DNA from: Penicillus capitatus
Taxonomy: Eukaryota; Plantae; Chlorophyta
DNA: 64,000 bases
Reading direction: 5' to 3'
Assembly: GCA_965649825.1 (NCBI GenBank)
Contig: OZ287696.1
Location: 124,001-188,000, forward strand
The translations under genes were made by a program, and so were the position numbers. The notes beneath the pieces are model-generated. The model did not search any database and was not told the DNA's origin. It saw only the letters and a list, made by a program, of their open reading frames with translations. Below, piece by piece: positions 1 to 64,000 of the stretch (its first letter is position 1; every line of letters begins with the position of its first letter).

Positions 1-363
1 GTTGTCTTCCGCCAACAGCTTGACTCAACGCGCCGTTGGCTGTAAAAGTGCAAACGTGGTGTTTCTGAACAAGACAGCTGGGACACGGAACGACGCGGTG
101 TTTCTCGCCATTCATTTCGACAAATCAGCAGACGGGTTCATTACATCGAGATGTCTGCTAAATGGTTAGTGTCAAGATCATCGCCTGTGGCAGAAGGACA
201 CAATACAGGCTGTCAAAAGAAAACAAAAATGATTCATTGCCTTGTGGATCCACAAGACTTCTCATCATCAAGAAAAGAAAAAAATCCATGCGCAAAAACA
301 CAACCACTAGCGCACATCCTTCAATTAAGACAGTAGCAATCAGGAAAGCGCTAAACAAGCGGT

Positions 364-934
364 CTAAGCAAGATTCAAGGCCGGAGAATGGTCGGCCGGG
401 TCCTCCACGTCTGGCGCATCGTCGACCGGGTCCTCCACGTCTGGCGCATCGTCGGCCGGGTCCTCCACGTCTGGCGCATCGTCGGCCGGGTCCTCCACGT
501 CTGGCGCATCGTCGACCGGGTCCTCCACGTCTGCATCGTCGGCCGGGTCCTCAACGTCTGCATCGTCGGCCGGGTCCTCAACGTCTGCATCGTCGGCCGG
601 GTCCTCAACGTCTGCATCGTCGGCCGGGTCCTCGACGTCTGGTGCATCGTCGGCCGGGTCCTCAACGTCTGGTGCATCGTCGGCCGGGTCCTCAACGTCT
701 GGTGCATCGTCGGCCGGGTCCTCCTCGTCGATAGCGTCTGGTGTATCGTCAGGTTCGCTCGGCTCCTCCTGTAACAATTCCTTGCGTGGGGTTTCGAGGA
801 TATCTTGCATGGCTACACATGGGTACGATATAGACAAACACAACGGAAGTGTGCGTCTTACGTCGAGCTGAGACGTGGAACAGAGCAAAAGCAGCGAAGA
901 CCAAAAAGATAACCAACTTCTGCCCGCGAGCCAT
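364..934 (-). CDS. Small secreted acidic tandem-repeat protein (173 aa, 2 exons: 934-862, 812-364)
   Basis: ATG at 934 gives signal-peptide-like MARGQKLVIFLVFAAFALFHVSAR. A 49-nt GT-AG intron (861-813) joins in frame to PMQDILETPRKELLQEE..., then (EDPADD[AP/A]DV)n and a TAG stop. TATAAA on the minus strand at 1051-1056. Confidence 0.75.
391..725. repeat. Coding minisatellite, ~11.5 units of 30/27 bp
   Basis: Unit GAGGACCCGGCCGACGATGCACCAGACGTT (minus strand) plus a 27-bp variant lacking CCA. Order along the protein: 3x30, 4x27, 4x30, then a partial unit. Confidence 0.95.
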
Positions 935-1050
935 GACAACTGCTTTTCTTCGAAAAACAAGACAAGGACTTGCAAAAGCGCAGAGATCTTCGAAAACAAG
1001 ATAGGCTACAAAAACGCAAGAAAGTGTTCGAGGCAGAAAACAACCTCGAA

Positions 1051-1056
1051 TTTATA
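1051..1056 (-). promoter_or_regulatory. Candidate TATA box of the acidic-repeat gene
   Basis: TATAAA ~117 nt upstream of the ATG at 934. Confidence 0.45.
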
Positions 1057-4000
1057 CGCCTGAAACGCGAAGCAACACGTGGTCTTCGCTGCCATGTAGC
1101 TGCAAGACGACACTTGTCAGGGAGCTTCGCTGATCCAAATCATCGGTCTGTTCGCGGATTCTGCGGCCAATGTCGCATTTCGTTCCACCCAGCGAAAATT
1201 TCTGTGGTCGATGAGCGAAGCGTTTCGGGCAAAGGTCGCATCTCGTTGTATCTGATCGGCACCTGGTCGATTTTTCGGTCGAGTCGCTTCCTATCACATG
1301 TCGCACGGGTCATGTCACCACGTGGCAGCACTTCGGGTGTCTCCGCCAACCGATTTTGCGTTCGAGGTCTTCACAAGGCACGACGCGATGAAGCATTCAG
1401 CTTACTAAGCGAAAGCGGCAGCAGCAGTTGCAGTCCATGTGTCTGTTTTGTTGTTCAGCGGCCTCGTGTGCTCGCTCTCGGCAAACCTTTGTTGACTTCA
1501 TCCTCGTGACTAAATTGTCTGAGCAGTCGACCAACGCGTGCTTACCGCAACACAGCTGCACGACGAAAGGTCGCTCGGGAAACTCCGTGGACACTAAGAA
1601 AGCCATGCGTGTTCCATTCCCAGCCACTTTAATGGCTCAGACGGGTTTGCTGCTCCTCTCAGAGAACCGTACCTGAAAGACAAGCGTTCTCGCTGCAACG
1701 ACGGGCATGTCGTCTTCGTCGCGCTCTGGCACTCGTCGTCGGCCTCGATTTCTCCCACCTAGCAACCGCAGACGCAGACGTAACGTGCCTTGTTAGGACA
1801 TTAACTTCTGTGGTTGTCGAGGCACGTTTTCAAACCTGTAGGGCGACGTGTAAGACCGCGGCCATCTTTGTGGTCCGTTGTCTACTGCCGTTTGAGGGCG
1901 TTTCGCCCGAGCATGTCGCCCAGCAGCATCTCGATCAAGATTATTTGTTCGCGTCCATGTGAACACCGGATGTTGTGTTTAAAGATCTGCGATTTGCGAG
2001 GTGACTCTTCTCACGATATTACTGACACATTTTTGCATCGACAGACGAATCTACGCGTCGTCGACTGCAAAACGTTTCGTTTTCGGCTAACAGCTGTTCG
2101 CGTCTTGCTCTGTCGCTCTGAAAGCTATCTGCAGTCGATGCTGATACCGAAAACTTAGCTGCGAAGCAGATGAAAGTGGACAAAACGTGCCACCGTTACA
2201 ACCAGCGAACGCAAGACTCGGTGAGGATTTTAAGTACTGGATGGGCCAAGAAGTATCTAGATCCAGTAGAAAGGATATGAATCTCCACATATGATTCAGA
2301 TGATTGTAATAAATCTGCTGACTACGAGATGCATCCGAACCAAAACAACACCGATCGGTGTGACAAGTACTATCCCTTGCCCATCTCAAGGTGCATGCAC
2401 CATCTGTCATGCGAGATGCAGGTAAGGTTAACAACGACACTTGGTCACACATTTCATTTCGATGTCGACGTATTTTGTTACATAAGGCGCTGGAGGACGC
2501 CTGGTCATGAGATGCATTGACTGGTTTGTCGGCAGCTGAGCATGTACAAGGTCTGCAACACGTTTAGAGGGAATACCCACTCAAAAGGAGGATGCGAATT
2601 GCAGACATCTGTTGTCGCATGTGGCTTCAATGATCTGAGCAATCATCTTGTTGTTCATTCTGATAAAGATGGTCTTACAGCTTCTGAAGTCCTGCTTCAA
2701 TGGCTTTGTTGACAGCCATGACAATGAGCTGTTGTTCTGTCGACGACATGAAACCATGCAGCATGACAGCGACCCGTTTGTAGCAGGGGTAATGCATCCC
2801 CTTACCAATTGCTTAAATTGTCAAATGACGTCGACGTACTTGTTCCCGACGTATTCGACCTACATACAAGAAAGTAAAAGATGTGAAGAGTGGATACAAA
2901 ACGATCAACATGAGTGATGTCCCTTTGCCGCGATTCTGCAGTGTATTCGTTCGAGGAGTTGAAGGCTGTCTGCGTGGCGACGGAACGGTCAGTTTTTTAT
3001 TCTTCGCTCAACAAAGGACATCTGTCCTTCACAAAATGCTCGAGTCGACTATCACATAATCGTACAAGACATGCTGGGCAGTTTCACGGACGTTCGTCGG
3101 AATAAAGCCGTATGCGACAAACGTGTGCAGAGTGTGCTGTACCTTACCCTTCTCTTGAAGATAGCGTCCTGACATCTCGCCAAACATAGAGGTGTCGTGC
3201 GTCTTCGGGTTAGGATGCCTAGAAGTTGCTGTTCGAGGGGAGAACTTTGGAAGAACGGTGTTACTCGAGGTTTTCCATAACGCCTTACCTTTTGAACGAT
3301 AAACGCTTCACATTGAAAGCCACATTTTCGCTACGCTTAAGGTGGTGCGAGTCGACGAAGACGGACAAGGATTACAAAACTCCAAATCTGCCTGGCTCGA
3401 TCATTGCCTCTCTGAAAGTCTGTGACGAAGGGCAAGAACATGTCAGCGTACGAAATGCACATGAGCGGATAAGAGTTTGCAAAGAGGCTCGGTAACAGCG
3501 CATGTATCTAATGAAAAGATCCGGTGAAGGACGTGTCTTTAGATGATGTGCTCTTTCAGTTTCCATCGCGCGACGATCGCCGAAGCGAACGATTCGTGGC
3601 TTCTTGTAAATCGACGAAGCGCGCAGTGGACTATTACGACTGCAAAACAGAGAAACGCGACGAGCTCAACACTATAACTGCTTTTGCGTCAGTGTTGAAA
3701 TCTTTTACGTCTTTTTGTGAACTGCCGCGTGTTTGAGGAACGTAAGGAATTCGTTGTCATGCGAAATGATATGTTACAAAGCTCCAGAGTGGCTGTACTT
3801 TACTCTGAACCCGTCTAGGAGAGGACGCGCAGCATACTTACCCGCTAGGTGAAGCTTAAGCTTGGAACCGGTTCTCGATGATACCTGCAATTTCAGGATA
3901 AGAAGCATCACCGTGACGAGGCCGCGGACACGCTAACGTAAAACATGACACATGATGGAGAACGTTTTCCGTGGATGCTTCAATAGAGAGCATGCCGATC

Positions 4001-4351
4001 CCGCAGGCAGTCGGCATTTCTCGAAGCGTTGGAGAAATCAAAGAAATGGCGGAATCGGTTACAGAAGTAAGGAGAAGTTTTAGTGCTGCTTATCGATACA
4101 GACTCATGCTCACAGTGCAAGACGTACACAGATGCACACACGGATGTCATGCTGAACGAAACAGTAATAAACACTTTTCTTGGAACTTGATGCTTAGAAC
4201 GTTGCAAGAACACTTGCTGTTCAGTGAATCAAGTAATGGAAAAAAAGGATGTTCTCCTAGACGATAGGAGCTGTTCAAGGCACATGCGAATGACAAACGT
4301 GCAGTACGAAAGAAAAACAGGTGGCGATCTCGTGCTCTGACCGACTGGCTT

Positions 4352-4967
4352 TCAAGGTCCAACAGTAACATTGGCGACGGCACTGGCACTCGCAACAGCA
4401 TTTTCCGAACTTCTTCGTAGGTCGCCTGTCGAAGACATGAAATGCAGTATGATTGTCAGAGAAGCAACTTACAGTTGACAACTGTTCGATCTAGGACCCA
4501 TATGATGCTCAGGTCGCGGGGACACACGTAACAGATGGCTCGAGGGAATCTCAGACAGCTCCGATTAACACACAGGTCTGGGATGCTTGACACCCGTGCG
4601 ATGCTCTCCTGATCGGCAACTCCTATGAAAAGCATTCGGCGAAGATAGACTCGGCCGTGCGACGTCGCAAGTAACGTTTTCAGAGACGCGTGTCTTCGTC
4701 AGCCGGGCAGCGAAAAACACACTCTATTTGCGACTCCGCGGCTCGAGTTGAGTGCTCGCTCTCCGCGGCGACAGAGATAACGTGGACTAAGGATTTGGTT
4801 CGCTCACCTGTGGCAGTCGCATTTGTCGGCGTCTGGGACTGAGCAGGCTGCGGCTGCGGAGATTGTTCGGTCTGTGCGACGACACTTCCCTCCACGCGTA
4901 TCTCTTGTGCAGTGGCCACCGACGCCAGACAAACAAGAAAGACAAACGCCAAGGCACTCTTCATCAT
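4352..4967 (-). CDS. Small secreted Cys-rich protein, family A copy 1 (127 aa; exons 4967-4808, 4622-4473, 4425-4352)
   Basis: Signal peptide MMKSALAFVFLVCLASVATA, a Q/P/T-rich linker, then SIPDLCVNRSCLRFPRAICYVCPRDLSIIWVLDRTVVNCDL. GT-AG introns (185 and 47 nt) lie at the same positions and phases as in the paralog at 10474-11058. TATAAA at 5034-5039. Confidence 0.8.
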
Positions 4968-5033
4968 TACGAACGCGACGAAGGGACTAAGAGAGACAGA
5001 GGCGAACAAGGCTTCGAGAAAGATGGAGAGTCG

Positions 5034-5039
5034 TTTATA
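5034..5039 (-). promoter_or_regulatory. Candidate TATA box
   Basis: TATAAA ~67 nt upstream of the ATG; matched by a TATA box at a similar position in the paralog. Confidence 0.55.
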
Positions 5040-5578
5040 AAGACGCGGGTTGCCGTGGGTAGAAGCGGCACACGTCGACTTGTCCCCGAAGAGGGAGTTA
5101 ATATGGGCTGTACTATTGCATGGTGACGTGTCTGCGATGTTGAACTCATGGTCGTCAGCTTCGACGCGCCGACCGATTTGAATCAGATTAGAAGAGGAAA
5201 GGAAAAGCCGCGCACGGCACAGAGCAGGTAATCCGCGGACCATTACTCAAGAATCGCGTAAAGTTTACTCATTGTTGCACTGGTCTAAGGCTGACGTGTC
5301 AACTGTCCTCTGCCTATGCGACGCGCAAGGACAAATGCAGATATCGTTTTTCAGGTAGCGGACCATAGCAACTGACTGCCATTCACACAACGCTTGTTTC
5401 AAACAGGCTGTCACTGAGGCATGATGTGCAGACGGATATCGTCGCATGGTTACTGAAAAAGTTAACCTTCACGCTCGTACACCATTCGTTTTCGTCAAAA
5501 CCGATTTGATGCGTTTTGTGCGAGCGAAGGTTGGCAGGAGTGCACAGCGCGTCACGGAAGAGACGTTTCGCTAGTTTT

Positions 5579-8500
5579 CCTTACCTGCAGATATCTCTCT
5601 GGCTTTGTTCAGTTGATTTGGAGAAGTACCATTTCATTGTGGCAGAAGAACCCATCATTAACTTTAGTGCTCGGCCGGTGTCAACGAATCGGCGCAATAC
5701 TTCGGCGAAAAGGGTGATCGCGAATTTGCCTTTGCGTAAATCTTTGCGTTTCTAAAGTCTGCTTTCCATGAGGAAAGATCTCCGATCTCATGCGCTCGTT
5801 TTTTTCTAGAGGGGGTGATTAATAGACAGGTGCGATATGTTGGAGGTGCCCTTCCGCAATGACAGATTCTGCTGCACTCTCCCAACAGCCTTAGCCTTTA
5901 ACGAGGCTGCCCGATCGGTTTCACTCCTTAAATACTCAACAACTTAGTGGGTGTGCCAGAGGCGCATGACCTTATCATCTGCTTGTCTGCTCGTGTAATC
6001 TCTTTCTTTGGGTATTGCGAGGTCTAGCTTTCGAACACGACGCTGCTGGCAGTTCGTCCGACCAGATAGCCAGCGCATTCTCTACCTCGACCGTCTGCGA
6101 CAGTAAAAACACTACCTACCTGACAGAGATGATTGCTCTCGGCACTGTGACAAAGAGACTGCCTTCTTTTTTGTTTGACACAGAGACAACGGTATCTACG
6201 AATCCACTTTGTACTTTTCGCTGCACTTGCGGCTATTCAATGCAGTCTGTGCGTGCTAAACACCACCACAACAGCTCCTCTAGTACACTTCAGAGTTATC
6301 AAAACTGAAACAGAGATTGTTCTGGAGCAACCTCGAATTCCAGCATCCAGGCATCGGAACTTAGAGTCTTGTTGCTGCAACAGATACGAGTTCTTCCTTA
6401 TCGACGATCTGGACTTGGACATCGGGATGGAGTGGATAGCGACATCTTCTCATCCCACATCCGCCACTCGATGCTGACCCACTCCAAGGTGTGCGAGCGT
6501 ACGGATGACAGATCCAGCGCAGACAACTTCAGAAAGGCCAAGAAACGCGATAGGTCAAAGAGACGCACTTGGACTAAACATCGAATTAAAAAACGAAGAA
6601 AGAGAACTAAGCAGGCAGTTCAAAAACAAACACAGAGTTCAAAAAGGTGCCGAGATTGTCGATTGTGTAAAAAAATCCAGATCCCCCTTCTTCTCTCCTG
6701 GCCACTTCAAGTCTCGCCCGTCCCTCCTCGAGGACCTCTGCCTCCTCGTGCGTCTCAGTGTTGCTGGCCACTGTCGTGTCCACTAGAATTCGCATCTTCT
6801 GTGGCATTGGAACGCATCTACAAAGCGCAGTGAGAACAATCTGAGATTTTGTTGAGGTCACGACATTACCTTTTTAGCCTGTCTCGCGTCAGTCCGCTCC
6901 GTTTCATTCTGTTCCAGGGTGTCTGGCGAGATCTTTCTCTTGGAAACGGATGCCGCAATCCGTTTCGATGTTCAACTTGCGATTCTGGTGCGGCGTCTGG
7001 ACCTTCTGCCGGAATCGACGTCCATGGAAGCTTCGACTCTCCTTTCGACTGCAGAAGGTCCCGCTCCAGAGCCCAAAATCTGTGTCGTACGTCCGTGGGG
7101 GTCTGGTGTTGGGCACTGACGGCGACGCGGATCTTCTGGTGTGTCGTACATTCTGCCACCCTCGTCGGCCTTCGCCATCTCGAACTCCATCAGCTCCTCG
7201 AACTGCATCCAGCGTGCCTGCTTCTTGAGCACCATGTCTTCGAGCGGCTGTATGCGTTTTTCACGCTCCTGTAAGTCCGCAGCACGCCTAGACAGAGACC
7301 CAAACAGTCAATGGCACATCAAAAACAGCAGATCCGAATACCTCTCCAGTTTCTCCGATGATCTGTGATGTGTCTCGAGGAGGTCGGCCTTTCTGCACAA
7401 GCACACAGTCTGAGCGTCAAACAATCAAAAACAGTACTCACTCTCTGTCCACTGTTGCATTCCTTCCGTGCGATTTCCTCCAGTTCTGCGCCCGTCGCAC
7501 GGATGACGCGAGCAGTCTCGGCCTCGGTGGCTTCCTTGCTTGCCGCCAGTTCTGTCCTCCGGGTGCCGATGTCTTCTTCGAGGACGAGGAGGAAGTGTTT
7601 CCTCCAATCGGCCTCGGCTCTTTGCACCTCGAGGGGATCGGTGCGTCGAAGGACCCCTCGTTAGAAACCAATTTCTCCTCGCGCCCATCGAGTACGGCGC
7701 GCCTGCAGACACGTCGCTGTCAAGATTTGCCAGCGAGTGCTAAGAGGGCTTACCTTTCCCAGATCCCGCGTTCCTTCTGCAGCAGCGAGGATCCGAGGGC
7801 GCGGATACCCTCTTCTCCTGCATCCAGCTCCTTCTCTTGTCCGTCGCGCAACGCGACGAACTCCGCCTTCTCCTTCGCTAGCCGTTCTTTCCCGGATGCG
7901 AGGTGTCTCTCCCTGTACGCACAGAACCATGACAGGTTATTCGAGGGCATGAACGAATGTACGTCCTGCTCAGGTGATAGGCCTTTTCGGCCAAAGCGTC
8001 GTTGTCCAAGTCGAGTTCTATCTCCGCCTCCTTCAGAGCTCGCTCCCACGCGTCGAGTCTGTTTTTGAACCTAGAGACACCGAATCGCATCCAGCGTTTT
8101 TGAAAGGGCAACGGCGAATACACTTTCGAAGGCTCTCTCGATAGCCCAAGGCGTCGTCGACGTTGCGCTGTTCCTGGGCGGATGCGCGTCCGTCCGGCGC
8201 TGCAGCAAGTGCCCGTCCTGCTTGTGCACGTTCATCGCTTTGCAGTCGACCGTCTTCCATTTTAAAAAACAGAAAACAACAACGCTTCGCAAACAGTTCG
8301 TCGTAAGCGAGAACGCGAGAACTCGAGAATGCGATTCGAGGCTGCGGTTATCGAAGATGACGAGACACGCGGCACGTTCGCGGTTCCGCGCGGCTTGGAA
8401 CCTTCTCGCTGTCCGAAAGAGGCACGTGCCCGTGTAACCGTGTCTATCTCCACAAACAATGGAATCCGCGGCAGCCACTGTTAGTGTTCTCTGCACGTCA

Positions 8501-9600
8501 GATGAAGACTTTCGGTCGGAACAGCATGACAACGGTGCTTACAAGAACGTCTTGTGCACGCTTGCCTCTCGAACGTTAAAAAACTGAAGTGCGAGTTCTG
8601 ACCCCTCTGCAAAATCGTCATCTACAAACGAACGAATTGGTGTAAGGCGAGTTCTGTGTGCATAACAGTATGAACGCCTTCGGGATGTTGAACACAACAG
8701 GCTTTTCAAAGAGAATGGCGGTTCGGGACACATTCCTCAATGAGATCCATGAAAAAAGAACTCTCTGCCTGTTGCAGTATACTAGAGTGATAAGCATTTC
8801 GAAAAAATCTCTCCATAGCGTGGCTGCTCCTCTCGGGGACAGGATCTCCATTTCCCATGACAGATATGGAAATGTCGTCCCGTGTATCGCATTGTTCAAA
8901 CATTTCAAACTTCGTTGGCCATCATTCGGCCTGCTTCTGTGCACATCTTTTCCATAAACGGTTCCCACGAGACCGGTAGCTACAATGCCGGCGACTGTAA
9001 TGACTACTACCATGATTACCATTGACAACACCGGCGGACAAGGAAGACGAAGAATGATGTTGTTCAACCTCCTCTGGAGATGAACGGTCAAGGGATGAGC
9101 AAGTTCTCCTCTGTTGAACGGAAGACATTCTTCCCACACGGGTCACACTTTCGATCATGTGGGTTATTTGGGAATCATTGAACAGGGCTTGATACAATTT
9201 GAGTGTGTACTTGCACTTGCGTTGACAGACAAAGAGTATCTCCTCATTCCTTTGTGCGCACGGTGCACGAGAGCTGAACGTCTCACACATTGGCTGCACC
9301 GTGCTCTGAGAGGTTTTAATCACCTTCGAGAGAAAGGCGACAGTTGTACACGGTCACGTCGTTGCTTTCTTCGATGGTGGATTTTGGACATCTAAGTTTG
9401 CAAGAAGGAGGGTTCTGGCCGGAGGAATGGAAGGCGGTCAAGAGAGAGGGTTCGCAGTGGCCGGTTGATCCAGAAAGATCAACTGTGGTCATGGTCGATG
9501 TCAAGCTATCGAACTTGGAGGCCACTTGTCGTGACGTCTCATCTTTCCATCGAGACATATGAATGCTGTTCATGATGTGACTGGCATTGAGAATGCTGCT
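5579..9600 (+). repeat. Left arm of a ~4-kb inverted segmental duplication (partner 18279-22234)
   Basis: The reverse complement aligns throughout, e.g. ORFs 7358..8068 vs 19771..20475 and 9344..9562 vs 18304..18534. Identity roughly 85-90% by eye. Confidence 0.92.
6859..8260 (-). pseudogene. Multi-exon coiled-coil protein gene, disrupted copy A
   Basis: Spliceable MEDGRLQSDERAQ...RESLRK|RFKNRLDAWERALKEAEIELDLD|RERHLASGKERL... Carries a 1-nt deletion near 7660 and a premature TGA near 6972 relative to copy B. Confidence 0.55.
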
Positions 9601-9615
9601 CGCAGAGAGACGGCT
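9165..9615 (+). pseudogene. NUP107-derived fragment
   Basis: ECVLALALTDKEYLLIPLCARCTRAERLTHWLHRALRGFNH matches the intact gene (ECALALVLEKKEYRLIPLYARHLRAERLTHWLHHALRGFNH near 42400-42520). Confidence 0.85.
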
Positions 9616-10473
9616 CGGAATGAGATGCAAAGAGCGGGAACTTTGTAAAAAGACGTTGTGCCTTTTTGCTTGACACAAGAAAAAAAGATAGCTAGGAATG
9701 CTTCAGTGACCATGAAACTCCAGCTTTTGTGAATGGTCGATTCATGAGGCTCAATTCATAAAAGTCACGCATAGCTTTGCAATAGCACAACAGGAACGAA
9801 TGACAAGCTGCCGACGTGCCGTTTGGCAAGGTTGTTCAGGGAAAACTCAATTTTCCCTCGGAACGAAAGGACTGTCATTGAAAGCATAAAGATCTGATGC
9901 AGCGAATGAAACTAATGGGGCATGAGTGCTCTGAAGTCTCTTGGTTGGCCGAGGTGTTAAGCTCGATTTTTGCAAGAGATTTTGTCGAGATGTTGAAACC
10001 GGTTGCAATATTCTAGCGTCGTCTAGATTCAGAATCGCGTTTGTGTGGAGATACACAAGTCAAAACAGGTAGATAACACTGGAAAGCATGGTCATCCATA
10101 CAACATGCATTTCATTTGAACATCCTGACATGACATCGCTCATAACACCCAGAAAAATGAGACACCCGTCAACGAATCGAAAACTGTCCAACGAAGACCC
10201 ATTGATACGTCACAGCTGAAATACTAAGACAAAAACTTCTTATCCGGCAATCCAGTTGCCGAAGATAAAAAAATAAACAGTCAGACGATGTCGTCACCCC
10301 CAGTCGCATGCAGGCGACTAATGGGCATTATTCAGAAGGATCTATAAGCATAGTGACATCTTTCTCTAACCAACTGACATGTCAGCTTCCAACAGTGGCG
10401 GAGACGGAGGCGGTATCAGTAGAATAAAGGTCCGGTTCTGCCCCACTGGCGCATGTGCGACATGCGCAGATGG

Positions 10474-11058
10474 TTACAAGTCACCTGTCGCAGGAATCAA
10501 ACGTGTGCAGTGGTCGCGAGAGAGAAGTAACTTACAACTAACGACCCTTCGACCGACGATCCAGATGATGGTCGAGTCACGGGGAGACACAAAACAATTT
10601 GCTCGGGGAAACCTGAGACAGCGCTGGCCAGCGCAGCTATCTGGAATGCTCGCCACCTGTGTTGCCGTCGCCTCTGCAGTAGCCACAGAGCCTATGACAA
10701 GAATCTTAGCAAAGTAACAAATGAAGCGTGATGGTGCAAATGTCATCAGCAAAGCAACAAGTTCTCGGCGCGCGTGGACAGCACCAGAAAGTCAAGATAA
10801 AGCAACGCGTTGGCAAGAGGGTGCTGTTTAAGCATGAGTACGTAAGGGCACGTTGCCCCGTGCTGTCGGGCAAAACGACGCCAGCGATTCGGTTTGCTCA
10901 CCTTCGGCAGTGGCAGTGGTAGTTGTCGTCGTGGATATAATTGGTGATGGAGATCCTCCAGCCTGGTCGACTATTACACGTCGCACGACTCGTGGACCCG
11001 CAGTGACCACTGACGTCAGACAAACGAGGAAGATGAACATAACGGCACTTTTCTTCAT
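10474..11058 (-). CDS. Small secreted Cys-rich protein, family A copy 2 (107 aa; exons 11058-10902, 10691-10536, 10484-10474)
   Basis: Signal peptide MKKSAVMFIFLVCLTSVVTA, a Thr-rich linker, then SIPDSCAGQRCLRFPRANCFVSPRDSTIIWIVGRRVVSCDL*. Intron positions are shared with 4352-4967. TATAAA at 11134-11139. Confidence 0.8.
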
Positions 11059-11133
11059 TATGAACGCTGCGGCGCAAGCAGGAGAGAAACGCAGAAAGGA
11101 ACGCGGTGTTCAAAACGCTTGGCAGCCTTGTCC

Positions 11134-11139
11134 TTTATA
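11134..11139 (-). promoter_or_regulatory. Candidate TATA box
   Basis: TATAAA ~76 nt upstream of the ATG at 11058. Confidence 0.55.
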
Positions 11140-11629
11140 AGGGTCCCTATGAGGCTTACGCGAAAAATCGACAATCGCCAAACTGCATGACAACATGCCA
11201 GCTGTTCCCAACTTCGACCAGAAGTTCATGCATACGTGGAAGTGCCGCGGATCTTCCAGGTAGTCAGCTGCCTCGTTGCAAGCGCATTTGAGTCGGATCC
11301 TTCTGAAAACGATGGTCTTGTAACAAACAGCTCCGGAAAATACAATTCCTTAAACGACGTGTGTGCTCGACGCACATTCACCTGCGTCAACAGCGGGTCG
11401 TGCATCGTAGACAAGTGCCTTCAATAACATCCTCTCTACAGAAGAGCAGAGAAAGATGGCGAGCGCATTTTGTTTCTCTGCTCAAATCAAGAGTCGCTTT
11501 ACGAAAAACCAGTCTGAAGTTCACTAGATGCATGGACACATGGGTTCGACACAGACAATGCACATTCTCCAAAATCATTGGCTAAATCGGGGATCCTTGC
11601 TATTGCGAGAAGAACGACAGCAGTGACTC

Positions 11630-14600
11630 ATGGCAAACCCGTTGCCAAGTGATGACGCGGAATCCTTCGAGCATCAGATTTCGCGCGTTCTGCAAACCTT
11701 CACCGCACAAAACAACGCCAGTGCGTCCAAAATCGCAATCGCGTCATTATACATTTCAGCGAATTCCGTCCGGTAGATCCGGACAAACCGTGGGGATTTT
11801 TGCCGCCTTTTGCCAACGCCGAAAATCGAAAGATCCATGCAGCCATTCTCGTTGGCGATCGCACCTCTCATTTCAAACATAACCTGGTTGTCAGGAACTC
11901 GAAGCGTCCCTCGAGCAACTGGACAGGGATCTCATTGACAATGCCGAGGGAGCGAATGTCTTGAAAAAACACGTCGATACCGTGAAGCAGGACATACAAT
12001 TTGCCAACACTAAAGTGCGGCGTCGCTGTCAAAAGATACATCAATTCCATCCACTCGCCCATGACAGCTCATTGCAAAGAAAAAGGAAGCGGAGACAGAA
12101 GAGCATTTGAGAAAATTGGCTGAACGCGAAACGGTAAACATGGCTGAAGGGAGAAAGTATCAGGGCGTTGTGTCAAGCAGGGTCGCTTAGAGAATGAAAG
12201 GAGTAAGCTGAAAGTGGAACGGTCGCAACTGCAGCAGACGTTGCATCAGCTGCAACTGTCGCTGTTTAAGTCCAACGAGCAGCTCGATGCCTTCAAGCTC
12301 GAGATGAACTTCAACGCCGAGGAACTGGAGAAATGGATCGCACAGCGGGAGAAGCTGGAGGACGACAAGAGGGTTCTGGAAAAGTACAAACGACAAGATG
12401 AAGCGCACGTCAAAGAGCTCAACTTACAGATCGAAGCACTGAACAAACAAACACTTCAGGCGAGCGCACATATATACTACTCAGATGTAGAGGTATAGTG
12501 GAGTGAGTATAGATCAAGAATGAACTGCAACATGAGATCACCGAAACCCAGGCAGTCCAGATGGAACTCGACAAGACGGCCGATGACTTTAGGTGCTCTT
12601 TTCTAAAGGCGTCATATTGAATTTGACGAAGTGAGACAAACAGAGAGGCGCATCATGAGCGACTGGAGCTGATGCGACGATGGGATGAGACGGTGGAAGT
12701 TCTCAAAAAGAGGGACGAGAACATCGATCAGACGAATCAGAAACTGCATGAAAAGTTGGAGCTGGTGAAGAACAAGGAAGCGGAGATAAAGACGTTGGCA
12801 GCTGATCTCGAGTCAACAGCGCAACAGAATACGAAACTGGATGCAGATCTGCAATCCAAAACCCGCGAACTGGCATTCCACCCCTCGCAACAAACACGAT
12901 ATTCGAGTGGTTGATCTCAGGGACTGCTAAGAGAATCTCTACATAAAGAAGAAAAGAGAATGCAGGAAACGCGAGATGAGCTAGATCTTGCACAACATAC
13001 AGAAAAGAAGGCCAACAAAGATCTGTTACAGAAGCAGAAAGAGAATGAAGCCTGCAACGAACAGCTTCATCGTCTGAAGTGCGTTTTGTGATCTTCATGC
13101 AGAAATGCAGCGCCTTTTATTGACAGAACCTCCGTTTCTGCATCTCTGGAGAAGTTTCAGCAGACGAAGTCTCAGGTGGAACAGGAGAGAGGCCGGTTGG
13201 AGAAAATGGAGCTAAGAGATGACGCTTTGCGCCATCGACTCGAAACAGAGCAGCAACAGCTGCAGGATGCGGAGACAGATATTCGGCATCTCAAGCAGGA
13301 ACAGTACAAGAAAGGCCAAATGCTCTTCGAAGAGAAACGCAGAGAAGCTGACTGCATTTCTGGCATTTCCGGCATTGCCGCCCAAGACAGAAACTTGAGA
13401 TGTAAGGTTATGACTTTGGAAGAACAGGTCTATCTCTTTTCTCTTCGTGATCTGGAATTGATGTGACGTCTGCGCAGTTGGTGAAACAAGAAGAGGTTCT
13501 GTACAACATCAACTTCAAGATTGTGATGATGGAGCGCAAAATTGACCGCGCCAAAGGCGTTCGGTCGCATACAGAGACAGAAGAACTGAACCGTTCCATC
13601 GAGAAACTCACCAAAGAGCTGGATCGCGTCAATAGCGAACATGCCATGCTGATAACACAATTCAAAAAAGCCGAGCATCATCTCACACGTGCCGGACGGC
13701 AAAACACACATCTCCTCAAACAGCAAGGTATTTGTTACCCTTCCTACCAAACGTATCAATCAAGACGCGTGATCCGATAGAGAAACTGGAAGAGAGCGTG
13801 AGTGAAATGCAGTTGGAGACAGAGATGCTGCAACGAAGCATTGATCAGCGACGGGAGGAGAGAGAAGAGCTCATGGTGGAACAGGATGTCCTACAGCTGG
13901 AGATTCAGCGTCTCAGACAGCTCTTGAGCGACAAATCTTCAGAAGTGGCCATCCTCGAGCGCAAGAAAGGAATGCTGTGGTGCAGTATCAAAGAAAAGAA
14001 GCGAGAACTCCTGACTCAGCAGGACTGCCTTAAATACGAGCTCAAGAACATCAAAGACGACGTCCATCGCGTTAAGCACGATCTCAATGATCGTCAACAG
14101 AGAGCGGAGAAGCTGAGGATGAAGTATGAGACGATGACATCGAAGAAGGAGTCCGTCTACGACGAGGAGCCAAAATCGCAAGCGTATGAACTCATTCGCG
14201 CTGCCCAAGAGAAAGAGGAGTTGAGAAAGGAAGGCGAACGACTTCAAGGGGAGATTCAACGAGCGGAGCAAGAGGTTTGTCAGCAACTGGCGCCGCATCG
14301 TCATCTCTGCTTGTTACTGTGCAGGTTTCGGGACTGGAAGATGCTCTGGAAGGCCTCGTTGCCTGCAATCATGACTATAGGGACAGTCTGCGTCGTGGAA
14401 GCGGTTCGATGCAGGTAGCTTTGCATGAAGAGCTGAGGGAAGAGATGGATCGTGTGTACGACGATCTGTCTTTTAAACGCTCGGAAGAAACGACCATTCT
14501 CGAAGAGAACCGAACGGCGCACTTGACTCAGAAAGATCTCGAGCAGAAGATCTCGGATCTCACAGCATCTGTCGACATCTGTCTGCAGCAATTGGTAAAG

Positions 14601-15033
14601 ACGACTCTGACAGTGACGTTTCTGTTGAGATGCTGACGGTATTCAGTTGGAAGCGGATCGTCAACTGAAGGAACAGCGGGAGAAAGAAACCAGAGCCAAG
14701 AATCGAGCAAAGCGTCTCCATGCAGAGCTCTTGAACGACAACGAGGCCCGAGCAGAGATGGTGCATCTCTTGGCGGTGCAGGACGTTAATCGAAACGTCC
14801 TGTTGGATATCAAGACGGCCAGTCTCGCACAGGAGGGCTCGGCTTCGTCAGAGATCGTTCGAGATTTGGAAGCTGCGGGAATTTCCATGCCAAATGCGCA
14901 ATCGAATCGTAGTACGCCGCGCAGCACGCCACGCAGCACACGACCCAATTCGACACAAAGCTGTCGCAGTCGTCCGGCAACGAGCTCGTCAGCACAGAGC
15001 GTCTCCATCAAGAACATGCAATTGAATATCTGA
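11630..15033 (+). CDS. CCDC39: Coiled-coil domain-containing protein 39 (FAP59; axonemal 96-nm ruler), multi-exon
   Basis: Spliced motifs FLPPFANAENR, TLHQLQLSLFKSNEQLDAFKLEMNFNAEELEKW, ETQAVQMELDKTADDFR and EVLYNINFKIVMMERKIDRAKGVRS are typical of CCDC39/FAP59. Stop TGA at 15031-15033. Confidence 0.9.
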
Positions 15034-15408
15034 TCTCATAGACAACTATCTTCACTCCACAACGCGAGTCATTTGTGCACGTCTTTTTTCCAATGGTACG
15101 ACATCGATATCTAAAAAGCTGTCGTGGGAAGAAGGAGGAGCATCGAACAGCATTAACTAATGTTTGAGACATTTGCAAGATTTGTGTCTTTTGTTTGGTG
15201 TGTTAGTGGTGAGTCCTTAACAGTGACGTATTGTTTTGAGTGAATCGACGCTCGCGCAGCGACATGGAGTATGACATGATACACGAGATGCCACTACACC
15301 GATGTCGCATTGTCTTGGAGCGTCTGGTTCAAGATACGTATTGTGTGACGTCAGTACTCATGGCATCCATCCCCTCGTTGAGCGCAGCTCCGACTCTCAA
15401 ACTGTCAA

Positions 15409-17435
15409 TCAGCTCCATTCCTGAGGATTCGAATTTGCGAAAAGCGTATAGACGACCAACCCAATGAGCTGGGCGGCAACAATTGGGTAGAAGAGTGATG
15501 TTGCCCAGTTTCCGGTACGATCAAAGAGAAATCCAGCACTCCATACGCCAAGAATACCAGGAAGCGCACCGGCGGTGTTGCTAAGGCCGAGGAGTGCCGA
15601 GGCGAAACGGGGTGAGATGTCCTGGTGATTGCAGTAGAGACCCGCACGCGCCCATGCGCTCAGACCGAATGCCGCTGTCAGCAAGGCCACAATCAACATC
15701 ACATTTCCAGGAGCTAAAAACACAAACGGTGAACAGTGACGCTAGAATGCGTTTGTTTCTACCAGTGGAGGACATGGCTTGTGTGAACCATGCGCAGGCA
15801 GCCATGCAGAGCGCTGGACCAAGGAAAGAGATTCCCTGACAGATCTTACGCACAGACGAGAGAGACATTCCTTTTTCGACCAAAGAATCCGCCGCTGGAC
15901 CAACCTAAGTGTGAGAATGAGTGAGTGAGAAGATGTGTGGTTGTGGTGCAACGACCAGAGGTGTCATCAAAGTCATCGCTAAATAGGGAATCACTGTCAA
16001 AATACTGGAACTCTGAACGTTGAGATGGAGCGCAAGTTCAAAAAATGAAGGCAGCCAAGCCAAAAGGGTATAATAACCCCAATTGAAGCAAAAGTGCGCA
16101 ATAATAATAGCCCAAACGGCCGAAGACTTAACAATCAAACTCCAAGGGACCTGGATAAAAACGCTCAATAAAAGAGGAATCAGAGAGATGACCACTTGTC
16201 GTTTGGATTGTCTATCTTCGTAGAACTTCTGCTTCTGTCTTATTGATTTGCTTCTCCAGCTCGCGGCATCTCTGAGATCTGGTTTCAGAAACGGCCAAAA
16301 GCAGCACCATGCAAATCCAAGAATGGCAAATAGATGAAAAACCGAAGGCCAGCCATACAGTCGAATCAATGGCCCGCACATAAGAAGGCCTACAGTACTC
16401 CCTAGATATCACACATCACCGTCACATCAGGCACTGTCGTAGAAGGCAGGTGCAACCCAGATCCAATCCTCCGAAGACGGCGGACACGGCCCTTGAACGC
16501 TCTGATGTCGGAACCTGTTTTGACAAGACACATGTGGCAGCAGAAGGCGCCAGTCCTTCTGCTAAACCCACCTGCCCATCCAACACGCTTGATCTCACTT
16601 TTTGAACTGTGAGATGTACCAAGACACGGGAAGCGCATAGCGTGAGGAAGCCGATGTGTGCCGCAGACGGTGCCAGAAATGTCCCCAAGGACCACAGTGC
16701 CACCCCCACTAACAGAACTTTCTCGCCGCCCACTCTACACAACATCACACTTTTCACACTTTTCTAGCGCGTGCATATTTACTTCGTTGAGATCCATCCG
16801 GCCGGGATCTGTGTCAAGGTATACCCCCAAAAAAATGCTGACTGAACAATCCCACGACTCGTCGCGCTCCATCCAAGATCCTTTGCCATAGGAATGACAG
16901 CCACAGACATGTTCACCTGTCACATTCGTCACTCTTTCGCACTCTTTTTATCGTATCATCATCTCACCTTGTCCATGTTACAGATCACAAATGCTAAGCC
17001 CATTGCCAAAGTCAACATCCAGCGATGACTCAATACAGCATCTGGCTTCGATTCTATGAACCCAATGGGCAAAGCATCGAGATCTCCTTGCCCGGCAAAC
17101 TCCCGAGGCTGGTGGTGATCCTTCGGGACATCCGGTGGTGTATCTGATGATAAAAAACTACTGGGTGCGGTGAACGAGGTCGTATCTTGTGCCGGGAGGG
17201 GCACCGCTCCATGTGGATCCTTAAAAGAGGAAAAAGGGACAGCTCTTCTATATCGTGCCTCTCGAACGGTCCGCGCAAAACGCGAGGCGTTGCTGGACGG
17301 ACTGTTGAGAGACACAACAATACCGCAGACGCGAGAGAGAGGCCCAGTGCGCGGCTGTTGTGCCTTTCCACTGGCACGGCGTCCAGACAAGCGCATCCCA
17401 AATCTACACAATGGCTCATTTGCACTGTCATTCAT
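15409..17435 (-). CDS. PHT4: Plastid anion/phosphate transporter, PHT4 (SLC17/ANTR, MFS) family, multi-exon
   Basis: LAFVICNMDKVNMSVAVIPM, IVQSAFFWGYTLTQIPAG, AHFCFNWGYYTLLAWLPSFF and GLYCNHQDISPRFASALLGLSNTAGALPG, preceded by a long transit-peptide-like N-terminus. The start could instead be the ATG at 17396. Confidence 0.88.
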
Positions 17436-17727
17436 ACGAGATGCTCAGCGCAACGACCACGCTCAGCCTGTCGCTCCTCGTCCAGCGTCCATGCCATGTA
17501 AAGCCAATTTGTCTCTGCCTTTTCGATCGACTTCGACAGGTGGCATCGCTAACGGGCGGTAGAGGAGCGGGCGCGAAGCTGCGTTGCTCGTCGAAGGAGA
17601 ATTTTGTGGAGAGGATCCAAGAGAGGTCTGTCATACACGTCTATGAAACACATTTACGAAAGAGCAGTTGTTTGACCATAGGTTGCAGAGAGAGCTGCTC
17701 AGTCATGTGGACATCGAACCAAAAATG

Positions 17728-18670
17728 AAATCTTCGTCATCCTCATCATCTCCTCAACAAGAGCAGATCCGAAGAGCTGAGCGTTTTGTTCTGGATGGAT
17801 GGTCTTCGACGTCCTTTCATGCCACTGGTGTTCTCGTGGCGTTTCTGCTGGCCGTTATGATGATTCTGAACAGTCCGGTGTCAATCTCACACATGTGAGA
17901 GGGCTGAATTCTTGCAGCATTTCTTTACAAAAGAGAAGAAAACGATGTGCGTCATGCACATCTTTGTATCGTTAAGAATCGTCGTTATGAAGAATGATTT
18001 GCGCATCTTGTTTTCAGTCGTGCTTCGGGACGATGTACTGGTCGATCGCCATGTTCGTTCGTTCTTTCAGTAAATCGATCAGTTCGAACGGGTGAAGGTG
18101 CTCTTCTTCAAAAACTTTGTATCTTCTTCGCCATCCATGCACAATAGCAGCACAGATATGTAGGTCTCCAACATTTCGAGTGATGCAAACGTTATCTCTG
18201 ATAAAAGTGAGAACATAAGATTCCGCAGATGCTGACAGAGTTCTGGATTCGAACGCAGTGGACCTTCTTCCTCTTTACAGCAGCATTCGCAATGCCAGTC
18301 ACATCATGAACAGCATTCACTTGTTTGATGGGAGGATGAGACTTCACGACAAGTGGCCTCCAAGTTCGATAGCTTGACATCGACCATGACCACAGTTGAT
18401 CTTTCTGGATCAACCGGCCACTGCGAACCCTGTCTCTTCACCGCCTTCCATTCCTCCGGCCAGAGCCGTTCTTCCTGCAAACTTAGATGTCCAATATCCA
18501 CCATCGAAGAAAGCAACGACGTGAACAAGTACAACTGCCGTATTTCTCTCGAAGATGATTAAAGCCTCTCGGAGCAGCCAATGAGTATGACGTTCAGCTC
18601 TCAGGTGCCGTGCGCACAAAGGAATGAGACAATACTTTTGTCTGTCAACGCAAGTGCCAGTGCACGATCC
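17728..18670 (-). pseudogene. Duplicated NUP107 3' portion with a ~1-kb internal deletion
   Basis: Aligns directly to 40575-40950 and 41920-42500, joined at an ATCTTCG microhomology near 18125. Contains stops and frameshifts. Confidence 0.85.
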
Positions 18671-21600
18671 AATTGCATGAAACCGTGTACAATGGTTCAG
18701 AAATAACCCACACGATCGAAAGTCCGACTCGTGTGGGAAGAGTTTTTCTGTTCAATAGTGGCAAATATGTCGTCGTCCTTGATGATCGTCCTCGGAGGAG
18801 GTTGAACAAGGCGATCCTTAGTCCTCCTTGTCCGCCGGTGTTGCCAATGGTAATCGTGGTGGTCGATGCTGTGTGGGAACTGTTTATGAAAAACGATGTG
18901 CACAAGCAGGCCGAATCATCGGCGACGAAGTTTGAAGTGTTTGAAGAATGCGATATACAAGAAAGCATTTCCATGTCTGTCATGGAAAATGGAGATCCTG
19001 TCCTTAAGAGGAGAGACCAAGATCTGGGGAGATTTTTCTGGAATACTCATCACTCTGGAGGGTGTAACAGGCCGAGCGTTCTTCTGTTCCTAGATCTCGT
19101 TGAGCAATGTGTCGTTGAACGCCATTTGTTTTGAAAAGCCTGCTGTATAAAACATCTCGAGGGCGTTCATACTGTTAAGCGCACAGAACTCGCCTTGCAC
19201 CGATTCGTTCGTTTATGGATGGCCACCTCACAGAGATGTCAGAACTCGCACTTCAGTTTTTCAGCGTTCGGGAGGCAAGCGTGCAGAAGACGTTCTTGTA
19301 AGCACCGTTGTCATGCTGTTCCGACCGAAGGTCTTCATCTGACGTGCAGCGAACACTAACAGCGGCTGCCGCGGATTCCATTGTCTGTGGAGATAGACAC
19401 GGTTACACGGGCACGTGCCTCTTTCGGACAGCGAGAAGGTTCCGAGCCGCGCGGAACCGCGAACGCGCCGCGTGTCTCGTCATCTTCGACAACCGCGGCC
19501 TCGAATCGCGTTCTCGAGTTCTCGCGTTCTCGCTTACGACGAACTGTTTGCGAAGCGTTGTTGTTTTCTGTTTTTTAAAATGGAAGACGGTCGACCGCAA
19601 ACCGATGAACGCGCGCAAGCAGGACGGGCACTTGCTGCAGCGCCGGACGGACGCGCATCCGCCCAGGAACAGCGCAACGTCGACGACGCCTTGGGCTATC
19701 GATAGAGTCTTCGAAAGTGCGTTCGCCGTTGCCCTTTTCAAAATGCTCGATGCGATTCGTGTCTCTAGGTTCAGAAACGGACTCGACGCGTGGGAGCGAG
19801 CTCCGAAGGAGGCGGAGATAGAACTCGACTTGGACAACGACGCTTTGGCCGAAAAGGCCGATCACCTGAGCAGGAATTACGTTCGCTCGTGCCCTCGAAT
19901 AACCTGTCATGGTTCTGTGCGTACAGGGAGAGGCACCTCGCATCCGGGAAAGAACGGCTGTCGAAGGAGAAGGCGGAGTTCTTCGCGTTGCGCGACGAAC
20001 AAGAGAAGGAGCTGGATGCAGAAGAAGAGGGTATCCGCGCCCTCGGATCCTCGCTGCTGCAGAGGGAACACGGGATCTGGGGAAGGTAAGCTCTCTCAAC
20101 GCCTCGCTGGGAATCTTGACAGCGACGTGTCTGTAGGCGTGCCGTACTCGATGGCCGCGAGGAGGATTTGGTATCTCGCGAGGGGGTTCTTCGACGCACC
20201 GATCCCCTCGAGGTGCAAAGAGCCGAGTTCGACTGGAGGAAAGACTTCCTCCTTGACCGCGAAGAAGACATCGGCACCCGGAGGACAGTACTGGCGGCAA
20301 GGAAGGAAGCCACCGAGGCCGAGACTGCTCGCGTCATCCGTGCGACGGGCGCAGAACAGGAGGAAATCGCACGGAATAATGCAACAGTGGACAGAGAGTG
20401 AGCACTGCTTTTGCATGTTTCGATACTCAGACTGCGTGTTCGCGCAGAAAGGCCGACCTCCATGATACACATCACAGATCATCGGAGAAACTGGAGAGGT
20501 ATTCGGATCTGCTGCTTTTGATGCGCCATCGAGTGTTCGGATCGCTGCCTAGGCGTGCTTCGGAACTACAGGAGCGTGAAAAACGCGTTCAGTCGATCGA
20601 AGACACGGTGCTCAAGAAGCAGGCACGCTGGATGCAGTTCGAGGAGCTGATGGAGTTCGAGATAACGAAGGTGGACGAGGCTGGCAGGCTGTGCGACACT
20701 CCAGAAGATCCGCGTCGCCGTCAGTGCCCAACACCAGACCCCCACGGACGTACCACACAGATTTTGGGCTCTGGGGCGGGACCTTCTGCAGTCGAAAGGA
20801 GAGTCGAAGCTTCCATGGACGTCGATTCCGGCAGACGGTCCAGACGCCGCTCCAGAATCGCAAGGAGAACATCGAAACGGATTGCGGCATCCGTTTCCAA
20901 GAGAAAGATCTCGCCAGAAGCCCTGGAACAGAGTGAAACGGAGCGGACTGACTCGAGACAGGCTAAAAAGGTAACGTCGTGACCTCAACATAATCTCAGA
21001 CTGTTCTCAGTGCGCTTTGTAGATGCGTTCCAATGCCACAGAAGATGCGAATTCCAGTGGACAACAACAGTGGCCAGCAACACTGAGACGCACGAGGAGG
21101 CAGAGGTCCTCGAGGAGGGACGGGCGAGACTTGAAGTGGCCAGGAGAGAAGAAGGGGGATCTGGATTTTCTACACAATCGACAATCTCGGCACCTTTTTG
21201 AACTCTGTGTTTGTTTTGGACTGACTGTTTAGTTCTCTTTCTTCGTTTTTTAGTTCGATGTTTAGTCCAAGTGCGTCTCTTTGACCTATCGCGTTTCTTG
21301 GCCCTTCGAGAAGTTGTCTGCGCTAAATCTGTCATCCGTACGCTCGCACCTTTGGTGTGTGTCCGCATCGAGTGGCGGATGTGGGATGAGGAGATGTCGC
21401 TATCCTCTCCATCCCGATGTCCAAGACCAGATCGTCGACAAGGAAGAACTCGGATCTGCTGAAACAAGAAGACTCTGGGTTCGGATGCATGGATTCTGGA
21501 ATTTGAATGTCCGGCCGAAGTATTCTCTGTTTCTGTTCTGTTAACTCTGGAGTAGAGGAGCTGTTGTGGTGGTGTTTAGCACGCACAGACTGCATTGAAT

Positions 21601-22234
21601 AGCAGCCGCAAGTGCAGCGAAAAGTACAAAGTGGATTCGTAGATACCGTTGTCTCTGTGTCAAACAAAAAAGAAGGCAGTCTCTTTGTCACAGTGCCGAG
21701 AGCAATCATCTCTGCCAGGTAGGCAATGTTTTCACTGTCGCCGACCTCCGTGTTAGAATGCGCTGGCTATCTGCCGGACGAACCACCAACAATGTCATGT
21801 TCAAAGGTAAAACTCGCGATACCCAAAGAAAGAGATTACACGAGCAGACAAGCAGATGAAGGAGTCGCGCTCCTCTGGCACGCCCTAGATGTCGTTGAAT
21901 ATTTAAGGGGCGAAGCCGATCGGGCAGCCTCGTTAAGGGCTAAGGCTGTTGGGAGAGTGCAACAGAATCTGTCATTGCGGAAGGGCACCTCCAACGTATC
22001 GCACCTGTCTATCAATCACCCCATCTAGAAAAAGCGAGCGCATGAGTTCGTAGATCTTCCCTCATGGAAAGCGGACTTCAGAAACGCAAAGATTCACGCA
22101 AAGACAAATTCGTGACCGCCCTTTTCGCCGAAGTATTGCGCCAATTCGTTGACACCGGCCGAGCACTAAAGTTAATGATGGGTTCTTCTGCCACAATGAA
22201 ATGGTACTTCTCCAAATCGACAGAAAAAGGCCAG
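18279..22234 (-). repeat. Right arm of the ~4-kb inverted segmental duplication (partner 5579-9600)
   Basis: See the left arm. No target-site duplication is visible outside the arms. Confidence 0.92.
19580..20982 (+). pseudogene. Multi-exon coiled-coil protein gene, disrupted copy B
   Basis: ATG at 19580, with a premature TAG at 19703-19705 where copy A has GAG. Later exons are in frame (REEDLVSREGVLRR..., ELQEREKRVQSIEDTVLKKQARW...). Confidence 0.55.
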
Positions 22235-22539
22235 AGAGGTATCTGTAGGTAAGGAGGACTGACCAAATGGCTGCTGATCGAAAAGTTATCATACCCCCCA
22301 GCGACTCTAATATCAAGGGATCGCCGAGTCCCACAGCAAAACTCGCTTCCTTGAAACAATCTATTCGATAACCCGTTCATATCGGCGATCCCTCGGGATC
22401 GGCTCAAATGTCAAGCAATCACACAAAAGAAAAAGGTCTACGTATCTCAGAGAATCACGATGCACTATCCATGCTGCGCAGTTCAGCTAAACAGTTTTGT
22501 TTGAACGCCGACCAGAGTATCCATCTTGATTTACTCCTG

Positions 22540-23912
22540 AATTTGCGCAGATGCTTCCTGACACAATAGAGATGACGCATGGTGCATAGAACAGCACAGA
22601 ACCTCACGTGTGCTTATGCCTCGCGACGCATTTCCTATCGAACTGACAGGTCGAGCATCGCCCAAAGTGGGGACTGTCCTCTTCAGTGGCACTTTCCACC
22701 AGCTTCTGCCAAGTAGGGACATCTCATTTCCTGCTGATCGTTAGGTGGACTCAGCTTCTTGCAGGTGTCGTAGCGATAGCAGGGTGCTCTGTTGACTTTA
22801 CCGCTCGAAGGATCGAGACGGAAGATGCGACATCTTGCGCGACTCCTTGCAGAGCAGAACTGCCGATGTTATCGCCGAGACGAGGATTGATGAGCACCAT
22901 TTGGTTGCCATCCTTCTCGATCTTCTCGACCCAACCCTGAAAACGTCACATCGTCTCACTTATTTGCGTACATGAGACTCGCCATTTCTTTGAGATCCGC
23001 CACAACGGCGCGCTTCACGATGTTCTTTGGAGCTATGCGTAAATGTTAAAAGCAAACGTCGTCGACTTCGGACGCCGGGCCTCGCCGAACTGCGCAAATC
23101 CCTTCGTGTCATCACAGTCCATTACTTCCATGATCCTTCTCACGCTTACAAGTGACATAGGCAATCCCTGAGATCTTCCATGTGGGTCCAAGGACGGCGA
23201 GAAGACGTGTGGGTACTTGGAAAACGCTTTCGCCCATGGACTGCTGTACGCAGACCTTGACAGTGGCGCCATCCTCCGTCAGCGAACGGGCCACTGTCCA
23301 CACCATCTCTAGCAACGTCCCCACTCGATAGACACCCATTTCGGAATTCGTCTCCTGAATCTTCAGACTGTACGTATAGAGACACTGTTACTCCGATCTC
23401 CTTAGGGAGTCGTCTACTGAAAGGATAGTCGCGATGGGCTGTCGGCTGAAGCGGCAAGGACACCGCGTGTATGTGTCTCTAGGAATGGCATGAAACGGCA
23501 TCGATCCCCTCTACACGGTGAAGACACTTAAGAACCATTCAAGGTCCCCTTCCCTCGACTGAAGTAGGGAATCGTTTCTGCCTTCATGACAATGACAGAT
23601 TTGGGATCGAAATGAACAAAGCGAGGATGTATCCGTCGAGGTTGCAGATAGATGATTCGACAGTCCTGTAGCGAGTGCCAATCATAGCTACGATCTCGAG
23701 AAGTTTGGCGTTTGGCAGGCACCGAGTGCTTTCCCCGCTGTTCGCTCTTGAGAGTGGATCACGTCTCGTTTGTCAAAACCTTGTCGTTCTATATCACATT
23801 GACAATCAGAAGAACCAGTGGCTGACGCACGCATACGAGGTAATGGTGAGTTGCTGAATAAAGGCCTCACAGCTTTTGCTGCTCCCGCAATCTTCCTGGA
23901 AGTCAAGTGCAT
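22540..23912 (-). pseudogene. Plastid DUF1995-domain protein (like the C-terminal domain of chloroplast adenylate kinase 5), degenerate
   Basis: Fragments ETNSEMGVYRVGTLLEMV, DGATVKVCVQQSMGE, GLPMSLVSVRRIMEVMD, IAPKNIVKRAVVADLKEM and MVLINPRLGD recall DUF1995 motifs. Transit-peptide-like start MHLTSRKIAGAAKAVRPLF. Frame breaks are present. Confidence 0.65.
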
Positions 23913-25103
23913 CGTCGATCGACGCTGTGACTGCTCTTCCTCGTTTCCGTGCCTGCTCGAGAGACAGGGTCACTCATTGGATAGCTGCGTGAATTCCGGC
24001 TAGTCAGCATCGCAGTCACTCTGTTCGCCGCTGCTCAGGTAACTTCGAGGCGAATCTGGCAGCGCAGCTATGCAGTATCCGAGCAGAAGTCTGAGAAGGG
24101 AGTGAATGCTCCTGGCCCTTTCGAAGGCAGGCAGAAGTGGAGAACCCCTTCCCATTCTTCGTGCGAGCGCCATTCGCTTGCCGCTGTCTACATCGATTCC
24201 AGTTTTTCTGTCCACCAAACTTCGCCAAAATCCGAGCCCAAGTGCCAGACACGAGACGCACTCTCGGCGGCACGCAGATCGAGGCGAACATGACTTGGAA
24301 GCGCGACCGTCTTGCGTCGCTGATTCGGAGTCCAACGACGCGGAAGGACGCGTGTTTCGTGGCGTCTGGGAGGAAGCCGAAGACGGCACGCGTCTGCTGC
24401 ACAGGTGCTGTTCTGTCCAGTCCTCGACGTATCAGCGACCTTCCAGCGAAGCCCCTTAACCGTTATCCCAATAGCCAATCACCGACCCGAGCCTCTGTCC
24501 CTGGGCAACTATTTCGAATGCGGTCTTCGAGATGGGCGCCTCGTCGCGAGGACGCAGAAAAACTCGAAGGCATCGGGTTGGCGAGGCAAATGCGGATCGC
24601 CTAGGCGCGAACGGCGCACCGCCCCCTTCCGACAACCGTTCAACCGAACCGTCAGAAACCATCGCCTTGGAGAAACCGCGTGCGGAGACTGTGGCGTTGG
24701 AGTGTCTGGTCGGTCAATTGTTCTCCGAGCGAGACAGCACTAAGCGTCAAAACACGTCAGGCAGTTCCCGCTGCGACCGCCTCGTCTGGTTTTCGGCGTC
24801 GTCCCCGGCGACCAGAGACGCTCAGAGAGATGGAGGTTAGAAGGAGACGTGCGATGCCTGACGCTCATCACATGGCTTTGGCTCAAGTCTGTGCAGCATT
24901 TTAGGCGACGGGTGAGCTTCATGCAGCCGACCGACGGCGCTTGCTGATCGCTTGCCTAGACAGGGCCAGGCGGTTGCGAGTTCAGCTCTGAAGTTCCATG
25001 CGTGGCGCTTCGCGTAAGAGACGCCTGCACCTGAGAGCCGCTGTTGGTGTACCGATTTGGATTCTGGTATAACCTTCGCGTGCTATTCTGGCGGCAAAGG
25101 CAC

Positions 25104-25111
25104 TATATAAA
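25104..25111 (+). promoter_or_regulatory. Candidate TATA box
   Basis: TATATAAA ~82 nt upstream of the ATG at 25193; conserved in copy 2. Confidence 0.55.
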
Positions 25112-25192
25112 CGAAGCCATTCTGTTCCTCGTCGCCCATTCTGCCTCTTACTTCTTTCAGCGACCTTCACTTGCAGCAAGAACATTATCAAC

Positions 25193-25671
25193 ATGGCCCG
25201 CGGAACCTCCTTCGACGCTATCCTGTCCCTTGGATTGGCTCTGCTTCTCTTCGTGGCGATGACATGTACAAGTCCTCAGTTATCGCAAACCTGTCTAAAC
25301 GTTTGACTGTGGACAGCGGCTCGTAATGTCCTGCAAGCCGTAGATCCTCCTGTGATACAGGAAGATGATAGTGATGAAGACTGTAAGTTCCAGACTCCTT
25401 TGTAACATGTGACGAGTGTGGATGTTCTGCAGTGTGTTTGGCGTTTACGGACTGTTCTCAATATTTCGGTTTCCTGGGAGCAGGAGGCTGCACATTAGCA
25501 GCAGGCGTTTCATGCAGACTTCTTATGGGAGATGCAATCGAAGAAACACTTGAACGTGTTCTCGGAGATGAGTGTGAGATCGGAATCGTGCCTTACTGCT
25601 ACACGGTAGCCACAAATGGCACCGAAATTCCGGAACCTAAGTGCTGTAAGCCATCCAACACTTCTGACTGA
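25193..25671 (+). CDS. Small secreted 8-Cys protein, copy 1 (125 aa; exons 25193-25265, 25317-25382, 25433-25671)
   Basis: MARGTSFDAILSLGLALLLFVAMTSARNVLQAVDPPVIQEDDSDEDLCLAFTDCSQYFGFLGAGGCTLAAGVSCRLLMGDAIEETLERVLGDECEIGIVPYCYTVATNGTEIPEPKCCKPSNTSD*. Two GT-AG introns (51 and 50 nt), upstream TATA box, NGT and NTS sequons. Confidence 0.78.
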
Positions 25672-26494
25672 ACTCTGTTGACGAGAGCTGTTGTATAGGC
25701 TAAAAACTGATTCTGCTACTTCTTGAGGAGCTACACTTCCAGACTGAGGATACTCAGTGCTCGATTCCTTTCTATCAGTGATTATTAAGAATTCTAACGT
25801 TCTTCAGTTACTGCTTTTTTCGTTTCTCGTCCCACGTCTGGATTTTGATTGATTAGTTTGGGGGACTGCCTTGACTTCACTTACTCTGTCTCCGAGGCAG
25901 AGAAACGCGCTTCTTAAGGCGTTAGCTGAGACTGTGAAAAGATACTCGTGTAACGTGACAAAGTTATTCGTGACACCAACGGCAGTCGTCGCGCGACAGA
26001 GCGACTTGCGAACGAAGGTCGGTCGCGACCGAGAGAAACTCCATCCGCTCCGCGTTTGTGCCTTGTTTGCCTAAGAGGTCTGCCTCGAATGCCTCGCTCG
26101 TCTGCATAGGTCCGTCCACTCTCTGATGTGATTTCTTCTTGGCGAACCTGCCTCGGTGAAAGCACCTTCCTGTTCGCGCGATCGCAGGATTCAGCAGAAT
26201 TCGTCACGAAGTGGCTGGCGTCAAGAGAATTCAGTCGACGCATATCGTCTGGGTCGCTGAGCATTCGACAACGCTCGCCAGTCAAAGCACAGGGCAGAAC
26301 GAGGCACTCCTCTGAGGCGTCGTCGGAGATGCGACGGACCATGCATCGTCCCCTGCTGTCATGGAGAGGCACCATTCGCTTCTCCGTCGCAGAGTTGGCC
26401 GACGAGTTGCCCTCTGCCACTCGCGTCGCCCCGCCGTCATCGCATCCGCCAAGTGGTTCGACTCTTCGGCTCGAAATGAACGACGCCGACTGAC

Positions 26495-27115
26495 TGTGAA
26501 GATTCATCTTTCCCGGCCTTCTTGCCGACCTCCGTCACGATGTCTTCCGCCCTTACTTTGTGGACGGGCGGTGGCGGCACACTCGGCAGGACCGGGCCTT
26601 CGACGTCTCCGGAATGACTCATTTCACAAGCGCAGCGGAAGTCTTGGAAATAGAATGAGTGATGAGCGGTTCTTGAGGGGTTAGCGACGTTTTGGGAAGT
26701 TCAGAGGTTGCAGCCAAGAGACAACTTTGTTACAACCGAGAATAGACAGCGAATGTTTTTGAGAAGATGTAAACAGAGTGTATGTGATTCACCAATACCA
26801 AAGGAACTTGAATGTCAATCGAAAGATGTTTTATGTGTCCGATCCTCGTTTAAATACTCAGTCCCCGATGTGACAGCAGGAAAAGTATGAGAAGTTCAAG
26901 AGTGAGTTCAGGGTGAGGTTCCGAATGAAACGTAGGAAGTTCATCGTGAAACTCTAGAAGTTTCCTGAGAGGTTCAGTGCGAACTTCGCAGGGACTCACT
27001 CCTCGTTATCGTGACTCAGCAGCGACGGTTACGTCGTGTAGCCAAGAGTGGAAACAAGACAGCACCCCTGTTACTGTCACATCACTGTCTCTTGCATTTT
27101 GCGCCTTTCTTCACA
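26495..27115. mobile_element. Solo LTR (621 bp) with a 5-bp TSD
   Basis: Termini TGTGAAGA...TCTTCACA form an 8-bp perfect inverted repeat. CTGAC is duplicated at 26490-26494 and 27116-27120. The empty site is present in copy 2 near 40065. Confidence 0.9.
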
Positions 27116-27613
27116 CTGACGTAACCATTCGCAAACGCAATCGCTCACTTAGCAATCGCTTCACTGACTTTTCGTTTCGCCGACTATTCCTGTTGTCGTC
27201 AGCGTCGATGAGACACGTTCGTCCAGTGTCGCTGCGTTTCCTTTCCTCCAGACTACAGCCAGAGAGAAGACGACTGCACTGCTCTCGCCCATGTCGCCCC
27301 TCGCGCATCTTCTCCATCCACTCGCCGCTACCAGCGTTCTCCCTTCCACGCCGAAAACAGGTCTTGGCGCTCGGTTACAGTCCGGACGTCGAATTCAACC
27401 CTATTGAAGAAACAGAATTCTCCCCCGCCTACACAGAATCCCTGTCCTATGCCCTCGTCAGCGCTTTCCCGGCCCTCTTGTGAATCAGCGCATGACTGTG
27501 GCAGGAATCTATGACCAACGCGCAACCGCTGCACTGTTCGCGTTACAAGATAGACAGCTCATTCTTAAAACGAGTGGTCAACGTTCGCATACAGGTACCA
27601 CAGTAGGTTTGTA

Positions 27614-30600
27614 GACGACATTTCTTGTTCAAAGTGACTAATGATGACGCACTTCTACGCACAATAGACTCCGAATCAACGGTGTGAACTCCTCATGGTA
27701 CGGAACCATGATGTCACGTTGGTTACGAGGGATCGGAAAGATGACAGTCCGATGCGACAGACAGAACTGATGGGATGTTGCGATCGAAGCATTAAATAGA
27801 GACTCATGATGAATTAGGTGTCAAACGTTTGGCTTTTTAAAACATTCACTACGCAGCACCCATGGCCGACGCGAAGCCCGCTTGTCCCAATGACATGGTT
27901 TCGGAGCGAGGTTCTCGAACGAGAACCTGTCTTGTTTATTCGGAGTATACTCGAGACATTCACGAGTGGTTGTTTGAATCGCTGGAAATCACTACGACGG
28001 TAGGACGTGAACGAGACCGAGCGTTGTTGGACAGCCTCGAACCCCAGTCGACAGCCTCGAAACTTGTTTTGCCTCAGCTAAAAGCCGTCCGACGCCTGGA
28101 CGAAAAGGCATGTCGCGAAGAGCTTGGAGGTGAAACGGCGTCCGAAGAAACAGCAGTAGACGATCTTCGTTGGCAAGTATTGAATAAACGTTTGGCAGCG
28201 CTGTTGCCGAAAGATGACCTCGTGGCGCCCGAGGACCAGCTCCGCAGCATGAAACGTGATGTAGCGAAGAAAAACTTACTCGTCTACGTGGACCGTTTTG
28301 TTCGGGAAGCCCGGTCCTTCGTCGCCCAGCAAAAAGTATCGATGGAGAAGGCCGTCCGGATCCTCTATCATCAAATGCCTGAAGAGATACGTCGGGCATT
28401 GATCCACACCGGGAAAGCCGGACTGAGTTTGACACAAATAGAGACGCTGGTGCGAAACAAGCTCGAGGTTCTGGCCATGACGGACGCTGGAGAATACTCG
28501 TATCGACAACTGGTCGAATACCTCGATGAAGCTACTTGTCGACAAAAGGCTAGTGGCAAACCGGAGACCGCCAGATTGGAACTTCCACTTGCGGGTGGAG
28601 AAACACCGCAGCCATCAAGCGGACAACGCCGACGGTTGGACATCAATAACCCGAACCATGTGATGATCGCATGGAAACGTTTGATGTGGGTACCCCGCTT
28701 TCGACGAGAGGCGCAGAAATATCTCGCTTCGAATTCCTTTGACGCGAGGCCGGCCACCCAACTCAGGGCTTTACAAACCGAAACCGAAGATATTGACGAT
28801 CCTTTGGAGCTTGAACTGGCCGAAGAAGACGGGGAGGTTCTTTCCAAACCAGGGCTGTATACCATGTACAAGGGTTACCCTCTGGGACCAAGATCAGTGG
28901 TTTGGTGGATACTGGCGCCACTGCATGTTTCATTCAAGAGGCCACTGTAAAAGCATTGGGAATCCAGCAGAGAGTAACACAATGTGGAAAGCTACACGTT
29001 TCGCTGGGAAATGGAAGTGCCTCTCCAATTCTGGGACTCATAAACATCGAAGCCCATATAGATGACCATCCATATGAGATGGAAGCGTTTGTGATTGGAG
29101 GCAAAGGCCCGCCGCTCATCCTAAGATTCCCCTTCTTCGCTACAAATCAACTTCTCATTGATTGCCAAGAAAAGAGAATCTGGCGCAGAAATGGCGAAGA
29201 AATAACATGCACGCAGGCGCAGCTAAAGGTCCTTAACCCAACTGATGTGACACATCTCCTCGAAGAAATGCAAAGACTCCAAACTGAGCTCGATGACGTC
29301 AAAGGGCAAAAAAAACATCCAAGGAGCATCACTGAATCCAGCCCAGTGGTGTTGAGCTTTGAGTTGTTTGAGACTCCTTTATACCTCCCGTTTCTACGAA
29401 ACTGCTATTTGGTACTCCCTTTCAACAGATCGTGGGTGCTGGGTCCAGGGAATGCCGAAAGCTCATCCTTCCCGTTAAGTTCGTCATGGGAAGTTTAGGG
29501 TCCATCACGGACGCGCTTAATTGCCCAGGAGTCAGGTTTTCTCCACAAAGCAATAAATGTAGGGTCTGGGGAATGCTAGAGAATCGAGGTCGGATGCCAC
29601 AACATTTGACGCCTAGGATGCCACTGTGCATCATCCAAACCAATGTGACGCATGTACTGGTTCCAGACAGAGGGCAAATTCCGTTGACAGAAAGAGGTAT
29701 TCCGTTGCCGCTGAGAAGCATTGTTGCGTATGGAGAAGATTTGCAGAGTATATTGCGAGAATTCCACGACCTGACCAGTGGCAATCTTGGGAAATGTGTC
29801 GATCATGTGGTGACAGATATCCCATTTCAGCATCGTCTGACAAGACAACAATCATCGCCGTCCATATCACCCAGCGAAGAGTCGTTAGTTCTGGAAGAAA
29901 TCAACAAGTTAGTAGAGTTGGGGTGGTCAGGGAGACGTCCCAAGAGCCATATTTGATTCCGGCGTTCTACATTCCGAAAAAAACTGGAGACGTGCGATTG
30001 GTGCTCGATATTCGGAAGCTGAACTCGTGTGTAGAAGCTCAGCCCTTCCTGGCAGTGAATAGAGAGCATACGATCGCTGGGGTGCGCCCGTATGTGGTCG
30101 GGTCAACAATCGATTTACAAAACGCGTATTTCCAAGTAGAGCTCTCCCCTAAGCTGCATCATTACTTTGGAGTGTGTTTGCGACGGAAATTCTATGTCTA
30201 CGAACGACTCCCCTTCGGATACGTCAATTCACCTAGCGAATTCCTAAGAGCATTGAGACCTGCGATTGCAGAAATGGATGAAGCAGTGCAGAGCCAAGTG
30301 GTGGTTTACACGGACGATATTCTTTTGCTCTCACAATCAGTGCCAGAACATCTCCTAATCTACGCCAAGTACTCCAGATTCTGAAAAAAGGGGATGGCGA
30401 GTGCGACCGGATAAGTTGGCGTGCAAGTGCCTCAGCGATAGCACGCCTTCAAAAGCTACAGCCTCCCAGAACGCAACAGAATGGAGAGCGATCAAGGGCT
30501 GGTTCCGGCAACTTGTTTGATTTGTGATGAACGGCAGAGTGGTTCAAGGAGCGCTACGGAAGGCGGAAGAATCGGGAAGGGTGGAGGATTGACAGGCATG

Positions 30601-31046
30601 TGTGAGTGGATTGAAACAACACACAGTGGTATGTACACACGCAAAAGAAGCCACGGACTTTGGCATCGCAGTGGATTCCTGGGAAGTGGCTGGGGTGCAG
30701 TGCTATTGCAAGAGAAGTCTTCCGGTTTGTGGCCGCAAGCATTAAAGCATCAAATCTCGAATCACTTGGAAATGGAGGCAGTGGTTAAAGCTCTTCGCAA
30801 GTTTCGGCCATGGATCTTTGGAGCGAGATTGACAGTGTTCAGTGACAACTCTTCGGTGGCCAGCATCGCAAATGCAGACAATCGAAGTCCCTTCATCCGA
30901 CGACGGCTTCAGCTCAGAGAGGGCTGGAATGGTGGTTTCGAGAGAATGGAGCCACTATACGAATTCTGTCAGATCGCGCAAGCTATTTTAGCTCGCCGAT
31001 CTTCAGCGCGTGGACAGAGGAATGGGGCGCAGAGAGTATACTGGAA
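27614..31046 (+). mobile_element. Truncated Ty3/Gypsy LTR retrotransposon (gag, protease, RT, RNase H, integrase remnant)
   Basis: gag-like ORF 27862-28950; protease VDTGATACFI (~28902); RT IPKKTGDVRLVLDIRKLN, IDLQNAYFQV, LPFGYVNSP, YTDD; RNase H GWGAVLLQ...LEMEAVVKAL...VFSDN; integrase core piece GATIRILSDRASYFSSPIF (~30945-31040). Multiple frameshifts. Confidence 0.9.
27862..28950 (+). CDS. Gag-like protein of the Ty3/Gypsy element (362 aa)
   Basis: Long ORF immediately upstream of the DTG protease, with capsid-like YVDRFVREAR. No CCHC knuckle seen. Confidence 0.6.
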   Translation: MADAKPACPNDMVSERGSRTRTCLVYSEYTRDIHEWLFESLEITTTVGRERDRALLDSLEPQSTASKLVLPQLKAVRRLDEKACREELGGETASEETAVDDLRWQVLNKRLAALLPKDDLVAPEDQLRSMKRDVAKKNLLVYVDRFVREARSFVAQQKVSMEKAVRILYHQMPEEIRRALIHTGKAGLSLTQIETLVRNKLEVLAMTDAGEYSYRQLVEYLDEATCRQKASGKPETARLELPLAGGETPQPSSGQRRRLDINNPNHVMIAWKRLMWVPRFRREAQKYLASNSFDARPATQLRALQTETEDIDDPLELELAEEDGEVLSKPGLYTMYKGYPLGPRSVVWWILAPLHVSFKRPL

Positions 31047-34000
31047 ATACTGATCAACCAGGGAGGCTGCTTTATTAATCTAAGTGCTCGTTACTGTCGT
31101 AGATTCGAGCCAGTCTCTTACCGGTGCATGTAGTGCGGCTGCGTGGGTCATCACAAAGCAGTCGACTGCCCGAATCTGCCTCTCTGTTCTTTCTGCAAGC
31201 AGGCGCATCTTTCCTCCGATTGCCCATCCCGCAAGGCTTCTGAACAGCCGTCTGCTCAATCAGTCCCATTAGTGCGGAACCCAGTAAGCAGCTGGGACTC
31301 AGACGTCGAAGTGGAAGATGCTGCCATGGCAGTAGACGCAGTCCCCCTCCCTGTCCAGCAATCGTCTTCGTCAACGCATCATGAACAACAGTAAACATTC
31401 GTCCTCTTCCAGTGATCTGCACTCTGTTTTTCCCCACTCCAGTCACCCCGACTCTTGCCTTAATATAGATAGGTCATCAAATATTGTCATTGACCAAATT
31501 AACCTTGCCTCAAGAAACCTATCTCTTCCAGCCCTAGAGCTCTGGCTGGAAAAGGAATCACCGGACATAGTTGCAGTTTGCGAACCGCCTTTCTATTTGC
31601 GCCAGTGTCCATTCAAATCGTTCAAACATCGCTGGATTCGATTTCCTGGCAGTCCCAGCACACAGTGTGGCTTTTTCGTGCACGAAGATATCCGTTACGA
31701 AATCTTGCCGCTTCCAAATAACCCTGATAGAGTCACGGCCATCGTTGTCCCTTCTGCTCAGGGAGATCTGGCGATCATCTCTTTTTATGTTCGACATACT
31801 TCCGCTGCTGGCCTTGAAGACCTTCACTCAGCCTACGACGCATGCCGAACAAAATGCTCAAGAGTGATTCTGTGTGGAGATGCCAATGGGCATTCACCTC
31901 TCTGGGGCCCCGAAGCCCCAAACGCTGTTGGCGAGAAGGTCGAAGAACTTGTGCTCACCAGAGGACTCCATATCATCAACAATGTCTCTGGCCCCCGTCC
32001 TTTAGAGACGCCCATGGTAATCCTCACTGGCTTGACTTGACCCTCACGAACTCTACGGCCGCATCTCTTGTCTCGAAATGGAGTGTCCTAGATGACGCGA
32101 TCCCAGTGTTCGATCATTCGCTCATCCGCACAGTCATCTCCGCCGATAAGATTCCGAGAGAGGCCCGAAAAATCTATAAGTGGAATGATGTCGACTGGGA
32201 CGAATTCAATCGAGAACTCTTTCGCAAGCTCATCTATCACAACTGCTTCGATCCAATTCAAGACGTCCAAGCCGTCGAACTTCGAATAAAAGATCTCACT
32301 GCAGCCATCCAATCTACGATGGAGTCTAGAGTCAGGACTAGTCGTTCTTCGGGCGTCCGGAAAGCTTGGTTCATTTCTTCCGTCAAACATAAATGGAAAA
32401 GTTACAGAAATTCCAGAAACCGTCTGAGAAAAGCCCGGAATCGCCATCAGTCATGTCAATCTAAGCATTCGGCCGACCTCCTTCACCATGCGGCTCAAAA
32501 CACGAAAACTGCAAGATCCAAGTTCAAAGAAGAAGTGAAGAGTGCTAAACAAGTGTCCTTTCAAAACTTTTGCAGAAACACCCATACGGGTGGTGATATG
32601 TGGAGCCGCTTTAAAAGGATCTCTGGTGGCCCGAAACTAGCCGACGTCCCCGCCTTGACAACTGAAGACGGAGTGACAAGCTCGACCTCGGCAAAAGCAG
32701 ACCTCCTGTTCAAGCGCTTTTTTCCAAAATTAACAGCCCCCGATGATGACTCACTTCTTCGTCAGGCAACAACGTGGAAAGAAGTCCATGATTGGGCTCC
32801 GTGCAGAGCTGCGGAACAGATCAGTTTTGATGATCTGGAAGACCTGGTTGCTTCGACCCGCCATGGGGCTGCAGGCTTAGATAAGATCCCCACTCTCTGC
32901 ATCCAGAAAACCTTTTACACTATCGGTGACATACTGCTTGACATCTTCAACTTTTGCCTCACTAATGCTTACTTCCCATCTTGCTGGCGTCAGTCGCTCG
33001 TTGTTCCTGTACCTAAAGGCGGATCCGATCCCACCAAACTAAGCAGTTGGAGGCCCATTTTACTCCTCTGCTGTATGGGGAAGCTTCTTGAGCGGATCAT
33101 CCAAAAGCAGCTAACATGCCATCTTGATAACAACGTTTCTATCTGCTCAGAACAACATGGTTTTCGCTCCGGGAGAAGTACGCTGACTGCTCTTATACAA
33201 GCAAATGAAGATATTTTGAAATCCTTCAACGCAAGAGACCAGACTATTGCCCTCAGCCTGGACATATCCGCAGCTTTCGACAGCGTGCCGCACGCTATCC
33301 TCTTATGGCGCTCTACCAAATGAAGATTCCGGGAAACCTGCTTGGTATGATCCGGTGTTTTCTTACCAACCGGTCAGCTTCGTTGAACCTCGATTCCAAC
33401 TCATTCTCGTGCATTTCAGAACTCGGGGTCCCCAGGGTAGTCAAGTCTCACCGGTTCTCTTTCTCTGCTTCATCAACGACATTGCTCACTGTATCGCTGG
33501 CCCGTCCAAGCTCTTCATTTTAGCTGACGATTGCCTATTATATTCCAAACTTGGACGCCGCCAAGAGCTGCTCCAATCCTTCCAAGACAACATCGACAGA
33601 ATAATGAACTGGGGCACAGCGAATCTCATGTCGTTTAATGCCCAAAAAAGCCACTTGGTGCGATTCCGTAGGTTGAGAAAGGCTGTTCCAGTGGAAATCC
33701 GTCTGAACGCTGAGATACTCTCTGAAGAGCCGATGTTCCGTTACTTAGGCCTTAACATGGACGCCAAGTTCTACAGATTTTCCGTACGACACTTTCGTTC
33801 CGCCGTTTCAAAAACCCTTGCTGAACGACGGTGCCCGCACGCGTAACAACGAACTATGCAGCCTTCTGGCTCTCAGTCTGGAGGTCCTGACACCGCCCCC
33901 GACCCAGTGCGCACGGCGGTTGCTCAGGCCGCAAACACGGTCCGATACCGGCGCCGACCTGCGCCGGTGGCCGGAGGTTCTGGAGAATATGAGCAAGGCT

Positions 34001-36416
34001 GAGCTCATACTCGTGAACACCGCAGTCCGGGCGTGCTCCACACAGGACGCTGCTTCCATGGACTCCGCACAGCTTATTTTGAGAATCCGAGCTTACTTGT
34101 CAGCCCAAGAAAGGCGAGACGCCGTGCAGCTCCGACTCGTCCGCCACCACGAGAACGCCAGAGACTCGCTCCTACTCGCCCCAGAAGGTCCCCTCTATGA
34201 CCCGCACGTTAAGTCTTCCTGTCTCTCACAGATCTGCCGGTACAAAGAAACAGTTACCCCGCCAGATCTCCTGGATGCACTTGCCCAAGACCTCGCCACT
34301 ACGCAGTCTCATCTGGAATGCGCCACTGGATCCGTTTCACCCGAAAACCGAGAAACGCTCCTGGGAATCGCCAATCGACTCGAGGAGATAGGAAACTGCC
34401 TAAGATTTCACAAGTCCATGGTCTCGTTTGCACCGACACCCCCAGCTCCAATGGCCCATGTTTCACCACCTTCTGCGGCTGGCACCGCTCGAGCAGACAC
34501 CCGCTCGTACCGCGACGCCGCCCGTCAGTCCTTGCCCTCAGAGCAGCCCCAGACCACGACCCTCGCCCAGCGTTAACGGACCACCCAGGCACGAGAGATC
34601 CGGAGGCAAACCAATGCGATCAAGGCCCAGATCCGCTGTGATGGACGCAGCTTCCAGCTCTGCCCAGTAACCCTGAAAAGAGAGCGTCCGTCCTTTCGCT
34701 AGCTCGGCATCAGTCTGGAACGAACTCTGAAGCTCAAGAACCTGAAGGAATATGTCGAAGACATCAGGACAGACCAAGGTGGAAGATATTACGTGCAGAT
34801 TCGGGAAGATCTGATTCAGAAATTCGAGCAGGTTCTCGACCGCTGCCTGGAATGCGCCGGTGCCAGATGGGACCTGGAGCTGGACAACATCGGAACCTTC
34901 ACAGTAAACAATCCGTACGTCTCGTCTACCAAAGACAAGATCCCGATAGTCATCGGCAGTGTTGACATAGACATTGACCCTGAAGCAGCCATCGAAGCTA
35001 TCGCAACACAGAATGCATCCCGATGGAACCTCTCAGCTACCGACCTTCAAGAGTCGCACTTCGCGGCCCCGCACCGGTTGAATCGCAGGAAACGAGATCC
35101 CTCAGGACAGCCTGTTCCCGAATGGCTGCCAAGCAAGAACCTGAAAGTCTTCATCTCGAAGACACTTCACGAGGAGCTTCTTGGAGAAAACAAGGCCCCG
35201 TTTGCTACCCTGGACTACATGGTCCTCCCGATACGCCAGTTCGTTCGGTTTCCCAGTGTTGCCCGCGGAAACACCTGATTGATCACTTCATCTATCTCTT
35301 CCCTGTTCAGCCATCCTAGTCTCTGAGTGTCGTTGATCCTTGTTCATGTACTGAACAGACGCGCCTCTGATGTTTCACTTTCAAAAGGGGCTGTAAGAAA
35401 GACCAATTTATTATTATTATGGACGCCAAGTTGAATTATGCGAGTCACGTTCAGGATGTCAAGAAAAGATGTGTCGACCGTCTGGCATCTATCAGACGCC
35501 TCAGCCATTCCAACTGGGTCGCTTCCCCTCACGTTACTCAGATTCTTGTCAAGTCATGTGTTGTCCCGTCCGCTCTCTATGTTGCAGAAGTGTGGAGCAA
35601 TACTGGTCTGGCTGTAGCTAAAAAGATTCAAGCAATAGAACGTATCTACAGATTGGGAGCTCTCATGATCACCGGCTGCTTACGTACAACAGCTACCCAG
35701 TCTCTTTTCGTGCTGGCAGGCCTGCGCCCACCAGCCTATGAAATCTCTCTTCGGCTTATAATGCTACAACCCAGCCTCGAAGCTTTGGACATCCGTATGC
35801 ATCATAATCGTTCCCCTGTGGAAGAAACATACCCAACCCCTCTGTCATCTCTGCACAATCTCGTCCAAGCCATAAATAGTGACATTCCAGTTTCTGCATT
35901 GAACAAGAACTCGATGCGATGTGCAGCAGTGTCGCATCTCGAAGATAAAGAACTGAAGTCCTGGCAGCAAGGAACCACAGGCCAGCAGCTAAGACTAACG
36001 AACTAGTCTCCAGTTATCAGTCGACGTCGTAAATGGATCAAGCCCTTTTGCCGTGAAGAATTCACTTCCCTCTGCAGATTCTTGTCTGGCCATTTCCCAT
36101 GCAAGGTCTTCCTAAACCGTATCCAAAACTCCGAGCACGAAGAGGTAGAACTCGGGTGCCGTCTCTGTCAAGAAACCATCGAATCTCGTGATCATTTGCT
36201 CGATTGCCCTAGCCTGACAAGTTTACGACAACAATTAAACGAAGAACATATTTGGACTTGGGACAACATTCTGAAGAAACCGAGTTCGAGAAGCACCTTA
36301 GCTAAATATTGCCAAGAAGTTTTGTCTCGTTTATCATCCCGACTTTCATTTCCGCTCAGCATTCATGGGGCATGTCATGCGCGGATCCCATGTAAAAGCA
36401 CCATTTGTATATATCC
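31047..36416 (+). mobile_element. 5'-truncated non-LTR retrotransposon (LINE; APE-RT-CCHC), frameshifted and interrupted by an insertion
   Basis: ORF1 tail with knuckles CxxCGCVGHHKAVDC and CSFCKQAHLSSDC; APE (QINL, DIVAVCEP, CGDANGHSPLWG); RT (WRPILLLCCMGKLLER, QHGFRSGRST, LDISAAFDSVPH, LADD); post-RT ITGCLRTTATQSL; C-terminal CRLCQETIESRDHLLDC. TGTAA at 36391 precedes a short TA tail. Confidence 0.92.
33771..35418 (+). mobile_element. Non-autonomous ORF1-only retroposon (1648 bp) inserted in the LINE RT region
   Basis: 14-bp TSD ATGGACGCCAAGTT at 33757-33770 and 35419-35432; (TTA)n tail; TGTAA at 35392-35396. The ORF1-like frame (SYRDAA, RLNRRK...WLPSKNLKV, LPIRQFVRFP) has two in-frame stops and ends where the knuckles would begin. 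Confidence 0.85.
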
Positions 36417-36431
36417 TCGGAGAACAGGACC

Positions 36432-37482
36432 GCCGATGTTATCGCCGAGACGAGGATTGATGAGCACCATTTGGTTGCCATCCTTCTCGATCTTCTCGAC
36501 CCAACCCTGAAAACGTCACATCGTCTCACTTATTTGCGCACACGAGACTGGCCATTTCTTTGAGATCCGCCACAACGGCGCGCATCACGATGTTCTTTGG
36601 AGCTATGCGTAAATGTTAAAAGCAAAGGTCGTCGACTTCGGATGCCCGAGCCTCGTCGAACTGCACAAATCCCTTCGTGTCACCCCTAGTCCATTACTTC
36701 CATGATCCTTCTCACGGTTACAAGTGAGAGCGGCGATCCCTGAGATCTTCCATGTGGGCCAAGGACGGCGAGAAGACGTGTGGGTACTTGGAAAACGCTT
36801 TCGCCCATGGACTGCTGTACGCAGACCTTGACAGTGGCGCTATCCTTCGTCAGCGAACGGGCCACTGTCCACACCATCTCTAGCAACGTCCCCACTCGAT
36901 AGACATCCATTTCGGAATTCGTCTCCTGAATCTTCAGACTGTACTTATAGAGACACTGTTACTCCGATCTCCTCAGGGAGTCGTCTACTGAAAGGATAGT
37001 CGCGATGGGCTGTCGGCTGAAGCGGCAAGGACACCGCGTGTATGTGTCTCTAGGAATGGCATGAAAAGGCATCGATCCCTCTACACGGTGAAGACACTTA
37101 AGAACCATTCAAGGTCCCCTTCCCTCGACTGAAGTAGGGAATCGTTTCTGCCTTCATGACAATGACAGATTTGGGATCGAAATGAACAAAGCGAGGATGT
37201 ATCCGTCGAGGTTGCAGATAGATGATTCGACAGTCCTGTAGCGAGTGCCAATCATAGCTACGATCTCGAGAAGTTTGGCGTTTGGCAGGCACCGAGTGCT
37301 TTCCCCGCTGTTCGCTCTTGAGAGTGGATCACGTCTCGTTTGTCAAAACCTTGTCGTTCTATATCACATTGACAATCAGAAGAACCAGTGGCTGACGCAC
37401 GCATACGAGGTAATGGTGAGTTGCTGAATAAAGGCCTCACAGCTTTTGCTGCTCCCGCAATCTTCCTGGAAGTCAAGTGCAT
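36432..37482 (-). pseudogene. DUF1995 gene, second copy, 3'-truncated
   Basis: MDVYRVGTLLEMV...VKVCVQQSMGE; TAG at 36686 (MEVMD*) where family members have Trp; cut at the LINE junction. Confidence 0.65.
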
Positions 37483-38762
37483 CGTCGATCGACGCTGTGA
37501 CTGCTCTTCCTCGTTTCCGTGCCTGCTCGAGAGACAGGGTCACTCATTGGATAGCTGCGTGAATTCCGGCTAGTCAGCATCGCAGTCACTCTGTTCGCCG
37601 CTGCTCAGGTAACTTCGAGGCGAATCTGGCAGCGCAGCTATGCAGTATCCGAGCAGAAGTCTGAGAAGGGAGTGAATGCTCCTGGCCCTTTCGAAGGCAG
37701 GCAGAAGTGGAGAACCCCTTCCCATTCTTCGTGCGAGCGCCATTCGCTTGCCGCTGTCTACATCGATTCCAGTTTTTCTGTCCACCAAACTTCGCCAAAA
37801 TCCGAGCCCAAGTGCCAGACACGAGACGCACTCTCGGCGGCACGCAGATCGAGGCGAACATGACTTGGAAGCGCGACCGTCTTGCGTCGCTGATTCGGAG
37901 TCCAACGACGCGGAAGGACGCGTGTTTCGTGGCGTCTGGGAGGAAGCCGAAGACGGCACGCGTCTGCTGCACAGGTGCTGTTCTGTCCAGTCCTCGACGT
38001 ATCAGCGACCTTCCAGCGAAGCCCCTTAACCGTTATCCCAATAGCCAATCACCGACCCGAGCCTCTGTCCCTGGGCAACTATTTCGAATGCGGTCTTCGA
38101 GATGGGCGCCTCGTCGCGAGGACGCAGAAAAACTCGAAGGCATCGGGTTGGCGAGGCAAATGCGGATCGCCTAGGCGCGAACGGCGCACCACCCCCTTCC
38201 GACAACCGTTCAACCGAACCGTCAGAAACCATCGCCTTGGAGAAACCGCGTGCGGAGACTGTGGCGTTGGAGTGTCTGGTCGGTCAATTGTTCTCCGAGC
38301 GAGACAGCACTAAGCGTCAAAACACGTCAGGCAGTTCCCGCTGCGACCGCCTCGTCTGGTTTTCGGCGTCGTCCCCGGCGACCAGAGACGCTCAGAGAGA
38401 TGGAGGTTAGAAGGAGACGTGCGATGCCTGACGCTCATCACATGGCTTTGGCTCAAGTCTGTGCAGCATTTTAGGCGACGGGTGAGCTTCATGCAGCCGA
38501 CCGACGGCGCTTGCTGATCGCTTGCCTAGACAGGGCCAGGCGGTTGCGAGTTCAGCTCTGAAGTTCCATGCGTGGCGCTTCGCGTAAGAGACGCCTGCAC
38601 CTGAGAGCCGCTGTTGGTGTACCGATTTGGATTCTGGTATAACCTTCGCGTGCTATTCTGGCGGCAAAGGCACTATATAAACGAAGCCATTCTGTTCCTC
38701 GGCACCCATTCTGCCTCTTACTTCTTTCAGCGATCTTCACTTGCAGCAAGAACATTATCAAC

Positions 38763-39259
38763 ATGGCCCGCGGAACCTCCTTCGACGCTATCCTGTCCCT
38801 TGGATTGGCTCTGCTTCTCTTCGTGGCGATGACATGTACAAGTCCTCAGTTATCGCAAACCTGTCTAAACGTTTGACTGTGGACAGCGGCTCGTAATGTC
38901 CTGCAAATTCCTCCGGCTTCTCCTGTGCCCGAGGAAGTGGAAGAACCGGAGGTGGAAGAAGAAGGAGAAAGTAGGTTCCAGACTCCTTTGTAGCATGTGA
39001 CGAGTGTGGATGTTCTGCAGTGTGTTTGGCGTTTACGGACTGTTCTCAATATTTCGGTTTCCTGGGAATGTCAGGCTGCGCGTTAGGAACAGGCGTTTCA
39101 TGCAGACTTCTTATGGGAGATGCAATCGAAGAAACACTTGAACGTGTTCTCGGAGATGAGTGTGAGATCGGAATCGTGCCTTACTGCTACACGGTAGCCA
39201 CAAATGGCACCGAAATTCCGGAACCTAAGTGCTGTAAGCCATCCAACACTTCTGACTGA
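38763..39259 (+). CDS. Small secreted 8-Cys protein, copy 2 (131 aa; exons 38763-38835, 38887-38970, 39021-39259)
   Basis: Same signal exon as copy 1. Exon 2 reads SARNVLQIPPASPVPEEVEEPEVEEEGEM; exon 3 is identical to copy 1 except GMSGCALGTG. Confidence 0.78.
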
Positions 39260-40834
39260 ACTCTGTTGACGAGAGCTGTTGTATAGGCTAAAAACTGATT
39301 CTGCTACTTCTTGAGGAGCTACACTTCCAGACTGAGGATACTCAGTGCTCGATTCCTTTCTATCAGTGATTATTAAGAATTCTAACGTTCTTCAGTTACT
39401 GCTTTTTTCGTTTCTCGTCCCACGTCTGGATTTTGATTGATTGGTTTGGGGGACTGCCTTGACTTCACTTACTCTGTCTCCGAGGCAGAGAAACGCGCTT
39501 CTTAAGGCGTTAGCTGAGACTGTGAAAAGATACTCGTGTAACGTGACAAAGTTATTCGTGAAACCAAAGGCAGTCGTCGCGCGACAGAGCGACTTGCGAA
39601 CGAAGGTCGGTCGCGACCGAGAGAAACTCCATCCGCGCCGCGTTTGTGCCTTGTTTGCCTAAGAGGTCTGCCTCGAATGCCTCGTTCCGTCCACTCTCTG
39701 ATGTAATTTCTTCTTGGTGAACCTGCCTCGGTGAAAGCACCTTCCTGTTCGCGTGCCCGCAGGATTCGGCAGAATTCGTCACGAAGCAGCTGGCGTCAAG
39801 GGTATTCAGACGACGCATCTCGTCTGGGTCGCTGTGCATTCGACAACGCTCGCCAGTCAAAGCACAAGGCAGAACGAGGCACTCCTCTGAGGCATCGTCG
39901 GAGATGCGACGGACCATGCATCGTCCCCTGCTGTCATGGAGAGGCACCATTCACCTCTCCGTCGCAGAGTTGGCCGACGGGTTGCTCTCTGCCACTCGCG
40001 TCGCCCCGCCGGCATCGCATCCGCCAAGTGGTTCGACTCTTCGGCTCGAAATGAACGACGCCGACTGACGTAACCATTCGCAAACGCAATCGCTCACTTA
40101 GCAATCGCTTCACTGACTTTTCGTTTCGCCGACTATACCTGTTGTCGTCAGCGTCGATGAGACACGTTCGTCCAGTGTCGCTGCGTTTCCTTTCCTCCAG
40201 ACCACAGCCAGAGAGAAGACGACTGCACTGCTCTCGCCCATGTCGCCCCTCGCGCATCTTCTCCATCCACTCTCCGCTACGAGCGTTCTCCCTTCCACGC
40301 CGAAAACAGGTCTTGGCGCTCGGTTACAGTCCGGACGTCGAATTCGACCCGATTGAAGAAACAGAATTCTCCCCCGCCTACACAGAATCCCTGTCCTATG
40401 CCTTCGTCAGCGCTTTCCCGGCCCTCTTGTGGAGCAGCGCATGACTGTGGCACGAATCTATGACCAACGCGCAACCGCTGCACTGTTCGCGTTGCAAGAC
40501 AGACAGCTCATTCTTAAAACGAGTGGTCAACGTTCGCATACGTGTTACATACAGGTACCACAGTTAGGTATGTAAAATCCTCGTCTTCCTCATCATCTCC
40601 TCAGCAAGAGCAGATCCGAGCTTAGCGTTTTGTTCTGGATGGATGGTCTTCGACGTCCTTTCGTGCCACTGGTGTTCTCGTGGCATTTCTGCTGGCGGTT
40701 ACGATGATTTCGAACACTCCGGTGTCAATCTCACACATGTGAGAGGGCTGTATTGATTCAGAACGATGTGCGTCACGCGGATTTTCGTGTTCTTAAGAAC
40801 CGTTTTCACAGAGAAAGATCCGCGCGTCTTTTCT

Positions 40835-43800
40835 TCAATTGTGCGTAGGGACGATGTACTGGTCGATCACCATTTTTGTTCGTTCTTCGAGTAATCCGGT
40901 CAGTTCGGACGCGTGAAAGACGTGTTCTTCTTCGAATACCTCGCATCTTCGGGACAGAACGAGATGGAAGAGGTCCTCCATATCTTGAACTTCTCTGACG
41001 TGAGTAGCAGCTCGGCGCAATACCATCTGGACCTTCACAAGACGACGGAAGAGATCGGACTTCGTACGGATGTTGACAAGAAGCTTCTTGACGATGAGCG
41101 GCGCCGAGATCTGACATACGGCCACGGACGGCATGCCATCTCGTGTTCCTTTCATGAAGGACGCCACCAGTCCCAACAGAGAAGTCGAGAGAGCCTAGAT
41201 CGCCATCCTGAGTCTTAAGTCACTGAATGCGTTCTCTGCGGACCTCTCTCTTGAACTCGAGCCGAATGGTGAAATAGCCGTTCCGCGGTGTGTGGATGGA
41301 AGCAGCTGCAGCAATGTCTTCGCGGCAGGCCAGCAGCTCATTCACGAACTTCTGCACAGACCAGTGGGATGAATGAGCCTTCAGGAATCGCCAAAGGACA
41401 GTCGCCCACCTCTATGGTATCTGTCATGTGCGGAATCTCTTGTTCGCTGAACGGCGCGATCGTACCTTCCGTTTCGTCCGTTCCTTTTCCCACGACGAAC
41501 TCGAGCCTGTGCTTCTCGGGTTGCAGCGGAAGGTAAAGCTTATCGAAGAAGAACTCCTTGGTTAACTGCCCGCACCACACACTCCTGCGGAAGTTGTCGG
41601 CAGATTCGGGGTTCTTACGATCTCATTGACGCCTTCCGTATAGGCCGCGAGGCCCTGACGGATGAATGAAGATTCGAGCTCCACGTCAGAAGCGATGCGA
41701 TTCGCATCCTGTGTCCCGGCTTCGGACAAGCCGAGCCGTCCACTGTCGTGCACTGAAATGCCGTTCCCTGCTGCCGTTTGCAAAAAGGAGTGGCAGCCGC
41801 CGAGAACGCGGCAGTACTGTTCCCACCGTTTCAGATCTCCTTGAGACGCGTCGCCGCAAAATGACAACGCAACCTACCGACCACACATCTTGACATGCAC
41901 TGGACAACATGACGGCCTCGCACATCTTCGCCATCCACGCACAGTTGAAGCATAGGCAAGTAGCTCTGCGCCATTTTGAGCGATGCAAACGTTATCTCCG
42001 AGAAGAGTGAGAACATAAGATTCCGCAGATGCTGAAGGAGTTCTGGATTCGAACGCAGTGGACCTTCTGCCTCCTTGATCCACGACATCGCTGCCTCTCT
42101 GCAGGCAGCGCCTTCCGTGTCAGTCACATCACGAAACAGCATTCACCTGTCTCGATGGGAGGATGAGACATCACGGCATGTGGCCTCTAGGTTGGATAGC
42201 GTGACATCGACCATGGTCACTGCGGGTCCTTCCGGATCATCCAGTCGATGAAAACCCTGTCTCTTCAGCGCCTCCCATTCCTCCAGCCAGAATCGTCCTT
42301 CCTGCAAACTTAACTGTCATTGATCTGCGAGAAAGCAACGAGGTAACCGTATATAGCTGCCGTCTTTCTTGCTCGGAGCGATGATTGAAGCCTCTCAGAG
42401 CATGGTGCAGCCAATGTGTGAGACGTTCAGCTCTCAGGTGCCGTGCATACAATGGAATGAGACGATACTCTTTCTTTTCCAACACTAGTGCCAGTGCACA
42501 CTCCAACACTTCGTCCAATGTCGCCAGTTCTCTAAATGCCATGGTCGTGACAATCGATTGATCAAGAGGATGGGAGGAGATACGAGGGCGCCATGTCTCG
42601 TTTGCTGAGATGCCCACAATTTACGAGGAAGACAAGAAGATTGGCGATCGTCGTGAGCCACATCTGTTGGTACTTGGCAACGTTCGAGTGAGATCTCTGA
42701 ATCTCCTGGACGAGGGAGTGTATGGGAGTCCTCAGTTTGGTGAGCACGTGCGCCTGTGTTCTCAGAATGAGAGACATCTGCACGTTCCTGAAAAATTCTT
42801 GAAAGGGATGTCGCATCTGATGGGCTGCGGAAGCTGCCAAGAAGGTCTGTTCAAGATCCGTATCATCGGATCCCGAGAACGGATCCTGTCCTTCAAGGAC
42901 CTCTGCCCCCTGTCGATAGATCTGCTGATGCTCTCTCGACGTCAGTGCACTCTCCAACTGCATCAAATCCTGCATAACGGTTAAAAAACGTACATGATTG
43001 AAAAGTGCCACTTGAGTGAGATGATCATCGTGATGCAGTCCTTGATGGAGTAGCTGTCGCAAACGGCCATGAATTCCAACAAAGATACTGGAATGCCAGC
43101 TGGAAGGACACGACAGATTCTCCTTTCTCTTTCTTCCACTCATCAAACAGTAAAACGCATGTTCATTTCTCTTCCCTACAGAACAGTCATCACGTGTAAG
43201 ATGTGACAGGTGACGAGATTTCGAAGACCATTACGAGCAGCTGTGTCTGCTCTGACAGCACAGATCCAGTTCTGTAGTACGGCTCGGGTACTGCTGCCAA
43301 AGTGTTTTTCATTGCTTTCTGCCACATCCATCCATGTCTCAATCGGTAAGCCATTGTCGTTGCGTTGTCTTTTAGTAGATGATCGTACGCCTCTCTCATC
43401 CATTCGGGACGATCGGACATCTGCTGGTGGATCTCCCAGACAGTGACGATAGAAATCCCGTCCTTCGAGGAATGAGAGATTTAGGGGAGGGACAAAACTC
43501 GAATATAGTGGCGCTGCGTAGTGGCTGACGCGAGAAGAAATGAACAGATCTCCCGCCGCTGATCCCAGTCCTATCTCACACATTGCGCTTCAGTCTCACT
43601 CATTTGGAGCTAGATGCCATCCCTTACCTGCAGCGGCGTACTTAAGGCACCGTTCGAACATCGGTTCGTGATCAGGTATCCCAAAGTTGTCTCCTTGTAC
43701 GAACGAACCCGTCACATCTATCACAGAATCGTGAGAACTGACGGGCCGCGGAGGACGGCCCTCTTCTTCGATATACAGATCCTTCCTGAGCTCCAATTGC

Positions 43801-44192
43801 AGCCAGCTCATCGCCCGGATCAGATGTTCAGCCTCAGGCGACGGTGGCAGCCAGGGTGTCAAACTGGACGATGGGCCTGACGTTTCTGTGGCCGTTGCAT
43901 CGCGTCGTCCGAACGGCGAGAAAGTAACATCGAACAATGCCTCCACCAGGAGCCAAGTCGACGTCGTTTCCAACTGCAGAGCTTCGAGGACACCGTCACG
44001 GTCGTGTCTATTCAGCGACGGTGTAGATCTCGTCGTCGCGCGATGTTGTGAAGTGCTCGGGGCAACCACACTGAACGCCTGAGTGGCGAAATGGGCTGCT
44101 GGAGGGATAATGGCGTCACGGAGGGAGAGTCCATTGAGAAAGTGTTGCCGCAGTGCGTCGGTAAAGAGCAACGTTGACGGTACGTCCTCCAT
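40835..44192 (-). CDS. NUP107: Nuclear pore complex protein Nup107/Nup84, multi-exon
   Basis: TWLLVEALF, AMSWLQ, LALVLEKKEYRLIPLYARHL and the long helical solenoid layout recall Nup84/107. ATG at 44192, TGA at 40835. Confidence 0.72.
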
Positions 44193-44316
44193 GGCACAAG
44201 GCGAACAGGCGTTCTGAGATGGAACGAAATTCAACTGTTCCGCTAGTCGATGACTGCTTGAACGTGATTCGCGACAGAAAACGAACAAACAAACAAACAA
44301 ACTGTACGAACGAACC

Positions 44317-45461
44317 ATGCAGGAGCGACGGCTAAAGGAGCGCATGGCCACGGCAATGTCCGGGGCACTGTCGGGAGGATTGGTCAGCATCTGTGTGCAG
44401 GTAAGGAGTCACTTCACTCATTGAGTGATCCCTGACGGTATGTAGCCTCTAGACGTGATTCGAACACGGATGCAAGGGGATGGAGCCAAGGGACAGATTC
44501 GGTGCGAAACGCTCAGTGCTTTGACGTAAGAAGCAATGAGAGAGTGGTGTAGAGGGGCTTGGCCGACAATTCAGCGGATCTATGGCGAGAATGGAGCCGT
44601 GGGGTTTTGGAGAGGGACAGGACCAACTGTGCTGCGAATGACGGTGGGGGTGGGATTGCATTTTACCTGCCTCGAAGTGCTCAAGACGCTTTTACATGCC
44701 ACACAGAAGAACAAGAGCGATTGGCTGAAAGATGCCACGATTGGCGGTCGCTTCTCGCTGACTTCTGTATCACAAATGATGTGACGTGATAGGACTGTCC
44801 AGAGGCGCAGTGACGATCATCCTCTGCCCAGTCACGGTGATAAAGACTCGAATGGAGTACGTCGATCCGTCATACACGTCAACTTTGCATGCCGCTCTGA
44901 CAATCGCCAAGAAGGAAGGGATGAGGGGACTCTTCAAGTGAGTGGCGTGTCTCTATGTTTGTGTGAGAAAGTGTGGCAGAGGTGTGGTGCCCACCTTCGC
45001 TGCCAATGCCCCTTTCTCAGCACTACATTACATGGTCTATCGTAAGATGCAGTCGATCATGCACCGAGAGGGTGATGTGACGACCACCTTCGGTAACTTC
45101 GTGTGCTCTGGTGTTGCTGCAGCGACAGCCACGCTGATCACTCAACCTGCCGATGTGGTCTGCCCATCTCTGTCACATGTCCCCTGCTGTCACATCGAAT
45201 GCAGGTCCGGACTCGGATCCAGCTCGGAATGGGAACGGCCGGTGCACTCTCCTCGATCGCGACGCTCAGACAAGTGTTGGTCACCCAAGGCGTCTTGGGC
45301 ATCACAATGGGTCCACATCGCTACCGTTTCTCTGCTGCTTCTGATGCAAGGGCGTGAGATTAGGTGTGGCACCGAGGATGATGAAGCGGATATTGCAGAC
45401 AGCATTGATATGGACATTGTACGAAGAAATCGCACCAAGGATGCGCCGAAGCATGGAGTGA
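44317..45461 (+). CDS. SLC25A38: Mitochondrial carrier, SLC25A38/Hem25-like (glycine carrier), multi-exon
   Basis: Three carrier signatures (PLDVIRTRMQ, PVTVIKTRME, PADVVRTRIQ), plus FWRGTGPTVLRMTVGVGLHF, APFSALHYMVY and RILQTALIWTLYE. Confidence 0.8.
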
Positions 45462-45489
45462 TGAGTCCCAGTTCACAACGACATCGCAT

Positions 45490-46563
45490 TCAGAACGAAG
45501 CAACGGTATTTCGATCGTGTTCCCATGCTAGATGTGCGGCCATGGTGAGAAGAGATCTTGCATCTCGGTCTTCTTCGGCTTCTCTTGGAAACGACACTCG
45601 CAGAACATTGTTCTTTGAATGGATCGTGTCATAAGAGATGTAGAATCCCAGGCAATCGATCCAGGATAGCTGAGCATATGTCATCTGTCATACGGCTCTG
45701 TCTCAGACCTGCATCTTCGTGGTTAGGTCTTACCTCGATGAGAGGAATGCCTGTCTGTTGCTTGCAGATGCGATAGATATCTTCCATTCTTTCTCTAAAA
45801 GAGTGCGATTCCGGATGACAGGGAGGTCGACAAGAGTGAGATCAGTACGTGTTCCATTGATGAATGATCTCTGGTGCTTCGAGGCGGAGGGGATCGGGCG
45901 AACTCTGCATGAAATCTGTGCCGCTGACCTCTTCTGCTCGTTTTCCGTCTAATCCACCCACATAGAACACCTATTCAACGCATTTCTCACACTTTCTCAC
46001 TCCTTTTGATGTGACTTTATTGATGCAGAGCCGTCCAAATTGATCTTCATCTCGAAGACGGTCAATACCACGTGCCTCTGGATGGAATTCATCGTAATGT
46101 CCGCGAGCACGATCCAATTCCTTTTCCCCCACAAACTCCACAGATCCTGACATCACACATTCTCACTTTTCTCTCAGCTTCCCATCTCACACCCAACAAT
46201 GTCACTCGTGCCAGTCTCCTTGCTGGCTCTTGTGGGGCTTGAACAAACAGGCTGCACTTAGGGCATCTCTCCAGATTCCGCTTGTGCACGGCATCAGCCC
46301 TCAGTCGCATCAACGGCATTCCCTGGGTACCACCACTTCACAAAATCTTGCCTCCTTATGTTAAGCCATTTTCTTACTTCTGAGTCAAGGACGTAGGCGA
46401 CATAGGTGCCAAGGGGAGTGCCGTCTTGTGTTAGGGTCGAAAGTGTTCCATGGTGGACAGTACTGACAACGGTCTTGGCCGTTTCACCGATAGAAGGCGT
46501 AGCGAACTTACGCACACGAGTGCATGGTCTAGCGTGTGTCGGCAGCACTGTCAACGCACGCAT
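45490..46563 (-). CDS. Glutamyl-tRNA reductase-binding protein (GluTRBP/PGR7)-like; split-barrel plus DUF2470
   Basis: Transit-peptide-like start at ATG 46563; GTLSTLTQDGTPLGTYVAYVLD; HKRNLERCPKCSLFV; C-terminal WIDCLGF...LRVSFPRE...ARSLLTMAAHLAWEHDR. Confidence 0.7.
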
Positions 46564-46625
46564 CTCCGCTGGAGTGTCGTACAACGCCTCACTCGTCGAT
46601 CTTGATCTTCTACTTCTGTCCGGAG

Positions 46626-49159
<2,534 letters not shown>

Positions 49160-49343
49160 TGCCACGGAGATCGTGGAATGGTGGGAAGAGAATTTCGCCG
49201 TCCGTATTTTTCCGTTCCTCTTATGCAACGCCTACGGTTTTCTGTCGTCGCCGTTTTCTTTAGAAAACGGAGAGCGTGGTTGCGTATGGGAGGGAACATT
49301 CAATTGGATCATTGCCAGAAACACTCTGGTGTAAATCATTGTT

Positions 49344-51452
49344 TCAGGGGAAACTCCCATTTTCAATGTGAGAGATCAGCATCGAGACAGAAGCTGTCAG
49401 CAACGGACAGCGATTGGCATCTTGGATGACGATCACCCGGATGTCTCCCGGGACACGCGAACCTTCGTCCGTGCACTCCACCCGAACAGTAGAACGATAC
49501 ACCGGACCTGAGATGAGCCAGGGAAGCTTCAGATGTTTCTTTTCCAGGCAATAGAGTGCCGCATCAGCCGATAGACAGAGGGCCACGTTTTGCAAAACGG
49601 CGGCCTCTTTCTGATTTGTGAGCTCAAATTGCAGCCGGAACCTTCAACAGATCATGTCAACGGTGGCAGTTAGATGGTGCGTTAGGGGAGACATGGGGCC
49701 CAGGCCCTGGATCTCGGCATGGAGCTGCAGTTGGTGCTCCCTGTTCTCAGCAAATGGCCCTTCGCCATCCTTCAACAGCTTCGTGTAGGTTTTGATCGTT
49801 TCCAACCGAAGAGAGTGAAGCTGCTGCTGAAGAGAGAGATGCTGATCGCAGCGTGTATCGTGTTGGATCGTGTGGGAACGCTGTTCGATCTCTGACAGTC
49901 GATCTTTGTCCGAGGCTTCCGTGAAGTGTATGCCCTCCACAGCAAAGTGCCTGTTTAGAATCTAGGAATGCTCACTCTTTTGAGTTGAGACTAAAAAGAG
50001 TGAGAAAAGCGACTTTGATGTCGATGGCGCCGTTCTTGAAGACCGTTGCCAGGACACAGTCTTCTGTACCGTATCGTCCAAAGGCCACGCCAGAGATGCA
50101 CGATGGCATGCAGAAACGGTAAAGGAGGCGATGTTCGTGGTAGATAGACATCTGGCCATTCCGCAGCGCCACTGAAGAAACGTCACATCATCTCACACAC
50201 GACAGGGCCTACCTAGCAAACAATTTACTGCTGCAGCCGGTATGTACATGGAGACAAGCGAGTGCACGGCACTCTCCATCTCCACAGAACCATTCTTTCG
50301 ACCATCTGGCCCATAGCAATGTATCGTATGAGGAAGACATGCAACCCAGAGCTTTGTCCCCACCATCACCATATCACAGCAAGGCGTCAACAACTGCTGG
50401 ATGGTTGTGGGATGTGAATGACTGTCTACACAGCAGTCACATCAAGTCACAGCAAACGATGTGACGGTTTGCCTCTGAGACACTGGATCAGACCGTCTCT
50501 GGTGCACGAGATGACGGATTGTGGTTGACAGGAGCAGAGATGAGCAAGGGGCTTTCCGATGAGGACTCGGAAAGACTCTTTGGTTCCGGTGGAATCCATC
50601 CACACCACAAAACCCAATTCTGTCCCTGCAGAGATAGCTCCATAGCAAAATGCGCCCCTCTCAAGAACGCACAGACCCAAAACGAGCTGGCCTTGTAAAC
50701 TGGTCTCGCTGTGGAGGACAGCGAGACATGTGATGACATCCCGACGGCAGAAATTCTGGATGTCGGTACGAAAGTTGGCCAAATGCTCTTCGAGCACAGC
50801 CAGTTGGTGTGACCGCTCCTTCTGGATCAGCACCTCGCGCGAAGCGGATGTCAACGGCCGATCTGCTTGACGGATCTCCTGCAGTCTCGTTATCCCTTGC
50901 TCGACGGCAAGACCCCCTGTACATTACACAGATGCCGCATATATGATGACCAAAGCTCCCATCTATGCCTTGTTTCATGCTCGACCAGATCTCTGCCTCT
51001 TCGTCATTAAAAGGCTCCTCCTGATGCACTGGCCCTTGCAACTCAAATCGATAGTGTGGCTGCATCTCTACAATGTAGGAAAGGTCATCTGCATATCCTG
51101 CCCCGCCTTTCTTGCCTTTGAAGTAATACAACAACTCGCCACCCGCGACAGCGATGATGCCCTGCCCGAGATCGGCCAATGCTGTGCTGTTGGATCGAAC
51201 AACGATTTCCCTTTCCATTTCCGTTCCGCTGAAGATTCTGAGTGCCCTCGTGACGGTCTGCGTGCCCCCTCCTTGCGAAGCAGAGCCTGCTTTTGCACCT
51301 CTATGCGTGTGAAGGGCGATGCATCTGTTTTGACGGTCATTCATGGGATCGGCCATCAGCAGATGATGTTTATTGTTAAGAAGGCACAGGTCACAGAACG
51401 TATCACGGAACACATCGATCCATACGGTTTGCTGCTTGACGAGCGCTTCCAT
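49344..51452 (-). CDS. BBS1: Bardet-Biedl syndrome 1 protein (BBSome subunit), multi-exon
   Basis: N-terminal WIDVFRD...LLMAD, LLYYFK..QPHYRFEL..EEAEIW, YRFCMPSCISGVAFGRYGTEDCVLATVFKNGAIDIKV, C-terminal LISGPVYR...PLLTASVSM. Confidence 0.85.
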
Positions 51453-51867
51453 ATCTGACCAGTCAACGGGTCAAAACATGCAAAGCCACTCATTGGTTGA
51501 ATATCAGCCATAATGAATTTGTTAATGACGCTATCTGAAAGACAAATGTCAACAACAAGACTCAGTATCCCAGAATAGCCTGTCTAAACTCTTCGTAATC
51601 AATCATTCCGTTGCCGTCGCGATCCACCTCATCTGCAAGGCACGGGTGAAGGGGAGAAAGAACAAAGGGTAGTGGTGGTGGTCTTACCTAACACCTTTTC
51701 CAGATTCTCGACCACGCCGTAGCCCTTCAGGGCCTCTTTTAGCTCATCTCGTGTGATAAAGCCGGAGCCGTCGGTGTCGAAATGCTCGAAAGCTTGAATC
51801 AGATTCTCTTCTTTGGCGACGTTGGCGGCCGAAAGCGTCGCCGCCAGAAATTCGCTGTAGCTCACGG
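51161..51867 (+). repeat. 707-bp direct duplication, copy 1 (BBS1 5' end, intergenic DNA, CDPK 3' end)
   Basis: Matches 55295-56001 with only about four substitutions. Confidence 0.95.
51562..51867 (-). pseudogene. Orphan CDPK C-terminal EF-hand fragment
   Basis: [10 protein letters not shown]...[18 protein letters not shown]...[16 protein letters not shown], with no upstream kinase domain at this position. Confidence 0.9.
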
Positions 51868-54800
51868 CGACGGTAGCTCTTGTTCGCGTCGTCCTTCTTG
51901 CTCCCACTGGGCATTGTATGGGATAGTTACCAACTCGTAGCCCCCGGGTACATTAACTCTCTGGACTGCCTTTCGGTTGTAGCGACCCGGTGCATTCAAA
52001 GGGCACTGGGCAAACAAGTGCCCTGGCTGATTGCGTCTGAAACATCTTCTTTCCTCTTGTTGTCCGTACTGCCGTCCCTGCTGTGGGTTTTGTCTAACGT
52101 CCCTTATGACAGGTTGAACTCTCGCTGTATGCGGTGCTACCCTGGGAGTTGTTCTGTTCTCCGGAGGTGCTGTCCACTTGCAGAAATTCTTCCACTTTTG
52201 AGCACTGTATCCACCTTCACTTCATCGAGATTGAGATCCTGCAGGCCTTGCAGAAATTCTCGAGAAAAATGTTGTTTCAACACTCTCAGAAATCTTGCGT
52301 CCGAAATCTTGGGCGTCAGAGTCTTCCACTACCCGACAAGTCTGTCAACGAAGTCTTGGAGTCTTTCTTCTTGATATCGACGAACTTGCGTCAGTTCCTC
52401 GTAACTTTCAATCGAGTCTTTTATCTTTTCGCTTTTCCGCTGTTCTCAAGCTTGGGTTTTCTCTCCAACCATCTCCGCAAGAATTGGTATGTGGCCCACA
52501 GTTTCAACACCAACCACACAGAGTTTTTGATGGCGCTCGGTACGGTACAGATCGTGTTGAATGCCGTGAAGGTCGACATAGACTTTGGCATAAGGTCTCC
52601 TTGATCCAAGTTATACCCCATCGGCCTACGATGTCAACTATGGGCTCATAGGATCCACGGAAAAGCAGACATAGACATTCTTTGAAGCAATGCCACGTCT
52701 CCGACGTAAATTCTGATTCCACATCGAAACTCCGCGGTCGCCTTTTCCCTACCTTTGCGGCCACAGCTTCCTCGACATTGTTGAGATATTCCGGCAGATT
52801 TTCAATCTCCTGCTCGTTCCGGTGTAGTGACTAGAGTATCTCCTTGTAGTTCATGTCGTTCGGCTTCATTTTCTGCTCAATGGTAGAATTCGTTCGCTTG
52901 CGCCGCAGCTGCACCAACCACGAATAGAAACAGAGCTGCTAAGGCATATAGAGTGCGTCGCATCGTGGATTGACGTTCGAAACCATGTCGCGCTCGCGGT
53001 AAACACAAGTACTTGAACGCAACGATCTTACAAGCCATAGATCGTATAGTGCCCCCATTGTATACTGCGATGTAACAACGGTCAATTAACCCCCATTTTT
53101 AATGATGATGTGTGACGGAGAGACTTCTCACGTCACTCACGGCACCTGCCGCTTACGCCTGGCCATGATGCTCGGCACGCACTTGCTCCAGCTCTTCACG
53201 AAATCTGGCGATATTGTCAGCTTCATTTCCTATGACCGGCCTCATGACAATCACACTTCCTGATGTCAGCCCGCCCTACATTACATTTATCGCTCTCGTG
53301 CCATTCACTGTGGACATAGACGCACTTCTGCAACTGTAAGATGAAACATGCGAATCCGTGTGATGTCATTCTGCGGATGTACGCAAAAGAACGAGCATTC
53401 AAAGCCCCTCACTCGTCCGCCGAGTGCATAAATGTCTCCGAAGCAAACGGAGTGCAAAGGGGTTTCCTCGCGCACCAAGACACTGCCAAGGTATATCATC
53501 TTCCGTGCTTGAAGGTCAAGGAAGACGCAAAACAGAAGAACGCCAGCTTGCGGTCGATTGGCATCCGGAGAGGCCGCCACTCTGAAGAAGAAAGAGACTG
53601 TATCGATCGCATTCGGTCGGAGATCTTTGCAAAGCGAAGCCGGGAATGTGGAAGATGTCCATCGACGCACGTGCCGCAAAGTTCTCGCTGACCACTTGTT
53701 CGTTGAGAACGCGGACGGGGATTTGTGGCCTTGCTAGAGCATGTTGTTGCGGCACATATCCCTCGAGTACTGTCGGCGTAAGAAGCAATCCAATCTTCAG
53801 GTATTCGTTTTGCACGTATTCGTGCAAAGCTATATGCCCAAAACAGTACGAAGAGTAACTCAAAGGCGCCAAAGGGTCGTCGGATGGGACCACAGGATTA
53901 TCTAAAAACACACCTGAAGGTTTAGTAACTCTTGCAGAGGTTAAAAAACGTTACCAGCACGCAAACTAAAGTCTGGCGCATGCTGACGAACAAACAAGAT
54001 GCGACACCTCATCTCGGGAGGTTGGACACCTTCCAAATCACCGAATGTGCAGCGGAAATTAGATTGCTGCGCAAAATGACAATCCAAACGGACTCCCCTG
54101 TAAAAATGCAGTTCTCTTATTCGCGTCGTCAAAAGGTAGGAAGATACACTTACCATTCCCTTCCACGGAAGACAAGTCGGTCTGTCCAAAAAAACCGTCT
54201 GTACATTTGCGGTCTGAACCACAGCTGCAACACAGTCGCGATTCTGACTAAGGAATTGCATCTTCGATAAAAAGCTTACCACGAATCCGATCTCGTGCTC
54301 TCCCCGGAAGGTGCTAAAGCTCTCGCCTCGACTGAACAAGCATGCCTGTATACATATCTTGAATGAGTCTGGCGTTCTCCTTGTGAAAAACGTTGCTCCC
54401 CATTCGGCACCATGTCGCAGAAGAAACGATGGGCCCGCAGAAAAACTTCCTGGAGAAGAATCTCCAGCTTTAGATCGAATGCCCGAAACGAAATGATACC
54501 GTTGTCTTTTGGGAAGTTCACCGCCCAGCAGAATCGATACTGCTGTTGATTTCCTTGTATCTGAGAGGCCAGATGCCAAGAAACAATGATGTGATCAGGT
54601 CGTGTTCTGTGCAAACGTATCAACCTGTATTGAACAAAATGATCAGTAACGTTTAAAACGCGTTCGTCTTATGTCATGTGACTTACCAATCAAATCCAAG
54701 GAATCTTATCACTTGGGTGATGAAAACGTTGTACAGCACATCTTGCATGTTCGCGGCGGCAGATATCTAAACCAAAGGAGTGCTTAGGTCGATGAGCAAC

Positions 54801-54990
54801 AATACTACACGCATACATGAACTTCGCCAATGGATTCCTCAACCTGCACGCATTCGATTCTGAACGGAACACCATTCCAGTTTCCATCGACCGACGTCAC
54901 AATGTCTTCACGACATTACCCTTGCAACAGGCGTTTGACAAGAATTCTTACTGTGTGCAGCCATCAGGACTCCGAGTGGCAAGAGACGAA

Positions 54991-55112
54991 GAGCAGAGGG
55001 TTGGCTGAGGCACTGGGTGCGTCAGGAGAGCGGCAGAGGGTTGGCTGAGGCAGCTGGGTGCGTCAGGTGAGCGGCAGAGGGTTGGCTGAGGCGCTGTTTG
55101 CGTCAGGAGAGC
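54991..55112. repeat. Three imperfect ~40-bp tandem units
   Basis: GAGCGGCAGAGGGTTGGCTGAGGCAGCTGGGTGCGTCAGG-like unit repeated three times. Confidence 0.85.
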
Positions 55113-55131
55113 GTCTGGCTGTAAAGACGGC

Positions 55132-55294
55132 AGTTCGCACAGAAAGAACGCAAATGTACGAACGATGATGCAGAACCGACGGATAAGAAGAGCAGGGCGT
55201 CGGCGATGTCCGAGCTACTGTCTGCAGGTTGTCGGCATCCGTTTGCAGGTAAGGAAACGGCATTCATCGAGTGAACCCTGACGACGTTGCGTAG
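55132..55294 (+). pseudogene. Diverged copy of the SLC25A38 5' UTR, exon 1 and intron 1
   Basis: TGTACGAACGA..ATGCAG..CGACGG..ATGTCCG..ACTGTC..GCAGGTAAGGA..GAGTGA.CCCTGACG..GTAG aligns to 44270-44445. Confidence 0.75.
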
Positions 55295-56001
55295 CCTGCC
55301 CGAGATCGGCCAATGCTGTGCTGTTGGATCGAACAACGATTTCCCTTTCCATTTCCGTTCCGCTGAAGATTCTGAGTGCCCTCGTGACGGTCTGCGTGCC
55401 CCCTCCTTGCGAAGCAGAGCCTGCTTTTGCACCTCTATGCGTGTGAAGGGCGATGCATCTGTTTTGACGGTCATTCATGGGATCGGCCATCAGCAGATGA
55501 TGTTTATTGTTAAGAAGGCACAGGTCACAGAACGTATCACGGAACAAATCGATCCATACGGTTTGCTGCTTGACGAGCGCTTCCATATCTGACCAGTCAA
55601 CGGGTCAAAACATGCAAAGCCACTCATTGGTTGAATATCAGCCATAATGAATTTGTTAATGACGCTATCTGAAAGACAAATGTCAACAACAAGACTCAGT
55701 ATCCCAGAATAGCCTGTCTAAACTCTTCGTAATCAATCATTCCGTTGCCGTCGCGATCCACCTCATCTGCAAGGCACGGGTGAGGGGGAGAAAGAGCAAA
55801 GGGTAGTGGTGGTGGTCTTACCTAACACCTTTTCCAGATTCTCGACCACGCCGTAGCCCTTCAGGGCCTCTTTCAGCTCATCTCGTGTGATAAAGCCGGA
55901 GCCGTCGGTGTCGAAATGCTCGAAAGCTTGAATCAGATTCTCTTCTTTGGCGACGTTGGCGGCCGAAAGCGTCGCCGCCAGAAATTCGCTGTAGCTCACG
56001 G
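55295..56001 (+). repeat. 707-bp direct duplication, copy 2 (includes an orphan BBS1 5' fragment, 55295-55586)
   Basis: MEALVKQQTVWIDLFRD... is truncated at the insert junction. Confidence 0.95.
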
Positions 56002-58065
56002 TACCATTGCCATCCATATCGGCAGCCTAGAGATGTCATCTAGTCTCACGCTGTCTGTTTGTATGAACAGGCACACTTTGAGTATCTTTTCGAATTCCTC
56101 CAGGGGCATCTTTCTGCTCTGTCCGGCATAAGCGTTACGCAGTTCCTCTGCTGAGATGTTGCCGCTGTTGTCGACATCCATATTCTTGAACATGTTGCTC
56201 AGCCCTTCGATCTCGTCCATCGGCAGATTCTCGGCGATCACTTTCCGTGCGACTTGCTGAAGACGATTCATTCCCGCAAATTCACGGACGCGGCTCTGGA
56301 CGCCACTGATGACTTTATTTGGCGCCACACCATCCTCGTTGATCCATCTATAAAAAGTGTGACATGAGTGAGAAACGCATCGATGATGTGTCGGACAATG
56401 TACGTACTCATGTTCGAGCAGCTGTCGAGCCGTCCATCGTTTGTTCGGTTGATGTACGAGCATTTTCTGGATGCAATCGCGTCCCGCTTCCGAGATCTCT
56501 GGCCACGGCGGGCCTTCAAAATCGATGCCTCCTTTGAGAATGTTGTCAAACACTTCGTGCAAAGTGTCGCCGAGGAAGGGAGGATATCTAAGACATCACC
56601 ATCCACATGTCATGTAAAGGCCTCCGCATTCCATGAGTGAAGAGAGACCCAGTCAAGAGCATGAACATGACGACACCACAGCTCCAGATATCGGCCGAAT
56701 TTGTGTAGCTCCTTCTCAGCACTTCAGGAGCCACATAGTACTTACTCCCTACCAAATCTCTGCAGCCATTCAATGAGATAAAGAATGCGGCCAGATATGG
56801 CGGCTCCACCTGAAGAAGGCGCCCTTGCGGTAAAAGTTGGACAGGCCAAAGTCAATGGCCTTCAACCTTGTGAATGACCCATCTGTCCACAGAAAATTCT
56901 CTGGCTTGATATCACGGTGAATGACACCTGGAGGCAACAAAGCTGTCCGTTATGAAGGCACGATAGGGAAGAGGCATGGACGGACCCATGTTGTGACAGT
57001 GTGCTGCGACGGTCAGTATCGTTCGCATGACGCCGGCGGCATCCTTCTCGGTATAGGATCCGGCAGCGATGATGTGGTCAAAGAGCTCTCCCCCTGTTAA
57101 GGCAATCAGATCACGAAGAATACGTGACGTCGTTTTGCATACCCTTACAGAGATCCATCACTAGATGGACGTTATTGCGGTCTTCGTAGACGCCGTACAG
57201 TTCAATGATATTTGGATGTCCCCTCAAATGATACATGACCTGCAGCATGGGGACGAGGTCGGAAGGGGAGGATCAGGGTAGCAGCTTTCTCTACTTCGAT
57301 TTCTTTTTTCATGTCTTCGACGTCCTGTCGTCTCGTAAGCTTCGCTTTCGATATGGACTTGCATGCAAATTCCTCTCGCGTTTCTCGGTTGATCACCTTG
57401 TCACATCAGAAAAGAATGAGATGATCCTCTCACCTTTGCTTGATGTCACACTTTGCGAACAATACTCGTCGAACCGCGTCCCAAGATCGACCCAAATTCG
57501 TAGAGAGAACGGATTTCCGGCGTCGGTTTTCCTGAACAGAGATCATCAAATCACATCTCACTCTTTTCTGATGTGACAGCCAGTACCTAAGAGCCGACGA
57601 TATGGCCTGTCATATGTCGGCTTTATCTGTGGCGCTTCTGGATAATGCTCCGGTCCCTATACACCAACCAAACTCAACGCCGCTCTTCCTTTGTCTACAC
57701 CCTCACCGAGATAGCACTGCCAATGGACGGCTGTGAGACAACGACTTGGGGAGCCGGAGTCGAGACATTGATCGTATAGTTTGGGTCTCCTGCTGCTGAC
57801 GACATCGTCGAATTTCCAGGAGCATAAGTTGCAGGGGCGTAGGTATAGTGAGGATGAAGACCCTGTCAGGTGTTGGGGGCAAAAGGGAGTGGTGGTTAAG
57901 GAACGCGACCTGTGAGCCCGAGGGCGGACCCGAAGGCACGCGTTCGTATTTTCCGCGGCGGTTGTCACCCTCACTCCATTCCAATTCGCAGCAGCATCCA
58001 AAGAAACAGTCAATACAGTTTCGCAGCCATGGCTTTGCGCCTTTGATGCGTGGCAAACTTGACAT
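55696..58065 (-). CDS. CDPK: Calcium-dependent protein kinase (kinase, junction, four EF-hands), multi-exon
   Basis: [48 protein letters not shown], junction [23 protein letters not shown]; EF-hands [32 protein letters not shown]. Confidence 0.93.
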
Positions 58066-58256
58066 TTCAAGAAAACGAACGTACACACCGATTGTCTACC
58101 AATCACTTCGGTCGATTGCTTGTGTGTTCGTGCGTTCGCCGAGAGAATGTTTGTTCGTTGCGCCGTTATTGTGCTTGTATACGCCACCGACCATCGCCAT
58201 CTTCCTACTCAGTGCCGTGTTTCTGTTCTTTAGTCGTTGTTTTCGTTTCGCGCCGG

Positions 58257-61200
58257 ATGCAAAGGACGACCAGCCGTCGTACTGGCGGCCTGGGGCGAGC
58301 GGAAGCGCCTCCTTTGAACGAGAGCGTCACCATTCCCCGCGCCCTGTCAGACCGTGTGAATCATCTCATTCAAGGCATACGTCCAGGACGGGCCTCCGAA
58401 CAAAGACGACACGGAATTGCTGATTACGTTCGACGTCTCATCGTCAAATGTTTCCAACCCGAACACAAAGCAAAAAATTTTTGACGTAACTCCCGTGTCC
58501 ACAATGACGCGCTCAGGTCGAGGCGTTTATGTTTGGTTCGGTGCCGCTTCGAACGTACTTACCTGATGGAGATATCGACGTATCCATCTTCTGTGAGGCA
58601 AAAGGTCTTCAGGTGGGTCGCACTCTTGAGGAAGGGGGTCCTGAGTCAGATGACAGGAAACGTGGTGCGATAAATTGTCGACAGTACTGGAGAGCGAGGC
58701 AGAAAGTCCAGATGCAGAGTTCAAAGTGGCGAACGTGTCCCTGATCAATGCAGAAGTGCGAGCATGGAAAGATGATGTGACACATGATTGTTGGGTGATG
58801 TGACAGGTGAAGCTACTGAAGTGCCTTGTCGATAACATCGTGGTGGACGTATCATTCAATCAGATCGGAGGTCTCTGCACCCTCAATTTTCTAGAAGCTA
58901 TGGATCGAAAAATCGGTGGGAAACATTTGTTCAAGAAGAGCATCATTCTGGTACAAAAGTGTGACCATTGTGTGAGAAATGATCATTGGCTGTACAGATC
59001 AAAGCCTGGTGTTATTACGAAAGCCGCGTTCTGGGAGCACAGCATTCATTGCTATCGACGTATGCTTTGGAAACGATGGTCCTGCACATTTTCAATGTCT
59101 ACCACTCCGAGCTCCAGACCCCCCTCGAAGTCCACAAATATCGCCGTTACGCGTAAGAGCATTCTAAGATCGCCGCTGCTGGTGTAGGTTCTGTATAAGT
59201 TTCTGATCGTATTTCATCATTTCCAGTGGGACGATTATTGCCTGACCCTGTCTGGACCTGTCAGTCTGAAAGACCTCGACATCAATTCAGGTGCATACAG
59301 CCGAGATCGCTGTTGGAAGTGTGAGATCAATGTGTGATGTGTTGTGGCAGTGAATGTTCCTACCGAGCATGGAAAGACGTTACTCATTCCGACGTTTATG
59401 AATGTTATGCTGGAATCCTATTCCTACACACCAGTTGTGCCTGCCAATAGCAAAGGACCTGGATACCCCAAATACATGAACATCATGGATCCATTACTAC
59501 ACAGCAATAATCTCGGACGCAGCGTCTCCAAAACGAGCGAGATTCGCATTCGTAATGCGTTTGGCCATGGAGCGCGTCTTCTGAATCAGATCTTCAAAAA
59601 AGCAAGCGCCAACTGGATACATTCTCTTTGCTGATCTGTGTGGCGTGATGTGTATGTGTAGGAGATCACAGAGGCGACCGACGTGCTGGATCAGTTTTTC
59701 AAGAATACATGGCTGGCTCAACAGCGACCGAGATCATCCCCACAACCCCAGATCCCTCGTCCTCAGCCCACACAGGCAATGCCATACAGTGCTCCTGCCG
59801 CAAAAACCGGAAACGGATTGCTGGATCTACTGAAGGAGCCGCATAAAGATCTGACCGAGATGCACGAACGCGATGCCATCTCGCATCTTTATAGCATTGC
59901 TGGATACCATGGAGGAGGACCCCCTGCAAACGGCACTCTGCCTGTCCAAGTCGCTGCGACGATGGGAACTGCCTTTCCACCACCTCCGCCTCGAGGGCCA
60001 GAGGACAAACCTGCCGCACAAACGGCCGCTCTTCGGGGGTCCGAAATGGAAAAGCTTGGCAGGCAGCTCCATGCTGCACAGCATCTACGGAATCCGTTGG
60101 AGATGCCATCTGCAAAGAACGAAGCGGGGGCACAACAAGCTTTCAATGCATTTGCCCAGGCACACCTCGAACTCGCCTCCGCTTATCAGACGTCCATCTA
60201 CAATCCCTACCATCCTGTCAAGTTCCTCCCCCAGCAGAACGCAGCGCATTTGCAGAGAGGTCGTATGGAAGGCGGACTCCAGAGGACGCGTTCGGAGCCC
60301 AATATCGGCGATCTCTGTCCAAAGAAGAAGGACAAGAGTACAGTGAAGCGCTATCAGGCTCCGTTCCATGTTCAGCATCCCAAGACATTTACTTCGCAGC
60401 CTCTGGCGGATGAGGAACATAAAGTCATGAAGCCCAAGGAGCAACCATCTCCCGTTCAGAAGCAGACGTCGACAGGTGGATCTGTTCTTTGTGCCAAGGC
60501 ACTGGACGTTTTGAGACCGCTTCCCGGAAAGAAGGAGAAACCGACCTCCGTTGTCAGCAGCCTCGAACAACTGAAACTGAAAGACGATGTGCTGGAGAAA
60601 CTAAATGTAATGGAAAGAAGACGCAAGGCAGCGGAGAAGGAAAAAAATTCAGAGAGCTCTGAAGGTGAAAAGGACCCTCCTCCGTGCCGCGACACGGACG
60701 AGACTTCTTCCAAAGAGACAGAGACGAAGGAGGAAACCACAGCAACAGCTGAAAAGACAAGATCTGGAACAGCAGATGTGCCAAAATCGATGCTGCCGAC
60801 ACACAGCGATGTCCATGATCAGTCGATCGTGATCGGAGAGCCACCCGAGCCGCCATCTGTGGATTATCATCAACGCATGGACCGTGGTGAGTTTTTTGCG
60901 GCACCCCGTTCCTTGAATCGTCGATCGGGTCGTCCATTTGATTTGCATCACACCAACATGCACTCTGCGGAAATGCGCAATTCTTTGTTTCAAATGGCCC
61001 AGGGACAGCGACAGCAGCTTACGAGGATGGGCCTGGGCGAGCGGCAGATGCAGGCAACTGTTGAGATGCGGCCAAACGGCGAACTCGTGCCGTCATTTAC
61101 GCCTGTCTATCCTTACATCTTCAATGCCGCAGCAGGGAATCAATTCTCTCAGACGCCACTGTACGGTATTCTCTCGGCACAGGGAGATCTCACAGCTGCT

Positions 61201-64000
61201 CAGATGACCCCTGCCCGTGCCGCCGTGCCAACAGCTGGAATACGTCATCCTGCTGTTGCCATGCCCAAGGCAGACGCGCGTAATGCTCTGGTGGATCTTT
61301 TTCCCAATCCTCATCAGCCTACTCAGTGGTTCCGTCCGGACGTAACTCCAACGACAGATCGGCGAATGAATGGAGGTATTCCGCTGACGCTGTCCCCTGG
61401 ATGGACCACTCCTTACACGACTGTGAATCTGAACGGGTCTTCGCGGCCACGGGAAGAGATTCCGGTCCGCGATTCCGATGATGTCTTATCGGGAGACATC
61501 GAGACATTGACACAGCACTTGGAAGTGGCACGCAATTTCATTGGATGCAAAACATCTGTGCCCTCTTCAGATAAGGAACGCAGCAGTCGGGCCTCAAGCG
61601 CTGGACAGACACCCGAGAGAACAAGACCCAGTACAGGACATCGCAAGGGCACACCCTCTCCAACTTTGACAAACCGACAGGAGAGCAGGAGCAGTTCACG
61701 GGAAAGACTTCCAAAGAACCAGATGGAGAACCCATCGATCTATAATCACCCTCCTCCTGTGCCACCAGGTGGTCCGGTAGGGTATCCTGGCAACTATCCT
61801 GCGCAGCCACCCAATGTGCTCTATCAAGTGCCGCCTGGTCTTGTGACACATCCGCCGCCGCCGCCAGGTGCCGTGCATGAAAGAATGTCGAATGAGAATG
61901 AGCTTCTGGCGCAGTTGCATGGCAATGTGAATCTGGTCGCAGCACCTGGATACAGTTATCAGGGATCAGTGCGCGGCGTCCATCTTCCGATGACACATGT
62001 GAACCTCGCCAATGGAGTGCATCCGCAAGGAACGATGCCGCATCCCACGACGGTGGATCCAGCCAATCTCCAACTTCCTCCTCAGCCGCCACATTCTGCC
62101 TCTCCTGCTCGCGTCAAAGATTCTCAAGTCATTCGCAGTACCAAAGCGCCTGGTGGGAGTCGTCCCATGACAGCAGAGGATCCTCAACGACCGATCTCTT
62201 TGCTGACAGATGATGGTGGTATAACGGTCGAAATCGATAACTCTGTGTTACAAGCGGTCAAGGCAGCCATGGCAGAGAAGGCATCGGATGAGCATCAAGC
62301 ATCAAGAGATCCCAACAACCGGACGTCTCAGGGCGATCCTAACTCTCCAAGGCATGGCACAGAAGAGACAGTACATCTGAGAGGCGGCGCCGCCGTCGCT
62401 GCCGCCGCCGGTCTCCCAGATCCTCCGATGCATGGTCTGACAAATAGAAGACAACTGGAACAGGGGGTCATCTGTTACTCTGAACCTAAAGACTTCTCAG
62501 CTCAGTCCAATCGACATCCGATGGGAGGAGAGTTCAACGCCGCAGGAGCAAACGGCCATTTGGCGCATTTGTTTACGTTGTCTGCTCCGGTAGTGACAAC
62601 ACCATTGCCTACCGATCTTCCGATCCCTCCCAGAAGTGCGTGTGTGAGGGAGATGCGAAGATGCTTGATACAGGGATCTGTTTTTAGCTGGCATGGCATC
62701 CTATGGAACGGGAAGCTTCATTCCACGAAACGCCCAGTATGTGACAGAACAGCGAAAATCACGCGAACAGGCCGAGAAAGATGCTCAGGTAACACATAGC
62801 ATGGTAAAGACGCAGGGCGCCTCTACCTGGAATGTCCTTGGAGGCGACGACAACCGAAGGCAATACAGAGGATGGTTGGAGTACTCGTTCCGGATCAAAC
62901 GCTTCCGAAAAGACAGAACAGGTAGAGAACCGGAATCACCCACGCGGCAGGTAGATCGACGGTTGATAGATCGATGTACTTGTGTGATGACTGTCTGCAC
63001 TGTGATGCTCAGGTTTTCTCCCTCTAACCATCAGCAATGGTCGTCCTCTGCCAGTTCGAATCGTTCCTACACGCAAACGCCTCCGCACAGCTACGGTCAG
63101 GTTGAACAGGGACGTCCGATGTCGAATGGGGCCAACGATTCCTGGCAGATTAAACAAGACCGTCCAGGTCCGTCCTTCCACTTCCCGCATCCCGGAATGA
63201 GGGTACCGCCTTTAGCTATCACAAGTGCTGGCGATCTGAGTGAGTATTACAAGGCCTATGGTGAAGTGGCGAATGCCTTTGTGTCCACAGAAGCAATGGG
63301 TCGCGTACCAAATCATGGAGCCACCTATATTCCCTATCCCAACGTCGCAAGTCAACCCCCTTTCCAGCTCGATATCTCCGATATGACCATAACCGTCACA
63401 GGTTTGCCAGCACACCAAGGTTATGCGGAATTCCCGACATCGATGCCAGCAACAACGCCTGCCACGACGTTTCATCCTTCGAGTGTTCCACCCAGACCAG
63501 GGCTCGGACATGGGACACACAATCAGAGTAAGGGAGATGGACGTGCATACGCTCCTGATGTGACGTGTCTCTGCTTGGGCAGATCCACCAAACATCCCAC
63601 GTAATCGCAGAGATGGAGAACGATGGAATACAATGGTTCGCAACGACCGTTCCTCCGTGGATCGCAGTTCCACTCCGGATAGTCTCCACAGTCAAGGACT
63701 GGTTCGTCGAGGCATGGAGAGTGGAAACAGATGGGAAGGAAAGCAATTGATACGCAACGTGCCCAATCTTCATCTGACGCAGCAGCGTCCCATGGATCCA
63801 CTGTTCAAGTCCGTACGAGACGGAAGCTCCGATGATGATGGTGGTGTGCATTCGGGTCGAACCAATCTCGAAACGCTCTTCAATCCTCGGCCTCCTTTTC
63901 GGGGACCGCCTCTTAACACCCGACACCAACGCCATCGACGACCAAGTCCAAGAGACGACCGATCACGTTTCCCTTTGAAAGATGCCGATTTCCCATCGTT
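58257..64000 (+). CDS. PAP/OAS1-type nucleotidyltransferase (poly(A)/uridylyltransferase-like) with a long low-complexity C-terminus; runs past the window end
   Basis: FGSVPLRTYLPDGDID, VKLLKCLVDNIVVDVSFNQIGGLCTLNFLE, IKAWCYYESRVLGAHHSLLSTYALETMVL, NIMDPLLHSNNLGRSVS, followed by more than 1300 aa of P/Q/S-rich exons. Confidence 0.88.

Follow-up and report, generated by a model that had tools for sequence, protein, structure and literature searches.

Five small spliced genes and their promoters

The window (the whole 64,000-nt stretch of DNA analysed here) carries five small genes in its left part, all of which hold as spliced models with GT-AG introns and intact frames, as the preliminary description had proposed. 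Three lie on the minus strand: g1 (364-934, 173 aa; exons 862-934 and 364-812, intron 813-861), g2 (4352-4967, 127 aa; exons 4808-4967, 4473-4622 and 4352-4425) and g3 (10474-11058, 107 aa; exons 10902-11058, 10536-10691 and 10474-10484). The other two are on the plus strand: g4 (25193-25671, 125 aa; exons 25193-25265, 25317-25382 and 25433-25671) and g5 (38763-39259, 131 aa; exons 38763-38835, 38887-38970 and 39021-39259). All nine introns are in phase 1, although the earlier placement of the first intron just after the leader does not fit g2 and g3, in which it follows a linker of ~33 aa. Likewise, the grouping of the five genes into three families stands, but they represent only three independent loci, g5 being a recent duplicate of g4 and g3 an old paralogue of g2.

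Read by eye and scanned for hydrophobicity, each product begins with a hydrophobic leader, and by inspection the leaders end in small-x-small motifs (VSA/RP, ATA/QE, VTA/GP and TSA/RN); from these leaders the products are predicted to be exported. Each gene also has an upstream TATA(A/T)A element, whose start lies 122 (g1), 72 (g2), 81 (g3) and 89 nt (g4 and g5) 5' of the ATG, in agreement with the 67-117 nt described previously if distance is taken from the motif end. The g1 box (TATAAAT, 1050-1056, minus strand) is embedded in TATAAATTCGAGG(T/G)TGTTTTCTGCC, a context kept in both g1 copies of the related genome described below. The g2 and g3 boxes (TATAAA at 5034-5039 and 11134-11139, minus strand) are followed on the plus strand by the g4 motif TATATAAA (25104-25111) and its identical g5 counterpart (38674-38681); the g3 promoter motif CTTTATAAAGGACAA and CACTATATAAACGAAGCC at the g4 promoter are kept in the relative too.

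We scanned the window and Markov-shuffled windows for TATA, ATG and a signal-like leader in combination. Shuffled windows gave 0.17 matches each and the real window three loci under the strict rule, with g4 and g5 joining under a relaxed charge rule, making the combination of TATA and leader ~20-30 times commoner in the window than in shuffled sequence. The scan found no match in 42-64 kb of the window. A candidate extra gene at 52963 (minus strand) with the signal-like start MRRTLYALAALFLFVVGAAAAQA was rejected, as it is a 28-codon frame with no splice donor that adjoins a gag-like CCHC frame. The strict motif TATAWAW occurs seven times in the 64 kb, three of them at these secreted-protein genes. 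When the promoters of g1, g2/g3 and g4/g5 were compared, TATA was the only common motif.

The same families are clustered in a sister genome

The comparison set consisted of the window and ~60 kb of loci from a relative (two genomes, ~100 kb compared), with the window's own record and the sister contig held in the ENA metagenome assemblies ERZ25074695 and ERZ26696514. The sister genome is ~15-25% diverged, and all three families are clustered there by the same CCDC39 and MFS genes, with matching promoters, leaders and intron positions. The order on its contig is a g4-type gene, g1b, g2, 5.5 kb of unread sequence, g1a, g3, CCDC39 and MFS, the five secreted-protein genes lying on one strand within ~23 kb; a sixth gene, a chimaera that starts with a g4-type leader, is found 9 kb beyond them. 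Copy number differs: one g1 and two g4-type genes in the window, and two g1, one g4 and the chimaera in the relative.

None of the ten gene copies (five in the window and five models in the relative) contains an internal stop, and all have the same splice positions. All 11 exon-length differences (3, 6, 6, 6, 3, 18, 6, 63, 306, 180 and 30 nt, the last between the window and its own record) are multiples of three; the intron-length differences (1, 1 and 2 nt) are not. Could these nevertheless be decaying or non-functional frames, such as pseudogenes or by-products of duplication, that look conserved because the divergence time is short? Flanking non-coding DNA is kept as well as the g2/g3 exons, g3 is truncated, and the searches described below found no homologues beyond the lineage. 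However, frame would be kept in 11 of 11 cases by chance with a probability of only ~(1/3)^11 while the introns take indels of 1-2 nt, and stops are absent at 20-40% nucleotide divergence. The Cys frameworks and splice sites are invariant, and g2 and g3, with ω of 0.30-0.44, were already separate lineages before the split and have both been kept. We therefore regard decay as very improbable; on this comparative evidence, the five genes are real coding units older than the split of the two genomes. The approach also suggests that spliced orphan genes can be validated from a pair of metagenome-assembled eukaryotic contigs even when RNA data are lacking, by setting frame-preserving exon indels against non-preserving intron indels.

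The neighbouring genes served as rate controls (Nei-Gojobori), giving dN of 0.04-0.08 and ω of 0.13-0.28 for CCDC39 and dN of 0.09-0.12 for MFS. The mature parts of the secreted proteins evolve much faster than these neighbours. In the g2, g3 and g4 families no ω value reaches 1, and positive selection is thus not formally demonstrated.

Homologue searches

The three families had been called unassigned, and they remain so in Pfam, the PDB, protein collections and JGI metagenomes. None of the five proteins reaches a Pfam-A gathering threshold, and g2, g4 and g5 have no match there at all. The full g4 protein found no match among 5.8 billion proteins, and a HMMER profile of g4 against 1.84 billion representatives returned only the window's own fragment and a 78-aa fragment that is the relative's g4; a g2/g3 profile returned from the protein collections only the window's own reading frame. 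Profiles of the g4 and g2/g3 domains had no match at E<=1 among PDB sequences, and scans of JGI metagenomes for both Cys families yielded pattern matches and no true relatives. Overall, the protein collections yielded only pieces of the organism's own reading frames, the Pfam search detected no known effector family or effector motif in g1-g5, and the whole window has no match in Rfam. Judged by these searches, g1, g2/g3 and g4/g5 are three unrelated orphan families.

g1 encodes an acidic repeat protein

Exon 1 of g1 (862-934) encodes the signal peptide, and exon 2 (364-812) a conserved N-terminal motif, MQDILETPRKELLQ, with a tandem array of ~11.7 units of 30 nt, (DDAPDVEDPA)n, behind it. Without its leader the protein is Cys-free, 46% D+E and 17% P, with a pI of ~4, and is predicted from this composition to be a polyanionic, disordered extracellular protein; a compositional match to Pfam Extensin_1 reached 24.2 bits where the cutoff is 105. 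In each of the three copies (one in the window and two in the relative) the acidic repeat unit is a different one, unrelated to the others; the window also differs from its own ENA record by one unit (30 nt). The C-termini are ...VEDPADHSPALNLA (ADHSPALNLA) in g1, ...GPEGPE in g1a and ...DYYDR in g1b, and by inspection none of the three has a hydrophobic C-terminal signal for GPI attachment. The family is of interest because its polyanionic repeat array has turned over completely behind a conserved leader.

g2 and g3 share a four-cysteine domain

The g2 product consists of a signal peptide, a Q/P/T-rich linker, a Cys domain and an A/S/V/N tail ending in VTVGP. Both g2 and g3 combine a mucin-like linker with a 4-Cys beta domain: g2 has five Cys, four of them conserved, g3 has four, and these four are unchanged in all four members from the window and the relative. 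The AlphaFold model of the domain (pLDDT 75) gave a best Foldseek E-value of 3.7, which is at noise level, and Pfam FIT1_2 matched g3 at 14.9 bits (cutoff 26.1).

Each of the two genes has its own orthologue in the relative, that of g2 lying at locus L003 298-939, so g2 is not a new expansion. Against the relative, dN is 0.23 and ω 0.44 for g2, and 0.24 and 0.30 for g3 (Nei-Gojobori), dN being ~3-6 times that of CCDC39. A premature TAA in g3 (which ends CDL*) drops a tail of ~25-30 aa found in g2 and in both of the relative's genes; the DNA 3' of the stop can still be aligned to the lost tail, and the g3 exons are the same in the window and its ENA record. Exons (71-80% identical to the relative) are no better kept than introns (71-89%), which, together with the lost tail of g3, suggests that part of this family may be drifting towards loss.

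Divergence of g4 and g5 is confined to exons

The three exons of g4 encode a signal peptide (25193-25265), an acidic variable linker in a symmetric 1-1 exon (25317-25382) and an 8-Cys domain (25433-25671) with the spacing C-x5-C-x11-C-x7-C-x19-C-x7-C-x14-CC. Its eight Cys all align with those of g5 and of the g4 gene in the relative. An AlphaFold prediction for this domain (pLDDT 47) is too poor for a fold search.

Across 300-nt flanks, exon 1 and both introns, g4 and g5 differ at 6 of 774 positions (99.2% identity). Exon 2, in contrast, has been replaced (68% identity, with an indel of 18 nt), and all nine differences in exon 3 fall inside 27 nt, resulting in five amino-acid changes; overall, identity is 99.2% in the surroundings and 90.2% in the mature-peptide exons (p = 4e-12). 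The same is true of g4 and the relative's g4, which are 83.8% identical in non-coding DNA and 59.3% in exons 2-3 (Fisher p = 4e-15); by part, identity is 81% in exon 1, 88-90% in the introns, 80-85% in the flanks, 56% in exon 2 and 60% in exon 3. Indels in the family measure 6, 18 and 63 nt. By Nei-Gojobori, g4 and the relative's g4 have a dN of 0.48 and an ω of 0.65, and g4 and g5 an ω of 0.92; these whole-gene values (0.55-0.92 in the family) come from few sequences with synonymous sites that are near saturation or affected by replacement.

Exon pS (~0.47) lies far above intron divergence (~0.10-0.12). Selection on point mutations would explain this excess no better than patchy replacement, conversion between paralogues or an unreliable alignment. 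A mosaic origin of the exon-limited divergence, through gene conversion or recombination among several diverged paralogues rather than positive selection on new mutations, is a serious candidate, to which we give somewhat less than an even chance. It would account for differences gathered in two tight patches, with several codons altered at 2-3 positions and only six changed sites in the 774 nt around them, and for an exon pS ~4 times the intron divergence. Further paralogues exist, as the intact ancestral locus linked to a HAD gene must be elsewhere, and the relative has a gene that joins a g4-type leader to a different mature part. Against this, no donor for the variable patches was found in the window or in 60 kb of the relative's loci, the tract must jump intron 2 unless the donor has the same intron, and diversifying selection and conversion can coexist. 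An ancestral g4 copy was also sought to the left of the window, with none within 5.3 kb.

Duplications, retroelements and conserved neighbours

The genes had been placed in a duplication-rich zone, and its direct and inverted duplications are real. Block B (22844-27477) is a segmental copy of an ancestral unit of g4 and the 5' end of a HAD-hydrolase gene, of which it holds only the first 90 codons (27208-27477). Its direct copy B' (36414-40426), 13,570 nt downstream and 91-100% identical, carries g5 and a second truncated HAD fragment (40157-40426). Between the two lies retroelement debris (27841-36006, plus strand) of LINE type (Exo_endo_phos and RVT_1) and LTR type (aspartyl protease, RVT_1 and RT_RNaseH). 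The inverted arms A (5561-9570) and A' (18327-22272) are 88-94% identical. Arm A has no Pfam match and is mostly without counterpart in the relative's fetched loci, apart from an edge (~9198-9587) that matches L002 15518-15911.

When the window is set against its own ENA record, variation is highest in arm A, and a dense patch of polymorphism covers 2.5-14 kb.

In the sister genome, a 22.5-kb stretch (18126-40574) containing g4, g5, the LINE and LTR fragments and an inverted arm is missing at this site: in the relative the counterparts of ~18.1 kb and ~40.6 kb adjoin, with ~400 bp duplicated at the junction. The region from 2.0 to 10.25 kb, around g2 and arm A, is likewise missing from the relative at this site. 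Conserved and syntenic within 11307-17444 are CCDC39 (~11.3-15.0 kb, plus strand), an exon of which has Chlamydomonas FAP59 as its best match among solved structures, and the MFS transporter (15.9-17.4 kb, minus strand), a position in the gene table that rules out its lying inside the inverted arms. The earlier picture of secreted genes confined to a rearranged left 40 kb, with none in the housekeeping core, therefore fits in that structure differs from the sister there, but the conserved CCDC39 and MFS genes lie inside the supposed island.

Discussion

The window probably contains a section of a lineage-specific neighbourhood of genes for small secreted proteins, in which three orphan families adjoin one another here and in the sister genome. 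Locally, rearrangement, copy-number differences and fast evolution agree with the expanding and diversifying secretome proposed before; g2, which has not newly expanded, does not. Gene number and position shift by segmental duplication and rearrangement beside retroelements. Within genes, g1 swaps its entire acidic repeat array on a kept leader, with varying copy number; in g2/g3, high amino-acid substitution surrounds a fixed 4-Cys core; and in g4/g5, divergence stays in the exons, with the 8-Cys scaffold fixed and the promoter, leader and introns kept. The products would be extracellular proteins, disulfide-stabilised (g2-g5) or polyanionic and disordered (g1), with surfaces on which selection may be diversifying or relaxed. 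This would suit proteins of recognition or defence, which come into contact with other cells or organisms, better than housekeeping ones. From sequence, we consider all three families candidate recognition or defence proteins and candidate markers for a lineage without an annotated genome.

Clustering most likely reflects local duplication history, possibly with shared regulation, rather than a multi-component machine. It is unlikely that the families form one co-regulated module (a toolkit for the cell coat, recognition or mineral handling) whose linkage is kept by selection, which would be the undescribed system of the preliminary description; the roles suggested there in wound plugging or mineral interaction are speculative. 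The three have stayed side by side in both genomes through heavy rearrangement and share one strand in the relative, TATA promoters occur throughout where the strict motif is otherwise rare, every intron is in phase 1, and acidic linkers recur in g1, exon 2 of g4/g5 and the chimaera. Yet the promoters have nothing beyond TATA in common, unrelated conserved genes (CCDC39, MFS and HAD) are interspersed, and local duplication with a short divergence time explains the proximity equally well, intergenic DNA being 72-86% identical between the window and the relative.

In a bolder reading, which we find distinctly unlikely, the three families would be kept together and co-expressed from TATA promoters as a positionally conserved 'variable surface' locus and diversify by exchange of phase-1 exon cassettes, a shared leader exon joining interchangeable acidic linkers, Cys domains or repeats; the chimaera and the replaced exon 2 of g5 would be hints of such exchange. 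If true, the locus would supply secreted-protein variation for mating, self/non-self recognition or defence, and the polymorphic patch would be a sign of long-lived alternative haplotypes. The lineage-specific neighbourhood that we favour falls short of a new kind of system, and its features can be compared with known ones.

The 'two-speed genome' concept comes from filamentous pathogens (bioRxiv 10.1101/021774; PMC9926174). Like effector clusters of that type, the neighbourhood has lineage-specific small secreted proteins beside retroelements and duplications, copy-number differences from a sister and accelerated evolution. A location in repeat-rich, rearranged DNA is found locally for g4/g5 and less clearly for g1-g3, which lie only 0.3-3 kb from conserved genes. 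Unlike such compartments, the cluster keeps its position in both genomes and is interleaved with ciliary and transporter genes. With no effector motif or family matched either, a true two-speed effector compartment of a host-associated organism is quite improbable, despite the local link of secreted-protein genes with duplications, retroelements and fast evolution.

Trypanosome EP/GPEET procyclins are polyanionic, Pro-rich repeat proteins. Like these and the Glu/Pro/Ala-rich, Ca-binding GPA of Emiliania huxleyi (PMC6715215), the g1 family places very acidic, Pro-rich, Cys-free repeats of variable number behind a signal peptide; the likeness is one of composition alone. Unlike GPI-anchored coat proteins of the procyclin type, g1 has no hydrophobic C-terminal tail.

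Among 8-Cys proteins, nsLTPs have the 8CM spacing C..C..CC..CXC..C..C and hydrophobins C..CC..C..C..CC..C. The g4 spacing differs from both, with a single, terminal CC pair and no CXC. Fast mature exons are best known in animal venoms and in immune or reproductive proteins; if this holds up, g4 and its kin would offer a clear example, in a flagellated eukaryote that is free-living or uncultured, of mature-peptide exons diverging far faster than their own introns. Three exons with two introns, a signal exon and introns conserved across species, point changes and trinucleotide indels gathered in the mature-peptide exon and an invariant Cys framework have been described both for Conus superfamilies (PMC3862624) and for mussel MgCRP-I (PMC4558851). 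These families are unrelated to g4/g5 in sequence and Cys pattern and belong to venomous or filter-feeding animals, whereas the host of g4/g5 is a flagellated protist or alga; the g4/g5 mature part is larger (~100 aa) and acidic, with only three or four members known. Alike are the layout of three exons and two introns, the conserved signal exon and introns, the variable mature exon and the invariant Cys framework. The resemblance is thus to a conotoxin-like mode of evolution and not one of homology: g4 pairs a conserved signal exon and introns with a hypervariable mature exon bearing in-frame indels, and an invariant Cys framework is found in g4, g5 and the relative's g4 (eight Cys) as well as in the g2/g3 members (four Cys).

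Gene models and window content

All five small secreted-protein genes proposed in the preliminary description could be rebuilt where it had placed them: g1 (364-934), g2 (4352-4967) and g3 (10474-11058) on the minus strand, and g4 (25193-25671) and g5 (38763-39259) on the plus strand. Each has an ATG, a hydrophobic leader with a small-x-small motif at its end, and a frame open to the stop codon; their nine introns are all canonical GT-AG and all phase 1, and a TATA(A/T)A box lies 72-122 nt upstream of every gene. A combined scan for a TATA box and a signal-like leader gave 0.17 hits per shuffled window. In the window, the strict rule picked g1, g2 and g3, a relaxed charge rule added g4 and g5, and the stretch from 42 to 64 kb yielded nothing comparable. 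Strict TATAWAW occurs seven times in the whole window, three times at promoters of these genes. The duplications described earlier are also real: the direct blocks B (22844-27470, holding g4) and B' (36414-40426, holding g5), and the inverted arms A (5561-9570) and A' (18327-22272). The five genes are three independent loci. Exon 2 is a symmetric 1-1 exon in both g4/g5 and g2/g3; together with the phase-1 introns, this means that cassettes can be swapped or lost with the frame intact.

The window is eukaryotic, with about 50% G+C and introns of 47-51 and 185-210 nt. Pfam scans over its stop-to-stop reading frames found the ciliary gene CCDC39 and an MFS transporter in the left third, LINE-type and LTR-type retroelement frames at 27.8-36 kb, and EF-hand, BBS1, mitochondrial-carrier and kinase frames in the right third. 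Between the two g4-type blocks (27841-36006, plus strand), LINE-type frames (endonuclease and reverse transcriptase) are mixed with LTR-type frames (aspartyl protease, reverse transcriptase, RNase H); because reverse transcriptase falls in at least three separate frames, these elements are fragmented or nested. The right part, supposedly stable, contains a perfect 300-nt direct repeat (51161-51460 and 55295-55594, 4.1 kb apart), a gag-like CCHC zinc-knuckle reading frame (~51900-52900) and a 41-nt tandem repeat in three copies (54993-55113). The longest reading frame of the window, 59662-62796 on the plus strand (1,045 codons), has no Pfam match.

The cluster in a sister genome

When the conserved CCDC39 exon (13636-14415) was used as a query, four proteins matched. 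One was a reading-frame fragment of the window itself, from the ENA metagenome assembly ERZ25074695 (contig of 942,848 bp); a second, at 85% identity, lay on a 1,387,775-bp contig of the separate assembly ERZ26696514, hereafter the relative. The closest solved structure to this exon was Chlamydomonas FAP59 (109 bits, vs. 78 bits for the human protein), a sequence match that provides the sole taxonomic hint.

Window and relative can be aligned even between genes (intergenic identity 72-86%). At two loci of the relative, L002 and L003, we found a g3 orthologue directly upstream of CCDC39 (L002 6672-7342), a g2 orthologue (L003 298-939), two g1-type genes, g1a and g1b (L002 3297-4045 and L003 4381-4645), and one g4-type gene (L003 9702-10237) that was detected only by exhaustive HMMER search. 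These five genes all lie on one strand and span ~23 kb, in the order HAD-hydrolase, g4, g1b, g2, 5.5 kb not seen, g1a, g3, CCDC39, MFS. Thus, the three families are neighbours in both genomes and the g2/g3 duplication is older than the genome split. A sixth secreted-type gene of the relative (L003 ~18950-19560, ~19421; minus strand) begins like g4, with a promoter (CCTATATAAACGA) and a signal-peptide exon of the g4 type ahead of a phase-1 intron. Its body, however, is Cys-free and acidic, with a (ETSVEPAATAGQQ)-like repeat, as though a leader exon had been joined to a different mature cassette.

In all ten copies, half of them from the window and half from the relative, frames are open and splice positions the same at 20-40% nucleotide divergence. 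Among these copies and the ENA entry matching the window (ERZ25074695:ctg340469, the record), all exon-length differences are multiples of three: 3, 6 and 6 nt in g2; 6 and 3 nt in g3; 18, 6 and 63 nt in the g4 family; and 306 and 180 nt in the g1 family, plus 30 nt between window and record. The intron-length differences are 18, 1, 1, 2 and 0 nt. Cysteines are invariant among copies, and the promoters share conserved sequence around the TATA box. These comparisons provide strong, if indirect, evidence that g1-g5 are coding.

Structural differences between the genomes

The relative lacks the segment 18126-40574 (arm A', block B with g4, the retroelements, and block B' with g5) at this position: there, the counterparts of 18.1 kb and 40.6 kb are directly joined. 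Likewise, nothing between g1a and g3 in L002 corresponds to window 2.0-10.25 kb, the part of the g1-g3 interval that contains g2 and arm A; window 1-5246 (g1 and g2) does align with L003. Blocks B and B' each carry a truncated HAD-type fragment (27208-27477 and 40157-40426), the first 90 codons of the gene preceding the HAD-hydrolase domain in the relative (86-88% identical), where that gene is the neighbour of g4; the two blocks thus derive from an ancestral g4-HAD segment by segmental duplication. The N-terminus of these fragments looks like an organelle targeting peptide. No intact HAD-type gene was found within the window, nor, within 5.3 kb to its left, the g4 copy that synteny predicts there.

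Where the inverted arms and the 22.5-kb insertion end, short segments (17941-18576 and 9302-9570) are copies, 76-92% identical, of the 40.8-42.3 kb sequence (40762-42318). Some 400 bp at the junction of the insertion occurs on both sides, and may reflect the way in which the insertion or duplication came about.

Window and record are identical from 0 to 2.5 kb and from ~14 to 29.7 kb. Their ~470 differences are concentrated in 2.5-14 kb, mostly in arm A (peak 8500-9000), and the two versions of arm A (window and record) and arm A' are all about equally far from one another (89-92%). Either alternative haplotypes or mis-assembly of a multi-copy element could account for the differences.

Evolution of the three families

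In g1, the leader, the intron and a 14-residue N-terminal motif, ILExP(R/G)KxLL, are conserved. The repeat body reads (DDAPDVEDPA)n in the window, and (PEEPEVPEGPDG)n and (NGD)n in the two copies of the relative. The length difference between window and record is exactly one unit. Mature g1 is 46% D+E and 17% P, and may bind cations.

For g2 and g3, comparison with the relative gave dN of 0.23-0.24 and ω of 0.30-0.44; the CCDC39 exons of the same genomes gave dN of 0.04-0.08 and ω of 0.13-0.28. Since their exons diverge about as much as their introns, constraint outside the Cys core is weak. A premature stop in g3 is also present in the record.

The most striking case is g4/g5, where divergence is confined to exons. 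The 300-nt flanks of g4 on both sides, its first exon and its two introns show 80-90% identity to its counterpart in the relative, vs. 56% for exon 2 and 60% for exon 3, with a 63-nt insertion (pooled, 83.8% for flanks, exon 1 and introns vs. 59.3% for exons 2-3; Fisher p = 4e-15). Between g4 and g5, flanks, introns and exon 1 are identical at 768 of 774 positions, exon 2 is replaced in g5, and exon 3 has nine differences, all inside 27 nt, that alter five amino acids in the Cys2-Cys4 interval (conserved parts vs. exons, p = 4e-12). Whole-gene ω in this family is 0.55-0.92, so positive selection is not formally established. The exons also show high synonymous divergence and contain codons altered at two or three positions, both of which could result from patchy replacement by other paralogues; neither the window nor the related loci compared contained a donor for the variable patches.

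Relation to known families and systems

The cluster is lineage-specific, positionally conserved and structurally unstable, and contains three orphan secreted-protein families whose mature peptides evolve at an accelerated rate. The preliminary description saw here a diversifying secreted-protein neighbourhood; the genes are real and diversification was correctly sensed, but 'undescribed system' exceeds the evidence. The products are probably exported, and might act in extracellular recognition or defence.

Proteins of all five genes matched no Pfam family at threshold, and the g4 and g2/g3 domains matched no PDB sequence. Neither g4 nor the g2/g3 profile had a relative among 5.8 billion proteins; the g4 profile found none among 1.84 billion representatives outside the copies of the window and its sister genome, and both Cys families found none in JGI metagenomes. 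The g2/g3 domain is predicted with moderate confidence (pLDDT 75) to be a small four-stranded β unit, which had no Foldseek match; the g4 structure model was unreliable.

In mode of evolution, g4/g5 resemble the conotoxin superfamilies and mussel MgCRP-I, to which they have no homology. In those families the genes have three exons; leader and introns are conserved, the mature exon is hypervariable with trinucleotide indels, and the cysteines are fixed (PMC3862624; PMC4558851). g1 is like GPA (named in PMC6715215) and other acidic Pro-rich repeat proteins in composition only, and lacks a GPI-type tail. Finally, the local setting recalls that of effector clusters in 'two-speed' genomes (bioRxiv 10.1101/021774; PMC9926174), to which the island had been likened; unlike in those clusters, conserved genes are interleaved here, and the likeness is one of local setting within a 64-kb window.
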